NCBI RefSeq assembly: GCF_964188315.1
Contig: NC_135659.1
Location: 86,118,001 to 86,182,000 of the forward strand
Length of the DNA: 64,000 bases
Origin: Podarcis muralis
Lineage: Eukaryota
Reading direction: 5' to 3'
Shown here: positions 1 to 64,000 of the stretch, piece by piece
How the letters are laid out: each line of letters opens with the position of its first letter
Position numbering within the stretch: the stretch's first letter is position 1
The notes under the pieces: model-generated
The model's database searches: none
What the model was told of the DNA's origin: nothing
Seen by the model: only the letters and a program-made list of their open reading frames with translations
Program-made: the position numbers and the translations under genes

Positions 1-109
1 AAGCCCATAGGGAAATTCGTCTTGCGGAATGACTCAAAAAACGGAAAACCCTTTCGTCTAGCGAGTTTTTCGTCTTGCGAGGCATTCGTCTTGCGGGGCA
101 CCACTGTAC
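1..109. mobile_element. Right end of a MITE of the same family as 44683
   Basis: gcattcgtcttgcggggcaccactgta, cut by the window edge. Confidence 0.8.
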
Positions 110-458
110 TCATATACTCAAAGGTATATGACACCACCCATGTTTTGAGAGGTTTGCCTGAAATGGAGCTTAAAATCCTATTAAAATAAAAGGACATTTT
201 AAGAACATGGGGATGGGGCTTTCTCCACTTACAATTTACAGTGGTGTAGTTGCTGTCTGATCTGATCTTTTTAAATTTTGCAGCTGATTCGTAGCACCTT
301 TGGTCACATGTTGCTGTTGGCAGTGAGTGGGTGTGAGGTCTCCCTTTCTATTCTGCAAGCAGGTTGTATCCAAACTGAGAAAAGCTCCATGGCTGTAGCC
401 ACGCCCCTTGCATTCCTCCAACCAGTCAATGTTGGCATTATGAGCATGTGCCTTTTTG

Positions 459-460
<2 letters not shown>

Positions 461-490
<30 letters not shown>
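461..490. repeat. (CA)n microsatellite
   Basis: Seen directly. Other CA/TG tracts lie at about 27268-27292, 31210-31241, 36215-36257, 50215-50238 and 58872-58898. Confidence 0.95.
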
Positions 491-492
<2 letters not shown>

Positions 493-3050
493 TTAATGCC
501 CAGAATTCTGGAATTCCAATCTTGAGGGAGTATAGGAGATTCAAATGGAAACTATATAGGCTGGATCTAGACACATAGAAGAAGCATTTCAGTTTAAATT
601 GTTGCAAATTTAAACAGGGAAAACGGGTAGCGAAAAATGGGACTCCATTTGGTGGCACAATATTATATTGCACATACAACGCATATAAATCGCTTTTTTA
701 TTTACCAGTCCAGCTGAGTCATATATGCGGCAGTTGTTGTGCTACACCAAACCTGGTTGCCATGATGACATTTTGTCTGCAGCCAAAGATGGCTGTTCTT
801 GGGCAGTGCCCTGACTCAGCAGAAGCAGCATCTCAATCTGCTGAGATGTCTCAGGACCATCAGCTCAATCTGCAGTCTCCTCTGAACTGAGCTTGCAAAT
901 GGGAAGGCCAGAGGGTAGTGGCACAAAGCAGGTGCCTCACAAGCCATGCCCATCAGCCCCAACCCCCTCCACTCAGAAAGCAGGATCCATTCTGGGTTTT
1001 TTTATTTTTGCAGAGAGGAAAAATCTGCTTTTTAAAAAGTAAAATGTGAGGAATTCAATGTCACACTAAGGCAATCGTTCCATCAGGGGAAGCATTTCAG
1101 CTTACTTGAGAGTAGGACCTCTCTCCCCCCCCCCCATGCTGTTCTGGAGGTTCTACATGGGAGGAGGATAGTGGGAGAGAGAGAGAGAGAGAGACCCAGC
1201 AGCTATACTACTATAAATGGTAGGCATGGGAAGACAATAAGATGAACTCTGCTGGGTGAGTCCAAAGGCTCATCTAGCCTAGCATCCTCTTTTCATCAGT
1301 GTGGTCCACCAGATGCATGCAGACATTCTGTGCAAGCAGTGCCTGTTCTCAGCTTCTCAAATTCAGAAGTACAAGTGGCATAGGCAACAAAATGTTGCAG
1401 CATGGACTGTTGCTGATAAAGATTCCAGCCACTCCATTCCATTCCACTCCCCATATTTTCTGTCCCCTCCACAACAAAAAACAACACCCACGAGTCAAAA
1501 TTCCATGGCCACTAAGCATGCTCAGTTCTCGCTGGTTTGTTTTTTCTTTGGAAGGGTCCCCCATTTAAGTCTATTGTTATTAAAGACTTGAACATGAGCA
1601 GAGGGGGCATGTTCACCACCACCCACACTAGTCAACCTTTGTTGCTGACAATGCTCCACAACCCAAGGGTACAATGAGGTGAGTGATAAACTGGCCCCTT
1701 CACCCTCCAGGGGTCTCAGGGTGTTGCTGCCATGGCTAAAAATTGGCTGCTGTTTCTTTAATGCTAAAAGAACTAAATCAGCATGAGTCAACGGCCTATA
1801 ATGACTCATGCAATCATTCACCAAATTGTACCTGTATATATAGAGTGGTCGGTGTTAGTGTTGGGTGTGGGTTGGTTGGATGGTAAAAAGCTGGTTGCGT
1901 TTGGTGTGTGTAAAAAAGGCTGTCAGTTGTGGTTTGAGAGGAAGACTTTTTAAGAATAAAAGTAGCAATACTCTGCAAGAACACTCTTCTCAAAGACTAT
2001 TTTGTGCCAACTAAGATCGAAAGACTAGGCAAAGGAGTAAAAAGGAGGTCAGAACCTTTTCTTTTTCAAACACAAACAGGTTATGGGCCCAGTGTTTCTG
2101 AGCATGTGCAGAGTGCAAAACGACTGGCAGCATCTCAGCAGGGAGCTGGTGAGTCCTGGTGGTGCAGCTGACCATATCTGAATCTGTGCCTACACCCCAT
2201 GCCAGCATGACCCAACAAATATTTAATTCACAAAGCCATCCCAACTGGCTCGGTAAAGTGGAAATGCCCCCAAGCCAACTGGATACAGCCCAAGCAACCC
2301 ATGGCACATGCATCGATCAGTCAGACTAATAATCCAGCTTCTTAATATTTGCCAGTTTGGAGTAGGTTTTTAAAAAAAGGTACATTCGAGGCACATTGCT
2401 GCAAACTTTATTTTATATCCTATTCAGACGTGTCATTAAGTAATCCATGTTCATTTTAAAGGTTTAACTGATTCTTTCTGTGTTTTACTGAAAATTATCT
2501 AGCATATGCTGGGGGTTTTTAAACAGCTTTGTGGATTTTAGATTGGGGGGGGGTTAATCCATCATTGTATTATGAACATTGCTTTGAGAGTTTGGGATCA
2601 GGTGGCCTATACATCTTTCTAAATCAACAAATACAAATTAGTTAATGTGGGTGTAGCCAAAAAAAATCCTACACAGCCCCTTGGAGTGATTGATTATTCC
2701 CACATGATACTAGGCCCTAGGGGGAAGGAGTGTCCCACAGGAAACCAAGAGAAGGTGGGACTGGTTTCTAAGGCTGGCTATGTGACTGAGGCCAGCATCA
2801 CCCCAACATCAGACTGCTAAAGTGAGGAGACCTTCCTTCCCCTACTTTCCTGATGTTCCACCAATCTCCTGCCATAGGCTTGCCACTAGGATTCTTCCTC
2901 TCAGGCCTTGACTTCAATATCTGTTTCTGGTTGTATTCTCACTTGCTCAAAATGTGAGGGATCCCCATTCCAAAATGCTCTTCTCCTCTCACCTTTCTTT
3001 GGATGCTGCTTTGGAAGGCACTTGTTAGGATGTTGGACTAGGACCTCGGG

Positions 3051-3414
3051 GGTAAAGGTAAAGGACCCCTGAGAGTTAAATCCAGTCACGAACAACTCTG
3101 GGGTTGCAGCACTCATCTCACTTTACTGGCCGAGGAAGTCAGCATTTGTCCGCAGACAGTTTTTCTGGGTCATATGGCCAGCATGACTAAGCTGCTTCTG
3201 GCGAAACCAGAGCAGTGCACAGAAACACCGTTTACCTTCCTGCCGGAGTCGTATCTATTTATCTACTTGCACTTGACATGCTTTTGAACTGCTAGGTTGG
3301 CAGGAGCAGGGACCGAGCAATGGGAGCTCACCCCGTCGCGGGGATTCGAACTGCTGACCTTCCATTCGGCAAGCCCTAGGGTCTGTGGTTTAGACCACAG
3401 TGCCACCTGCGTCC
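3051..3414 (-). mobile_element. Sauria SINE inserted into an older tRNA-derived SINE
   Basis: Sauria body and tail, flanked by duplicated taggacctc(g/a)ggg. The host SINE resumes at about 3415-3600. Confidence 0.85.
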
Positions 3415-3719
3415 TGGTAGGACCTCAGGGGACCAGGGTTCAAATCCCCACTTGGACATAAATCTCAGTGGGTGACACTGGGTCAGTCACTGCCTCCTAG
3501 CCTAGCCCTACCACACAGGTTGTTGTGATGATTAAACAAAGAGGAGGATTGCACCCTGAGCTCCTTGGAGGAAAAGGTGGGCTATAAATGCAAAATAATA
3601 ATAAAATATCTCTCTTCCCCCAAACTGCTCTCTCTGCAAATGGGGTGGAATGCATTTCCACAATCCATCTCTTTCTCACTCTCTTCATTCTCCCAGGTTT
3701 CCTCCTCCTAATGCCTCAT

Positions 3720-3968
3720 CAGAGCCAGTGTGGTGTAGTGGTTAAGAGTGGTGGACTCGTAATCTGGTGAACCGGGTTCGCTTCCCCGCTCCTCCACATG
3801 CAGCTGCTGGGTGACCTAGGGCTAGTCATACTTCTCTGAAGTCTCTCAGCCTCACTCACCTCACAGAGTGTTTGTTGTTGGGGAGGAAGGGAAAAGAGAT
3901 TGTTAGCTGCTTTGAGACTCCTTAGGGTAGTGATAAAGTGGGATATCAAATCCAAACTCTTCTTCTTC
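3720..3968 (+). mobile_element. tRNA-derived SINE (Squam3-like)
   Basis: Head gagccagtgtggtgtagtggttaagag (A-box) and gggttcgcttccc (B-box-like), with a (TTC)n tail. Family name is from memory. Confidence 0.8.
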
Positions 3969-4224
3969 ATCAAGTCCATACATCCCTCTCTACATTCCTG
4001 CATAATCTCTGCACACTGAGGGGAAAAGTGTGATCGCCAGCCTGACCTGATTTACTGCTGGCGAGCCCTTCTGCAAAGACATATATAGGCAGAGCAGTAC
4101 AGTTCTGCTCACACAAGAGAGAGGGGAAAGGGAAGTGGCTTTCATGAATCCCATCCTCCCTCTGCAGGTAAAATGTAAATGACCCCCTTGACTGTTAAGA
4201 AAAGACGACTATGGTGTTGCAGCA

Positions 4225-4745
4225 CACATCTCGCTTTCAGGCTGAGGGAGCCGGTGTTTGTCCACAGACAGCTTTCTTGGTCATGTGGCCAGCATGACTA
4301 AGCTGCTTCTGGCGCAACAGAACCCCATGACAGAAGCCAGAGCGCACAGAAATGCTGTTTACCTTCCTGCCGCAGCAGTGTGGTGTAGTGGTTAAGAGCG
4401 GTAGTCTCGTAATCTGGGGAACCGGGTTCGCGTCTCCGCTCCTCCACCTGCAGCTGCTGGGTGACCTTGGGCCAGTCACACTTCTCTGAAGTCTCTCAGC
4501 CCCACTCACCTCACAAAGTGTTTGTTGTGGGGGAGGAAGGGAAAGGAGAATGTTAGCTGCTTTGAGACTCCTTAAAGGAAGTGAAAGGCGGGATATCAAA
4601 TCCAAACTCTTCTTCTTCTTCTCCTTCTTCTTCTTCTTCTTCTTCTTCTTCTTCTTCTTCTCTATTTGCACTGGTATGCTTTTGAACCACTAGGTTGGCA
4701 GAAGCCCAAGAGGCTCAGTGGTTTAGACACAGCGCCACCCGCGAT
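4225..4745 (-). mobile_element. Degenerate Sauria SINE interrupted by a Squam3-like SINE
   Basis: Sauria segments at about 4225-4375 and 4661-4745 flank the insert. Confidence 0.75.
4376..4660 (+). mobile_element. Squam3-like SINE with long (TTC)n tail
   Basis: Near-identical to the copies at 3720, 48905 and 59793. Confidence 0.85.
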
Positions 4746-5453
4746 ACTGTGTGTTCCTCAGAAAGGGGTCCTTTGGAACAGCACTCCAAGCTTTAGGGCC
4801 AAAGGGGAATTGTTTCCCCACATCCTTCTTCCATTATGTAGACTCAACCATATTCCAGTTCCTTCTGTGAATGGAAAGAGCCCTTCTGTTCACAAAGGGG
4901 CAGGGCTGGGTCAAACGCAGTCATTTTTCAGTCCTACTGATTTCACTGTTGCACTCAGATCTTGCTCATGGGCTTCTCAGACACATCTGAATGGCCATTG
5001 AATTGGACAAGGGACTAAATGTGTCTGGCCTGATCCAGAAAGCTGTTCTTATGCTGTTACATCAAATGCATGCTTCCTTTCATTGTGCTCATAGCATTTA
5101 TTATCATGAAATTACTTCCAACACTCCCCAATGTGAGATTCACAGAAAAGTTGTAGCACATAATTAGAATGCAAGCACTCTCTTTATTTTGAACTCTCAA
5201 GGCCATATCTTGAACTGGTGAGCAACATTGTTATCTTAAAATGTCACTGAAATCCATTTGCTATTGGCCAAGTTGAGCTATTTGCTGTTTCCTAACTCAT
5301 CAACATGGGTGCATTTAAACTATTTCTATTTACAATAGAAAATGGATTTTCGCTATTATCCATTTATCTATATATATTTTTTAGGGAAATGGGGAAGGGG
5401 AGAAGGAAGGAATGAAATGCTAACAAATGTGTTCCAACAGATTTTTTGAATCA

Positions 5454-5576
<123 letters not shown>

Positions 5577-5829
5577 CTACAAATTAAAGAGAGAGGAAAT
5601 AAGAATTAATGGAAGCATTCTGTGTTCTTGGGGGGAAATATAATTAATTTGCAACAGACACAAAATTTCTCACCATGCCTACACATCTAAAGCCAAGGTG
5701 TTAATTTTTAACCCCAATACTAATTTATTGTACATAAAATTAAGATTTCCAGACATAAGAAATATTTTCCCCAGCAAGATTAAACTGGCCTAGACATCCT
5801 TTCTTTAAGGTTACAATTCTGTGCATGCT

Positions 5830-6165
5830 TAGTTCATACCCTCCAACATTTCTCCGAGGAAAATAGGGACATGCCATTCCATAATGATAATTTTACTATA
5901 GATACCCCACACATCTTACTGGGTTGCTTCAGCCACTCTGGGCAGCTTCCAACATATATAAAAATATTAAACATTTTTTTAAAATTCCCTATACAGGAAT
6001 GCCTTCAGACATCTTGGGGGGGTCAGATAACTCCATACCCTGCATTTCTCCAATGAAAATAGGGACATCCTAAGGAAAGGTGGGACATTCTGGGATCAAA
6101 TCTGAAACCGGGACGGCATCTCTAAATCAGGGGCATCCCTAGAAAATAGGGACTCCTAGAAGGCC
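5830..6165. mobile_element. Composite MITE-like element (cataccctccaac ends) enclosing an L2 3' fragment
   Basis: The cataccctccaacatttctcc...aaaatagggac motif occurs twice around an L2-tail-like piece. A related copy lies at about 58640-59157. Confidence 0.5.
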
Positions 6166-6170
6166 TGTTA

Positions 6171-6518
6171 GGTAAAGGACCCCTGACCATTAGGTCCAGT
6201 CGTGGCTGACTCTGGAGTTGCGATGCTCATCTCGCTTTATTGGCCAAGGGAGCCGGCGTACAGCTTCTGGGTCATGTGGCCAGCATGACTAAGCTGCTTA
6301 TGGCGAACCAGAGCAGCACACGGAAATGCCGTTTACCTTCCCGCCAGAGCGGTACCTATTTATCTACTTGCACTTTGATGTGCTTTCGAATTGCTAGGTT
6401 GGCAGGAGCAGGGACCGAGCAACGGGAGCTCACCCTGTCGCGGGGATTCAAACCGCCAACCTTCTGATCAGCAAGTCCTAGGCTCTGTGGTTTAACCCAC
6501 AGCGCCACCCGCGTCCCT
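6171..6518 (-). mobile_element. Sauria SINE with TSD gaaggcctgttag
   Basis: Full body. TSD at 6159-6171 and 6521-6533. Confidence 0.9.
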
Positions 6519-7507
6519 TGGAAGGCCTGTTAGTTCAGGTCAAATGGGCCTGCTTTTGAGTTTGCCAGGATAAGGTCCACAATGCACAGGCTGTATCCTG
6601 AAAACTGAACAGCTCCTTAGTTCCACTAAAGCTCTTGCTGAGTTTTAAGTACTGCAGAGTTTTAAGCCACCTCATCATAGTGAGGGGATAGGCTCCTGTT
6701 TTTAAAATCTGTTTTGCAGCACAATTCTGGTGATGTAAGCCCCACCACAGTAGCCAGGTAGGCACAAGCAGAGCACACAGAATGCCGACAGCTGCATCAG
6801 CAGCACAAAGGCATGATGTTACACCAGCATTACAGTGATGCAGCACAATGCTTCTGACACTGCAGGACGATCTGCCCGTGCAAATATTTACAGTTAGGGC
6901 ATACTCCTCAAACCAATTATGTCCTGATGCTAGATGTCGATGGTCTATACCTAGATTAAAGAAGTGAGCTCCTTGCACATCGGGTTCACTAGGGACATAA
7001 CTTTAAATGCAGCATGGGAGATTTTCAAAATTATGGCAAACTTGTAAAAGAATGATCTAACAAGACAATCCAAGCCCCAGCTAGTAGGCCATGGCAGGGC
7101 ATGGCAAAGCAGCAAAGCGACTGCTATATCCACAACTCTGGGTGTATATAGGTCAGAAAGCCCTGGGGGCATGTCAAGGAATCTCCTTTCACCATCAGGC
7201 TTTTGCTTTCTTTGTTTCTTTTATGTCTATTTATGGATATATATTTTTGAGTACAAGTCTCACAGGTAATTAACAGTGCTGCTACAAAAAATTAGGCACA
7301 TCTAATAGCCATAACGTTATGCTCAAAAGATGCTGTCCACGTTCTCTGCTGTTGTGCCCAACCTGTTCTATTTCGTAGATGCCACAACACACTAGCTGCC
7401 AATAGCACCACCACCCAAAAAATCAGCGCTGAATAGGTATAGGGAAAACTGTTTCCCTTATGGCAATCTGATCCATGGACTACCCTGGAGCTACCTTTGA
7501 AGGTGAC

Positions 7508-8030
7508 CTAGAAACTACAACTAATCCAGAATGTGGCAGCTAGACTGGTGACTGGGAGTGGCCACCAAGACCACATACCACCAGTCCTGAAAGACCTACA
7601 TTGGCTCCTAGTACGTTTCCGAGCACAATTCAAAGTGATGGTGCTGACCTTTAAAGCCCTAAACGGTCTTGGCCCAGTATACCTGAAAAAGCATCTCCAC
7701 CCCCATCGTTCAGCCCGGACACTGAGGTCCAGCTCCAAGGGCCTTCTGGTGGTTCCCTCCCTGCGAGGAGTGAGGTTACAGGGAACCAGACAGAGGGCCT
7801 TCTCGGTAGTAGCGCCCACCCTGTGGAACACCCTCCCACCAGATGTCAAGGAAATAAACAACTACCTGATTTTAGAAAACATCTGAAGGCAGCCCTGTTT
7901 AGGGAAGTTTTTAATGTTTGATGTTTTATTGTGTTTTTAATATTCTGTTGTGAGCCGCCCAGAGTGGCTGGGAAACCCAGCCAGATGGGCAGGGTATAGA
8001 TAATTGTTATTATTATATTATTATATATAT
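7508..8030 (+). mobile_element. L2 LINE 3' fragment
   Basis: Encodes AARLVTGSG..DHI.PVLKDLHWL..RFR..FK, the typical L2 ORF2 C-terminus, and ends in an (ATT)n tail. Confidence 0.85.
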
Positions 8031-8718
8031 ATGGAGAGATGAGTGGGAGCCAATAAGGATCCAAAGAGGTGGATAGGGTTAGGATCTGGGCTTTTATGCC
8101 TCCCTACTATCTCAATCCCACATTGGTTGGTTGGTTTGCAGGAACATCCCCACAATAGCCCTTGCATGCCCTTCGCCACAATACCACCCCCAACCCCACC
8201 CCTAACACCTTTCCATATTGTTAAAGCAGTGTGATTATTGGGAAGGAAGACCTTCCGATGTCCAGTTGAGTACAGACCCAATTTGGATGATCTCCAGTGT
8301 GGTAAAAGCACTAGATGTGCAGGGGGTATGGTTGTGCATGCACACAAACTGCTATGTATGTGCATAATGTGCCATCCATCACATGTCTACCGGGCATTAC
8401 ACACATCTGTCTGCTTCACACAGTCTTTCCATGCCCTTATTGAAATCTGCACATGCATTCCTTTCCTGTATTGCAACACAGAGTGTTCGCATATATCAAA
8501 TGATGCACTTGTGACATCATATATATGCCTGGTGTGAGCTGCATGCATAAGTCCAAGCCACACTCTGTGTAATAGTACACTTGAGCCATGGGAGCACTTA
8601 TTTTCATAGAATAGCCCCAATTAGCTGGCTTCCCATAAACAAAGGGATTCAGGGATTTATTTGAAGTGCTTCAACTTAGAAGAGCTTGAATGGAAAGGGC
8701 AGTTGTGCTTCCAAAGGG

Positions 8719-8719
<1 letters not shown>

Positions 8720-8756
<37 letters not shown>

Positions 8757-8757
8757 T
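8720..8757. repeat. (AAT)n microsatellite
   Basis: Seen directly. Confidence 0.95.
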
Positions 8758-10239
8758 GCATGGAACTGAATGGGAAAGCCCATTTCTGCAGGAACTTCAC
8801 AGGTATATCAGAGCAAGCAACGGGTTTTGGAGCATAGGGAACAATGATCATTAAGGAGACTGCAGGTATAGTCAACTACAGAAAGATAAGATCCCCTTAT
8901 GTCTCTTGCAGACATAAATCCTGGCCTTTCTTTGGGTAGCTTTGGGAATGGCTGGGTTGTGTTACAAATGGGTCCAATCCACAGAAAGTCAGGCATGTGT
9001 GAGCCCTATTGATTTTAATGGAATTTATTTCTCAGTCCTAAACACAGCCTTTAAAAATTAGCCTCATTGATCTCAAGGAAGTGTACTTCCCAATAAGTGG
9101 CTTTGGGCTGCAGTTTATAACTGGAAAAGCAAACCTATTGATCAAAATGGGGCATGTGTGTATATATATATTGTTCAAGATTCTAACCTTTAAATCCTTG
9201 CATAACTTTGAGATCACTTGCTCTAGTACATATCTCCCCCTGCCCTTATATCATCAAATGAAGCCCTCATTTTACCCAGCTTTAAACTACAAAGGAGCAC
9301 AACTGGACCATTTAAGGTGTTCTTCCTATGGAGGTTAGGATGCCCCCTCCCTCTCAAAACATTTCAACCACCACTAAAGAAAACTATTTGTTTTCTTAGG
9401 CATAAGCTGGGCTTGGAAGAGGTTGTGGGTGGTGCTTTGTTGGTTGCTTTGCAGCATTCATTTTATTCATGTTTCATTTTAATTGTGGATTTTGTTGTGT
9501 TTTATTATTACCCACATTGTTGATTTTAGCGCTTCTTGGTTGGCAATTAAGAAAAGGGAGGGAGCGAGGGAGCGAGAAATCTTGATCTGAATTGCAGCAC
9601 AAAACCTCCCCAGTGTATATGCATGGCTTCCACAGCTGACTATGGAGGTGACAGGCAAAGATCTATAAACACTCAGGGTCCTTTTCATTTCTGTAGGCAT
9701 TGATCAAAGCATCCTTCTTAGGAAAGTTACTTTGCTGAATCATGGGTCAATGTGTTCAGGATTGTGGAACTAAACTGGAGAAATCACTGACTAGCCCTAG
9801 GGTCTTCAGTCTGGCTCCAGGAAAAGGATCTGAGGGTAAATTCTTTCATAATATTAGTGCTCAAATTACGAGAGAAGAGGTGGGCATGTTAATGAAACCC
9901 ACAAGCTTCACTCTTATCTTGTCTCAGTTTTAACCATATTATGGTCCCCAGACCCTGGGGGTGGCAGCTCATATGATAAGGCCATTAAGCTCCTCTAGCT
10001 CCCTATAATTCTAGCACAGCTAGCCTGTTGGACAAGGTAAAATGCTCCGGTGCTTCCAAAACTGATCCCTGCATTCAGATATTCTTTCAGATTTAAAAAT
10101 AAAATAAAAACTATTAATATTTGGCACCCAGCACATGATGGTGTTGTTTCCCCAAGACAACATTCGCCCCAGACAACAGTGGCCGTTCAAAAAGAAACTG
10201 TTCCATGCAGAAAAGTCATCCTGTTTTGTCATCATCATC

Positions 10240-10945
10240 ATCATCATCATCATATATTATTTATACCCCGCCCATCTGGCTGGGTTTCCTCAGCCACTCT
10301 GGGCGGCTTCCAACCAAATATTAAAAACAATACAGCATCAAACATTAAAAACTTCCCTAAACAGGGCTGCCTTCAGTTGACTTTTAAAAGTAAAATGGTT
10401 GCTTATTGCCTTGACATCAGCTGGGAGGACATTCCACAGGGCAGGCGCCACTACCAAGAAGGCCCTCTGCCTGGTTCCCTGTAACCTCACTTCTCGCAGC
10501 GAGGGAACCACCAGAAGGTCGTTGGTGCTGGACCTCAGTGTCCGGGCTGGATGATGGGGGTGGAGATGTTCCTTCAGGTATACAGGACCGAGGCCGTTTA
10601 GGGCTTTAAGGTCAGCACCAACACTTTGAATTGTGCTCAGAAACGTACTGGGAGCCAATGAAGATCTTTCAGGACAGGTGTTATATGGTCTCGGCGGCCA
10701 CTCCCAGTCACCAGTCTAGCTGCCTCATTCTGGATTAATTGCAGTTTCTGAGTCACCTTCAAAGGTAGCCCTACATAGAGAGCATTGCAGTAGTCCAAGC
10801 GGGAGATAACTAGCGCATGCACCACTCTGGCAAGACAGTCTGTGGGCAGATAAGGTCTCAGCCTGCATACCAGATGGAGCTGGTAGACAGCTGCCCTGGA
10901 CACAGAATTAACCTGTGCCTCCATGGACAGCTGTGAGTCCAAAAT
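10240..10945 (-). mobile_element. L2 LINE 3' fragment
   Basis: Encodes VHALVISRLDYCNALYVGLP...AARLVTGSGRRDHITPVLKDLHWLP. Same family as 7508, opposite orientation. Confidence 0.88.
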
Positions 10946-11859
10946 CTGTTAAGACTGTCTGCAGATCTGCAGTTGAGGACAACTGAGTTCAAAGTGGATC
11001 TGGGAGCATTATAATAAACATGTGCTGTAAAATCAACACAAGCTTATCAACCTGAGTGGTCTCAGGAGACCTGTTTGCATCAGATCCCAAAATGTTTCAG
11101 TAATAGTGTACATTATTGCACTTGTAACAGGGGTGGGGAACATGTGGTCCTCCTGATGTTGCTAAACAGTTCTCATCAATGGCCATGCTGGCTGGAACTG
11201 AGGAGGAGCTGGCAGTCGAACCATATCTAGAGGGACACAGGTTCCCCATTCCCCACTCCAATGAAATTATACTGACATGGCACCTGGGATGCCACCTTGA
11301 GCACTTAATTCCTGACCTTAGGATAGGCCTATCTCTATCTGCCTCCCTCACTGATCTCTAATAAAAGCATATTTTCTTAAAATAGCAACAACAGCAACAA
11401 CAACCCTACTAGGAATCTTTTATGATGAAATGTTCCTATTCTTTGTTGGTCTCAATTTAAAATTAAAGAAGTGATGAAAATCGACTCAATTGTTGTTTTT
11501 TTAATTAGATCTCACATACTTGAGAGGCAGGCTACTTATTAGCCACAGAGGAAGTGACCATGATTCAGTGGTAAAACTGCTTGGAATGATTTCATTGAAT
11601 TTCAAAGTAATGTCACCTCCCCCTTTTTCTTCAAGACCCTCCTTAAAATCCACCTTCCCATGAAGACTAGAGCTTAACTCAGGGATGGCGCTCATGTGTG
11701 CAGTTCTCCAGACACTGAATCCCATCATTCCAAGTGAGCAGGGCTAAAGGATGAGGATGATGGCAGCTGTAGTCCATGTCTGGAGAGCCCCCAGTCCCTC
11801 AGCCCTGTCTTAACTCCTTACTGCTCAGCCTCTGCTCAAATGATGGCTAGGTACATATA

Positions 11860-12120
11860 AGAACCTAATAAGAGCCTCCTGGATCAAGCCAAGGGCTCTT
11901 CAAGTCCAGCATCCTATTCTCACAGTGGCCAACCAGAGCCACAACAACATTCTGCCCAACTGCAGTTTCTAGCTACTGGTATTCAGGAGCATTGCTGCCT
12001 CTAAATGTAGAGGCAGGACATGGGCATTAGGCTCAGTAGCTATTGGTGGGCTATAAGAGTCTAATCCTCATTTAAAGCCACTCGATGGCCACCACTGCTT
12101 CTCGTGGGAGCAAACTATGA
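11860..12120 (-). mobile_element. CR1-type 3' end repeat
   Basis: taagaacctaataagagcctcctggatc...agtccagcatcctattctcacagtggccaaccag. Related copies at about 27430-27700 and 54780-54900. Confidence 0.6.
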
Positions 12121-12219
12121 GCTGGCTAGAGAAGTACTTTCTTTTACCTTCCTTATTCATTTTATTGCATTTATACCCCATCTTTTTCTCCATGGAGTAC
12201 AATGTAGTAGCAGCAGCAG

Positions 12220-12221
12220 CA

Positions 12222-12271
<50 letters not shown>

Positions 12272-12330
12272 CTTATACTCCACCCATCTGACTGGGTTGC
12301 CCCAGCCACTCTGGGTGGCTTCCAGCATAA
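12220..12330 (-). mobile_element. L2 3' tail with (AAT)n microsatellite
   Basis: cccatctgactgggttgccccagccactctggg motif preceded by (ATT)n. Confidence 0.7.
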
Positions 12331-13409
12331 TAATGGTTTTCCCTTTCCGCATTTAATCCTCAACAACAACCCTGTGAGGTGAATAGTCTGGGAGACAGTG
12401 ACTGGCCCAAAGTCTGTGTGGAGACTTGAACCCTGGTCTCACAGGTCCTAGTCTGAATCTCTAACCACTACACTATACTGGCTCTCTAGTTGTATTTGCT
12501 CACTTTCATCACTTGTTAGCCATACTTCTCTTCCCTCCCTGCTGCTTTTTTTTCCCCTCGCCAACTGAGGCAGCAATCTTATGCCCACCTGTCTGGAAGT
12601 AAACCGCATTGAACTCAATGGCACTACTTCTAAGTACACATGAATCGGATCACATTGTCAGTGTAATATAGTGAGAAGGTAAGAAACTGAGCAGTGATTC
12701 ATGCATTCCTTGGTTGGAATCTCACCTCTGCCAAAAGCTCATCCAATGACCAGGGGCACACTTTTCTACTCAGCCTCCCACCTGCAATATGGGGGTGATT
12801 GTGCTGATCTACCTACCCTACAGGGTTGTTGTACGGATTATCAGGACTGACCCAAGGCATTTTGCAGCCTGAGGCAATGAAGAAAATGGTGCCCTCCACT
12901 CCAAGTTTAGCTATAAAAGAACATGATCATTTAAATCAGTAGATGGCGTAAACATAATCCACTGTATTATGCTGCCTGCCTCCTCTTTCCATAAATTTAT
13001 GGATAAGATATTCCAAAACTGAAAGAACTGAGGTGGGGCCAGAGATAAAATATTTGCTATGAGGTATAGTATGTTTCTGCATCACACCCCTTTTGCTGCA
13101 TGCCCAGCACATGCTCCTTGAGGTGGCCACCTCATTTTACCTAATGGTAGGACTGGCCCTGAAGACTGCAACCAATGTGAAGTATTACAGTTATTCCTCT
13201 TCTTATATTGTAAGCTCCTTGGAGAAGTTCCAATGTGTGTATGTTACCCTGTGGAGTTCTCGTTATACACGGATGACATCATAATATATTGATAATACTC
13301 TTGAGAAGATGAAAAGGAAGAGGTAGAAGAGGAGGAGGGGGAAATGGTAGCAATGTACGTTTTAAACCTAAAGTCTGAGGCCCAATCTACAGCATCTTTT
13401 GGGGAAGGG

Positions 13410-13720
13410 ACTTAGGAACATAGGAAGCTGACATATACAGAGTCAGACCAATGGTCCACCTCAGCACTGTCTACTCTGAACTGTCTACGTGGCATATTTA
13501 GGAGGAGATGGGAAATTCATGTTACACATTTTATATACTTGTACTTTTGTAATATTTTTGGGAAATGCAAGAATTAATATTATATTTTTAGAAGTATTGT
13601 TCTGACTAGCAGTGACTCTCCAGGACTTCAGACAGGGGACACTTCCAGAGCTACCTGGAGATGCCAGAGATCAAACCCGTGACCTGTATGCAAAGAGGAT
13701 GCTCTGCCACTGAGTCATGG
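13410..13720 (-). mobile_element. tRNA-derived SINE with CR1-like tail (Squam2/Anolis-SINE2-like), interrupted
   Basis: Tail aggaacataggaagctg and head ...gatgctctgccactgag. Related copies at 25520-25720, 32905-33085 and 54255-54415. Confidence 0.6.
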
Positions 13721-16404
13721 CCTTTGTGCCATGAGAGCTGCTGGCAGTCTGGGCAGACCATACTGAGCTAGATGGCCTGTTGACGTGAAACAGTCAAAGG
13801 CAGCTTCATCACATTTCTGACTCTGCAGAAGTCCAGGGGAAATATTTACAGGAGTTGCACCTTGGTCATTCTTAGGAGGCAGCTCACGTACCCCTTTACG
13901 TGCATGGCTGTCAGCCACACACTATACTGGTGAAAGTGATCTGTCTTTCCCTCCCACCACCCCATTACACCTCAGTCCTAAGTACATTTGCATGAGTTCA
14001 ATGGAAAGTCGGTTTTAGTTAGCTTTGCCACTGCTAGCTGAAATCGGTTGGAATTTCTTCCAAACATAAATGCGCTTTCAGATCTGTTAGTGTGGGGATG
14101 GATTCCAGTTGTCGTGGCAATTGAGGAAAAACAATGTCTTTACATATATCACACAACATATGTTGGCTCCTTGCTCAGTCTTGATTGGAATGAGTGTGAA
14201 GGCATGAGAGGTGAGTGGGTAGTTTCTCACAAGAAAGCAGGAAGCAAAGAACATAGTAGGAAGAGGAGAAATTAATTGCATGGCACTTTTAGGTTCTGCA
14301 CAAGTGATGGGTGGGCACGAACACTTTTAAAATTCAAGGCTCATAACCTGTACCTAAGGGGGAGAAAAGCCCTGCATCTTGCCTTGCACTCCCTTTCAAA
14401 AGATACAGGCAGCTGTCTGATGCCCTGGCCATTTCCATGTCTCTTACATATCCACCTGTCTCCTGGCATCTTGAAAAGGTTAATGGCAGTGTGACTTGAG
14501 CAAGGTACAATATTCCCAGAACTCTTTGTAGTCATGGGAGAGAGTGAAGATCCATCATTCTCTCTGAAGAATATGCTGTGAAAGACTAAAGAGTAACTTC
14601 CTGGGGCTTAATTAACCCACTGCGCTAATATTTGCAAAGATAGGCTATTCCACCTGCTATCATACATAATCAGAAGGGGGTGATAGAGGAAATAGCTGAG
14701 GGTAGAGTATTAAACAATTCCCAAGAAGGCAGAGACATTTCAAACTGGAGCTGACACAACATAATTACAATGCCTTCCACCACCATTTCTTTCTTTCTTT
14801 TAAAAATACATATGGATCTGATCCAGCCCAAACTGCACTCTTGTATATCATATAGATTTTAATGGGAGAAACTGACACACATGTTAAACTCTTGCATTAA
14901 AACAAATGGACTTTAAAAAAGGTAGTAGCATTATCTCATAGACAGCTGAAAATATAAAGTGTGTTGTTGTTGTTGTTTTAAAAAATCTTTTTTGTTAAAG
15001 GATTCATTCTTATTTATAAATGACTTAACATTGACAATGCAAGACCTTACTTTGGAGTGGGGATGAATAACTCTTTGTTTTGTCTAACCATTGATCATAT
15101 GCCTGGACAGAGGGTATGTTTGGTGTTTGTCTCTGAGAGGTAGATCAGGGGAAAGTGAAACAGGGTGTCTTTCCAATATTGCAACATTCTGCAGTGATAC
15201 AATAAAGGTGCAGTGGATCTTTCAAAGGACTGCCTCCATATTCCTGTTACCTGACTGTGTTTGATTGCTATATACATGCCAATGTGATTGCACCAGAATA
15301 AATAGATTTTGGGTTACGATGGGTGCCTAAATTTCACTTATGGATTTTGACACTTTATAAAGTGATAAAAGGTTTGGACTGCTGTGAAAAGGTGGCTGGA
15401 AAGCAAACAGGAATATCCCACAGAGTTAGATAGGATATTTGGACATATTCAACTGCACACAATGCCCTTCCTTAGAATCTTAAAAATCCCCACACTTTCC
15501 CTTCAGGTATCAAATCATCTGAGCTGGAAGGCTATAATCCTATGCACACTTAACATGCCCACAGCGGGGCTTACTTCTGGGTGAATATTCTCAGGACTGG
15601 GCTACAAGAGTGCAGAAACAATAAGGTCTCTGCATTGGTGACTACCATCACCAATGACTGCAAATAATCTAAAACTGGATGCATTCCTGAGCAGTCTGGT
15701 CTTCCTTCATTAATCTCAGATACACAGACCTTGTTTAAACACCATACCTTTTTTTCATAAGAATGCAAACTTTTAGGTAGTAGGTGACTGTCATTTCTGA
15801 ATACTGAACTCTGGAAACTTATGTAACCCTGCATGAGTTATAAGAGAGTGGAATGGTAGGAATCTAAATCAATAAGTAGTAAAACAAACTGCTGTATTCT
15901 CAGAGCAAAGCAGTCTGCGTCTTCCTGGTTACAGCCTTATGATTAATTCAATCCAAAGACTTACAATGTGCAAATGCACTCTTCCTTGGTAAAGTGGAAT
16001 GGCCATCAAACTTCACTGCAAAGGCAAGGAAGTGTCGGTTGGAAGGAAATGAGCCTATTGACCGAGAGTTTCCAATGCCACTTGGTAAGTTTCAGCCCAC
16101 TGCTTGTAAAGGAGCATTAAAGAGTTCACAGATCGACTCCCACCTGTTGATCCCCACCTCCTCCCCTGAACTGATCTCGTCTCAGCTTCATGACCGGTTG
16201 CCTCGCCACTCCACTTCTCATCGAATCCCTTTCCCAAATGATAACACTTCTCTCTATATATTTTTAAAAATTGCTCCTCCCTTGATCAAAACTACTCATC
16301 CTTTGACCGATTCTTCTCTCGCTCTTCTTCTTAACCTCCTGGGAGGGGAAAATGATGAGAATGTCCTGCCTTTTAAGAAAGAATATATATTCATTCACTT
16401 CCTA

Positions 16405-17076
<672 letters not shown>

Positions 17077-19070
17077 CTAAGGTGAATTATTGATGAAAGA
17101 GAGGAAAAGAGAAAGAGAGAGAGAGAGAGATCAGGAAGAAATAAAAACATTTGACGTAGCCATGATTCGTTGCATGGCGAGCCTGTCTCCTTTTCTTGTC
17201 CTGCAGGAATCTGAGCAGACGTGTCCAGCTCCTGACGGCAGGAGCTTGCCCTCTACGCTAGCTCAGGCACTGCTGGCTGAGCTCATTTGCCAGGATGCTT
17301 TGCAAAAAGCGGAGTTCCCTCGCTCTTTACCACAATTCCCCCCAGCGTCATGGCACACAGAAGCACGCCCAGCCCTCTCTCTTCCCCTCTCCCTCTCCTC
17401 CGCACACCCCGCTGCATGCTAAGCTTCGTGCGTCTACCAGCCTTTCCCCAGGATTGCCCTCCTAGGCTGTCGTCCCAGATAGAACTCCCACCCCCACCCC
17501 AAACAAAACAAATAGAATATTTTGGAGAGTGCAGAACAGGACGATTTAACCCCAAATGAAACGTTGGCTACGTGCCTTAGGTATATATATTTTTTTGTGG
17601 CAAGCATTTAAAATATTGACCCAATGATCAGGGAGGTCTTTATAGGACTACAACAGCCAGGCAGGCAAATTAACCCTTTCAGGACTGCAGAATAGCTTGC
17701 ACTCAATGAGACACAAACTGTGGTGCTCTGCAATACGTAACATGCGTAAGAGAAGCACACACACCGTCTATCTCATTTAAAAATAGATGAGGAACATTAC
17801 ACTTAAAAATCTTCAGCTTCTTGGTAAAACATCCCCAAAATGCCCTGTGTCATACAAAAGTAATACGGAGTTCCAGTGTTCTCCCACTTTTGGAACAGGC
17901 TTGGCGAGGTTATACTCTTAGTGCACTGCCTAGTGGCTCTTGTTTGGAAATGTTACCAGGTGATGCAGGAATTTATTTCCTTAATGTGTGCTGTGTAAGA
18001 GAACGGTAAGAGCTACTGACGAAATCTGACAATGGCAATCTTTGCGCTTACAGTTGAATTACAAGGCTGGCTCTTTTAGTTTAGCTTCCCCCCCCTCCCC
18101 ATATCTGAACAATTATTCAGTCTTTCTGTATCACATCCTTCCAGCCACTGACATAAATAAGGTTAACATCTGTTTAAGTCTTTGAAAGAGGCAAAAGGGA
18201 GTGTTCATTTATTATTAACATGTTTATGGCCTACCTCTCGTTCAAAGATTCCCAAGGTGGTTAAATACTTATGTAAAAATAATAACACACTAAGATCCAC
18301 AGTGAAATTGAAAACAGTGCAATGCAATGGTTAGAGTATTGGACTAAGGTGGCAGAGATGAGGGTAGTAGACTCCACTCAGCCATAAACTCACAGAATCA
18401 TCTTGGGCTATCTCTCAGCCTCGTGGAACTGTTGTGAAGATAAAAATGAAGGTGAGAGGAGAACCTTGTACAACACTTTGAGCAACTTAGGGGAAAAGCA
18501 GGATACAAATGCAGCAAGCAGGTAGATAAAACAAACAAAACACAGAATGACAGAATTCATAGATCCAATATCGTAAGATCTTTACATGTCTGCTAAGCAA
18601 CCATCAGCAAACACATTTGGTGAATGAATAAGGGAAGGAATTCCAAAGATTAGGTGCCAAATCTGAAAAGACCCAACTCTTCATTGCTACCTATTGTGCC
18701 TCCGAAAATGAGGGTACTCTGAGCAAAACTTCCAAAGAGGAACTTAGTAGTTAGCCAGATTCAAACTGGAGAACATAACCTTACAAGTGCACTAGGCAGA
18801 GGCCGTCTAGGCCTGGGTGTAGAGGACAGTTCTTTGGAATTGTGCTAGGAAACAGATGTTCAGCACTTCCCCTAAATGCTAGGGTTTCACTTCCCCTAAA
18901 TGATCATGCTCACAGTCTTGAGGCGCTTATTGATCCACAACTACCATTAAAGGCTCAAGTGACCTCTGCAGGCCTAAAGCACCTTTTATCAGCTTAGGCT
19001 AATATGCTAGCTGTGACCACAATTGCCCATAATTCAGTAACAACTTATTTAGACTACTGTAATATAGTAA

Positions 19071-19928
19071 TATGCGAAAGGCTGGGCTGGATGAATCCCA
19101 AGCTGGAATTAAGATTGCCAGAAGAAATATCAACAACCTCAGATATGCAGATGACACAACCTTGATGGCAGAAAGTGAGGAGGAATTAAAGAACCTTTTA
19201 ATGAGGGTGAAAGAGGAGAGCGCAAAATGTGGTCTGAAGCTCAACATCAAAAAAACGAAGATCATGGCCACTGGTCCCATCACCTCCTGGCAAATAGAAG
19301 GGGAAGAAATGGAGGCAGTGAGAGATTTTACTTTCTTGGGCTCCATGATCACTGCAGATGGTGACAGCAGCCACAAAATTAAAAGACGCCTCCTTCTTGG
19401 GAGAAGGGCAATGACAGGCCTAGACAGCATCTTGAGAAGTAGAGACGTCACCTTGCCAACAAAGGTCCGTATAGTTAAAGCCATGGTTTTCCCAGTAGTG
19501 ATGTATGGAAGTGAGAGCTGGACCATAAAGAAGGCTGATCGCCGAAGAATTGATGCTTTTGAATTATGGTGCTGGAGAAGACTCTTGAGAGTCCCATGGA
19601 CTGCAAGAAGATCAAACGCATCCATTCTTAAGGAAATCAGCCCTGAGTGCTCACTGGAAGGACAGATCGTGAAGCTGAGGCTCCAGTACTTTGGCCACCT
19701 CATGAGAAGAGAAGACTCCCTGGAGAAGACACTGATGCTGGGAAAGATGGAGGGCACAAGGAGAAGGGGGCGACAGAGGACGAGATGGTTGGATAGTGTT
19801 TTCGAGGTTACCAGCATGAGTCTGACCAAACTGCGGGAAGTAGTGGAGGACAGAGGTGCCTGGCGTGCTCTGGTCCATGGGGTCACGAAGAGTCGGACAC
19901 GACTAAACGACTAAACAACAACAACAAC
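19071..19928 (+). mobile_element. 5'-truncated BovB (RTE clade) LINE
   Basis: Uninterrupted 280-codon reverse transcriptase C-terminus with NNLRYADDTTL. It has the BovB 3' end ggtccatggggtcacgaagagtcggacacgact, a (CAA)n tail and a 10-bp TSD aatatagtaa (19061-19070 and 19929-19938). Confidence 0.93.
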
Positions 19929-19934
19929 AATATA

Positions 19935-20288
19935 GTAAAGGTAAAGGGACCCCTGACCATTAGGTCCAGTCGTTACCGACTCTGGGGTTGCAGCTCTCAT
20001 CTTGCTTTATTGGCCGTGGGAGCTGGCATACAGCTTCCGGGTCATGTGGCCAGCATGACCAAGCCGCTTCTGGCGAACCAGAGCAGCGCACGGAAACGCT
20101 GTTTACCTTCCTGCCAGAGCGGTACCTATTTATCTACTTGCACTTTGACATGCTTTCGAACTGCTAGGTTGGCAGGAGCAGGGACCGAGCAACGGGAGCT
20201 CACCCCGTCGTGGGGATTCAAACCACCAACCTCCTGATCAGCAAGTCCTAGGCTCTGTGGTTTAACCCACAGCGCCACCCGCGTCCCT
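19935..20288 (-). mobile_element. Sauria SINE, full length
   Basis: Head GGGACGCGGGTGGCGCTGTGG on the minus strand and (ACCTTT)n tail. Probable TSD tactgtaatata / tattgtaatata. Confidence 0.9.
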
Positions 20289-20832
20289 TATTGTAATATA
20301 CATGGCCTTTAAAAATGATTCACAAACTGTAGCTGTGGAATAGAATGTTTTGTCAGCTGCACTGGCCCCTAGCCTGCTTCCAGGTTCAATTTAAAGTGCT
20401 AGTTAGTTTTAACGGCCAAAGTCCCAAATGAATTGGGATTGGGCTACCTGAAAGAATGCCTTCTCCCACATTTGCTTACCTGAACATTAACATCTTCTTT
20501 GGGCATCCTACTCTAAGGTTTACTGCTGAATGAAGTGAGGTGGGTAACCACCGAGGAGAGGACTTTTTAATAGTGGTACTCTGGTTATGGACTAAGCTTC
20601 CCAGAGAGGTTCACCTGGTATCAGGTGAAGCCTTTTTGTTTCACAGACTACATGAAATAATTCATGTAGTCTCTAGGTTTTCAAATGTATATTTTAACTT
20701 TTGGGTTCTTGTGGGTTTTATTTCCTTGCTGCATTTTTGGCTTAATGTTGTATTTCATATTTGAATTGTTTTCACACTCACTTATTGTAAGCTGTCCAGA
20801 GAACTTTTTGTTATCAGACACTATACATTTGT

Positions 20833-21148
20833 NNNNNNNNNNNNNNNNNNNNNNNNNNNNNNNNNNNNNNNNNNNNNNNNNNNNNNNNNNNNNNNNNNNN
20901 NNNNNNNNNNNNNNNNNNNNNNNNNNNNNNNNNNNNNNNNNNNNNNNNNNNNNNNNNNNNNNNNNNNNNNNNNNNNNNNNNNNNNNNNNNNNNNNNNNNN
21001 NNNNNNNNNNNNNNNNNNNNNNNNNNNNNNNNNNNNNNNNNNNNNNNNNNNNNNNNNNNNNNNNNNNNNNNNNNNNNNNNNNNNNNNNNNNNNNNNNNNN
21101 NNNNNNNNNNNNNNNNNNNNNNNNNNNNNNNNNNNNNNNNNNNNNNNN
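20833..21148. other. Assembly gap (N run)
   Basis: Run of N. Confidence 0.99.
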
Positions 21149-23015
21149 ATCAGTCAATGTGCTTAACTGCCCATTACGCACATTCAACAGGCCTCTTGGA
21201 TAATGTGCACATAATTCTTACAAGAAGAGGGAATTGCATATATTTCCTGGTCAATATACATAAGCTCCAACACACTTTGTGAAATGTGCATATCGCAGCT
21301 GAATTTTGTACATTCTCTGAACATTATGCATTGTCTCCAGCAGTCCTTGAGTAATGTGCATATTCTGACAGCGTTTTGTACATGCTCTGGGCAATATGCA
21401 CATTCTCTAATCAGAATACATGGATTTCCAGAAACATATCTTTGTTTCTATCTCTTGTTCAGAAGCATGCAATGTACAGTCTCTGGGCTGACTCTGCCCC
21501 ACTGCTTAATTGGGCCAATTTGGTGGTATCCTTATTGCCCTATGTTGAGTTCCTCTGCCCAGAGAGACCTGGGGAGAATTCAGTCTTGAGGAATGTAGCA
21601 TGCTTCTTCACAAGTGCCTTCACTGCAGGAAATGTGCTTTCAAAGCACAGGATTGAATCCTCCTGCTCTCATTCATGGTGGGATTGTGGTTGGGATAAGG
21701 AGTTATTTCATATCCTTCTTCCCCCTCCTGACCATATGTTTATTTAGGGTTTAAACACCTGTAATTAAATATTAACCTGATCCCACAAATAGATTCTAGA
21801 CTGGATTGAAGCTGGATCAAATGTTTCCTGGGTCAGCCTAAATCAGGGACCAGATTGAGTTGGGGTCTAGCAAAAATAATTTTGTGCCATAATTACACGA
21901 TCAATGCATTCATCGAGCAGACAGTGTTTCAAAACTTTCAGTATACAGCAAACAAAAGAACAAGCAAAGTGTAGAAGGACACATTTCAATTTACCATAAA
22001 TTCTTTCCCAGCAACTGTTCCCTTTTACAACTTTACAATAAAATACAGCTTTGCATCAATAGTGTTCAGGGTGATTTCTAAATCACTTGGGGAAGTGCTT
22101 TGAAACATTAACCTCAAAGGTTGCAGCCCCAACACCACCTTTCCTTTAAAGTAATCCCATTGGCTTCAGAGGATGGCTCTTGAGTAAGATGCTTGAAGTT
22201 TGCTTTTTTAAAAAAAGAGGAATCAATCCCAAACTTACCCTCTGTGTTCTATGATCCTAATTTGTTCCTAAGGGCCTTAACAATTCTGCTTACTTTTGGG
22301 TAACACAAACCTTGGTTCCTTTCTCATTCCCAAGCTGCCAGCTCCTTTCATCTCATCACATTTCTCTCGTCTTGAGTTGCAAGTTTCTAGCCTTGCTGAA
22401 TTTTTAACTTTCTTAGCTACATGACTATTCACTATCAGTTAGATGAAATGACCTGGTTTTTCAAGAAGTTGGCTTTCCACATTGTGCATGGGAAGATGAA
22501 GGGCAAGGGTGAAGAACCTGTAGCCTTCCACGTGGTTTGAACTACAGTTCCCATCATCCCCTGCCAGCATAGCCCATAGTCAGAGATGATAGGTGTTGTA
22601 GTTCATAAATTCCTGTGTGTGTTTACTTGTGACTCAACTCCACTAGACTCAGAGGGACTTATTTCCCATAAACATATGTGAGAATAGGTGGCACAAGTAG
22701 GAACTGTGTGTTCAAATCTTGATGCATCAAAAAAATGTTCTAGATACCCTCAACTAAACCTCCACTTTCTCTCTTGGAACAATGTGGATTTAGGGCGATG
22801 CAGGTGGGTGCCCCCCCCCCCCACACACACACAGCACAAAGCCGAGGGGGTACAAAATTGAGAGAACCCATAACAGAGAAGATCCATTTGGGGTCACCAA
22901 ATTTTGACCTTGCTCAGGGTGCCATATTACCAAAGATTTCCAAACTCCACCATTGCATGGAACATAGTGATAATATTGTTGATGTATATTATTTTTGTAA
23001 GAAACAGAAGGTTAT

Positions 23016-23019
<4 letters not shown>

Positions 23020-23066
<47 letters not shown>

Positions 23067-23195
23067 TTATTATTTGCACCCCGCCCATCTCACTGGGTTT
23101 CCCCAGCCACTCTGAGTGGCTTTCAACAAAGATTAAAAATACATTAAAATGTCACACATTAAAAACTTCCCTAAACAGGGCTGCCTACAGATGTA
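23020..23195 (-). mobile_element. L2 3' tail with (AAT)n
   Basis: cccgcccatctcactgggtttccccagccactctg...aaaacttccctaaacagggctgcc. Confidence 0.75.
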
Positions 23196-25519
23196 CTGTA
23201 ATGGTGATGAAGATGATGATTTGGGCCCTAAATTGTTTTGCGGTGGGTGTTAATGTGCATATGAATCAAAGAATCCTACAGTGTGGAGCAAGTGAAAAGG
23301 GGACATCTCAAAAGCCAATCAAGTCCCCCCCCCCCCCCCGCTGCCTCCAAAAAAAATTCTTAGCCCCTGGAAAAGCCCACATTGTAGAGGGAGCGAGGCT
23401 GGGTGCTGCAAAAGAAGGTGGATGGGTGGAGCAGGATTCAATGACATCCAGATTGCTCCCCTCCCATTAAGCATTCCTGCCCATGTGATTACCCAACACC
23501 CTTTCCCTATGAGAGAGAGAAAGAAGCAAATTCAACCCTCTTAAAGAGCAGGAATAGCATTACCAGGAAGAAAAAAAGCAGCACAGAATGACTGTGGTTC
23601 TTCGATGTGGCTTATAATGTCCCGCCCTGAATCTTCCCTGATTGACAATCAACTTTAGTTAAGTGTATCTGCCAAAGGTGAAATTCAGCACTTTCCCCAG
23701 TTTGGCTTGCACTTCAAGGAGAATATTACTTCCCCAAGCCAAAGTGATTAGTGGCTAATATCACTGGACAGATGGTAATGTTGTCTAAGCAAATATTGCT
23801 CGTTAGATCTCCATCCTGAACACATTTATGTATGTAGTTTACTTTGTAAATATGAGTTGATAATGAGATGTGCCAAGATGCCATGTGTGTAAAGTGGGGC
23901 AAACTGGTTTCACCAGCATGCATCCCAAACAAGAGACTTCGGAAAGGGCCTTCTACCACATAAGAGTCACAACAACCCTCACAAAACCACCATCTCCATG
24001 GTTGATGTTGATTTAATTGGGGTGTGTGGGGACATTTTCAGGAGAATCAAACTAGTCTTGTTCCAGTTTGTAGCACAGATGAGCACTGAAGCACCAGTCC
24101 TGATCTCACTTACACTGCTAGCATACATATATCTGTCTGAACCTTCATTCCAAAGAGTTTGGGGCAGTATGTAGTAGATTTCTTCTTTCTCCTTTTATCT
24201 TCAAAGTAACACTGTAGGTTAGATGGCCCAAGGTCATGTAGGCAGGGTTTGTGTGTCTGAGCAAGAATTTGAATAGGTGTCTTTGTCCTAAATGCAATTT
24301 TCTGACCACCACATCACTTGGATTTTAACGCTAAAAGAGATTATTGTCATTGATGATATGAGAAGAGGCTTGTGTAGCCCGGGACCCACCAAGCCAAAAG
24401 CAATCTCCTCACTGACCATGTGTGGTTGGCTGCTGGGTATTTACTTATTGCTTGCTAGCTAGTTTGCTCATTGGTTGATTGGGCTTACGTATTGCTTCTT
24501 GTCAACAAAACTCCTTTTTGAAGCTGTTTTACAATCAAATAAGCACATATCAATAAAACATCTAAAGCTAGAGTGAAAGAAAGAGGTGGGGGTTATGCAT
24601 AATGACTAGAGAATGTTGAGATATGCACATTCCACTGAGGCTGGTTGGGGATTATGCATATTAGCCAGAGAATATATAAAATGTGGTCAAGCAATGCAGA
24701 TTCCTTTGGAGAGTACATATAATGACCAGGAAATGTGGAAGATTCCATCTTCATCAGCAGATTCCCTATGTGAACTGATAAATGGCTGGTTGTTATGAAC
24801 ATTAACCACTCAACTTACATTACCCCTAAGACAGGTAGATAAGGAGAGACAGACAGACATAATACAATGCAATACAAAGTAATTCACTTAAATCAGCAGC
24901 ATAACATCCAGCATCCTAAATTAATCCCTAAAAGCCAAGGTAAAGAGGTGAAATTTTAAGGCCCGTTTTAAAAAGACTAAAGAGGGAGCTGGCCTGACAT
25001 AATGCAGAACTGAGTTCCATAATTAGGGGAACCACTGTAGAAAAACCTCTCTTCTATGTGCTGGAGTTTGGTGGATCAGTGGTCTGACTTGGTATACAGG
25101 TTGGCTTTCTATATTCCTGTGTGGCTAAATTATAAAAACAGAATTCCATTGGGCTTCATACTTCTTCCCTTTGTAATTTGCCCTACATCTATACGTGTTT
25201 ACAAATTAGTTACCTGATAAGTTTGGCACATTTTGTGTGAAATGAAATATGCTGCGGTGCTTAGTAAATTGGAAAAGATTTTATTTATAGAGATTTTTTT
25301 AGGTTTTTCTGTTAGGCTGTAAAGAAACCCAAGCTACGCAACCTTCTCTTAACCCTGATGCAGCCGAAGCAGTTGCCATCACCAATGACAATACGCAGGT
25401 ACATGGCAAATGAGTAGAGAACGACAGCCATTCTGTTTTTATTTGGAAACTGGACATAGCTGCAGGCCTGCCTGAAGCATAATTTTGCCAGATCATCTCT
25501 GAAATCTGGGCAGTCTTCC

Positions 25520-25720
25520 AGTAGGAAGGTGTCATAGCACAGTGATAGAACATCTACTTTGCATGCAGAAGGTCGCAGGTCAATCCATGGCATCACCAGG
25601 TAGACCTGAGAAAGACTCCTTGTCTGAAATTCTGGAGAGTTATTGCTAGTCAGTGTAGAAAGCCCTGACCTAGACTGACCAATGTTTTGACTCAATATAA
25701 AGCATCTTCCCACATAGGAC
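25520..25720 (+). mobile_element. Squam2-like tRNA SINE
   Basis: catagcacagtgatagaacatctactttgcatgcagaaggtcgcagg tRNA-like head, with a tail like the copy at 13410. Confidence 0.65.
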
Positions 25721-25999
25721 CCAAAAGGGTTCATTGGTGTAGTTCATGTCTACATGCAGCCCAGGAAGACCCCCAATAGGAGGTTCTCAGACCAGTTCAC
25801 TATCTGGATGTGGGACTCAGAGGCACAAACTTTGACTATGGGCATCTCTTCTGAGATCTCTCTCCAGAACTTTGGGTCCAAGACAATTAGTTCCCATTGT
25901 ATCCCTGCTTCCTGCAATACTTGACTCTAGGTCCTAACGTGAAGCAAAATGGCACAACCGCCTCTGCTGGGAAATTTGAAATGCTATCAATGACAGCAG

Positions 26000-26140
26000 A
26001 AGCTTTCATATGCAGGCACTCACATATATTACAGCTTGCTCCACCTTCCATGTGACAGCCCTTCAGATATTTGAAGAAAGCTATCAATATCACCTCTCAG
26101 TGCTCTCTTCTGCAGGCTCAACATACCAAACTCCCTCAAC
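26000..26140 (-). mobile_element. CR1 LINE ORF2 relic
   Basis: Translates to MILIAFFKYLKGCHMEGG, resembling the CR1 motif GDMIAVFKYLKGCH. Confidence 0.7.
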
Positions 26141-27255
26141 CAGTGGCAGACTTTGGGCTCTCAGATTTCAGTGGCACCCTGTGCAATGCTAAAATTTGCC
26201 CCCCACCACCACCTCTGTTCTACAGCATTGTTGTGAAGCTCCCTGCAGTGCAGCGCCCAGTGCAAAAGCACCGGTCATGCTACCCTAAAACTGCCTCTGC
26301 CCTCAACCATTCCATAGAAAGCTTGGTTTCCAGAGTAGTTTACAACAATCAATGCATTTGTTTCCCTTCCCTGATCCAAAGGAGCCATACCATGATGTCC
26401 TACTCCATTGTGTCATAGCATTGTGTCAACCCCAATTAAGTTCTGCATGACTAGACCCATTGAAATTAATAGGACAAATTTGTCATGACCATTAATTCCA
26501 ATGGGCCTGCTCAGAGTACGACTAGCATGGGATACAACCTGCTATCAATAGTATACAGTATGTGTGCATTAGTCATTTCCCCTCAATGTACATTACTTTT
26601 ATCTAGCAATTATTGAGTGTTAGATCAAGAAAGTGCCTTTAATATTCACAAACTGTCAAATTTCCCTTTCCATCTCTTTGTCTGCAGCCAACATTTCTGC
26701 CTAATGTATTATTATTATTGCTATTATTATTAGTGAAAAAGAATCGCCAACCCTTTTTAGTAAGAAGACTCATCTGTTGAAATTATTTAAAAAAGCAAAG
26801 CAAAACAAGACTTTCCAAAGTGAACTAGCCCCTGGCAGCCCTTAAAGACTTGCAGAGCGTTGTTTAGCTCAACTGCTGAATACTAATAAAATGGCAGAAC
26901 TTTTTGTAGCTGAAGCATTTAGCATCCAGGCAAACAATATGCATATTTTGAGCTTTTCATCCACATGCAGAGACTTCCAGTAATACAAGGGCTTTAGCAC
27001 TTGCAGCTCCCCTTCCTTCATTTTAATGCATGTTGCTTTTTCTCATAGGAAAACAGCAGTATGAAATAGACTAGAAGAGTGTCTTTGGAGTAGGGATGGT
27101 GGAGAAATTGGAATCAGTTCACATTCAAAGCAAGTAGATGAATCGAAAGACAACTTATCCTTCAGAATTTGCACTTCTCCAATTTGTAGCCAAGAAATGT
27201 GTGCAAAAATATTGGGGTCAAATATACATAAAAATGAATATACGGGTGGAAATTG

Positions 27256-27297
<42 letters not shown>

Positions 27298-29039
27298 TGT
27301 GTATAAAGAGAAATTTGCATTTAAGCACTGATGAATTTTTATTGGGGCTTTAAAAAAAATATTCAGACTGATGTAAAAATGTGAAGAATTCAGCAAATGA
27401 GAAACTGAGTGGGGAGCCTAACAGATCCTTAAGAATGCAAGAAGAGCCTGCTGAATCAGTCCATGGCTCATCTAGTCCATGATCCTATTTTCACTGTGGC
27501 CACTCAGATGCAGGACCCAAGCACAAGAGGAATCTCACCTCCTGTGGTTTCCAGCAACTGGTATTCAGAAGCACTGCTGCGTCCAGTTGTAGAGGCGGTG
27601 CATAGCCATCATGGCTGGTAAAGATCCATACATCCCTAGCTGATATATTGCTGGCATCCGTCTGTCTTGGGAGACAATGGAGGAGTGCGCCTTTGAAGAT
27701 GAAGTCAAACTGCTGGAGAGTTACAGTGCCTGCTGTAGCTGCAGAGACCAATGTGAGGAGACATGCTTTGTCACAGCTGGGGCAGATGAAGGCTTTTGGT
27801 TGTGCTGCAGCAGATGCGCCATGACATTTCTTCTCTTTGCCCTCCTCCCAGTGGTCTTTCCTCCTCTGGATTGTCTGTCTCCAGGCCCTGCAGTCATCTG
27901 CAAGGGATTCTCACGTGGTGGAGTTGATATTGCCAGCCTTCATGTCTCATTTGCAGACATCTTTGTAATGCAGAGTTGATAGCTACAGCATGGTTGGTAG
28001 CCCAATCAAAATATCACAAAATAATCTGCAAGCTCTGGGACACTTCATCAGGCAAGATGAGGTTGAGTGGATGGAAATTGAAACCCTTGTGTCTGCATTG
28101 GTTCACAGTCTAAAGGTGGAATGGGGGAGGCAATAGTAGACCTTCAAATGAGACTCTTTTTTTGGTTGCACCAGTTGAACCAAAACCTGATGTAAACAAG
28201 AAGCATAACAACACTGGATTCAGAATCTCTGGAAACACATGAACTGGTAGCCCAGGTCTGCCTCCATTCTTCGGTAAACACACACAAGTTCCACGGCAGG
28301 GCAGAAAATGGGGATCAAGAGAAATGAGGCAGTTTCTCTGATGTGGTCATGGATGAATGAAGGTTACACCATTGTCAGGTCTATAGTGAATATTACAAGC
28401 AGGATTTAGACAAAACTAAAGCAATGCTAAGTTCCATTGATTTCACTAAGAGAGTTTAAAGCATGTGCTTAAATCAATGGGACAGAAAAGTGCCTAAGTT
28501 TGATTATATCATGCAGATTGTAGACAAAGTGGAGAGAAGAATTTGGGGATTTTCCAAGGATACCGGAAAGAAAGACAGAGAAATAAGGGATGGGGGAGCA
28601 ATGTTGCTAGGCGGATAAGTTGAGGAAGGGGCATAACCCCAGGGATAGAGAAGGTGAGTTGGATGCAAAAGGTCCCTGGCATCTCCAGTTAAAGGAACCT
28701 CATGCATCCAGGAAAGCATGTGCATAGTTCTCTTCTCTAGAGCAGTATTCTCACCTGAAGAAAACAGAGGAACATCATGTGAGGGTCATATGCCCCTTAT
28801 TTCAAGAAATGGTTCCTAATGTACTTTGTCCATTTGTTATTAGATTTTATCTTGCTTCTTTACTTTAACCATTCTCCATCAGTTAATGAGAAAAGAAACT
28901 GCATTCAAAAGGATGAAAGGTGGCTAGAAAATTTTAGTGAAATTCCCATAGATTCAGCTCAGGTGCTGAGGTTTAGTTGCACTTACTTTATTTTTGAGGG
29001 GGCTGAGGATTGTTTGTGAGTGTCCTTTCTTTCAAAAGA

Positions 29040-29300
29040 GGGCGAGGAAAATGATAAGGGGTGTGTGGACAGGTGTATGAAATTATGCCCACAGCATGGA
29101 GAAAGCGGGTGGAGAAATGTTTTTCTCCCGTAGAACTCAAGGTCATCCAATAGCCAGTGGGATATTTAGGGCAGACAAAATTAAATGTTACTTCACATCA
29201 CACATAAACTATGGGTTTCACTATTGCAAGATGTAGGTAGCCATGGCTGTCAAGTTAGATGGTTTCAAAAGGGTGTTGGACAAATTGATAGAGAACGATG
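29040..29300 (+). mobile_element. CR1 LINE 3' relic
   Basis: tagaactcaaggtcatccaa...ggacagacaaaa...ttacttcacatcacacataaactatgg...ggacaaatt, a typical CR1 ORF2 end. Confidence 0.7.
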
Positions 29301-29812
29301 CAGAGGGGCTCATTTTGGTAGTTCCTTCACCCTCAGAGGCTCAGGGGGCTGGCTGCCTTGGAGATGAAATTCTCTGTGGCAGGCCCTAAGTAATGGAGCA
29401 CCCTCCCCACATCTGGCACCTTCCTTATGTCTTCAGTATTCTCCAGAAGATGTATATCTCTTTACCCACTTGACACCTGAGGTGTATATTTTTAAGACCC
29501 ACCTTAATTTTGTGATTGTGACTTGCTTTAAATTGTATTTTTAAATACTGTGTTCTAATGTTGCAACCCTCCATGGGACCTTTGGGAGAAGGGCAGGTAA
29601 TTAATGGTGGTGGTGGTGATGTTACCTCCAGAACACACAGTGTGTCTCTGAATATGTCCCTGGGGAGCAACAGGAGAGGGCTTTCATACTCAGGTCCTGC
29701 TTGTGAGCTTCCCATAGGCATCTGGTTGGTCACTGCAGGGAACAGAATGTTAGACTCAATAGAACCTAGGTCTGAGTCAGCAGGACTGCTCTTATGTTCT
29801 TCTTCTTATTAT

Positions 29813-30399
29813 TACCGTATTTTTCGCTCTATAGGACACACTTTTTCCCCTCAAAAAATTGAGGGGAAATGTGTGTGCGTCCTATGGAGTGAATACAGGC
29901 TCCTTAGCTTCAGCGATAGCAATGCTAAGCCTCCGAAGCGCAGAGGGAGCACTCCCTCCGTGTTCCAAAGGCTTCGCGTTGCTTTCGCTGAAGCCTGGAG
30001 AGCGAGAGGCATCGGTACGCACCGACCCCTCTCACTCTCCAGGCTTCAGGAATAGCCGCGCGAAGCCTTTGGAGCACGGAGGGAGTGCTCCCTCTGCGCT
30101 TCGGAGGCTTAGCATTGCTATCGCTGAAGCTAAGGAGCCTGTATTCGCTCCATAGGACGCAGGGAGAGGCTGCATGGGGCTATGCATGGGGCTATGGCTT
30201 CTTTAGATGGATCCCGCTGGCTGCCTTGGCTTGTGACATAGCCGCGTGCAACCCCTCCGGCAGGGAGAGGTTGCGCACAGACTGTACGCTGCTCTTTGGG
30301 GCTGGGGGGGGGGAATAAGATTTTTTTTCTTGATTTCCCCCCCTAAAAACTAAGTGCGCCCTATGGTCCAGTGCGCCCTATGGAGCGAAAAATAGGGTA
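29813..30399. mobile_element. Tc1/mariner (Tc2-like) MITE with internal long palindrome
   Basis: TIRs taccgtatttttcgctctatagg and cctatggagcgaaaaatagggta, with TA ends. Confidence 0.8.
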
Positions 30400-31206
30400 A
30401 TTATTGAATTTATATACTGCCCTATACCTGCAGGTCTCAGGGAGGTTCACCTGTTCTTAGCTGGGGTACACAACATAAAAATTCTGCATGCAATCCCCGC
30501 CCCCATGCAATATTTTACCATGTGCAACTCATGCAATCAAGGGGAGAGTGGTCCACCTGAGCTGAGCTTTGGTTTGCCTATGGCATTTGCATTCCAATAG
30601 AATTTTTAAAAAAAGACAAAAACAAACAAACAACCCCAATCATATTATTCTTTGCAGGTTCCGGTTTTCGCATCTGATATGCACAGCCTTGACTATATGC
30701 CAATGAAATATTTTCATTGTGTCTCCATTGCCTGGTTTCAATGCTGGAAGAAAGTGAGGCAAATATTGAACGCTGGGTTCCTTTCTTGCGTCATTTTTCA
30801 GAGTGGGTCCTTCAACTCTGCAGTATGTTAGGGATATTTCCCCCCCCCACTCCCCCCCTCTCTCTCCTGCACAATAGCAGCCGTTGGTATCCATTTTTGA
30901 TTGGCTAGCAGTTCCGAGATGCTTCCTGTTGGCCCCCATTCTGCCTCCTAAAGGGAAGAAGTAGTTGTATGTCATGACACACCTTAAATTGTAAGAAAGC
31001 AGTTTATGTTCACAACAAGTGGCTTTCTCGGGGAATTTGAGTCAAGAGAGTGACCTGCTGCTGCATGATTTACATTGCTTTAAATATACAGAGAAGCTCT
31101 TTTAAATTCATTTGCAAATGAACTGATAGGAATTTCTATAGCCTGCCTGCTCCCTGTTTCCTTTATGCCTTTTTTTTTGTTTGCGGGGGGGGGGGGTGTC
31201 TTTATG

Positions 31207-31244
<38 letters not shown>

Positions 31245-31602
31245 AAAACATGCCAACTGGTTTTACAACTGTTAAAAATAAACAAACTCCCCCTCCTCCT
31301 TTTCTAAAGGGCCTCCTGGTGGTCCCGATAACCCAGAGGAAGGAAGAAAAAGAAAATGATCGTGACCATAGCTTATGCTGTTTGGGGATGTGGGGAATCC
31401 GGATACCATGGAAATAGCAATTGTGCTCAGTGTAGTTTTACATGATTCACATATAAATGAAGAGCATTTCAAATGGGAGGAACTTAATGAGCCACAGAAA
31501 ATAGTGTGCATGCTGAAATCAGCTTAACTTTGATTAAAGGTGGCATATTGCCACAAATGATGGCGATAAAAAAAAGGAGAGATATTGGGAAGTGAAAGGC
31601 AT

Positions 31603-31974
31603 GGTAAAGGTAAAGGTAAAGGTACCCCTGCCCGTACGGGCCAGTCGTGTCCAACTCTAGGGTTGTGCGCCCATCTCACTTAAGAGGCCGGGGGCCAGCG
31701 CTGTCTGGAGACACCTCCGGGTCACGTGGCCAGCGTGACGAAGCTGCTCTGGCGAGCCAGCACCAGTGCAGCACACGGAAACGCCGTTTACCTTCCTGCT
31801 ATAAAGTGGTCCCTATTTATCTACTTGCACCCGGGGGTGCTTTCGAACTGCTAGGTGGGCAGGAGCTGGGACCGAAAGACGGGAGCTCACCCCGCCGCGG
31901 GGATTCGAACCGCCGACCATACGATCGGCAAGCCCTAGGCACTGAGGTTTTACCCACAGCGCCACCCGCGTCCC
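31603..31974 (-). mobile_element. Sauria SINE, variant subfamily
   Basis: Distinct 3' segment ggtacccctgcccgtacgggccagtcgtgtcc, shared with the copy at 39092. Confidence 0.88.
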
Positions 31975-32174
31975 ATACTCAGACCCCTGGTGTGGGGCAA
32001 AACCTTTGTATATCTGCTTGTTTTTCTGTTGGCCAAACCAACATATTGTTACATGTCACCCTAATCTCTGAGTTGGGAGAGATTCCAGGGTAACCAGGTT
32101 TGGCTTCCTTGGAATGAAGGTCAGCAGAGACTGCGGTGTGTCTTTAGGATGTGTGGTTTTGTTTACACATACAT

Positions 32175-32385
32175 TCATACTTCGGAATCCATTCTGGAAG
32201 TCCATTCGACTTCCAAAACGTTCAGAAACCAAAGCACAGCTTCTGAATGGCTGCAGGAAGCTCCTGCGGCCAATCAGAAGCCCTGTCGGACATTCGGCTT
32301 CCAAAAATAGTTCGCAATCCGGAACACTTCTCGGTTTTCAGCGTTCGGGAGCCAAAGCTGTTCAAAAACCAAAGTACGACTGTAT
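32175..32385. mobile_element. Tigger/pogo-like MITE fragment
   Basis: Right end aaccaaagtacgactgta. The left TIR was not seen. Confidence 0.5.
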
Positions 32386-33619
32386 ATACAAGCCGAGTAT
32401 AAGATGGTAGGGCTCACAGCATTTAACAACCATTGCTTCTCCATTAGTTGCAGCTTGGATCTAGCACAGAACAAGCCTGTCTCTAGCTTTCACACACTTC
32501 TCTGGCTATAGTTCTTCTACCTAGCAACTAGGTGGGGTGGCAAAAAGGCCCACCCAGTTCCTCTATGGCACAGAGCAACTTCTTTGGCTATGCTAATCAT
32601 GGTGCTTAACCAATTGTGGTGTTCGTCCAAGCCATTTCCTAGCCAACCTTGCTCTTACGCATTCTACCCCCCACAGGTACATGTTCCCAAGAATTGGAAG
32701 GGACTCAGGGGACCATCTGGAGTAACCCTCCTGCCACAACTTGTAGCATCATGTTTCCATGGCTCCCCTCCACTTCTTTGTGTGTTAAGAAGTTCCAAGG
32801 TAAGACTATCCATTACTCTTGACCGTAGGCAACCACCTGAAAATAGCATCTTCCTGAAAAGTTCTCTGTTCTCTTGCTCATCACATTTCCCCACCTTGAT
32901 CCAAGTGCTGGAGAAGAACTGTAGCTCAATGGCAGTGCAGGACATCCCAAGTTCAATCCCCAGCAGATAGGGGGATTGTCTGAAGTCCTGGAGAGGTGCA
33001 GTCCATGCATACACTGCTGGCTAGAGTAGATAATATTGAACCAGGTGGACTGATTGTCTGACTTTTAGAAGACAGCTTCCTAAATCTTACCTTGTCTCCC
33101 ATTGCCATTCAATATAATTGGCTAGTGAAGAAACATCACATGCAATGAAGAAGGACTAAATGCTATCGGTGATGAGAGGAAAGAAGGCCTCAGCATATTG
33201 CTGTGTAATGTGTCATCCCAACCTGGTGGGGAACTCCCTGGGAGGACAGAGTATCAGAGAACTGTTGTGCTTTGCAGTTTCTGTTTACTTAATAATATGC
33301 AAGTGCAGCTCTGGGGGAAAGCGGCTGCATAAATACCTAGACTTTTGAAATGCCTCCATTTCCGCAAAGATAAACACTATGCCTGTATCACACACGCACC
33401 CTGCAAGCACAACCGTCTCTTCCAGCTGCAAAAGTCATACCTCTTTCTCCTTCACTCATCACATTCAAATAACTCAAAGGATGGTACTCAACTCACTGAA
33501 AGTAATTGTCTCACTGAAAGTAATTGTCCTAATTCTGTCATGTTCATCCACTTCAGTGGGTCTACTCCTGAGTAAAACCTAGCTGAATAGCGTCCAAAGT
33601 TTTGTGCTTCAGCTTTCAT

Positions 33620-33930
33620 CTTAGCATGAGGTCCAGCGCCGAGGGCCTTCTGGCGGTTCCCCCACTGTGAGAAACAAAGCTACAGGGAACCAGGCAGAGG
33701 GCCTTCTCGGTAGTGGCGCCCTGTGGAACACCCTCTCATCAGATGTCAAAGAGATAAACAACTACCTAACATTTAGAAGACATCTGAAGGCAGCTCTGTT
33801 CAGGGAAGTTTTTAATGTGTGACATTTTAATGTATTTTGAAATTTTGTTGGAAGCTGCCCAGAGTGGCTGGGGAGACCCAGCCAGATGGGCAGGGTACAA
33901 ATAAATTATTATTATATTATTATTATTATC
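33620..33930 (+). mobile_element. L2 LINE 3' fragment
   Basis: Same family as 7508, with an (ATT)n tail. Confidence 0.85.
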
Positions 33931-34983
33931 TAATTAGCTGTTAACCACCAGCCATCAACGTTCATGTAAGCAAGCACCTTCTAGCCATCAGTGGCTACCC
34001 AGGGTACATATTTGGAGGAAAAGGTCATTTGCTGTCTTTGCAAGACGTAAGCATATGAAGATTTCAAACTTTTAACGTGTTCAGGTTGTAGCCCTAGTGC
34101 CACTTTACCTGGGTGTAAGTCCCACTGAATTCAATAGGGTTTAGTTCTGAGTAGGATTGCATAAAGATGTCTAATTCTGCTCCCCCACCAGACTGCATAG
34201 CATTCCTCATCCATTCGATGAGGAATATGACCCATAGTAAAAAGAAAGCCTAGAAAATCCTGGTAGATTATTCAATATCTGTATTTATGCCAAACATATT
34301 TCAAAATGTATGCTGAAAAGCAAAACATTGCATTGCTTCAGATAACTATGTGCATTAAGGCTGAATGCTAATTTTAGGTCTTCAGAACTCTGCTGCGCTT
34401 GAAGATTTGAATCTAGTCATCTTAGTAATGCTGCGCCAAAAAAAACCACCCCCCATTTTTCTTCTTCTATCAAACCATTATCTATCAATGAATGAAAAAA
34501 AGAAAGAAATTAAATTCTAAAATTTGCAAAGGGAAAAGAAAAATTTGGATAACTTCTCTCGGGTGGTGTGAGAGTTTTTTTGTTGCACTGGCCTTACTCT
34601 TGAGGTGGCAGAGGGGTGTTTGTGAGTGCCCTCATTTTCATTCTACAAATCATCTCTCTACATCCTTGATGGTCCAACTTAATGAAAAACTCTGTCAGTT
34701 CCTCAGCTAAGGTTATCTGTAGAGGTTGGAAGGTACAGAAGTTGTTTGCCATGTACCCAACAGCTGTCCCTTAGTAGTCTTCTTTTCTTTTAAAGAAATC
34801 ACAGTGGTAACCTTTTTGTTTTCAAAATGAAGGACTTCACTTAAAAAAGAAGTTTCCCTGGCTTCCCATCCCTCAGTTAAAGCTTGGAGAACAATAGCAT
34901 GAGACATAACCTACTGAATAGCTCAGCTGGTAAGAGCATGGTGCTGATAATGCCAAGGTTGCAGGTTCAATCCCCATTATATA

Positions 34984-35197
34984 TACAGTGGTACCTCGGG
35001 TTACAAATGCTTCGGGTTACAAACTCCGCTAACCGGAAGTAGTTGCTCCGGGTTGCAAACTTTGCCCCTGGATGAGAATGGAAATTGTGTGCTGGCAGCA
35101 GCAGGAGGCCGCATTAGCAAAAGCGTGCCTCAGGTTAAGAACAGTTTCGGGTTAAGAACGGACCTCTGGAACGAATTAAGTTTGTAATCTTAGGTAC
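34984..35197. mobile_element. Tigger/pogo-like MITE
   Basis: Left TIR tacagtggtacctcgggttac with repeated ggttaagaac units. The right TIR is truncated. Confidence 0.75.
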
Positions 35198-35596
35198 ATA
35201 TATATATCACCATTTTTTCCCCTCACCACGGGGACCGACTTCCGGGTCGGACAAGCACCAGAAATAGCATGTGTGCACCGAGAGGTCTGCCTGGGAGTAG
35301 ACTGGACCAGCCTCAGAAAACGTTGCTGACCCCTGGACTAGATTATCCTCAGGGTCCTTTCCAATTCTATGATTCTAACTCCTCCAGGGGTTTGTTTTAT
35401 TTTATTTTAATTTATTTTCTTCCATTTATAGTCAACCTTTTCCCCCATCATGGGATCCAATGTGGTGTAGTGGTCAGAGTGCTGGACTAGGGCTAAGACC
35501 TGGGAGACCAACGTTCAAATCCCCATTCTTCCCTGAAGCTCACTGGGTGACTTTGGACCAGCCACTGTCTTTTAGCTGAACCTACCTCACAGGGTA

Positions 35597-35950
35597 GGGA
35601 CGCGGGTGGCACTGTGGTCTAAACCACTGAGCCTAGGGCTTGCCGATCAGAAGGTCAGCGGTTCGAATCCCCGCGATGGGGTGAGCTCCCGTTGCTCAGC
35701 CCCTGCTCCTGCCAACCTAGCAGTTCGAAAGCACGCCAAAGTGCAAGTAGATAAATAGGTATCACTCCAGCGGGAAGGTAAACTGCATTTCCGTGTGCTG
35801 CTCTGGTTCACCAGAAGCGGCTTAGTAATGCTGGCCACATGACCCGGAAGCTGTACGCCGGCTCCCTCGGCCAATAAAGCGAGATGAGTGCTGCAACCCC
35901 AGAGTCGGTCACGACTGGACCTAATGGTCAGGGGTCCCTTTACCTTTACC
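35597..35950 (+). mobile_element. Sauria SINE nested in an older Squam3/MIR-like SINE
   Basis: Full body with TSD tacctcacagggt. The host SINE spans about 35455-35596 and 35951-36040. Confidence 0.9.
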
Positions 35951-36050
35951 TTACCTCACAGGGTCGCTGCAGGGATCAAATGGAGAGGCAGGGAAACCAT
36001 GCCTGCTGCCACCTTGAGCTCCTTGGAGGAAATCTGATAAATAAAGACCT

Positions 36051-36131
36051 GCGGTTCCCATCTGAGCACTGATCGGTTCCCATCCCAAGCAGTTTCCCAT
36101 CTGAGCACTGATGAGACCCAGGGCTGCTTAT
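36051..36131 (-). repeat. Degenerate 5S rRNA-derived fragment with local duplication
   Basis: gcggttcccatctgagcactgat...gagacccagggctgctta resembles the reverse complement of the 5S internal control region (gcggtctcccatccaagtactaaccaggcccgaccctgctta). Confidence 0.4.
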
Positions 36132-36207
36132 ATTTCTATACAGTATCTTCAAACCATACCTCCAACCAGCTGCGGAGGCTGCAGAGAGCTGGCGATGTTC
36201 TTAATGG

Positions 36208-36258
<51 letters not shown>

Positions 36259-37385
36259 ACCCTTGGCCATCTCATACTGCTAATGAAAGCTGAACCCTGC
36301 ACCCATCCTTTTTTAAAAAAATAAAAATAGAATCTAAATCACCGTGCAAATGAGGCAGAAAAACAAAGGCCACTTTCTTAGGGTAAGAAAGCTTCTAAAA
36401 AATTGAAGGGCAAAGCACAGAGTAGTGCTACTTCTTAATGGGTGGGTAGATGAACTAAGGTCTTCCGAAATCTGTCTACCGGATATAGAGCCAACCTATC
36501 CAGCTATCTTCTTAAGTTTAGCGAAGTTTAATTAACACTCCGCTGAGAGTTGAACTTTGATATAATTTAGCAATTGAGGCTCATTTTAGGCTCATTTTAA
36601 TTAGCTGGCAAGAAGCGGCTTGTTCCACAAAGTGCATAGGTTCGCAGCCAATGATAGTTTTAGTTAGTTAAGATTTACTTGCTACTCTATTCTGAGGGCT
36701 CAGGCTGGATTACAGCTAAGTGAAAATTAGCGCTGAGCTAAAACTACTCACTGCGTCATATTCATGATCGCAAGCTGGAAGGATCCTTCAGCTCTCAGCA
36801 GTTTAGCATGTTCATTTTTAAAATGTTAGCATTGCTTTGGTGCTGCTCAGCACCCTTTTATTACTCTGCCTGCTGCCACTTCTCGATGCCCCTTTCTATG
36901 CCCTCACTGCCCCTGGGCCTTGCTTGCCTTCACTGCCAATAATGTCACGATTCTATGCGGTGACATCATGGGTAGCCATAAGTAGAATATCGTGGGTTGT
37001 TACAACCTATAAAACAGCAACGAAGGGAAAGAAGAAAGCAACGAGAAAAGGTGGTTAGAATGTGTTGGACCATAACAACAATGTTAGTGTTTGGCAAAGT
37101 GATTTTTTAATAATATAATAATAATGGTCCAGCTGCATCACATAAACTAATTTTGAAGCAATGCTGGAATTTGGGAAATGATTGATCCCAAAATGTCCCT
37201 AGTTTCCCTGCCAGTGCCAAACTTGGGGAAGAGGATGAGCCAGCACTTGTCCCAAGCGATGACAATGGTAGCTGCAGAGGCTGTAAGGGAGTCTCCTCCC
37301 TTGGGAGGGGCAGGGGAGGAGGAGAGGCTGACGCTGCCAAGGCCCAGCCCCACATGACACACTGGCTCTAAGGGGAAGGGAAGGC

Positions 37386-37700
37386 CAGGGCCGTCTTAAG
37401 CATATCCGGTGCCGTGGTGCAAAGATCCCCCCGGCGCCTCCCCCCTTTCCCAGTGTTGTTGACCTTTTCCCAAGCCTCTGCGGGGATCGCTTTCCTCCCA
37501 CTAAGGCTTGGGAGGCAAGCTTCACACCCGCCAACCATATAGTTCGTGGGGCGCAGCTTCCATCCGAAGCCTCTGCAGGGATCGCTCTCCTCCCGCGGAG
37601 GCTTAGGAGGCAAGCTGCATGCCCACCAGCCATATGGTTGATGGGGCACAGCTGGCGGGTGTGCAGGGAAAGGGAAGGCCGCCGGCAAAGCGATTAAGGA
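37386..37700. mobile_element. Truncated hAT-like element with internal duplication
   Basis: Starts cagggccgtcttaag. The unit cctctgc(g/a)gggatcgct...ggaggcaagct occurs twice. The other TIR was not seen. Confidence 0.4.
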
Positions 37701-39091
37701 GTTTTCTCAGGGCAGTGGAGGGTATGTGTGCTGGATCCCACTGGTGTAGCAGTGGTGGCACTCAAAGTTCTTCTGATAGGAAATTCTCTATGGGAGGGCA
37801 TGGAGACACACAAAAATGGGGGGTTGAGGAGGACCAGTTGTGGGGCAAAGTGAGAAATACTCCTATTTTCATCTGAGGAATGTTGAAGGATATGGCAGTG
37901 CGGCTTAACAATCCAGGTATGACCAACCCTTCCTAGTAGGAAAAAAACCACCAGATTGTTTCAAGTAAATCTTGTATTCTAATGCAAAAGAATGAAAAGT
38001 TGAGAATACATAGTAGGTGATTGGCTAGACAGAATAGTATTATTGGATTCCATCAAACTATAAACCTACCACTTTCTCAATACCATTCATTCATTCATTC
38101 ATTCATTTATTTTAAAAAAAATAAAACCTCTCCCAAGCTTGCCTCATACTATCTTGGAAATGTTCTGTGAACTTCTCCAAAGAGTAGGACTCAGTCAGTC
38201 CCTTGGTCCATCTACCATCTATCAAAGAGGTTCATGACAGCTACACATAAAACCTCGCAATAAAAACCATGTAAGAAAGTCAAAATTGGAAATCAGATAT
38301 TATGAAAAGATGCATTCTTAATTACCTGACAGAATAGACAGTTTTTCAGAAGGGGTTTAAAAGTTGAAACAGAAGGCACCTGCTGAATTTCTATGTTTTG
38401 GGGGTTTTGGATGGTAATATGAAGATTGCAGTCTCCTTTTCCAACCATCCTAATAGGCACCAAATCAATGAGGTGCTATCTTGCATGAATATCTAAGGGT
38501 TAGCAGCTGCCCCGTTGTTCAGCTGAGGTTCATTCTTCCTATTTCAGGAGCAGAGTAGAAAGATAGGGCAGAACAACATTTCTCAGTCATCCTTTCCCAG
38601 GCACTATATATAGCACATGTAACACCCTTTTCCACTCACACGATAAAAATAATTTTCTCTGTTCATTTGCAAGTCCTATGCCCCCTCCCCCTGATCTCAC
38701 AGGCAATTTGCCGTCCTTCCATTTATTGTGTGATTATTAAAACCAACACTCAAACCGGCAAATATCTGGGGGAAGTGCAAATTTCTTTAGCGAGGCAAGT
38801 TAGTTAGCTGTAAAATGCATTGTGACGATTCTGTGAAACTAATTGCTTTTGTAACTTTTGCTTCTGTTCCTAACATTTTGCCCCTTCCATCAACACAATA
38901 CTAGTATCTTGAATCACTCCGACAGTGAACTATGCTAAAACTGGTATTAGCCTCTCTCTCTTTTTAATTAAAAAAGGTAGGGCAATATCATGCAGTTGGA
39001 ACCGACAATGAGACATTGCAATGTATCTTTAGTTTCAAGGTGCTCCTCTTCAAGGTTTCTTCCTTCCAACCAGCCATGCCCTCATCCAGAT

Positions 39092-39449
39092 AAGGTAAAA
39101 GGTAAAGGTACCCCTGCCCGTACGGGCCAGTCGTGTCCGACTCTAGGGTTGTGCGCCCATCTCACTTAAGAGGCCGGGGGGCCAGCGCTGTCCGGAGACA
39201 CTTCCGGGTCACGTGGCCAGCGTGACAAAGCTGCATCTGGCGAGCCAGCGCAGCACATGGAACGCCGTTTACCTTCCCGCCAGTCCCTATTTATCTACTT
39301 GCACCCGAAGGTGCTTTCGAACTGCTAGGTTGGCAGGCGCTGGGACTGAACAACGGGAGCGCACCCCGCCGCGGGGATTCGAACCGCCGACCTTTCGATC
39401 AGCAAGCCCTAGGCGCTGAGGCTTTTACCCACAGCGCCACCCGCGTCCC
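39092..39449 (-). mobile_element. Sauria SINE, variant subfamily
   Basis: TSD tcatccagata (39082-39092 and 39450-39460). Confidence 0.9.
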
Positions 39450-39836
39450 TCATCCAGATACTTACTCTTAAATGGAAGCCCAGGATGGGCATTCCACTCC
39501 AAGCTTTTTTTCTGTTCCACCCTGGATCCATTGCATGTGACACTGTGACTGTTCCACTGCAATTCGTCTTCCACACAAAACTATGCTATTCATCTCACTG
39601 CCTACTGGTTTGAATTTATGTAACCTACATGATTAAGTGCACAAGTGACCTTGTTGCGTTTTTCCACTCCATTCATTTCAGTACAAGGGAAACACAATGC
39701 CAATGGACAAAGAAAGGTCATCAGTTACGTACTGTTTGCAGACAGAAAGCAACAGCAACCAATCACATTCACTGGATTGATTTCCATTCCAGGCATGGGA
39801 CGACTAAGCAAACAACAAACCTGAAATGCAATGCCA

Positions 39837-40040
39837 TACAGTGGTACCTCAGGTTACATACGCTTCAGGTTACATACGCTTCAGGTTACAGATTCCGCTA
39901 ACCCAGAAATAGTGCTTCAGGTTAAGAACTTTGCTTCAGGAGGCCCCATTAGCTAAAGTGGTGCTTCAGGTTAAGAACAGTTTCAGGTTAAGAACGGACC
40001 TCCAGAACAAATTAAGTACTTAACCCGAGGTACCACTGTA
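39837..40040. mobile_element. Tigger/pogo-like MITE
   Basis: TIRs tacagtggtacctcaggtta and taacccgaggtaccactgta, with TA ends. Confidence 0.85.
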
Positions 40041-40564
40041 GTTTGGAATTCACTGTTATGTATTTATGAATTTGAATTTGAAGTTGACCTGATATGAGAA
40101 ATGTATTGCACATCTATCACACATTGACTGCTGCTGTATGGTGGCAGTCAAATGCTGATGGCCGCAAGTGAGATTTGATGAAGTCTTGAGCCCTAGACCT
40201 GGACATGAGTGTTAATAGTGCCTGTATTCAGCAAAACAGGAGCAAGGATCCTGGTTATGCTGTGAAGACCCACCTTGATGTCAAGCCGGGAGCCGGGAGC
40301 TGGTCAGCAATAACTCACATGTCAGTGAAGTGAACTCTTTATTCCAAGAAACAAAAGAGCTCAGGCTTAGTTAGCACAACAACTCTTCCCAGTAGGCTTT
40401 GCCACAAAATCTTCCTGCTCACCAGGACTACGTTTCTACACCCCTGACCTAAGATGCTGGGCTTGGGGGTGGAACTCAACAGCTAAAACAACAGTAATTC
40501 AACCAATTTTTCTTCATTTGAAAAGATGGCAATACTTACTTTCGTGATCAGCATTGCAGCATTG

Positions 40565-40576
40565 TTTATTTTTATT
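40565..40576 (-). terminator. Candidate polyadenylation signal of the formin gene (tandem AATAAA)
   Basis: The plus strand reads tttatttttatt, which is AATAAAAATAAA on the minus strand, about 830 nt after the stop codon. Inference only. Confidence 0.3.
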
Positions 40577-41404
40577 ATGAGTACATTTTCAAACAACAGT
40601 TGCCCATTCAGTGGAATCAGCTTGCATTGAAGTGATCTGTGTGCTTGTGGTCAGGGATAGGGTGACGGGGACAAGCCATGCATCCAATCTATGCATTAAT
40701 CAACTGTGCTTTGAATGCAGTCAGGAAAAAAGGTATTCAATAGAGGGCCACTGAGGATGCTCCTCACCTGGGGCACTCTTTGGTCTAGGGCCAGCACTGA
40801 GGGCACCTGTACACGTGGATGCTGTTTTCTCTAGTTCAGGATACCTGAGGTCAGTAGAAAGCACTGCTCTGTTAAACACATACAATAAGGGCAAAGTGAT
40901 AGATTTCTATAATTTATACCAAAGGTGGCCCAGAAAAGGGCTTTATATTGCTTTCAAGTTGCAGGGCTACAGTGGAACATCACTGTTCTTCTGTGTCTGA
41001 AAAAACCTCTGTCAAGCTGATGCCTTCTGGATGTTCAAAAACTGCTCCAGAACATCTGAAGGGCAGCACATTGGAGAAAGTGGCAAATCATATATAGTCC
41101 ATGGTCTTTCACAAAGTTAGGAAGTTCTTGGCTTACATCCAGAGACTGGTTCAGGCCTGAGTACAAATCAACTGTCCTGTTCTCCTTACTCTACCCACCT
41201 GGAAGAACTATTGTAAATCCCATTTGGGCCTTCCTGGCAGCAGTGGTTTTTCAGCACAGGGTCTGCAAGGTCATTAAGAAAGTTACATTCAAGCAGAAAT
41301 TCATTGATGTACAAATGACTAAAACAATAACCCCACAAATCATCCGATTTCTGCTGACACCCTCAAGGCAACACTGTTCAGTTTTGCCGAATCAGTGACT
41401 GCAC

Positions 41405-41509
41405 TCATGGTATCATCTCGGCTGAGACTCTTCTGAAATCACTGATAAAAGTTGAAATCCAGGCAAAAAGCTCTTCTGAGTCTCGATCTTCTGCTTCCCC
41501 AAATTTCAT
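41405..41509 (-). CDS. Formin terminal coding exon H (FGE motif and stop)
   Basis: Acceptor attaccttgcag, then MKFGEAEDRDSEELFAWISTFISDFRRVSAEMIP and TGA. Matches the FH2 end pattern FGE...eelF..i..F...F. Confidence 0.9.
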   Translation of the reverse strand: MKFGEAEDRDSEELFAWISTFISDFRRVSAEMIP

Positions 41510-43419
41510 CTGCAAGGTAATAATAACAATAAAGACTAGATGTTTACTGTTATTCACATATGAGCCATGTAAAGATTATTGTGGATTGAAGAGATCAGGC
41601 AAGAGTGACGAGCTGAAATATAGCCTGCTTCCTCTATGTGAGTGTAGGGTTTGTCACAATGAAGGCCCAGGAAGCAAAATGGCACTTAAACTGGGTTGGA
41701 ACGTTCTGTTACAAAAAGCCAAACCCAAATGGTTTACAAGCAGAATTTATTGCTGGAAGCATTTTGAATACAAATGGTATAAGGATGGCAACTGATGGCA
41801 GGAAGGTCAAGATAAACAGATCCACCACATTGCAGAAATGCTATTCCATCCTCTATGTTCTCTCCTGCATTTCCCACATGTATCTTAAAGTGAGAATCAG
41901 GCCTCTTTATGATCAAAATATGCAGGACCCAACACACTTAAACAAGGACAATTGCCTCTACATTTCTAAGATGTCATGTACTGATTCCTTATTGATATGT
42001 ATTGTTGCATGCCATACCAATCTCCAAGCAAGTGTGAGATTCCAGGGGTCCCAGGCGCTCACCCAGGATTCGTATTTCCTTTTGGAAATGAGGCACAGTG
42101 GTGACTGTGGTGTCTATATGATATATGATTTACTTACACATATATACAACCTGAGCCTATGCGGTGAAATTTTTCATAGCAGAACAGTAAGGGCCAGAGA
42201 CACCAGCTTGTGAGGATGACTGTGGGAGCATGTGCGCATGATGTCACAAAGTTGTGCATGTGAGTGTCGCACCTCCTTCCCAAGCTGGACAGGAGCTTCT
42301 GAGGCTTTGGGAACAAGGGGCCAGGGAAACATTTAGGGGACTGGCCTAGTCCTCCTGGTTCACTAATCTCACACCATTGTATAGGTCATTTTGGTGACTG
42401 TTTCACAATGATGGATTTCCCTTCTCCTGAGAGGCACCCTAATTTGAGCCCAGGCATCATTTGAAAGAATGCTAGATTTTAAAAATTCTTTCCACCACTA
42501 TTTGGGATTAAGTGTTAAATAGAGTAATGGGCAGTTAGCTTATTTCACTTGCACAACAAAAATTAAAAGCAAGGATTTACTCTTGAATTACACCCGTACT
42601 ATATAATCTTTGAGAAATTCGAAATCACATCAAATTCCTTTTCGATTATTATTACAGTAATTCAGAAAGTAGATACTATTAATTGAATACATAAGCACAC
42701 CTATATCCTCAATGCATTCCCTAATTAAAATTAGGATAGTTAACTTGTCAACTTCATCTGTTTCTCACAGTTTGTTCAACCAATCCACTGCCCTAAGTGA
42801 GAAAATCACATTAACATTTTTAAGCTATTTGGATAAAGAACAATTTGGCCAGAGTTAACAAGTTAGCCATTAAATCCATACTTGGAATTTGCCCAGTTCC
42901 TGGATGCAGCATAAGGAAAAGCTATCTCTGTCTGTCATTGGTTATATCTACAACATTCTATATGTCTTAACCTGCAATTTCTGCCCCAAGCATTTAGGAT
43001 AAGAAAAGGGAGATGGAAAGAAATATTGCCATCTTTTTTCTGGTGGAGGCTCTGTGCTTTTCACAATTGCATTATATGGGTGGGATGATGAGGATCGAGG
43101 TACAGCTCTTAGGGGTCCAGAACAGCCTTTCTCAACCTACTGCCCTCCAGATGTTTTGAACTACAATTCCCATACGCTCCAGTTGGCATTACCATCCAAA
43201 CCAGCTGAAGGGTGTCCAGAGTCTATCTCAAGAGAAAATGGTAGAACTTATGGTCAGCTCAAAGGAGGGCAACAAATATTTATTCATTTAGCCAATATAT
43301 GTGCCATTTGTTCAAAGGATTTTTTCCTAAAAATGGTGACCACTAAAAGAAGTTACATAAAACAATACATAATTCCAAACATCCAAACTGTTCAATACAG
43401 TCAAATAAGTACTAATGCA

Positions 43420-43545
43420 AAAGATGGTGAGGGACCTGGAGTCCAATCACTATAAGGAAAGCTTGGATATATTTTGTCTGGAGAAAAAATGGTGGAGAGG
43501 CATTGCAAAAGCATTTTTCAGATATACGGGCTGTTGTGGCATGCC
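43420..43545 (+). mobile_element. CR1 LINE ORF2 relic
   Basis: Translates to KMVRDLESNHYKESLDIFCLEKKWWRG..AFFRY.GC, resembling CR1 MVRGLE..SYEERL..F.LEKRRLRGD. Confidence 0.65.
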
Positions 43546-44682
43546 CATGTTAGAATCAGAGAAACTAGAAGTCAGGGTGGAAGGATCTGTCACTTTTGGT
43601 TCTCCCAGTTTCTTATTTTTCTGATCTTAAATTCAGTTCTCCACATTCTGCAGCCATAAAAAAAAAACCCTCATGAAAATCCATCAGTGTTTTAGTACAA
43701 ATTTCACCTAATAAACACATCTTTATATGAAGTTTTCACTAATGTACACATTTTTTCCAAACAATTTGCCCTAATATAATGTATTTCTTTGTTATGCTTT
43801 CACCAATATATTTATTTATTTATTGTATTGCCCTTTATATGCATTTTTAAAACATTACTTGGCGAACTGCATAGCAAAATTCAGATGAGTGCAAATTTTG
43901 AAAGGTAGCTATGTTTCGGTTCACATATTTATTTATTTTTTGGAAAGTGAGAATTTAATAGATTCTGCTTCAGATGAAATCAAATTTCTCCTTCATACCA
44001 AGCTGGAACCTCACTACTGATCCCTCATCAAATAACCATACAGCATTGCTTAAAAAGCAAACTCACACTATGGAATTTGTTCCTACTTCTAAGCAAAGTG
44101 AGGACTGTGAAGTTGCATTATGGCCCATCATCAATTGCACAGAATGGTTTCAGCAAAGTCTCCTTATCCTTTGTTCTGATGGTCGATTGATTATTCATTT
44201 GCTCTGTTTCTCTTTATTTTGGCATATCAATAAAACGCATAATCTGACAACAGACTCTTACAGGGACCCAAAGCAAAGAGTCACAAATCATTCCAAATCT
44301 AATTCACTCACCAATCAACTAAACTTCCTCTATCAGTGACTAATCAATAGCTCTCACAATGAGCTCCTAATTGCACCTCTGGGGTGATGGAAGCCTGTAG
44401 ATGATAACACAGCCCACGAAAGGCTTGCCAATAATTAAGCAGTAGTGAAGAAAAGATACTATTTCTACAGCTAACGACCAAACATCTAGAAGGTGTTGAT
44501 CTCCAGCGGGGTAAATTGAAGGCAATCCTACGCGAATCAAATGTTAATCCCATCATATCTCCTTATGATGAAGCACGCACACATACCCCAAAATTGGGGA
44601 GTAACAAGTGCAGCAACCAATAGATTTATCTACATTGTTGATAATGCAGCTGCTACCAAGAGCTGCGGGATACTCTTAGGAG

Positions 44683-45040
44683 TACAGTGGTGCCTCGCAA
44701 GACGAAATTAATTCGTTCCGCGAGTTTTGTCGTCTTGCGATTTTTTCGTCTTGCGAAGCACGGTTTCGGAAAAGTTTTGGAAAAGCTTCAAAAATCACCA
44801 AAGTCTTCAAAAACCTCAAAAAAGGCTACCACACCGCGTGCTATGAGTTGCTCCTCGAAGTCAAGTCGCAACTGTATTAACGGTTTTAAGAAAAAGGAAA
44901 CAAACTTGCAAGATGTTTTCGTCTTGCGAAGCAAGCCCATAGGGAAAATCGTCTTGCGAAGCAACTCCAAAAACCAAAAACCCTTTCGTCTTGTGAGTTT
45001 TTCATCTTGCGAGGCATTCGTCTTGCGAGGTACCACTGTA
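44683..45040. mobile_element. Tigger/pogo-like MITE (cgtcttgcga repeats)
   Basis: TIRs tacagtggtgcctcgcaagacga and tcgtcttgcgaggtaccactgta, with TA ends. Confidence 0.88.
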
Positions 45041-45151
45041 TTGACAGGCTTGGGAACTCTGTTTGCTATAGATGTTCAGTGGAAAGAGTAGCACATCCAA
45101 CCAATGCATGTGCTTGTTTGGCTGCTTGTTTTATAAACAGTCCCTTATGAG

Positions 45152-45308
45152 NNNNNNNNNNNNNNNNNNNNNNNNNNNNNNNNNNNNNNNNNNNNNNNNN
45201 NNNNNNNNNNNNNNNNNNNNNNNNNNNNNNNNNNNNNNNNNNNNNNNNNNNNNNNNNNNNNNNNNNNNNNNNNNNNNNNNNNNNNNNNNNNNNNNNNNNN
45301 NNNNNNNN
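45152..45308. other. Assembly gap (N run)
   Basis: Run of N. Confidence 0.99.
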
Positions 45309-46206
45309 ATGCCCTGCCCATCTGGTTGTGTTTCCCCAGCCACTCAGAATAAAATGTTCAAATCCAAGAAGCAAAACAAACCCCCAAAAATCTGAGCATG
45401 GAAAAATTGAAGGGAGGCGGAGAAAAATTGTGCAAGACAATTTAGACAAACCCCATCCAGCTTTTGTTTAGAATGCTAGTTGCTTAAAATGTGATGTATT
45501 TATTTTTAAAAAGTAGTCATTAGTCACCAAAATGACCACCAGGTAATTCTGTTCTGGGAAGGCTGTTCTATAGCCAGAAGAGTACAACCTCAAAGGCTGT
45601 AACATAGTAGTCTGTAGTTGCACAGTCTAATTCAAAAGCTATAGTAATGATATGGCTTGAAGCTTCTGAACAGCTGCTGTGTCAGTGTTCTGCAACAGAT
45701 TTTTAAGCACCCATTTGAAATGGGTGGAAAATCACAGCCTCCAGGTAGAATCCAACAAAGATTAGTCTTAACTCATACTGCAGACTTAGGCACACCTACT
45801 CAGAAGTAAACCTCAGTGAGACTCAATGGAAATACAATACACTAGTGATGCGAAGGGGTTGCATCAGCCTGACTCATACTTCCTGAACCAATAAACAAAC
45901 TGAAACACACCTACCATTTGAAATTCATAGTTCTCCAAATTTTGTGAAGAAGGTCTCCATTATTTGAGTGAAAACAATGTGATAACCCAGGAACGTTGCT
46001 TGCAAATATGCGCGTAGAAAGAAAAATGCACTTAAAAAGCAAATAATTTGTGTGTGAGAGAGAATTTTTAAAATAAAGTGATGCAGAAATGAGGGGGAAA
46101 TGAAACAGAGAGAAACTGAAATCAACGGATCCATCCAACTTTGCATTCTGTTGACTTTCATAGCATTGGCTTCCTATCAAGCATGCGCAGGATTGCAACC
46201 TTAAGG

Positions 46207-47044
46207 TATGGTTACCAGATTTTTTTCAATGAATTCAGGGACACTTTTTTTTTTTTTTTTAAGCTGAGTAGCAACAGGGAGTCAGTAGTGGGGATGGTGA
46301 GGCAAAAGACCCTGGGCCCAAGCACACATGCATATTGTATAAAGGTGCAAAGCCCTTCTTTCGCACCCTGTGAAGCATAAATGCACAGAGTTTTTTAAAA
46401 ACTGGGCAACGGCATGCTGCCCACCCATGACGCCCGAGCCTAGCCCTTTGTTTTGACAGATTGGGGGAGGCTTGGGAGTCATGGGTGGGCAGCCATTGCC
46501 CAGGAGGGGCGCAAGGCACACGGTTTCTCTGCCAGGCAAGGTGCAATGCCCTTCTTTTGCACTCTGTGAAACATAAATGTGCAGAGTTTTTAAAAAACTG
46601 GGCAACAGCTGCCCGCCTGCGACTCCCGAGCCTCCCCAGATTGTCCAAACAAAGGGGGCAGGGGGCAGGAGATCAGGATAGGATCGGGAGTAGCAGGTGG
46701 GCAGCGCGCCGTAGCCTATTTTTTAAAAACCTGCACATTTATGTTTCACAGGGTGTGAAAGAACTGCTTTGCACCTTGCCCGGTAGAAAAACTGCACACA
46801 AGACACATCATATGGGAACTTCCGGAGAGGAAAAATGGCGGGCGCCACAGCAGCGAGCAGCTCCTGAAGCCAGCCAGAGCCAACTTCACTACCAGGCTGG
46901 CTCCGGGCTGCTGAGGTTGCTGCTGCCACGTTTCCCGGGGACAGATTTGCAAATCTGGGGACATTCCGGGGACAGAATTTGTCCGGGGACAGATATGCAA
47001 ATCCAGGGACTGTCCCCGGGAACCGGGGACGGCTGGTAAACCTA
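46207..47044. mobile_element. Non-autonomous hAT (Blackjack/MER81-MER94-like) element
   Basis: TIRs TATGGTTACCAG and CTGGTAAACCTA, a perfect 8-bp TSD ccttaagg (46199-46206 and 47045-47052), subterminal gggac repeats, and internal repeated units. Confidence 0.82.
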
Positions 47045-47658
47045 CCTTAAGGTGCAGAGCAGAAAGAGCTTGCTGAGTAAGGCTGAGACCCTGCACTAGC
47101 TTCCTGGCAGGTGAATTATTGATACTTACTATGAGGAGGATGGGTGAGGCATCAGGGAGTCTGGCGTGGTGCAAATGCCCCAGCCGAACCAGTCCAACAC
47201 TCCTGCCAGTGCACTATGCTGATGTCCACACCATGGTCCCCTTTTCCTCTCAGTAAACAACAGTGACCCACCATCCAGGAAGCTGGCAAAACAGCTCCGC
47301 TCCCTCTAGGAAGCTGCTTCTGGTGCAGAGCATATTCAATGTTATTTGCAGATGAGAATGTGTATGTAGAGAGGTGATTGCTTCTCAGTTTTACATAAAA
47401 CATTACAGAAAGGGATGGTGAGGCCCCTCAAGCATTTGGGAGCATCATCTGAACAGGAGCAGAAGATTAAAGCAATGCTGGACCCAGAAAAATGCAATTA
47501 GTGAGGTTTTACTGAAAATAACCTTTTCATAAGAATATGTCAAGGTCTTTTTCAGTGTCTCTCTTGTCTTTTATTTTAAAAAGTGTAGCTACACAGTGGC
47601 ATAGCAAATTAGATTTGAGAGTTATCATTTGTGATCCAAGGCTGCATCCTCAGTACAT

Positions 47659-47930
47659 GTGATGTGGGGAAAGGCATGGAGATACATGGAGTGTAGAAAA
47701 AGCTTTAGTGTAAGCAGTTGCCTTTCATATCACCAAAGAACCCACACAAGGGAGAAAACATTTAAATGCACGCAGTGTGGAAAGAGCTTCAGTCTAAGCA
47801 GTCAACTTATTTTACATCGAAGAACCCATGCAGCGGGAAAACCATATAAATGCACAGAGTTTCAGGAGAGCTTTCGTGGGAGCTGAAACCTTACCCAACA
47901 TTAAAAACCACAGATGGGAGAATTCACCTA
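47659..47930 (+). pseudogene. Decayed C2H2 (KRAB-ZNF-type) zinc-finger fragment
   Basis: [77 protein letters not shown]. One finger is intact; the others have lost Cys or His residues or carry stops. Confidence 0.8.
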
Positions 47931-48909
47931 AACCCGAGAAGTTGCTGTGGTCCAAGAGGTGGCTTTGGAACATAGTCCCAGGAGGTAACCACCTCTCGGG
48001 GAAACTCTTGCCCCAGTGGGCTCCACAGAGCAAAACATTTTGAACCAGGATAGTCTTTTCTTGGCAGGACACCCAGGAAAGGAGGAGGAGTTTGCAGGTA
48101 CTAGGGAGAGACTGGGGGAGGGGGTAATGAGATCCACCTGCTCTCCCACCTTTTATAACCTTTGTTCCCATACTGAGAAGAGCAATCCCAACCGGCTAAG
48201 TCTCTGAAGGACATGGAGCATAGCCTCTGATGGGGACCTTTTGCAGTCTGAGGGCCACAGGGCCTTATGGGAAGGTTTCCAGGGGCCACATGACAGTGGT
48301 GGGCAGAGCCAGAGGCGGTGGTGCAACAAATGTGAATCTTACAGTAGGCTAGTTATTACAAATACTCTCACAGCCCTCTCTGTCCTCCATCTAAACAAGC
48401 AAGAAACATCACTAGAGCTCAAGGAGATGTTCCAGCCAGGCAACACTCAAGGAGTCAACTAGAGAGGCCTGGAAAGCTATGTTTGATCTCCAAGCCCAAA
48501 GGATAAATGATGGTCTTTCCAATAGCCATGGTCTAAGCCATTTAGGGCTTTATACATAATCACCGACACCTTGAATTGTGCTTGGGAACTTTGGCTCACA
48601 GTCTAAGTAGTCAAGCACCATGGAGGTTATCAAGGGCCTGGTGAAATCTAGCCATCTCAGGCTGGCTCAGATGTCTACAGCAGAAAGTAAGAGCCATGAA
48701 CATCCATGATGGGTGTGATCTGAGGCGGGGCTCACCGGATCCTAGCCTTGGAACCTCTTCCCAACAACATCAGAGTTCATCCTTGGGCTGCATGGAGCGG
48801 TAATAAAGAAGAGAGCATATGTAGAGCACCTTTTCTTCTTTACGGAATAACTAGCATCCACCCTGCAAGCTCGTCATCCATACTTCCTCCATTGACAAAC
48901 AGAGCAGAA

Positions 48910-49165
48910 AGTAGAAGAAGAGGAGGAGGAGTTTGGATTTGATATCCCGCTTTATCACTACCCGAAGGAGTCTCAAAGCGGCTAACATTCTCCTTTCCCT
49001 TCCTCCCCCACAACAAACACTCTGTGAGGTGAGTGGGGCTGAGAGACTTCAAAGAAGTGTGACTAGCCCAAGGTCACCCAGCAGCTGCATGTGGAGGAGC
49101 GGGGAAGCGAACCCGGTTCACCAGATTACGAGTCTACCGCTCTTAACCACTACACCACACTGGCT
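48910..49165 (-). mobile_element. Squam3-like SINE
   Basis: Reverse complement of the family at 3720 and 4376. Confidence 0.85.
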
Positions 49166-49972
49166 TTGGAGCTTAGCTGCAGCAGCTCTCACATTGCTAA
49201 AGGCAACATCCAAAGTGGCCTCACCCCAGCAGTCATTGCCACTGCAAGAACATGAACTTGAAACATAAAGTAGGTACAGCATTTACAGTCAAGATGTGCA
49301 GAGAGAGTGCAATGCGTTGAGATTTACCACAGCTTGGAAAATTATGGAGAATTGTTTTGCATCCTTCTTCTTGCATACTACTTTGCATTAGCCATGCATT
49401 CATCATATTTTTTTTAATTGGATTCATCACCCGTGAAAGGAAATTCAAAGATAATAAGTGTTGATGCAAAGAGTCACTTCATTCAGGAAATGCATTAGGA
49501 ATCTCCATACAATAAAGGTTTTTGTCTGTGTCACTTAGTGTTATTTGCTAGAAGTCCCTGTTACTTTAATTAAGTATTATTTATTTATTTTGAAAAAGCA
49601 CTGAGACACGTTAAGGTAAACTGTGCAAGTTGATTAAATGAACAGCAGCAATCTGATTTAAAACATAGATGGTGCATTCCTAAGCATAGTTAGTGGAACA
49701 GAAGAAATGCCTCCTATATGCAATGAGATTTACTCCCATGTAATACATGTATGCAGGACTGCTGCCTTCAATAATTACCTAATCCAGTGCATATTTACTC
49801 AAAAGTGCACTGTTCTCAAGAGCTCGCTCCCTAGAATGGGTGTTTGAGAATGCAGCCTAAACGCTGCACTAAGAATCATATTTGTCAAAGGTGATATTTC
49901 TCTGCATTTCTAGAGGTCACTGTTGATAAGAAAACAGCTTATTTGACACTTATATTTTAAAATAAAACGTAC

Positions 49973-50056
49973 CAGTATGTTGTGATAGGCCTTTTTCATT
50001 TCTTGACAGCTTCTAAATAACTGAGAAAGGTCGCCTTCATATGCCTGAATCAAATC
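49973..50056 (-). CDS. Formin FH2 exon G
   Basis: Acceptor ctttatgtttcag, then DLIQAYEGDLSQLFRSCQEMKKAYHNIL (84 nt), then donor GTACGT. Resembles the helix preceding the FH2 yFGE motif. Confidence 0.85.
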
Positions 50057-50510
50057 CTGAAACATAAAGCACAATCTGGAATGAGTGTCACATTAAAGTC
50101 TAATGCGACCTCAAAGCCACTTACAAACATCAATAAAAAAAGATCACAAACACTGGGTTGGAGGGAGTCAAACTTGAATGTTCAGAATTCGCACACACAT
50201 GCACCACACTCAGACACACACACACACACACACACACAGGCATCCTCCACTCCTTTAACTTGTCCATCATAGTGGTGGGGTGAGAGGAAGGCTTAAGCAA
50301 GGAGTGGAGAACCTCAGGCCATCCTGCAGACCTTCCCTGTCAGGATTCTTCTCAGGCCATGCCCTTCTCCAATCCACACCCCTCACCAGGTGTGCTCTGC
50401 AGCCTCCTTCAATGCTTTTGCCTGGCTTGAAGGTGCCCATGAGCTGGGAGAATACTTCTTGCTCGCCTGAATGGAGAAATGTGAGTGTGGCCTCTGTGTG
50501 GAAGGAATGT

Positions 50511-50860
50511 AAGGTAAAGGGACCCCTGACCATTAGGTCCAGTCGTGACCGACTCTGGGGTTGCGGCGCTCATCTCTCTTTATTGGCCGAGGGAGCTGGC
50601 GTACAGCTTCTAGATCATGTGGCCAGCATGACTAAGCCGCTTCTGGCGAACCAGAGCAGCGCACAGAAATGCCATTTACCTCCCCACCAGAGCGGTACCT
50701 ATTTATCTACTTGCACTTTGACGTACTTTCGAACTGCTAGGTTGGCAGGAGCAGGAACCGAGCAATGGGAGCTCAGCCCATCGTGGAGATTTGAACCACC
50801 GACCTTCTGATTGGCAAGTCTAGGCTCTGTGGTTTAACCCACAGCGCCGCCTGCGTCCCT
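50511..50860 (-). mobile_element. Sauria SINE
   Basis: Full body with TSD tggaaggaatgta. Confidence 0.9.
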
Positions 50861-51099
50861 GGAAGGAATGTAGCCTACCATAAAAGATGCAGCTTTCCAT
50901 TTTTGCCACTGGCCCCAGCTCCTGGAAGGTTGCCCACAAGGAAATGTAGGCTTCACACTGTAAAGGGTCCCCCACTCAGGTTTAAACAAACTATCCATCA
51001 CACAGGACCAAGTTGAGAGCAGAAGTTCAAATATCTCCTCTCATACCAGCACTAGGAAAGGGCACAAGCCCACCATGTTATCTGCTAACAACCCTAACC

Positions 51100-51400
51100 A
51101 GAGGTCCAGCTCCGAGGGCCTTCTGGCTGTTCCCTAACTGTGAAAAGTGAAGTTACAGGGAACCAGGCAGAGGGCCTTCTCGGTAGTGACACCTACCCTG
51201 TGGAACGCTCTCTCTTCAGATGTCAAGGAAATAAACAACTATCTGACTTTTAGAAGACATTTGAAGGCAGCGCTCTTTAGGGATGTTTGATATTTTATCA
51301 TGTTTTTAATATTCTGTTGAGAGTCACCCAGAGTGGATGGGGAAAGCCAGCCAGATGGGTAGGGTATAAATATCATCATCATCATCATCATCATCATAAC
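51100..51400 (+). mobile_element. L2 LINE 3' fragment
   Basis: Same family as 7508, with an (ATC)n tail. Confidence 0.82.
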
Positions 51401-52569
51401 AATCACATCTGCTTGGAAGTAAGTTCTATTCTATTCAATGAGGCTTGCTCCCAGGTAAGTGGTACTAGGATTGCAGCCATAGTATTTTAATTTTTAAAAA
51501 AACATTGTTATGCTGTGTATCATTCTTCTCTGTATTCATTTGATAATGATGATGATGATGATGATGATGATGATATTTATTTTAGCAAATTGACACATGC
51601 TAGCCAGCTGCTTATCTCACCATGGTATAAGTATGAACTGGGCTGTAAATAGATAATAAATTCAATTCCAGTAATAACCCTCTGAAACGCTATTCCTCAA
51701 GGTCAGAGAACCCTCTGGTGTGGCATTCAAAGAAATGCATATGGCTACAGCTAGAGGAAAAATTGGCAATACACAATCACATAGACATGAGTCTGTGGCA
51801 TACACAGAGGATTATTGATCAAGACTGACAATTGGCTTGGCTATACCAAATTACACGACAGGTCATCTTCAGATCCTGGACAAAGAAGGAAAATGTTCCA
51901 CTGCAGTGATGTCTTTGATTGTGGGCTTAGAGGAACATAAACTTTAAGCAATAGCAGTAACATGTTCTCCTGGAGCAGTAGGGTAATTGACAGCATCTCC
52001 TTGCTCTGGCAAGTGATGGTGAGGCTTTCAAGCTTTCTTCTTATGTGTGACAACTTGAAGCTAGTCATAGGATGAGGAAAATAGCCAAACGGAGATTGGA
52101 TACTTATTTCCTTCTCTTTAACGTTGTTTCTACGTCATGCTAGGAGTTGCAGCCATGCAACTTTCTAGAACAGGAATCTACAACATGTAACATGAATGGC
52201 GTCAAACTGACATGGATCATGACCAGTCAGATGGCCCCTCTGTGTAGAGAGTCCCAGGCAGGGACAAAATCCAAGAGGTTTGCTGAGTGCATGGTGGGCC
52301 GCCAAATATCACTAGCGGACATCCCAGAGTCTGTGGTCTAGATCTTGCTTGTTTTTTTCATTTTTTGGGTGACTTGCAGACAAGTTTCTGTGAACGAGGA
52401 GTGGGGAATCCTTTGCATTCCCCCATGGGGAATTTTCTGGGAGACACAGACCATGGAGGATGCAAAGCCCAAGGCAAAAATGGGCAACTCTGTGTATGTG
52501 ACCTATACCTACATACAGCAGGACACATTTCAGCCATGCAAATCTGTTCATGCCTCTTTATCCTCCATC

Positions 52570-52795
52570 TAAGCAGTTCGAAAGCACGTCAAAGTGCAAG
52601 TAGATAAATAGGTACCGCTCTGGCGGGAAGGTAAAAGGCGTTTCTGTGCGCTGCTCTGGTTAGCCAGAAGCGGCTTAGTCATGCTGGCCACATGACCTGG
52701 AAGCTGTACAGCGACTCCCTCAGCCAATAAAGTGAGATGAGCGCCTAGAGTCGGTCACGACTGGACCTAATGGTCAGGGGTCCCTTTACCTTTAA
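52570..52795 (+). mobile_element. 5'-truncated Sauria SINE
   Basis: Runs from gcagttcgaaagcacgtc to gtccctttaccttt. Confidence 0.85.
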
Positions 52796-53044
52796 GCAAG
52801 CAAAATGCATTATCTCAGTTCAGTTATTCATTCTTTCCAGAAAGCAAATGTACTGTGAGAAGTGTGGCTTGGAAAGAGGGTGGGTGTCCAGGAAGAGTCG
52901 CAAGGGGCTGTAGGGCCACATTCAAAAGTTCCCCATTCTTGTCATAAACCCTTCTTTCCCTGCATCCAAAAAACCCCTTCACATCTGATCTCTGAAATTC
53001 TGTGTGGTATATACCCATTTAAACATACTCCTGACCACAGTTAC

Positions 53045-53148
53045 CTTCAGCTCTTTGTAGAACTGTGACTCCACAGCTCCTGCCTTGATAACCTTGGGTT
53101 TGATTAGTCTTCTGCACTCAGCAATGCTGTCTAATTCTCTCCGTAAAA
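53045..53148 (-). CDS. Formin FH2 exon F
   Basis: Pyrimidine-rich acceptor ending tgattag, then (V)LRRELDSIAECRRLIKPKVIKAGAVESQFYKELK (104 nt, phase 1-0), then donor GTAACT. Confidence 0.82.
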
Positions 53149-54422
53149 CTAATCACAAAACAGAGAGGAAGAAAATGAGGCATTTTGCCTATCACACTGC
53201 TCTGACTTTATTCATTCTGTTTGTTTCAGGAGCTGATACTTCTCATGCACTCACCAATCAATCAATCAATCAATCAGAGAAGAATGATAGCTTCATGCGA
53301 ACCTTTAAGCATTCCTTTGAGCATGTGGTGCTTCTCCCAGCAATATCCTATTCAGCACTTGAAGACAGTAGGCATCAAAATGGGAAAAGGACTGTCCATA
53401 TTGGGCTTCTCATAACATGCATGGTATACCTTCTGTACAACACAATAAAGTAGGCTACTGGCTTTCTCTCAAATCATTGCTTTTTCTTCTTGATCTTTTC
53501 CACCCCACCCCAGTTTGAAGTTCTCTGACAGTTCTATGGTTCTATGGTTACTTGCAATCATCTGATCAATATCTCACTGCAATCAGTCAACTGGAGTCTT
53601 CCTATCAAACCTTATGGTTTTTCAATTTGGTTTGAAATTCTCTTTCATAGCTCTCCCAACTTCTGTCTTGCATTTGGCCAGCAAATTTGGTCCCTTTTCA
53701 ACTGGGATTGGATATAAGCACTGGGACCAAATACATATTCAAAAATATGAAACGCAGAAATCCTTGCACTTCCAAAAATACTTTTTGAAAAGTCAAAGTC
53801 AAAAGAATCTGGAATTAAAAAGGAATTAGTAAGGAAAATTTGGATATGGATGGGGATCATTAGACTAACATTCAGAGACATCCAAACAAGGCAGCTGGAA
53901 TGTGTGAATGGAATCCAATAATACAGATTATTATAAAGGAATTTGATATATTGCTGATACAATAATTGATTATATGTTGGCATACGTTATAGGAAGTTTA
54001 TAGTTAAGGTAAAAGTACTGTAATTGTATATTTGATTCTCGGCATCTGACAGGATGCATTTTTGGAAATGGTAAATTGTTTTGTTGGTTGGTTAATTAAC
54101 TACTCTTTCTTGCATGCAATTCATTTTGTAAGATACGCACACATGCCTCTTTGAATTCTTTCTGACTGTTCCGTCTTCAAAGGTTTTGGGACTCTGAAAC
54201 CTAAACTAAAGTTGCTAGTAGATCTTTCCGAGAGTGGAATTTTGAGGACAATCATAAAGTTACATAGGAAGGTGCCTTATGCCAGCCGGTCAGACAGTTT
54301 CTCCATCTGGAGAAGTACCATCTACTCTGACAGGCAAAGTATTTTGGCAGCAGAACCCTGGAGATTTGAACCTGGGATATTATGCACGCAAAGCAGGTGC
54401 TCTATTACTGAGCAATGGAAAA

Positions 54423-54685
54423 TACCGTATTTTTCGCTCTATAAGACACACCAGACCCTAAGACCATAAGAAGTTTTTGGAGGAGGAAAACAAGAAAAAA
54501 AAAACCTGAATCCCAGAAGCCAGAACAGCAAGAGGGATCGCTGAGCAGCGAAAGCAACAATCCCTCTTGCTGTTCTGGCTTCTGGGATAGCTGTGCAGCC
54601 TGCATTTGCTCCATAAGATGCACACACATTTCCCCTTACTTTTTAGGAGGGAAAAAGTGTGTCTTATAGAGCAAAAAATACGGTA
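54423..54685. mobile_element. Tc2-like MITE
   Basis: TIRs taccgtatttttcgctctataagac and gtcttatagagcaaaaaatacggta. Confidence 0.85.
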
Positions 54686-55414
54686 AAGACCGTGCTTCCT
54701 TCAACCTCCACAGTAGGCCTCCTGCAGGGATTGGCACTACTTAGGTGCCTTCTTCAGAATGAGACCAGAGAGATTTTCTGTAAGGACATAAGAAGAGCCC
54801 TCTGTTGGAGGCACCATCTGGTCCAGCATCCTGTTTTCAACAGCAGCCAACAAGATGTCTCAGGAACTTTCCTTGCATCCTTGGCCAACACTAGCATCTC
54901 TTCCTTGCATGCCTAGCAGAGAGCACTGGAGCCAGGATGGAGACACGTTACCTGTTAGTCCAGGGGACAGGAGAGATCTGGGATGATTTGCTGCATATTT
55001 CCATTATCTCAATGCCTAACTCAAAGTTTTGATTTAAATTACTTCCTGAGTCTTTGTTTCGCAACCACACTAAGTTTCTTCTGCCTCCCATACCTCTTCT
55101 AAAGGTCAAGGGAGCACTGGTTTAAGGCAAAATGAAATTGACTTCTCTATGCGCAATTTGGAAACTTCATGGCCATTACTTAGATATTTCTCCTCAAATT
55201 CCCTTGCAGAGACATGACAGGTTAAAATATTGCCATGGCAACCACCCCCCTCAGTAGTTTGAATGTGTTTTTTTATTATTATTAAAGAATCAAACAAACC
55301 CAAAAAGCTCTTCTCTTTGAGACCTACAAGCTCAACACGATGGAACCCAGTTCCAGGTGACTTCACAAGGTGTGAAAAATGCTTTCGGTGAATTCTGAAA
55401 CCATATTTACATAC

Positions 55415-55447
55415 CTTCAACTTCAGCACTGAGACCTTTGATGGAAG
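55415..55447 (-). CDS. Formin FH2 exon E (33-nt micro-exon)
   Basis: Acceptor ttttctgctttgccacag, then (A)SIKGLSAEVE plus G, then donor GTATGT. Phase 1-1; it joins exons D and F in frame. Confidence 0.8.
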
Positions 55448-55575
55448 CTGTGGCAAAGCAGAAAAGAAGTCAGATGGTGAACCCAGATAAGTACCACACA
55501 TATCTAATATGGAAATGGGTGTTTTGAGAAAAGCAATATTTGCAAGAAAGGAGGGAAGGGAAGCAATCCTCTTAC

Positions 55576-55705
55576 CAGCAGAAACAGCTTTAAATTCTGT
55601 CAACTCCTGAGAAAATGTAGCCAAATCAGGCTCATGTAAGAAGATCTGTTCCACAAGGGCATGGAGCAAGGTGAAATTCCTCTCCTTGCCTCGTAGCAAT
55701 GATAA
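55576..55705 (-). CDS. Formin FH2 exon D (TLLH motif)
   Basis: Acceptor cttctgtttgtag, then LSLLRGKERNFTLLHALVEQIFLHEPDLATFSQELTEFKAVSA plus G (130 nt), then donor GTAAG. Confidence 0.93.
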
Positions 55706-55941
55706 CTACAAACAGAAGACAGCAATGTAATTGACAGGCTTGCCTAGATTTGGGGTGTATTATTTTCAAAAATGGAGGCAGCGGGGAAATGTTATAGCTC
55801 CAAGGAAAATTTAATAAGAGCAGAAAAAGTGGGGTTAAGATTTCTTTAAGCTCCTATCCACCCTAACAGGATTCAGAGGTCTTTCTGCAAAGGGCTTGTA
55901 CTACCTTTCTCACTGCATCCTCATGAAGGATGTTGTGAATT

Positions 55942-56155
55942 CAGTGGTACCTCAGGTTACAAACACGTCAGGTAGTACCTCGGGTAGTACCTCAGGTTAA
56001 GGTACTAACCTGGATGAGAACAGAAATCGCGCAGCGGCTGTGCGGCGGCAGCAGGAGGTCCCATTAGCTAAAGTGGTACCTCAAGTTAAGAATGGTTTCA
56101 GGTTAAGAATGGACCTCCGGAATGAATTAAGTACTTAACCAGAGTTACCACTGTA
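55942..56155. mobile_element. Tigger/pogo-like MITE
   Basis: cagtggtacctcaggttac ... aaccagagttaccactgta. Same family as 39837. Confidence 0.8.
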
Positions 56156-58684
56156 GGATTTGCCAGAAGGAGGTGTACAAGGCCCCATCCAACCGCCTTA
56201 GGGACTCCAATCTGGATTTGTGTGTAGGGTTTACTTCTTAGCCTTTTCTTTTCTGAAGATGTTCCACAAGGCTTAGGATCAGATTTTCCTACTCCTAGAT
56301 GGGCTTCCTTCCCAGGTTGGCAAGCCCCACCTGTCCCTTACTTCCCTCTACAGCATGCGCAGAAACCACCATCTTGGCCATTGGTCTTGTTCGCTCAATT
56401 TGCCAGAGCCAGTCTTCAGTTACAAGGGAAGGCCCTAATTCATAGACGGTTTGAGATCCAATGGCTACCCTTACCTGTTTTAGTTGGCCAGTTGAAGCCA
56501 TTCCCAGGATATGGCCACTGTTGCGTGCTCAGAGCTGAGTGCAGGATGGACACCAAAGGTGGGTAAACTACCCCAGAAGGAGCATGATGTGTCCCCCACC
56601 AGAGGTGTCCCCCACTTTTTACCCTACACCTCTAATGTACAGCTCTGCTTTCCTGGGAAGACATCAGTGAGGCCGAGAGAAGTCGTCATCTGGGCAGCCC
56701 AGGACCTCCATACACCCTGCCCAGGCTTGTGTCCTGGGGAGGTCACTTTGGTGCTGCTAATGCAGTGGTTTGACTTTACCCCTGGAGGTGCACTCCATTG
56801 TCTCTTGAGACAGACAGGTGCCAACAGTGCCACTTAGGAACTAAAGCTGAGAAATACTACCACAGCTAAGAACCAGCCTGGCTATTGCAATGTTCTTCAG
56901 AGACCCTTCAGTGATTTCTCTTGCCTTCAGAAGTGAGGTAGGTGGTGATCTCGGACAGGGCCTTATCCATTGTGACACCCATGTCTGGCATACCATTCCC
57001 GGGGAAGCTTGCCATGAGCAGTATTCTAACTCAGCTCAAGACTTTCCACTTTCATAACGGGACTCCCCCCCGTCTCCTCACCTGACTTGTGTCCTCCCCA
57101 AACCCACTCCAGGAGGTTAGGGAAACCCTTAAATTTAGGGGGCACAGGAGGAGGGGGGAACATTGCATTGTGAAATGCTTCCACTGACAGAAACAGAGAC
57201 TTAGCACCACATTGGATTCTATGCCTGGTGTTGACGTTAATGTATTTTTGGTGCCAAATGAAGACCTTTTTATTTGACTTATAAATTTTGTTTTTTGGGT
57301 TGTGCTTTAACATTGCCTCTGTTTTAAAGTTTATTTTACACTACTCTGCTATTTTGGGCTTTTTTTGGGATGTTCTTATCACTTTCGAGCTGCTCTGAGA
57401 AACCTTTTAAAGGTTGAAGAAAGCCCTCTGCCAGGCTGCCACACACAACAAGCTTCTGAGGGCAGAGGAACTACCAAGGGGGTCCTCTCTGCTGAGTAAA
57501 TATTACTCCTGGGAATAATTCTTCTGAAGGTTTTATATTTTAAATAGATACAATAACCTAGGCATTTTTCACCTTTTGGTATTTGTCCCATTCCTCCATT
57601 TTTGGGGGGGTGGGGGCTTATGCACTAGAGAGACAGAAGCCCCCTCCAGAAATTATTCCTCCACACCAGTTGGCAACAGGGCACCCTCCCAAAATTGAAT
57701 AACTTCAGCTCTCTGCACCCGACCTTTGGCCATGCTGGCTGAGGCTGATGAAAGCTGGAGAACAACAATATCTGGAGGGCATCAAGTTGACTACCGATGC
57801 TCCACAGGTTCTCTGATCTTCCGCAGCAAACTTGAATGTATTAAGGTGTTGCCAGCAGGGATGGAGGTGTTGAGGGTGCTGCTCCCTCATATATGCTTTA
57901 AATACAGAGAGAGAAAATGTCTGAAGGGGAAACTGGCAAAAAATAGCTGTACACCCATGTACAAAAAGGAAAGCAGGTAATGTGGTCTTGGGAGTAACCC
58001 ACTGGACGATTTTAACATTGAAAATGGGACATATATATTTCCTAGACAGTGACAAAAGGTTTCACACTCCAGTGTAAAACAGTAAGAATAGTTCATGTAA
58101 AACAATGCTTTAAGTCTCCGTAGTGGGATGGAGAAAGATGTCGTCTGGCACAGTAAGGTTTTGTAGATATTTTTCATAATGATAAATGTGGTAGTTCAGC
58201 AGAAATATAAAAAAGGCAAACATCCAAATTGGGGCTCTGAATTGTCGCTTGCATCATAAATCATTCACTCAATATACTGAAATCCCTGGGAAGTGCCATG
58301 GTGGGGGAAAATAACTTCCACTTCTATTTAGAGATGTGGCAGAATTTGATAATATGCTTAAAGGTTCAAGGCTGCCTAGAGAATATGCAGTCAGTAATAG
58401 GAGCAGCCAAACACAGAGTTTGAGGCAAAGGAAACTGCTCTTATTGCCAACATTTTCAAAGGCAAATCATCAGTCCTGCAAATGGATCACAGATAATACA
58501 ACCAAAACAGTCACTTTTACATGGGCATATCCTATTGCATCTTAATTCTGGCCAGAAACTGTTGTTCATTAATTTCTGTTTCGGACAAAATTTTGTTATT
58601 TGCAGATGTCCACACATTTTAAATGATATTCCTGCGATGTGGAGACTACCAGATGGAAGCCACCATTCTGGGCAGCTTCCAATA

Positions 58685-58870
58685 TACTGTATTTACTCAA
58701 ATCTAAAACTGTACTCACCTTTCTGGGCCAAATTACATTGTGAAAATTAGGGTGTGCATTAGATTTGATGGCACATTTACATTCACCAGCAAATACTTTT
58801 TTTGGTTTCAAGGTTCTGAAAATTGAGGTGCGCATTAGATTCGATGGTGCATTAGACTCGAGTAAATATG

Positions 58871-58872
<2 letters not shown>
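58685..58872. mobile_element. Tc2-like MITE nested in an L2/MITE composite
   Basis: tactgtatttactcaaatctaa ... ttagactcgagtaaatatggt. Confidence 0.7.
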
Positions 58873-58910
<38 letters not shown>

Positions 58911-59354
58911 CAATAGGCATTAAACACTAAAAAACTTCTCTATACAGGGCTGCCTTCAGATGTCTCCTAAAGGTTGTATAGTAACTTATCTCCTTGGCTC
59001 AGGGATCACATAACTCCATACCCTCCAACATTTCTCCAATGAAAATAGGAGACGTCCTAAGGAAAAGCAGGGCAGTCCAGGATAAAATCAGAAAATGAGG
59101 CAGCTTCTGTAGATCTGGGACTGTCCCTGGAAAATAGGGACACTTGGAGGGTCTGGACTTTGCCAGAGTAGTTTGCACTGAGTCTCAGCATTTCTTTGAG
59201 GGGTTTGGAGCATCTAGAAAACATTCATCTGAAGGGAATGACATTGCTGTATTATTTATCTGCACTCAGGAGAAAAAGAGAGAGATTTAAACACTTTTTT
59301 AAGGGAAATTGTACTCTCCTACAATCCAAGCCTTTCCCCAGCAAAACCACTTAC

Positions 59355-59507
59355 TTTAGCCAGAGAAGACAGCTGAAAGCCTTTGGCCTTCTCTCTCCCA
59401 GCATTTTCATTTAAGTAGTTCCCAATGGCTAAGATATATTCCAGCACAGCAACAAATCTCGGGTTGTCCTGCAGCTGTTTGCATGCCCTGATCTTCTGGT
59501 TTATGAG
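59355..59507 (-). CDS. Formin FH2 exon C (GNYLN post motif)
   Basis: Acceptor ttgtgttccag, then LINQKIRACKQLQDNPRFVAVLEYILAIGNYLNENAGREKAKGFQLSSLAK (153 nt), then donor GTAAGT. Contains the hallmark FH2 motif GNY(M/L)N...GF.L.SL.KL. Confidence 0.95.
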
Positions 59508-59792
59508 CTGGAACACAAGGAGGCATCGTTTGATTAAATTGTCAAGGGTGACTAAATGGGGCTCTCTGCGTTGTTTCTGGTCAGTCAGGAATTAATCTAG
59601 ACCATGGGAATCTCAAGCCATAAAAGGGGCCTCTGTAGGGATCTGCCATGAAGACTTCATAGTCAAGATTGCTACATTCTCACGCACTGTAATGGCAGGG
59701 ATCTTCGGCATTTGCTTGTGGGCACATTGTGCAACATGTCACTGATGCAATAATAGTGGATTAGCGGTAGATTTATACTGGACCACTTTATT

Positions 59793-60037
59793 AAGAAGAG
59801 TTTGGATTTGATATCCCGCTTTATCACTACCCGAAGGAGTCTCAAAGCGGCTAACAATCTCCTTTCCCTTCCTCCCCCACAACAAACTCTCTGTGAGGTG
59901 AGTGGGGCTGAGAGACTTCAGAGAAGTGTGACTGGCCCAAGGTCACCCAGCAGCTGCATGTGGAGGAGCGGGGAAGCGAACCCGGTTCCCCAGATTATGA
60001 GTCTACCACTCTTAACCACTACACCACACTGGCTCTC
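59793..60037 (-). mobile_element. Squam3-like SINE
   Basis: Reverse complement of the family at 3720 and 4376. Confidence 0.85.
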
Positions 60038-62602
60038 AATTATTAGTTGTTCCTGCAATGCTTCCCTAATATTAATACGTTTATTGCTATGTGGAGAGGC
60101 ACTTTTGTGCTATAACAGGCGAGGAAACTGGTAGACCAAGATTGCCCCACAGGCCTCCCCATTTGTCCTGCAAGGCTGCTTTTCTGCTAGTCCTGTGGGC
60201 ACCATGTTGGCTACACTTGACTTGGAAAGTAATTACATACAATAGCAGCTTCAGAAAGGGCAATTTGGAGCAGTAAAGCTGGTGAGAAGGGGTAACTGGA
60301 CTCCTTGTGCTGCTTCTATGTTCCTAATCTTCCCTCCCCTTCCCTCCTCTGTAGGGTGACAGACATAGATTGAGGGATCTGTGAAGAAAAAGTCTGCTTT
60401 TTGGACCTCACAGGCAGAATAAGAGCTGTGAAAGGACAACTCTGAGCAGAAAACCAACAGGCAAGGGAAAGGTTAATATGCCACCATTGCTGCCACTTTT
60501 CCACTTCATGTTACCCCTTTGCAAATTTGCTTTTGCTTAGAAATAGCAGCCTTTGATGGCCTTTGACACATTATTGGCAGGTAATGTGCCAGTCATTTCA
60601 TGCTTTGTGTTCTCAAAGAGATACACGGTTAGTTTCAAAAATCAGCAGGAAGAAATAGCAGCCTGAATATTCAATACAGGCAGTAGCTTGTCTTATCTGC
60701 CACTTGTGTGCATAATCATATGTCCCCCTGCACCCAGACCACAGGTGTCTCCCTATGGAGGGTTTGTGCAAATCACTGCTTCTGCAACTACACAATAGGG
60801 CAAAAACAGGGTGCAAAAGGTTACTCTCTCTTACTCTCCCAGTGCACACTTGTCAATAATCCCAACACATTCTTATTTTGACCCCAGTGTGCTCTTTCAA
60901 AACTGATTTCCATAATGAAAAAAGGATGTGCAATTTTAACTTGTTCAGATCTTGTTGGGCTGGATATTCTTTTTTTCTTTATTTCTTTTGTCTCTCCCAA
61001 TATGGATGTATATTTTTCACCCTTCCTTATATTGAGCTCATTAATTAAAGAAGGATTGCCTCCCTAGAGCTGCTATTAGCCATAGAGGGAGAAACATGTG
61101 GACTTTAAAAATTAATTTTTCATATTTTCCCATCCACAAGTTATAGCAGCTCCAATTAAATAAGGGCTGTATGTAATCTGGACCAGGGCTATGGTGTGGG
61201 GGAAAGTGTGTCTCTCCTCATGCTGTGACCCCAATCAAAACCGGTGCCCCATACCTGCTTTTCCAAAAATAGAATGACATTGGGAGCACCCAACAGAGAG
61301 CTGTTATTTTCAACCAGTATCTGGGAGCAATTGGCTCTAGTTCAGGTTCAAGGCTCTAGAGAGGTTTTAGCATTGATGCTTAGTTGCAATTGACACAATG
61401 CAGGAGGTTCTTTGGACCAGCCTTTGGGGTTCAGGTTAAGTTCAGCTCCCTCCCTGCAGCCTCTTCAAACTGGATGATTGGCAGTCTTTTTGAGACTGTG
61501 GACACCTTGAGCCCCAAACCAGATTTTCATTATTATGTAAAACAAAACAGTCAGTGTTGGATGTATTGCTTGGGCACCTAGACTGTGTTTCCATAGGTAA
61601 ACAAGAATGACAAATATCTCGAAAATTAAATCTCAAACAATATCTACAAGGTATCAGCTGTGTTGATTGGCATGGACTGTGTCATCGTTCATGAGGTATT
61701 ACCTTCTGGAGGTGCTATTTCCGCTAATGAACTCTCTCAGGTTTTGACTTGCCCAAGGCTATTTTAGATACCCCAGCAGGTAGCGCATATTGTATTTCAA
61801 AATCTAGACGATCTCAAATTTACTTTCATGCTAGTTATGACTCTCTTGGCTATCAAATCCAGGAGCAATACATAGATCATCAAAACCTTTCCCCACATTT
61901 CTTTTGAATAATGCAGTGAAATGACAACTTATACATCAGGCTGCCCGCATTATTACAATATGAATGTCAACGACATGACGGGTGAGTTGCTTTTTCCAAG
62001 GAAAATCTCTGCTCACACACATACGTAGATAGACACGCCGGCTTTTAAAATTGACATGGAGGGCATCTGGTGCTTTATAGTGCATCCCTAATAATGTTTA
62101 CTCAGGAGTAAGGATGGCGGGGGGGCAGGAATTCAGTTTAGTTCACGTTTAAAGGTGAACCTACCTAATTCTCACTTCCTGGAACAAAATGCAAACCAAA
62201 ATACAGCCATCCCTCAAAATTTGTGCTTCTCCAAAGCTTGCAGTGCAGTTCTCCAGCCAAGTAACATATACAAAAGAACGTATTGAAATGTATAATTCTT
62301 CTGTTTATTTTACATTTGCCTGTTTATCTTTGGCTATAACATGAATTTGGTTCCCTTAATGATAACTTCGATTTAGCTTATCCAAACTGATGTGCTAATG
62401 TGGACTTACGACTGGGGGCGGGGGGACAAAAACACCAAGAGAAAGCAAGTTTGACAGATTCACAGTCCACTGAGTACAAAGGGACTTTATCCAATGTTAG
62501 TATGGATAGGATTACAGCAAGCTCAATGTTTAAATTTATTTAAGCCACACACACAAACAAATATAATATGCTTACCCACAGAAATCAAGGTATGATACTT
62601 AC

Positions 62603-62689
62603 TGGCCGCAGTTCAGCCATGGATTCTGGTAGTTCACGAATGGAATGCAAGAGGTCAAGTTTCTTGCATAAATTAGGTATTTTACACAT
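62603..62689 (-). CDS. Formin FH2 exon B
   Basis: Acceptor cctttatgcag, then MCKIPNLCKKLDLLHSIRELPESMAELRP (87 nt), then donor GTAAGT. Phase 0-0. Confidence 0.88.
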
Positions 62690-63842
62690 CTGCATAAAGG
62701 AAAGGAAACTCAGAAAAATTCCTGTTCTCCTACATAAGAAATTTTTAAGCTGCCTTGTTAAATCTGTTCTAGGGGTTCCCACAACCCTCTGAAGCAGATT
62801 TAAAGAGGGTTTGGAGTATGTATGCATGGAGGAAGGAGATGAAGGGAAGTTCTACTGAGCAAACATAAATCCTTGCTCCGATGGAATGTATTCATTTGAT
62901 ACCAGCTCGTCAATTCATGAGAAAATTGTGCTCAAAAATGATCAAAATGGAAAGGGAGAGGGAAATTGGTGGAATTCCCAAGCAGGAGCTACAGGGTTGT
63001 TGTTGAATTTCTCTCACTTTCAAGGCACCCATTTACAAGGTTGTGAAGCAGCATTTGTGAGTGCCCTTTCATTCAGTCTTCAGTTTAATTCTCCAGTGGT
63101 CTGCACTCTGCAGCCTTCCTGAGTGTTTCCTGGAAACCCCTGAAGTCTGCTCAATGGCCAGCTTACTCAGAGTAAGATGACAGAGCTTTTCCCATAGAGA
63201 GCCAAGAGACTACAAAGTGCTGGAGAAACGGAAAGGAAAAATGCATATGCCCACTCTACCCAAAGCCACCTTGTAACAATAACGAAAGCTCAATTCCACA
63301 ACCACAAAATGTTTAAAAAAATTCTAAACTGTCCTGAGAATGAGGCAGCCTCTTTTGAAGTGGAAGAAAACTTTTGAGAAATTTGGGGACACGTTTTGGC
63401 ATAGCACCAGCAAAGATGTTGGAGGCTAAACTTGGGACCAGACACATCCGTATTGAACTATAACCCTAGGTAAAAGCTCCCACCTTGGGATATATCAGCT
63501 ATAGACATGCATCTTCAACAATGCATTGACCTTAAGTCACACAACTGCTGTTCTGTACTTTAAAAAACACAAATGAAATATTTTAGAAATGCTTTTTTAA
63601 CGTTTCAGTTTTAACTAAATTCGAATAATCTAACACTGTGTCTTTTGCACAGTCTTCTGTGTTAAGGAGACAGATCAGGATGTTTGAATAAATAAAGCAA
63701 CCCAGCTGCTGCAAAGGATTTCTTTGTTCCAAGAAAGTTCAATGAGTTGCATTTTCCCAAGTTTTAAACTCAGCATAAAATCAACAAACAGACAATATGG
63801 CATGTACAAAACCACGTCTTAAACCGTAGATATATTTCTTAC

Positions 63843-63933
63843 TTCTAGCATAAATTGATCCACCAGATGCAGTTCTGAAGGAGACCCTTTGAACGACATG
63901 TACATTTCTATATCTTTCACGGTGGGCTGGTAT
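63843..63933 (-). CDS. Formin FH2 exon A (first in window); candidate PHCF-subtype formin
   Basis: Acceptor tttcccgtag, then 1 nt plus YQPTVKDIEMYMSFKGSPSELHLVDQFMLE, then donor GTAAG. Resembles the FH2 segment ending in EQF/DQF. Confidence 0.88.
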
Positions 63934-64000
63934 CTACGGGAAATCGATACAAATTAGCATTCCTGGTTCCAAGACACCAGTGTCAAATATGGGCATTTTG

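Follow-up and report, generated by a model that had tools for sequence, protein, structure and literature searches.

The window analysed here, a stretch of 64,000 nucleotides of the Podarcis muralis genome, contains eight coding exons of a formin gene, all on the minus strand and running from position 63933 to 41405, followed downstream on the same strand by two coding exons of CBLN4. The first formin exon in the window (63843-63933) has 91 nt, of which one belongs to a split codon and the rest make 30 codons (YQPTVK...FMLE), between an AG acceptor and a GTAAG donor; the next exon in the 5′ direction lies past position 64000. Exon 2 (62603-62689; 87 nt, 29 codons) is bounded by AG and GTAAG, exon 3 (59355-59507; 153 nt, 51 codons) encodes the core of an FH2 domain with the motifs GNYLN and GFQLSSLAK, and exon 4 (55576-55705; 130 nt, ending in phase 1) carries the TLLH motif. 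A micro-exon of only 33 nt (exon 5, 55415-55447), running from phase 1 to phase 1 between AG and GTATG, is followed by exon 6 (53045-53148; 104 nt), exon 7 (49973-50056; 84 nt, 28 codons) and the last coding exon, exon 8 (41405-41509), which has an AG acceptor and 34 codons before a TGA at 41405-41407.

Inspection of the splice sites showed that all acceptors consist of a polypyrimidine tract and AG, that all donors read GTAAG, GTATG, GTAAC or GTACG, and that the intron phases (0,0,0,1,1,0,0) are compatible throughout. When spliced, the exons yield a coding sequence of 787 nt, in which a single base left from a split codon is followed by 261 codons and TGA, with no internal stop. The initial annotation had proposed exactly this arrangement of eight minus-strand exons with GT-AG sites, free of frameshifts and internal stops, and the coordinates, the splice sites and the splicing itself all bear it out. 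In Zootoca, all eight exon lengths and splice sites equal those in the window, with DNA identities of 96-100%: 97% for exon 1 (Zootoca L001:71589-71679) and exon 2, 99% for exon 3 and 100% for exon 5 (L001:81595-81627), whose residues are kept in all of the orthologues aligned. The C-terminus encoded by exon 8 ends where those of the orthologues end. The 261-residue peptide aligned without gaps to a Hemicordylus protein (83% identity, E 3e-149) and is identical to the last 261 residues of two RefSeq proteins of P. muralis, XP_077785425.1 (738 aa) and XP_077785426.1. Because of the ungapped Hemicordylus match and the exact RefSeq match, the exon model is far beyond chance. An older P. muralis model, XP_028591613.1, differs by a single residue (V5A).

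The downstream neighbour had been named as CBLN4, and this proved correct. Its coding exon 1 (16411-16701, minus strand; 97 codons from the ATG) found its best match among solved structures in Cerebellin-4 (5h4b; 141.8 bits, versus 103.3 for Cerebellin-1) and is 94-97% identical to the C1q gene found downstream of the formin in the bird loci, while coding exon 2 (5460-5576, minus strand; 39 codons) is 95% identical to quail L004:41845-41961. Exon 3 of CBLN4 was not found within the 64-kb window; a search of the CBLN4 exons against NCBIfam gave no match, which is uninformative, since that library is oriented towards prokaryotes. The formin and CBLN4 share a strand, and 24.7 kb separate the formin stop from the CBLN4 ATG at 16701, further downstream. 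The formin orthologue of finch and quail lies between MC3R and CBLN4, the gene upstream of it scoring 532 bits to MC3R versus 438 to MC5R; the expected MC3R synteny therefore holds at these two bird loci, the MC3R side of the P. muralis locus being beyond the window.

That the gene is a formin was confirmed with the Pfam FH2 profile (PF02181), which matched exon 3 (E 7.6e-14; 52.1 bits, with a cut-off of 34.8) at profile positions 187-232 and exon 4 (E 7e-5; 22.5 bits) at the contiguous positions 233-274. These were two of seven single-exon pieces; the others were too short or too little conserved, so that their silence is uninformative. Exon 3 also matched the solved FH2 structures of DIAPH1, Bni1, FMNL3, DAAM1 and INF2. 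Within the full-length P. muralis protein, FH2 was matched with E 2.7e-68 (231 bits) over residues 366-729, covering profile positions 4-371 of 372, and no other domain scored above the Pfam threshold. The exons in the window encode the C-terminal 70% of this domain. The protein stops 9 residues past its end, at residue 738, with no tail and hence with no C-terminal PH domain.

The regions further upstream, i.e., the PH domains, FH1 and the start of FH2, lie beyond the window and were judged through the P. muralis RefSeq protein and the Zootoca orthologue (94% identical). In the latter, AlphaFold2 predicted two N-terminal modules, each of seven strands and a helix, with pLDDT >90 over residues 67-159 and 174-282. 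The PH domains that the initial annotation had expected upstream are thus present, as a predicted tandem PH fold, in the Zootoca orthologue. A Foldseek search with this model gave 202 matches at E<=1e-3, the top ones being the PH domains of centaurin-α1 (ADAP1), FARP1/2 and the myosin-X tandem (E 2e-8 to 2e-5 for residues 67-282). The Pfam PH models stay below their cut-off in vertebrate members (in a frog, 22.6 bits where 25.1 are required), and precomputed PH matches are present in invertebrate members; homology of the N-terminal region extends to crinoid and hemichordate PHCFs (E 1e-23). Little is left of FH1, its prolines being limited to APPPFP and QPP in P. muralis, and to APPLFP and QPP in Zootoca. 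The longest proline run is 6-10 in sturgeon, bichir and gar, 4-5 in turtle and alligator, and 2-3 in birds and squamates.

RNA reads and contigs were placed over exons 4-7. The joint between exons 6 and 7 was seen in two sets of RNA contigs and two raw reads; it runs from 50055 to 53044 and skips 2988 nt, with CT..AC on the plus strand, i.e., GT..AG on the minus strand. One contig piece spans exactly 55576-55705 (exon 4), with 30 and 33 extra letters on either side, and the pieces for exon 6 cover 53044-53148 and 53044-53150. A check of all seven junctions had been proposed with the exon model; the RNA covers three introns, one by the joint seen directly and the other two only through contig pieces interrupted at exon borders. 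Within the examined stretch the contigs stop exactly at 49973 and continue beyond it; one of them, 752 nt long, extends 557 nt beyond the exon 7 donor, which leaves room for exon 8 and ~450 nt of 3′ UTR. A pattern scan located a candidate 3′ end, two AATAAA signals in overlapping range at 40570-40581 (minus strand), 828-834 nt past the stop. The depth of RNA was 2-8, and some contigs extend into introns. The exons are spliced in the predicted way, with a low level of transcription, and the view that this is an intact, transcribed gene stands.

An intact gene might still be decaying, i.e., recently relaxed or already non-functional, transcribed as noise and on a path like the one that ended in loss in placental mammals. 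The low depth and the intron-retaining contigs could be read in this way, as could the near disappearance of FH1, a linker close to free evolution, and a dN/dS of 0.49 against Zootoca, which is indistinguishable from neutrality. With only 17 changes behind it (11 nonsynonymous and 6 synonymous), however, the last value carries a large error, and dN/dS is inflated at short divergences. For the window exons the ratio was 0.12-0.14 against alligator, finch and quail; by domain, it was 0.07-0.18 for PH, 0.12-0.20 for FH2 and about 0.65 for the FH1 linker. The ratios are rough, since dS against archosaurs is near saturation. In addition, Zootoca shares all 8 exons, 14 splice sites and the stop, the only changes specific to the window lineage are three conservative ones (A5V, G58R and K168R), five lacertid species have complete annotated ORFs of 738 aa, and the gene tree mirrors the species tree, with short squamate branches. 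We therefore regard decay as quite unlikely; judged by these coding-sequence ratios, the FH2 domain and the PH tandem are under purifying selection, with the FH1 linker evolving in a near-neutral manner.

The initial annotation had taken the gene as probably a PHCF, with reference to a published survey. Its account of that survey was accurate: the PHCF family was described in 2016, with its genes located between MC3R and CBLN4, absent from placental mammals and represented by six relic blocks in the human CBLN4-MC3R interval (Pruyne, 2016; PMC5047451). In a maximum likelihood tree, the window peptide grouped with Podarcis and Zootoca (support 100/99), within the squamates (100/100) and the vertebrates (100/99), in a PHCF clade of 36 rows (100/100; stem 0.98) that includes S. 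purpuratus LOC100890634, which has been named as a PHCF (Pruyne, 2017; PMC5628938). A tree of all formin subtypes had been suggested; in the one built, the PHCF clade stood apart from DIAPH and INF/FHDC1, the DAAM, FMNL, FHOD, FMN and MWHF rows being missing, so that score alone excluded DAAM and FMNL, and FHOD, FMN and MWHF were set apart through the literature only. By score, PH+FH2 proteins reached 236-900 bits, versus at most 156 bits for all other formins. The gene is orthologous to a single-copy gene found from lamprey to birds, and belongs to the formin subtype with the order PH-PH-FH1-FH2.

The RefSeq names tell a different story. XP_077785425.1 is called disheveled-associated activator of morphogenesis 2-like isoform X1 (DAAM2-like) and XP_077785426.1 formin-F-like isoform X2, although both come from the same gene and the same exons. 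Orthologues are annotated in geckos, skinks, agamids, cordylids, turtles and crocodilians, under names that include DAAM2-like, DAAM1-A, delphilin-like, diaphanous homolog 1, formin-F-like and uncharacterized. Taken at face value, and with the DAAM, FMNL, FHOD and FMN rows absent from the tree, these names would make the gene a member of a standard subtype rather than a PHCF. However, they conflict between species and isoforms, because the FH2 domain is about equidistant from the standard subtypes: against solved structures it scored 80.8 bits with DIAPH1, 76.8 with DAAM1, 74.2 with FMNL3 and 64 with INF2, so that DAAM1 and FMNL3 are no closer than DIAPH1, whereas invertebrate PH+FH2 formins matched as strongly as E 1e-80. 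The DAAM subtype has a GBD-DID(FH3)-DD N-terminus and a DAD tail, and the lizard protein has neither; Drf_GBD, Drf_FH3 and Drf_DAD gave no Pfam match in the P. muralis protein or in ten orthologues, and the PDZ domain of delphilin was likewise undetected in the full-length protein. The N-terminus of the orthologue is instead predicted to fold as tandem PH domains, the clade is shared with a PHCF named in the literature, and the position between MC3R and CBLN4 agrees with the PHCF locus of the literature. Membership of a standard subtype is therefore very improbable.

The PHCF assignment fits a comparison with the published subtype (e.g., S. purpuratus LOC100890634, opossum LOC103097295 and chicken LOC419333): the FH2 domain falls in its clade, the orthologue has tandem N-terminal PH domains, GBD, DID, DD and DAD/WH2 sequences are absent, the gene adjoins CBLN4, and, as is the case for chordate members, there is no C-terminal PH domain. 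The ancestral PHCF was PH-PH-FH1-FH2-PH, and its C-terminal PH domain is missing in chordate and mollusc PHCFs (Pruyne, 2016; PMC5047451), so that its absence here does not exclude a PHCF. We conclude that the window very probably holds the last eight of about 17 coding exons of the lacertid PHCF formin gene, lying head-to-tail upstream of CBLN4. The current names (DAAM2-like, delphilin-like, formin-F-like and uncharacterized) are either wrong or without content, and PHCF should replace them.

An assembly gap of 157 N (45152-45308) falls within the span of the gene. It lies in the last intron (41510-49972), with 3.6 kb between it and exon 8 and 4.7 kb between it and exon 7. Although its true length is uncertain, there is a negligible chance that it conceals a coding exon or joins flanks that are not truly adjacent, since the end of exon 7 and the start of exon 8 are both in phase 0, 13 orthologues align continuously over the exon 7/8 junction with no insertion and no residues missing, the RefSeq protein equals the spliced model exactly, the corresponding Zootoca intron is of comparable size (7.3 kb, versus 8.5 kb in the window), and an RNA contig extends beyond the exon 7 donor.

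The finding is real and correct but already known, the family having been described and the gene being in RefSeq. It carries little weight as a discovery, because the gene is already annotated in P. muralis and in dozens of other reptiles, birds and fishes. What the analysis adds is that the squamate, turtle and crocodilian rows, which are blank in the published synteny figure, are now filled. It also draws attention to a testable oddity, i.e., an FH2 formin with PH domains and hardly any FH1; among vertebrates, the biochemistry of PHCFs can be studied only in lizards, birds and fish.

FH2 domains are dimeric actin nucleators that bind barbed ends. We found no biochemical study of any PHCF in the literature, and the mechanism that we infer follows established FH2 behaviour: the protein would dimerise via FH2, nucleate actin filaments, and ride or cap their barbed ends. 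It has in common with the diaphanous-related formins (DIAPH1-3, DAAM1/2 and FMNL1-3) the FH2 fold and the GNYxN, GFxLxSLxKL and TLLH motifs, and the same activity is expected, although their FH2 domains match at only about 75-81 bits and roughly 25-30% identity. Unlike them, it lacks the GBD/DID/DD N-terminus and the DAD tail, so that a Rho-relieved autoinhibition of the diaphanous type, which needs DID and DAD, would be impossible.

The vestigial FH1 also sets the protein apart from the diaphanous-related formins. With FH1 cut to PPP and PP, the delivery of profilin-actin is probably weak or absent, and fast elongation would therefore probably be so too. Missing proline-rich sequence was noted by Pruyne for the opossum PHCF only (PMC5047451), whereas FH1 is down to 2-3 prolines in squamate and bird PHCFs. 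A proline-rich FH1 thus varies between members of the family. Tentatively, amniote PHCFs may be without a working FH1, and the lizard protein might act as a nucleator, capper or bundler that is targeted by its PH domains and independent of profilin, and not as an elongation factor; such a narrowing may have preceded the loss of the gene in placental mammals.

Place or regulation would be set by the two N-terminal PH domains rather than by a Rho-GTPase-binding GBD/DID module, probably at membranes. The tandem-PH proteins ADAP1, FARP1/2 and myosin-X resemble the lizard N-terminus in fold and not as family, with only 8-14% identity, so that their ligand specificities are not transferable. Within PH1, the basic residues K74, K82 and R83 at the β1-β2 hairpin are invariant.

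The last eight coding exons of the formin gene lie on the minus strand at 63843-63933, 62603-62689, 59355-59507, 55576-55705, 55415-55447, 53045-53148, 49973-50056 and 41405-41509 (exons 1 to 8 in the window, respectively). Exons 1 to 7 are each bounded by an AG acceptor and a GT donor, and exon 8 follows an AG acceptor and ends in TGA. Every acceptor consists of a pyrimidine-rich tract and then AG, and the donors start with GTAAG, GTATG, GTAAC or GTACG. With intron phases of 0,0,0,1,1,0,0, the spliced coding sequence comprises one leading base, 261 codons and the TGA, with no internal stops; all eight peptide pieces reported in the initial annotation were found, with matching splice sites and phases and an open reading frame.

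The 261-residue product aligned without gaps to residues 477-737 of the 737-residue Hemicordylus orthologue (P0001), with 83% identity, and its ends coincided with those of P0001 and other orthologues, including at the C-terminus. In the Zootoca vivipara gene the eight exon lengths and the AG/GT sites were identical, and the last intron was 7.3 kb. All 261 residues also matched exactly the C-terminal end of two P. muralis RefSeq proteins, XP_077785425.1 (738 aa, "DAAM2-like isoform X1") and XP_077785426.1 ("formin-F-like isoform X2"), from which it follows that the gene is already annotated in P. muralis with these exons. The window contains two runs of N, one of which (45152-45308) lies inside the last formin intron (41510-49972), with exon 8 3.6 kb away on one side and exon 7 4.7 kb away on the other. 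The gapless orthologue alignments, the exon match with Zootoca and the identity to the RefSeq tail show that this gap conceals nothing coding. The second (316 N, 20833-21148) is intergenic, between CBLN4 and the formin, and outside the formin gene.

Searched singly against Pfam, exon 3 matched the FH2 domain at profile positions 187-232 (E 7.6e-14), and exon 4 matched it at positions 233-274 (E 7e-5), so that the matched positions were contiguous over the predicted splice. Matches of exon 3 in the PDB were the FH2 domains of DIAPH1, Cdc12, Bni1, FMNL3, DAAM1 and INF2, and identification of the peptide as an FH2 formin was thus upheld. When exon 3 was searched exhaustively with phmmer, it returned a tight group with 65-82% identity, whose full-length members (650-830 aa) carry FH2 right at their C-terminal end and have no further strong Pfam domain.

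The PHCF subtype was defined by Pruyne 2016 (PMC5047451), who placed vertebrate PHCF genes between MC3R and CBLN4 and reported that placental mammals are without PHCF, the human interval having six relic blocks; the survey, locus and relics described in the initial annotation agree with that account. The ancestral architecture is PH-PH-FH1-FH2-PH, and S. purpuratus LOC100890634 was named a PHCF (Pruyne 2017, PMC5628938). When the FH2 of a crinoid relative was used as query, PH+FH2 proteins from echinoderms (including LOC100890634), hemichordates, corals, a nemertean, a bivalve, a tunicate, a shark and teleosts scored 236-900 bits, and all other formins (INF2, DIAPH1/2/3, a sponge delphilin-like protein, FHDC1 and plant class II formins) 156 bits or less.

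A maximum likelihood tree of 53 FH2 rows (LG+C20+F+G4; without DAAM, FMNL, FHOD, FMN or MWHF rows) united the window sequence with Podarcis and Zootoca (support 100/99), then with squamates (100/100) and vertebrates (100/99), within a clade of 36 PH-formin rows (100/100, stem 0.98). DIAPH and INF/FHDC1 each formed a clade of its own, with 100/100 support. The gene tree matched the species tree, as would be expected if the gene is kept in single copy and inherited vertically. Judged by score, the Zootoca FH2 was equidistant from DIAPH1 (80.8 bits), DAAM1 (76.8), FMNL3 (74.2) and INF2 (64); its match to invertebrate PHCFs had an E value of 1e-80, and that of the Zootoca N-terminus to their N-termini 1e-23. 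The PHCF label therefore held, the gene falling in a clade with LOC100890634 and apart from DIAPH and INF/FHDC1, with DAAM1 and FMNL3 compared by score alone.

The PH region is encoded beyond 64000, and was examined on the Zootoca orthologue (P0101), a protein with 94% identity to that of P. muralis. An AlphaFold2 model of its N-terminus, built from a 53-sequence alignment, predicted a helical hairpin (residues 15-59), two modules that each combine seven strands with a C-terminal helix (67-159 and 174-282; pLDDT mostly >90) and a disordered segment (288-372). Foldseek against the PDB ranked tandem-PH proteins first, with 202 matches at E<=1e-3 led by centaurin-alpha1, FARP1/2 DH-PH-PH, the PH-PTB of Dok7 and IRS-1, and the myosin-X PH tandem. 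Three basic residues in the beta1-beta2 hairpin of the predicted PH1 (K74, K82 and R83) were invariant in the alignment. The PH domains anticipated upstream are thus present in this orthologue as a predicted tandem PH fold.

The expected synteny was observed on the CBLN4 side in the window and on the MC3R side in birds. CBLN4 coding exon 1, a Cerebellin-4 match (16411-16701), and exon 2, conserved with birds (5460-5576), lie on the minus strand, as does the formin, and the cerebellin gene is 24.7 kb downstream of the formin stop; no exon 3 was found within the window. The closest solved relative of the cerebellin exon was Cerebellin-4 (141.8 bits, versus 103.3 for Cerebellin-1), in line with the reported adjacency to CBLN4. 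In zebra finch and quail the upstream, divergent neighbour of the orthologue is a 325-aa receptor, MC3R (532 bits, versus 438 for MC5R and 430 for MC4R), and the downstream neighbour a same-strand C1q gene, 94-97% identical to the CBLN4 exons of the window. Both CBLN4 exons are very highly conserved, at 94-97% amino-acid identity to birds. Around 16.4-17.1 kb the sequence is rich in GC and open in several frames, which suggests a CpG-island promoter.

Spliced transcripts exist: the joint between exons 6 and 7 (53045 to 50056) was seen directly in three RNA runs, as contigs in two and as two raw reads in the other. It skips 2988 nt that, on the minus strand, begin with GT and end with AG. Depth was low (2-8). 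Pieces of RNA contigs ended exactly at borders of exons 4, 6 and 7, and a 752-nt contig extended 557 nt beyond the exon 7 donor. Two contigs entered introns, at 49973-50172 (from exon 7) and 55257-55444 (from exon 5); these could represent pre-mRNA before splicing, intron retention or carried-over DNA. Deep intronic RNA blocks at 50491-50884, 51082-51278, 52461-52854 and 54234-54824, reach a summed contig depth of up to ~10^5 and carry many variant letters; they are dispersed repeats, transcribed at numerous loci, and do not belong to the formin transcript.

For the window exons, dN/dS was 0.14 versus alligator and 0.12 versus both finch and quail, with dS near saturation; versus Zootoca it was 0.49, from just 6 synonymous and 11 nonsynonymous changes. 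By domain (Zootoca versus archosaurs), it was 0.07-0.18 for the PH tandem, 0.12-0.20 for FH2 and ~0.65 for the linker. Only A5V, G58R and K168R were specific to the window lineage, and the product differed from those of P. lilfordi, L. agilis, P. raffonei and Zootoca at 3, 6, 6 and 11 residues, respectively. Residue 5 (63918-63920, minus strand) is Val in the window and current P. muralis RefSeq proteins; the older RefSeq/UniProt models of P. muralis have Ala, as do all other lacertids. This is a polymorphism or an assembly difference.

A search with P0001 recovered orthologues from squamates (Hemicordylus, Zootoca, Eublepharis, Pogona, Phrynocephalus, Heteronotia, Lerista and Podarcis), turtles, crocodilians, many birds, coelacanth, lungfish, amphibians, sturgeon, gar, bichir and teleosts; among the best 120 listed there was no protein from Anolis, another non-agamid iguanian, a snake, tuatara, a marsupial or a monotreme. 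The 90% cluster of the Zootoca protein includes Podarcis muralis, P. lilfordi and Lacerta agilis proteins. Automatic names conflict (uncharacterized, formin-F/H/I-like, delphilin-like, DAAM1/2-like, formin-like 6/13/17/19, diaphanous 1), and the gene is already annotated, though misnamed, in P. muralis and many other species. The PHCF family, its locus and its mammalian loss are already published; the initial observation was real and its PHCF interpretation right, for a gene and family already known. Two minor points are new: the presence of PHCF across squamates, turtles and crocodilians, blank in the 2016 figure, and a graded erosion of FH1 in amniotes.

FH1, which is encoded upstream of window position 64000, was gauged by the longest stretch of consecutive prolines within 110 residues ahead of FH2, in orthologue proteins including P0101, the full-length P. 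muralis protein (P0356), P0125, P0150, P0173 and P0182. Sturgeon had the longest run (10), followed by bichir (8), gar (6), lungfish, frog and turtle (5 each) and alligator (4), with birds and squamates at 2-3; P. muralis keeps only "APPPFP" and "QPP". FH1 is nearly gone in birds and squamates, and profilin-actin delivery by the lizard protein is likely to be weak. The FH2 is intact, spliced and constrained, and ends without a tail. From established FH2 biology, it would form a head-to-tail dimer that nucleates actin and remains on or caps barbed ends, and PH-based targeting would take the place of Rho-relieved DID-DAD autoinhibition. No functional study of any PHCF formin was found in the literature searched.

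Between CBLN4 and the formin, a 283-codon plus-strand open frame (19063-19911) matched the C-terminal part of the Pfam reverse transcriptase profile (RVT_1, E 3e-10), and is a truncated non-LTR retrotransposon copy. Within the last formin intron, on the opposite (plus) strand, an open frame of 83 codons that encodes C2H2 zinc fingers (47635-47883; Pfam zf-H2C2_2, E 4e-12) looks like a KRAB/C2H2-type gene fragment or retrocopy. Finally, a translated motif, ...GPLTIRSSRDRLWGCS.HLALLA..., recurs near 3042, 6210, 19797, 35650, 39147 and 50259, suggesting one abundant SINE-like family.
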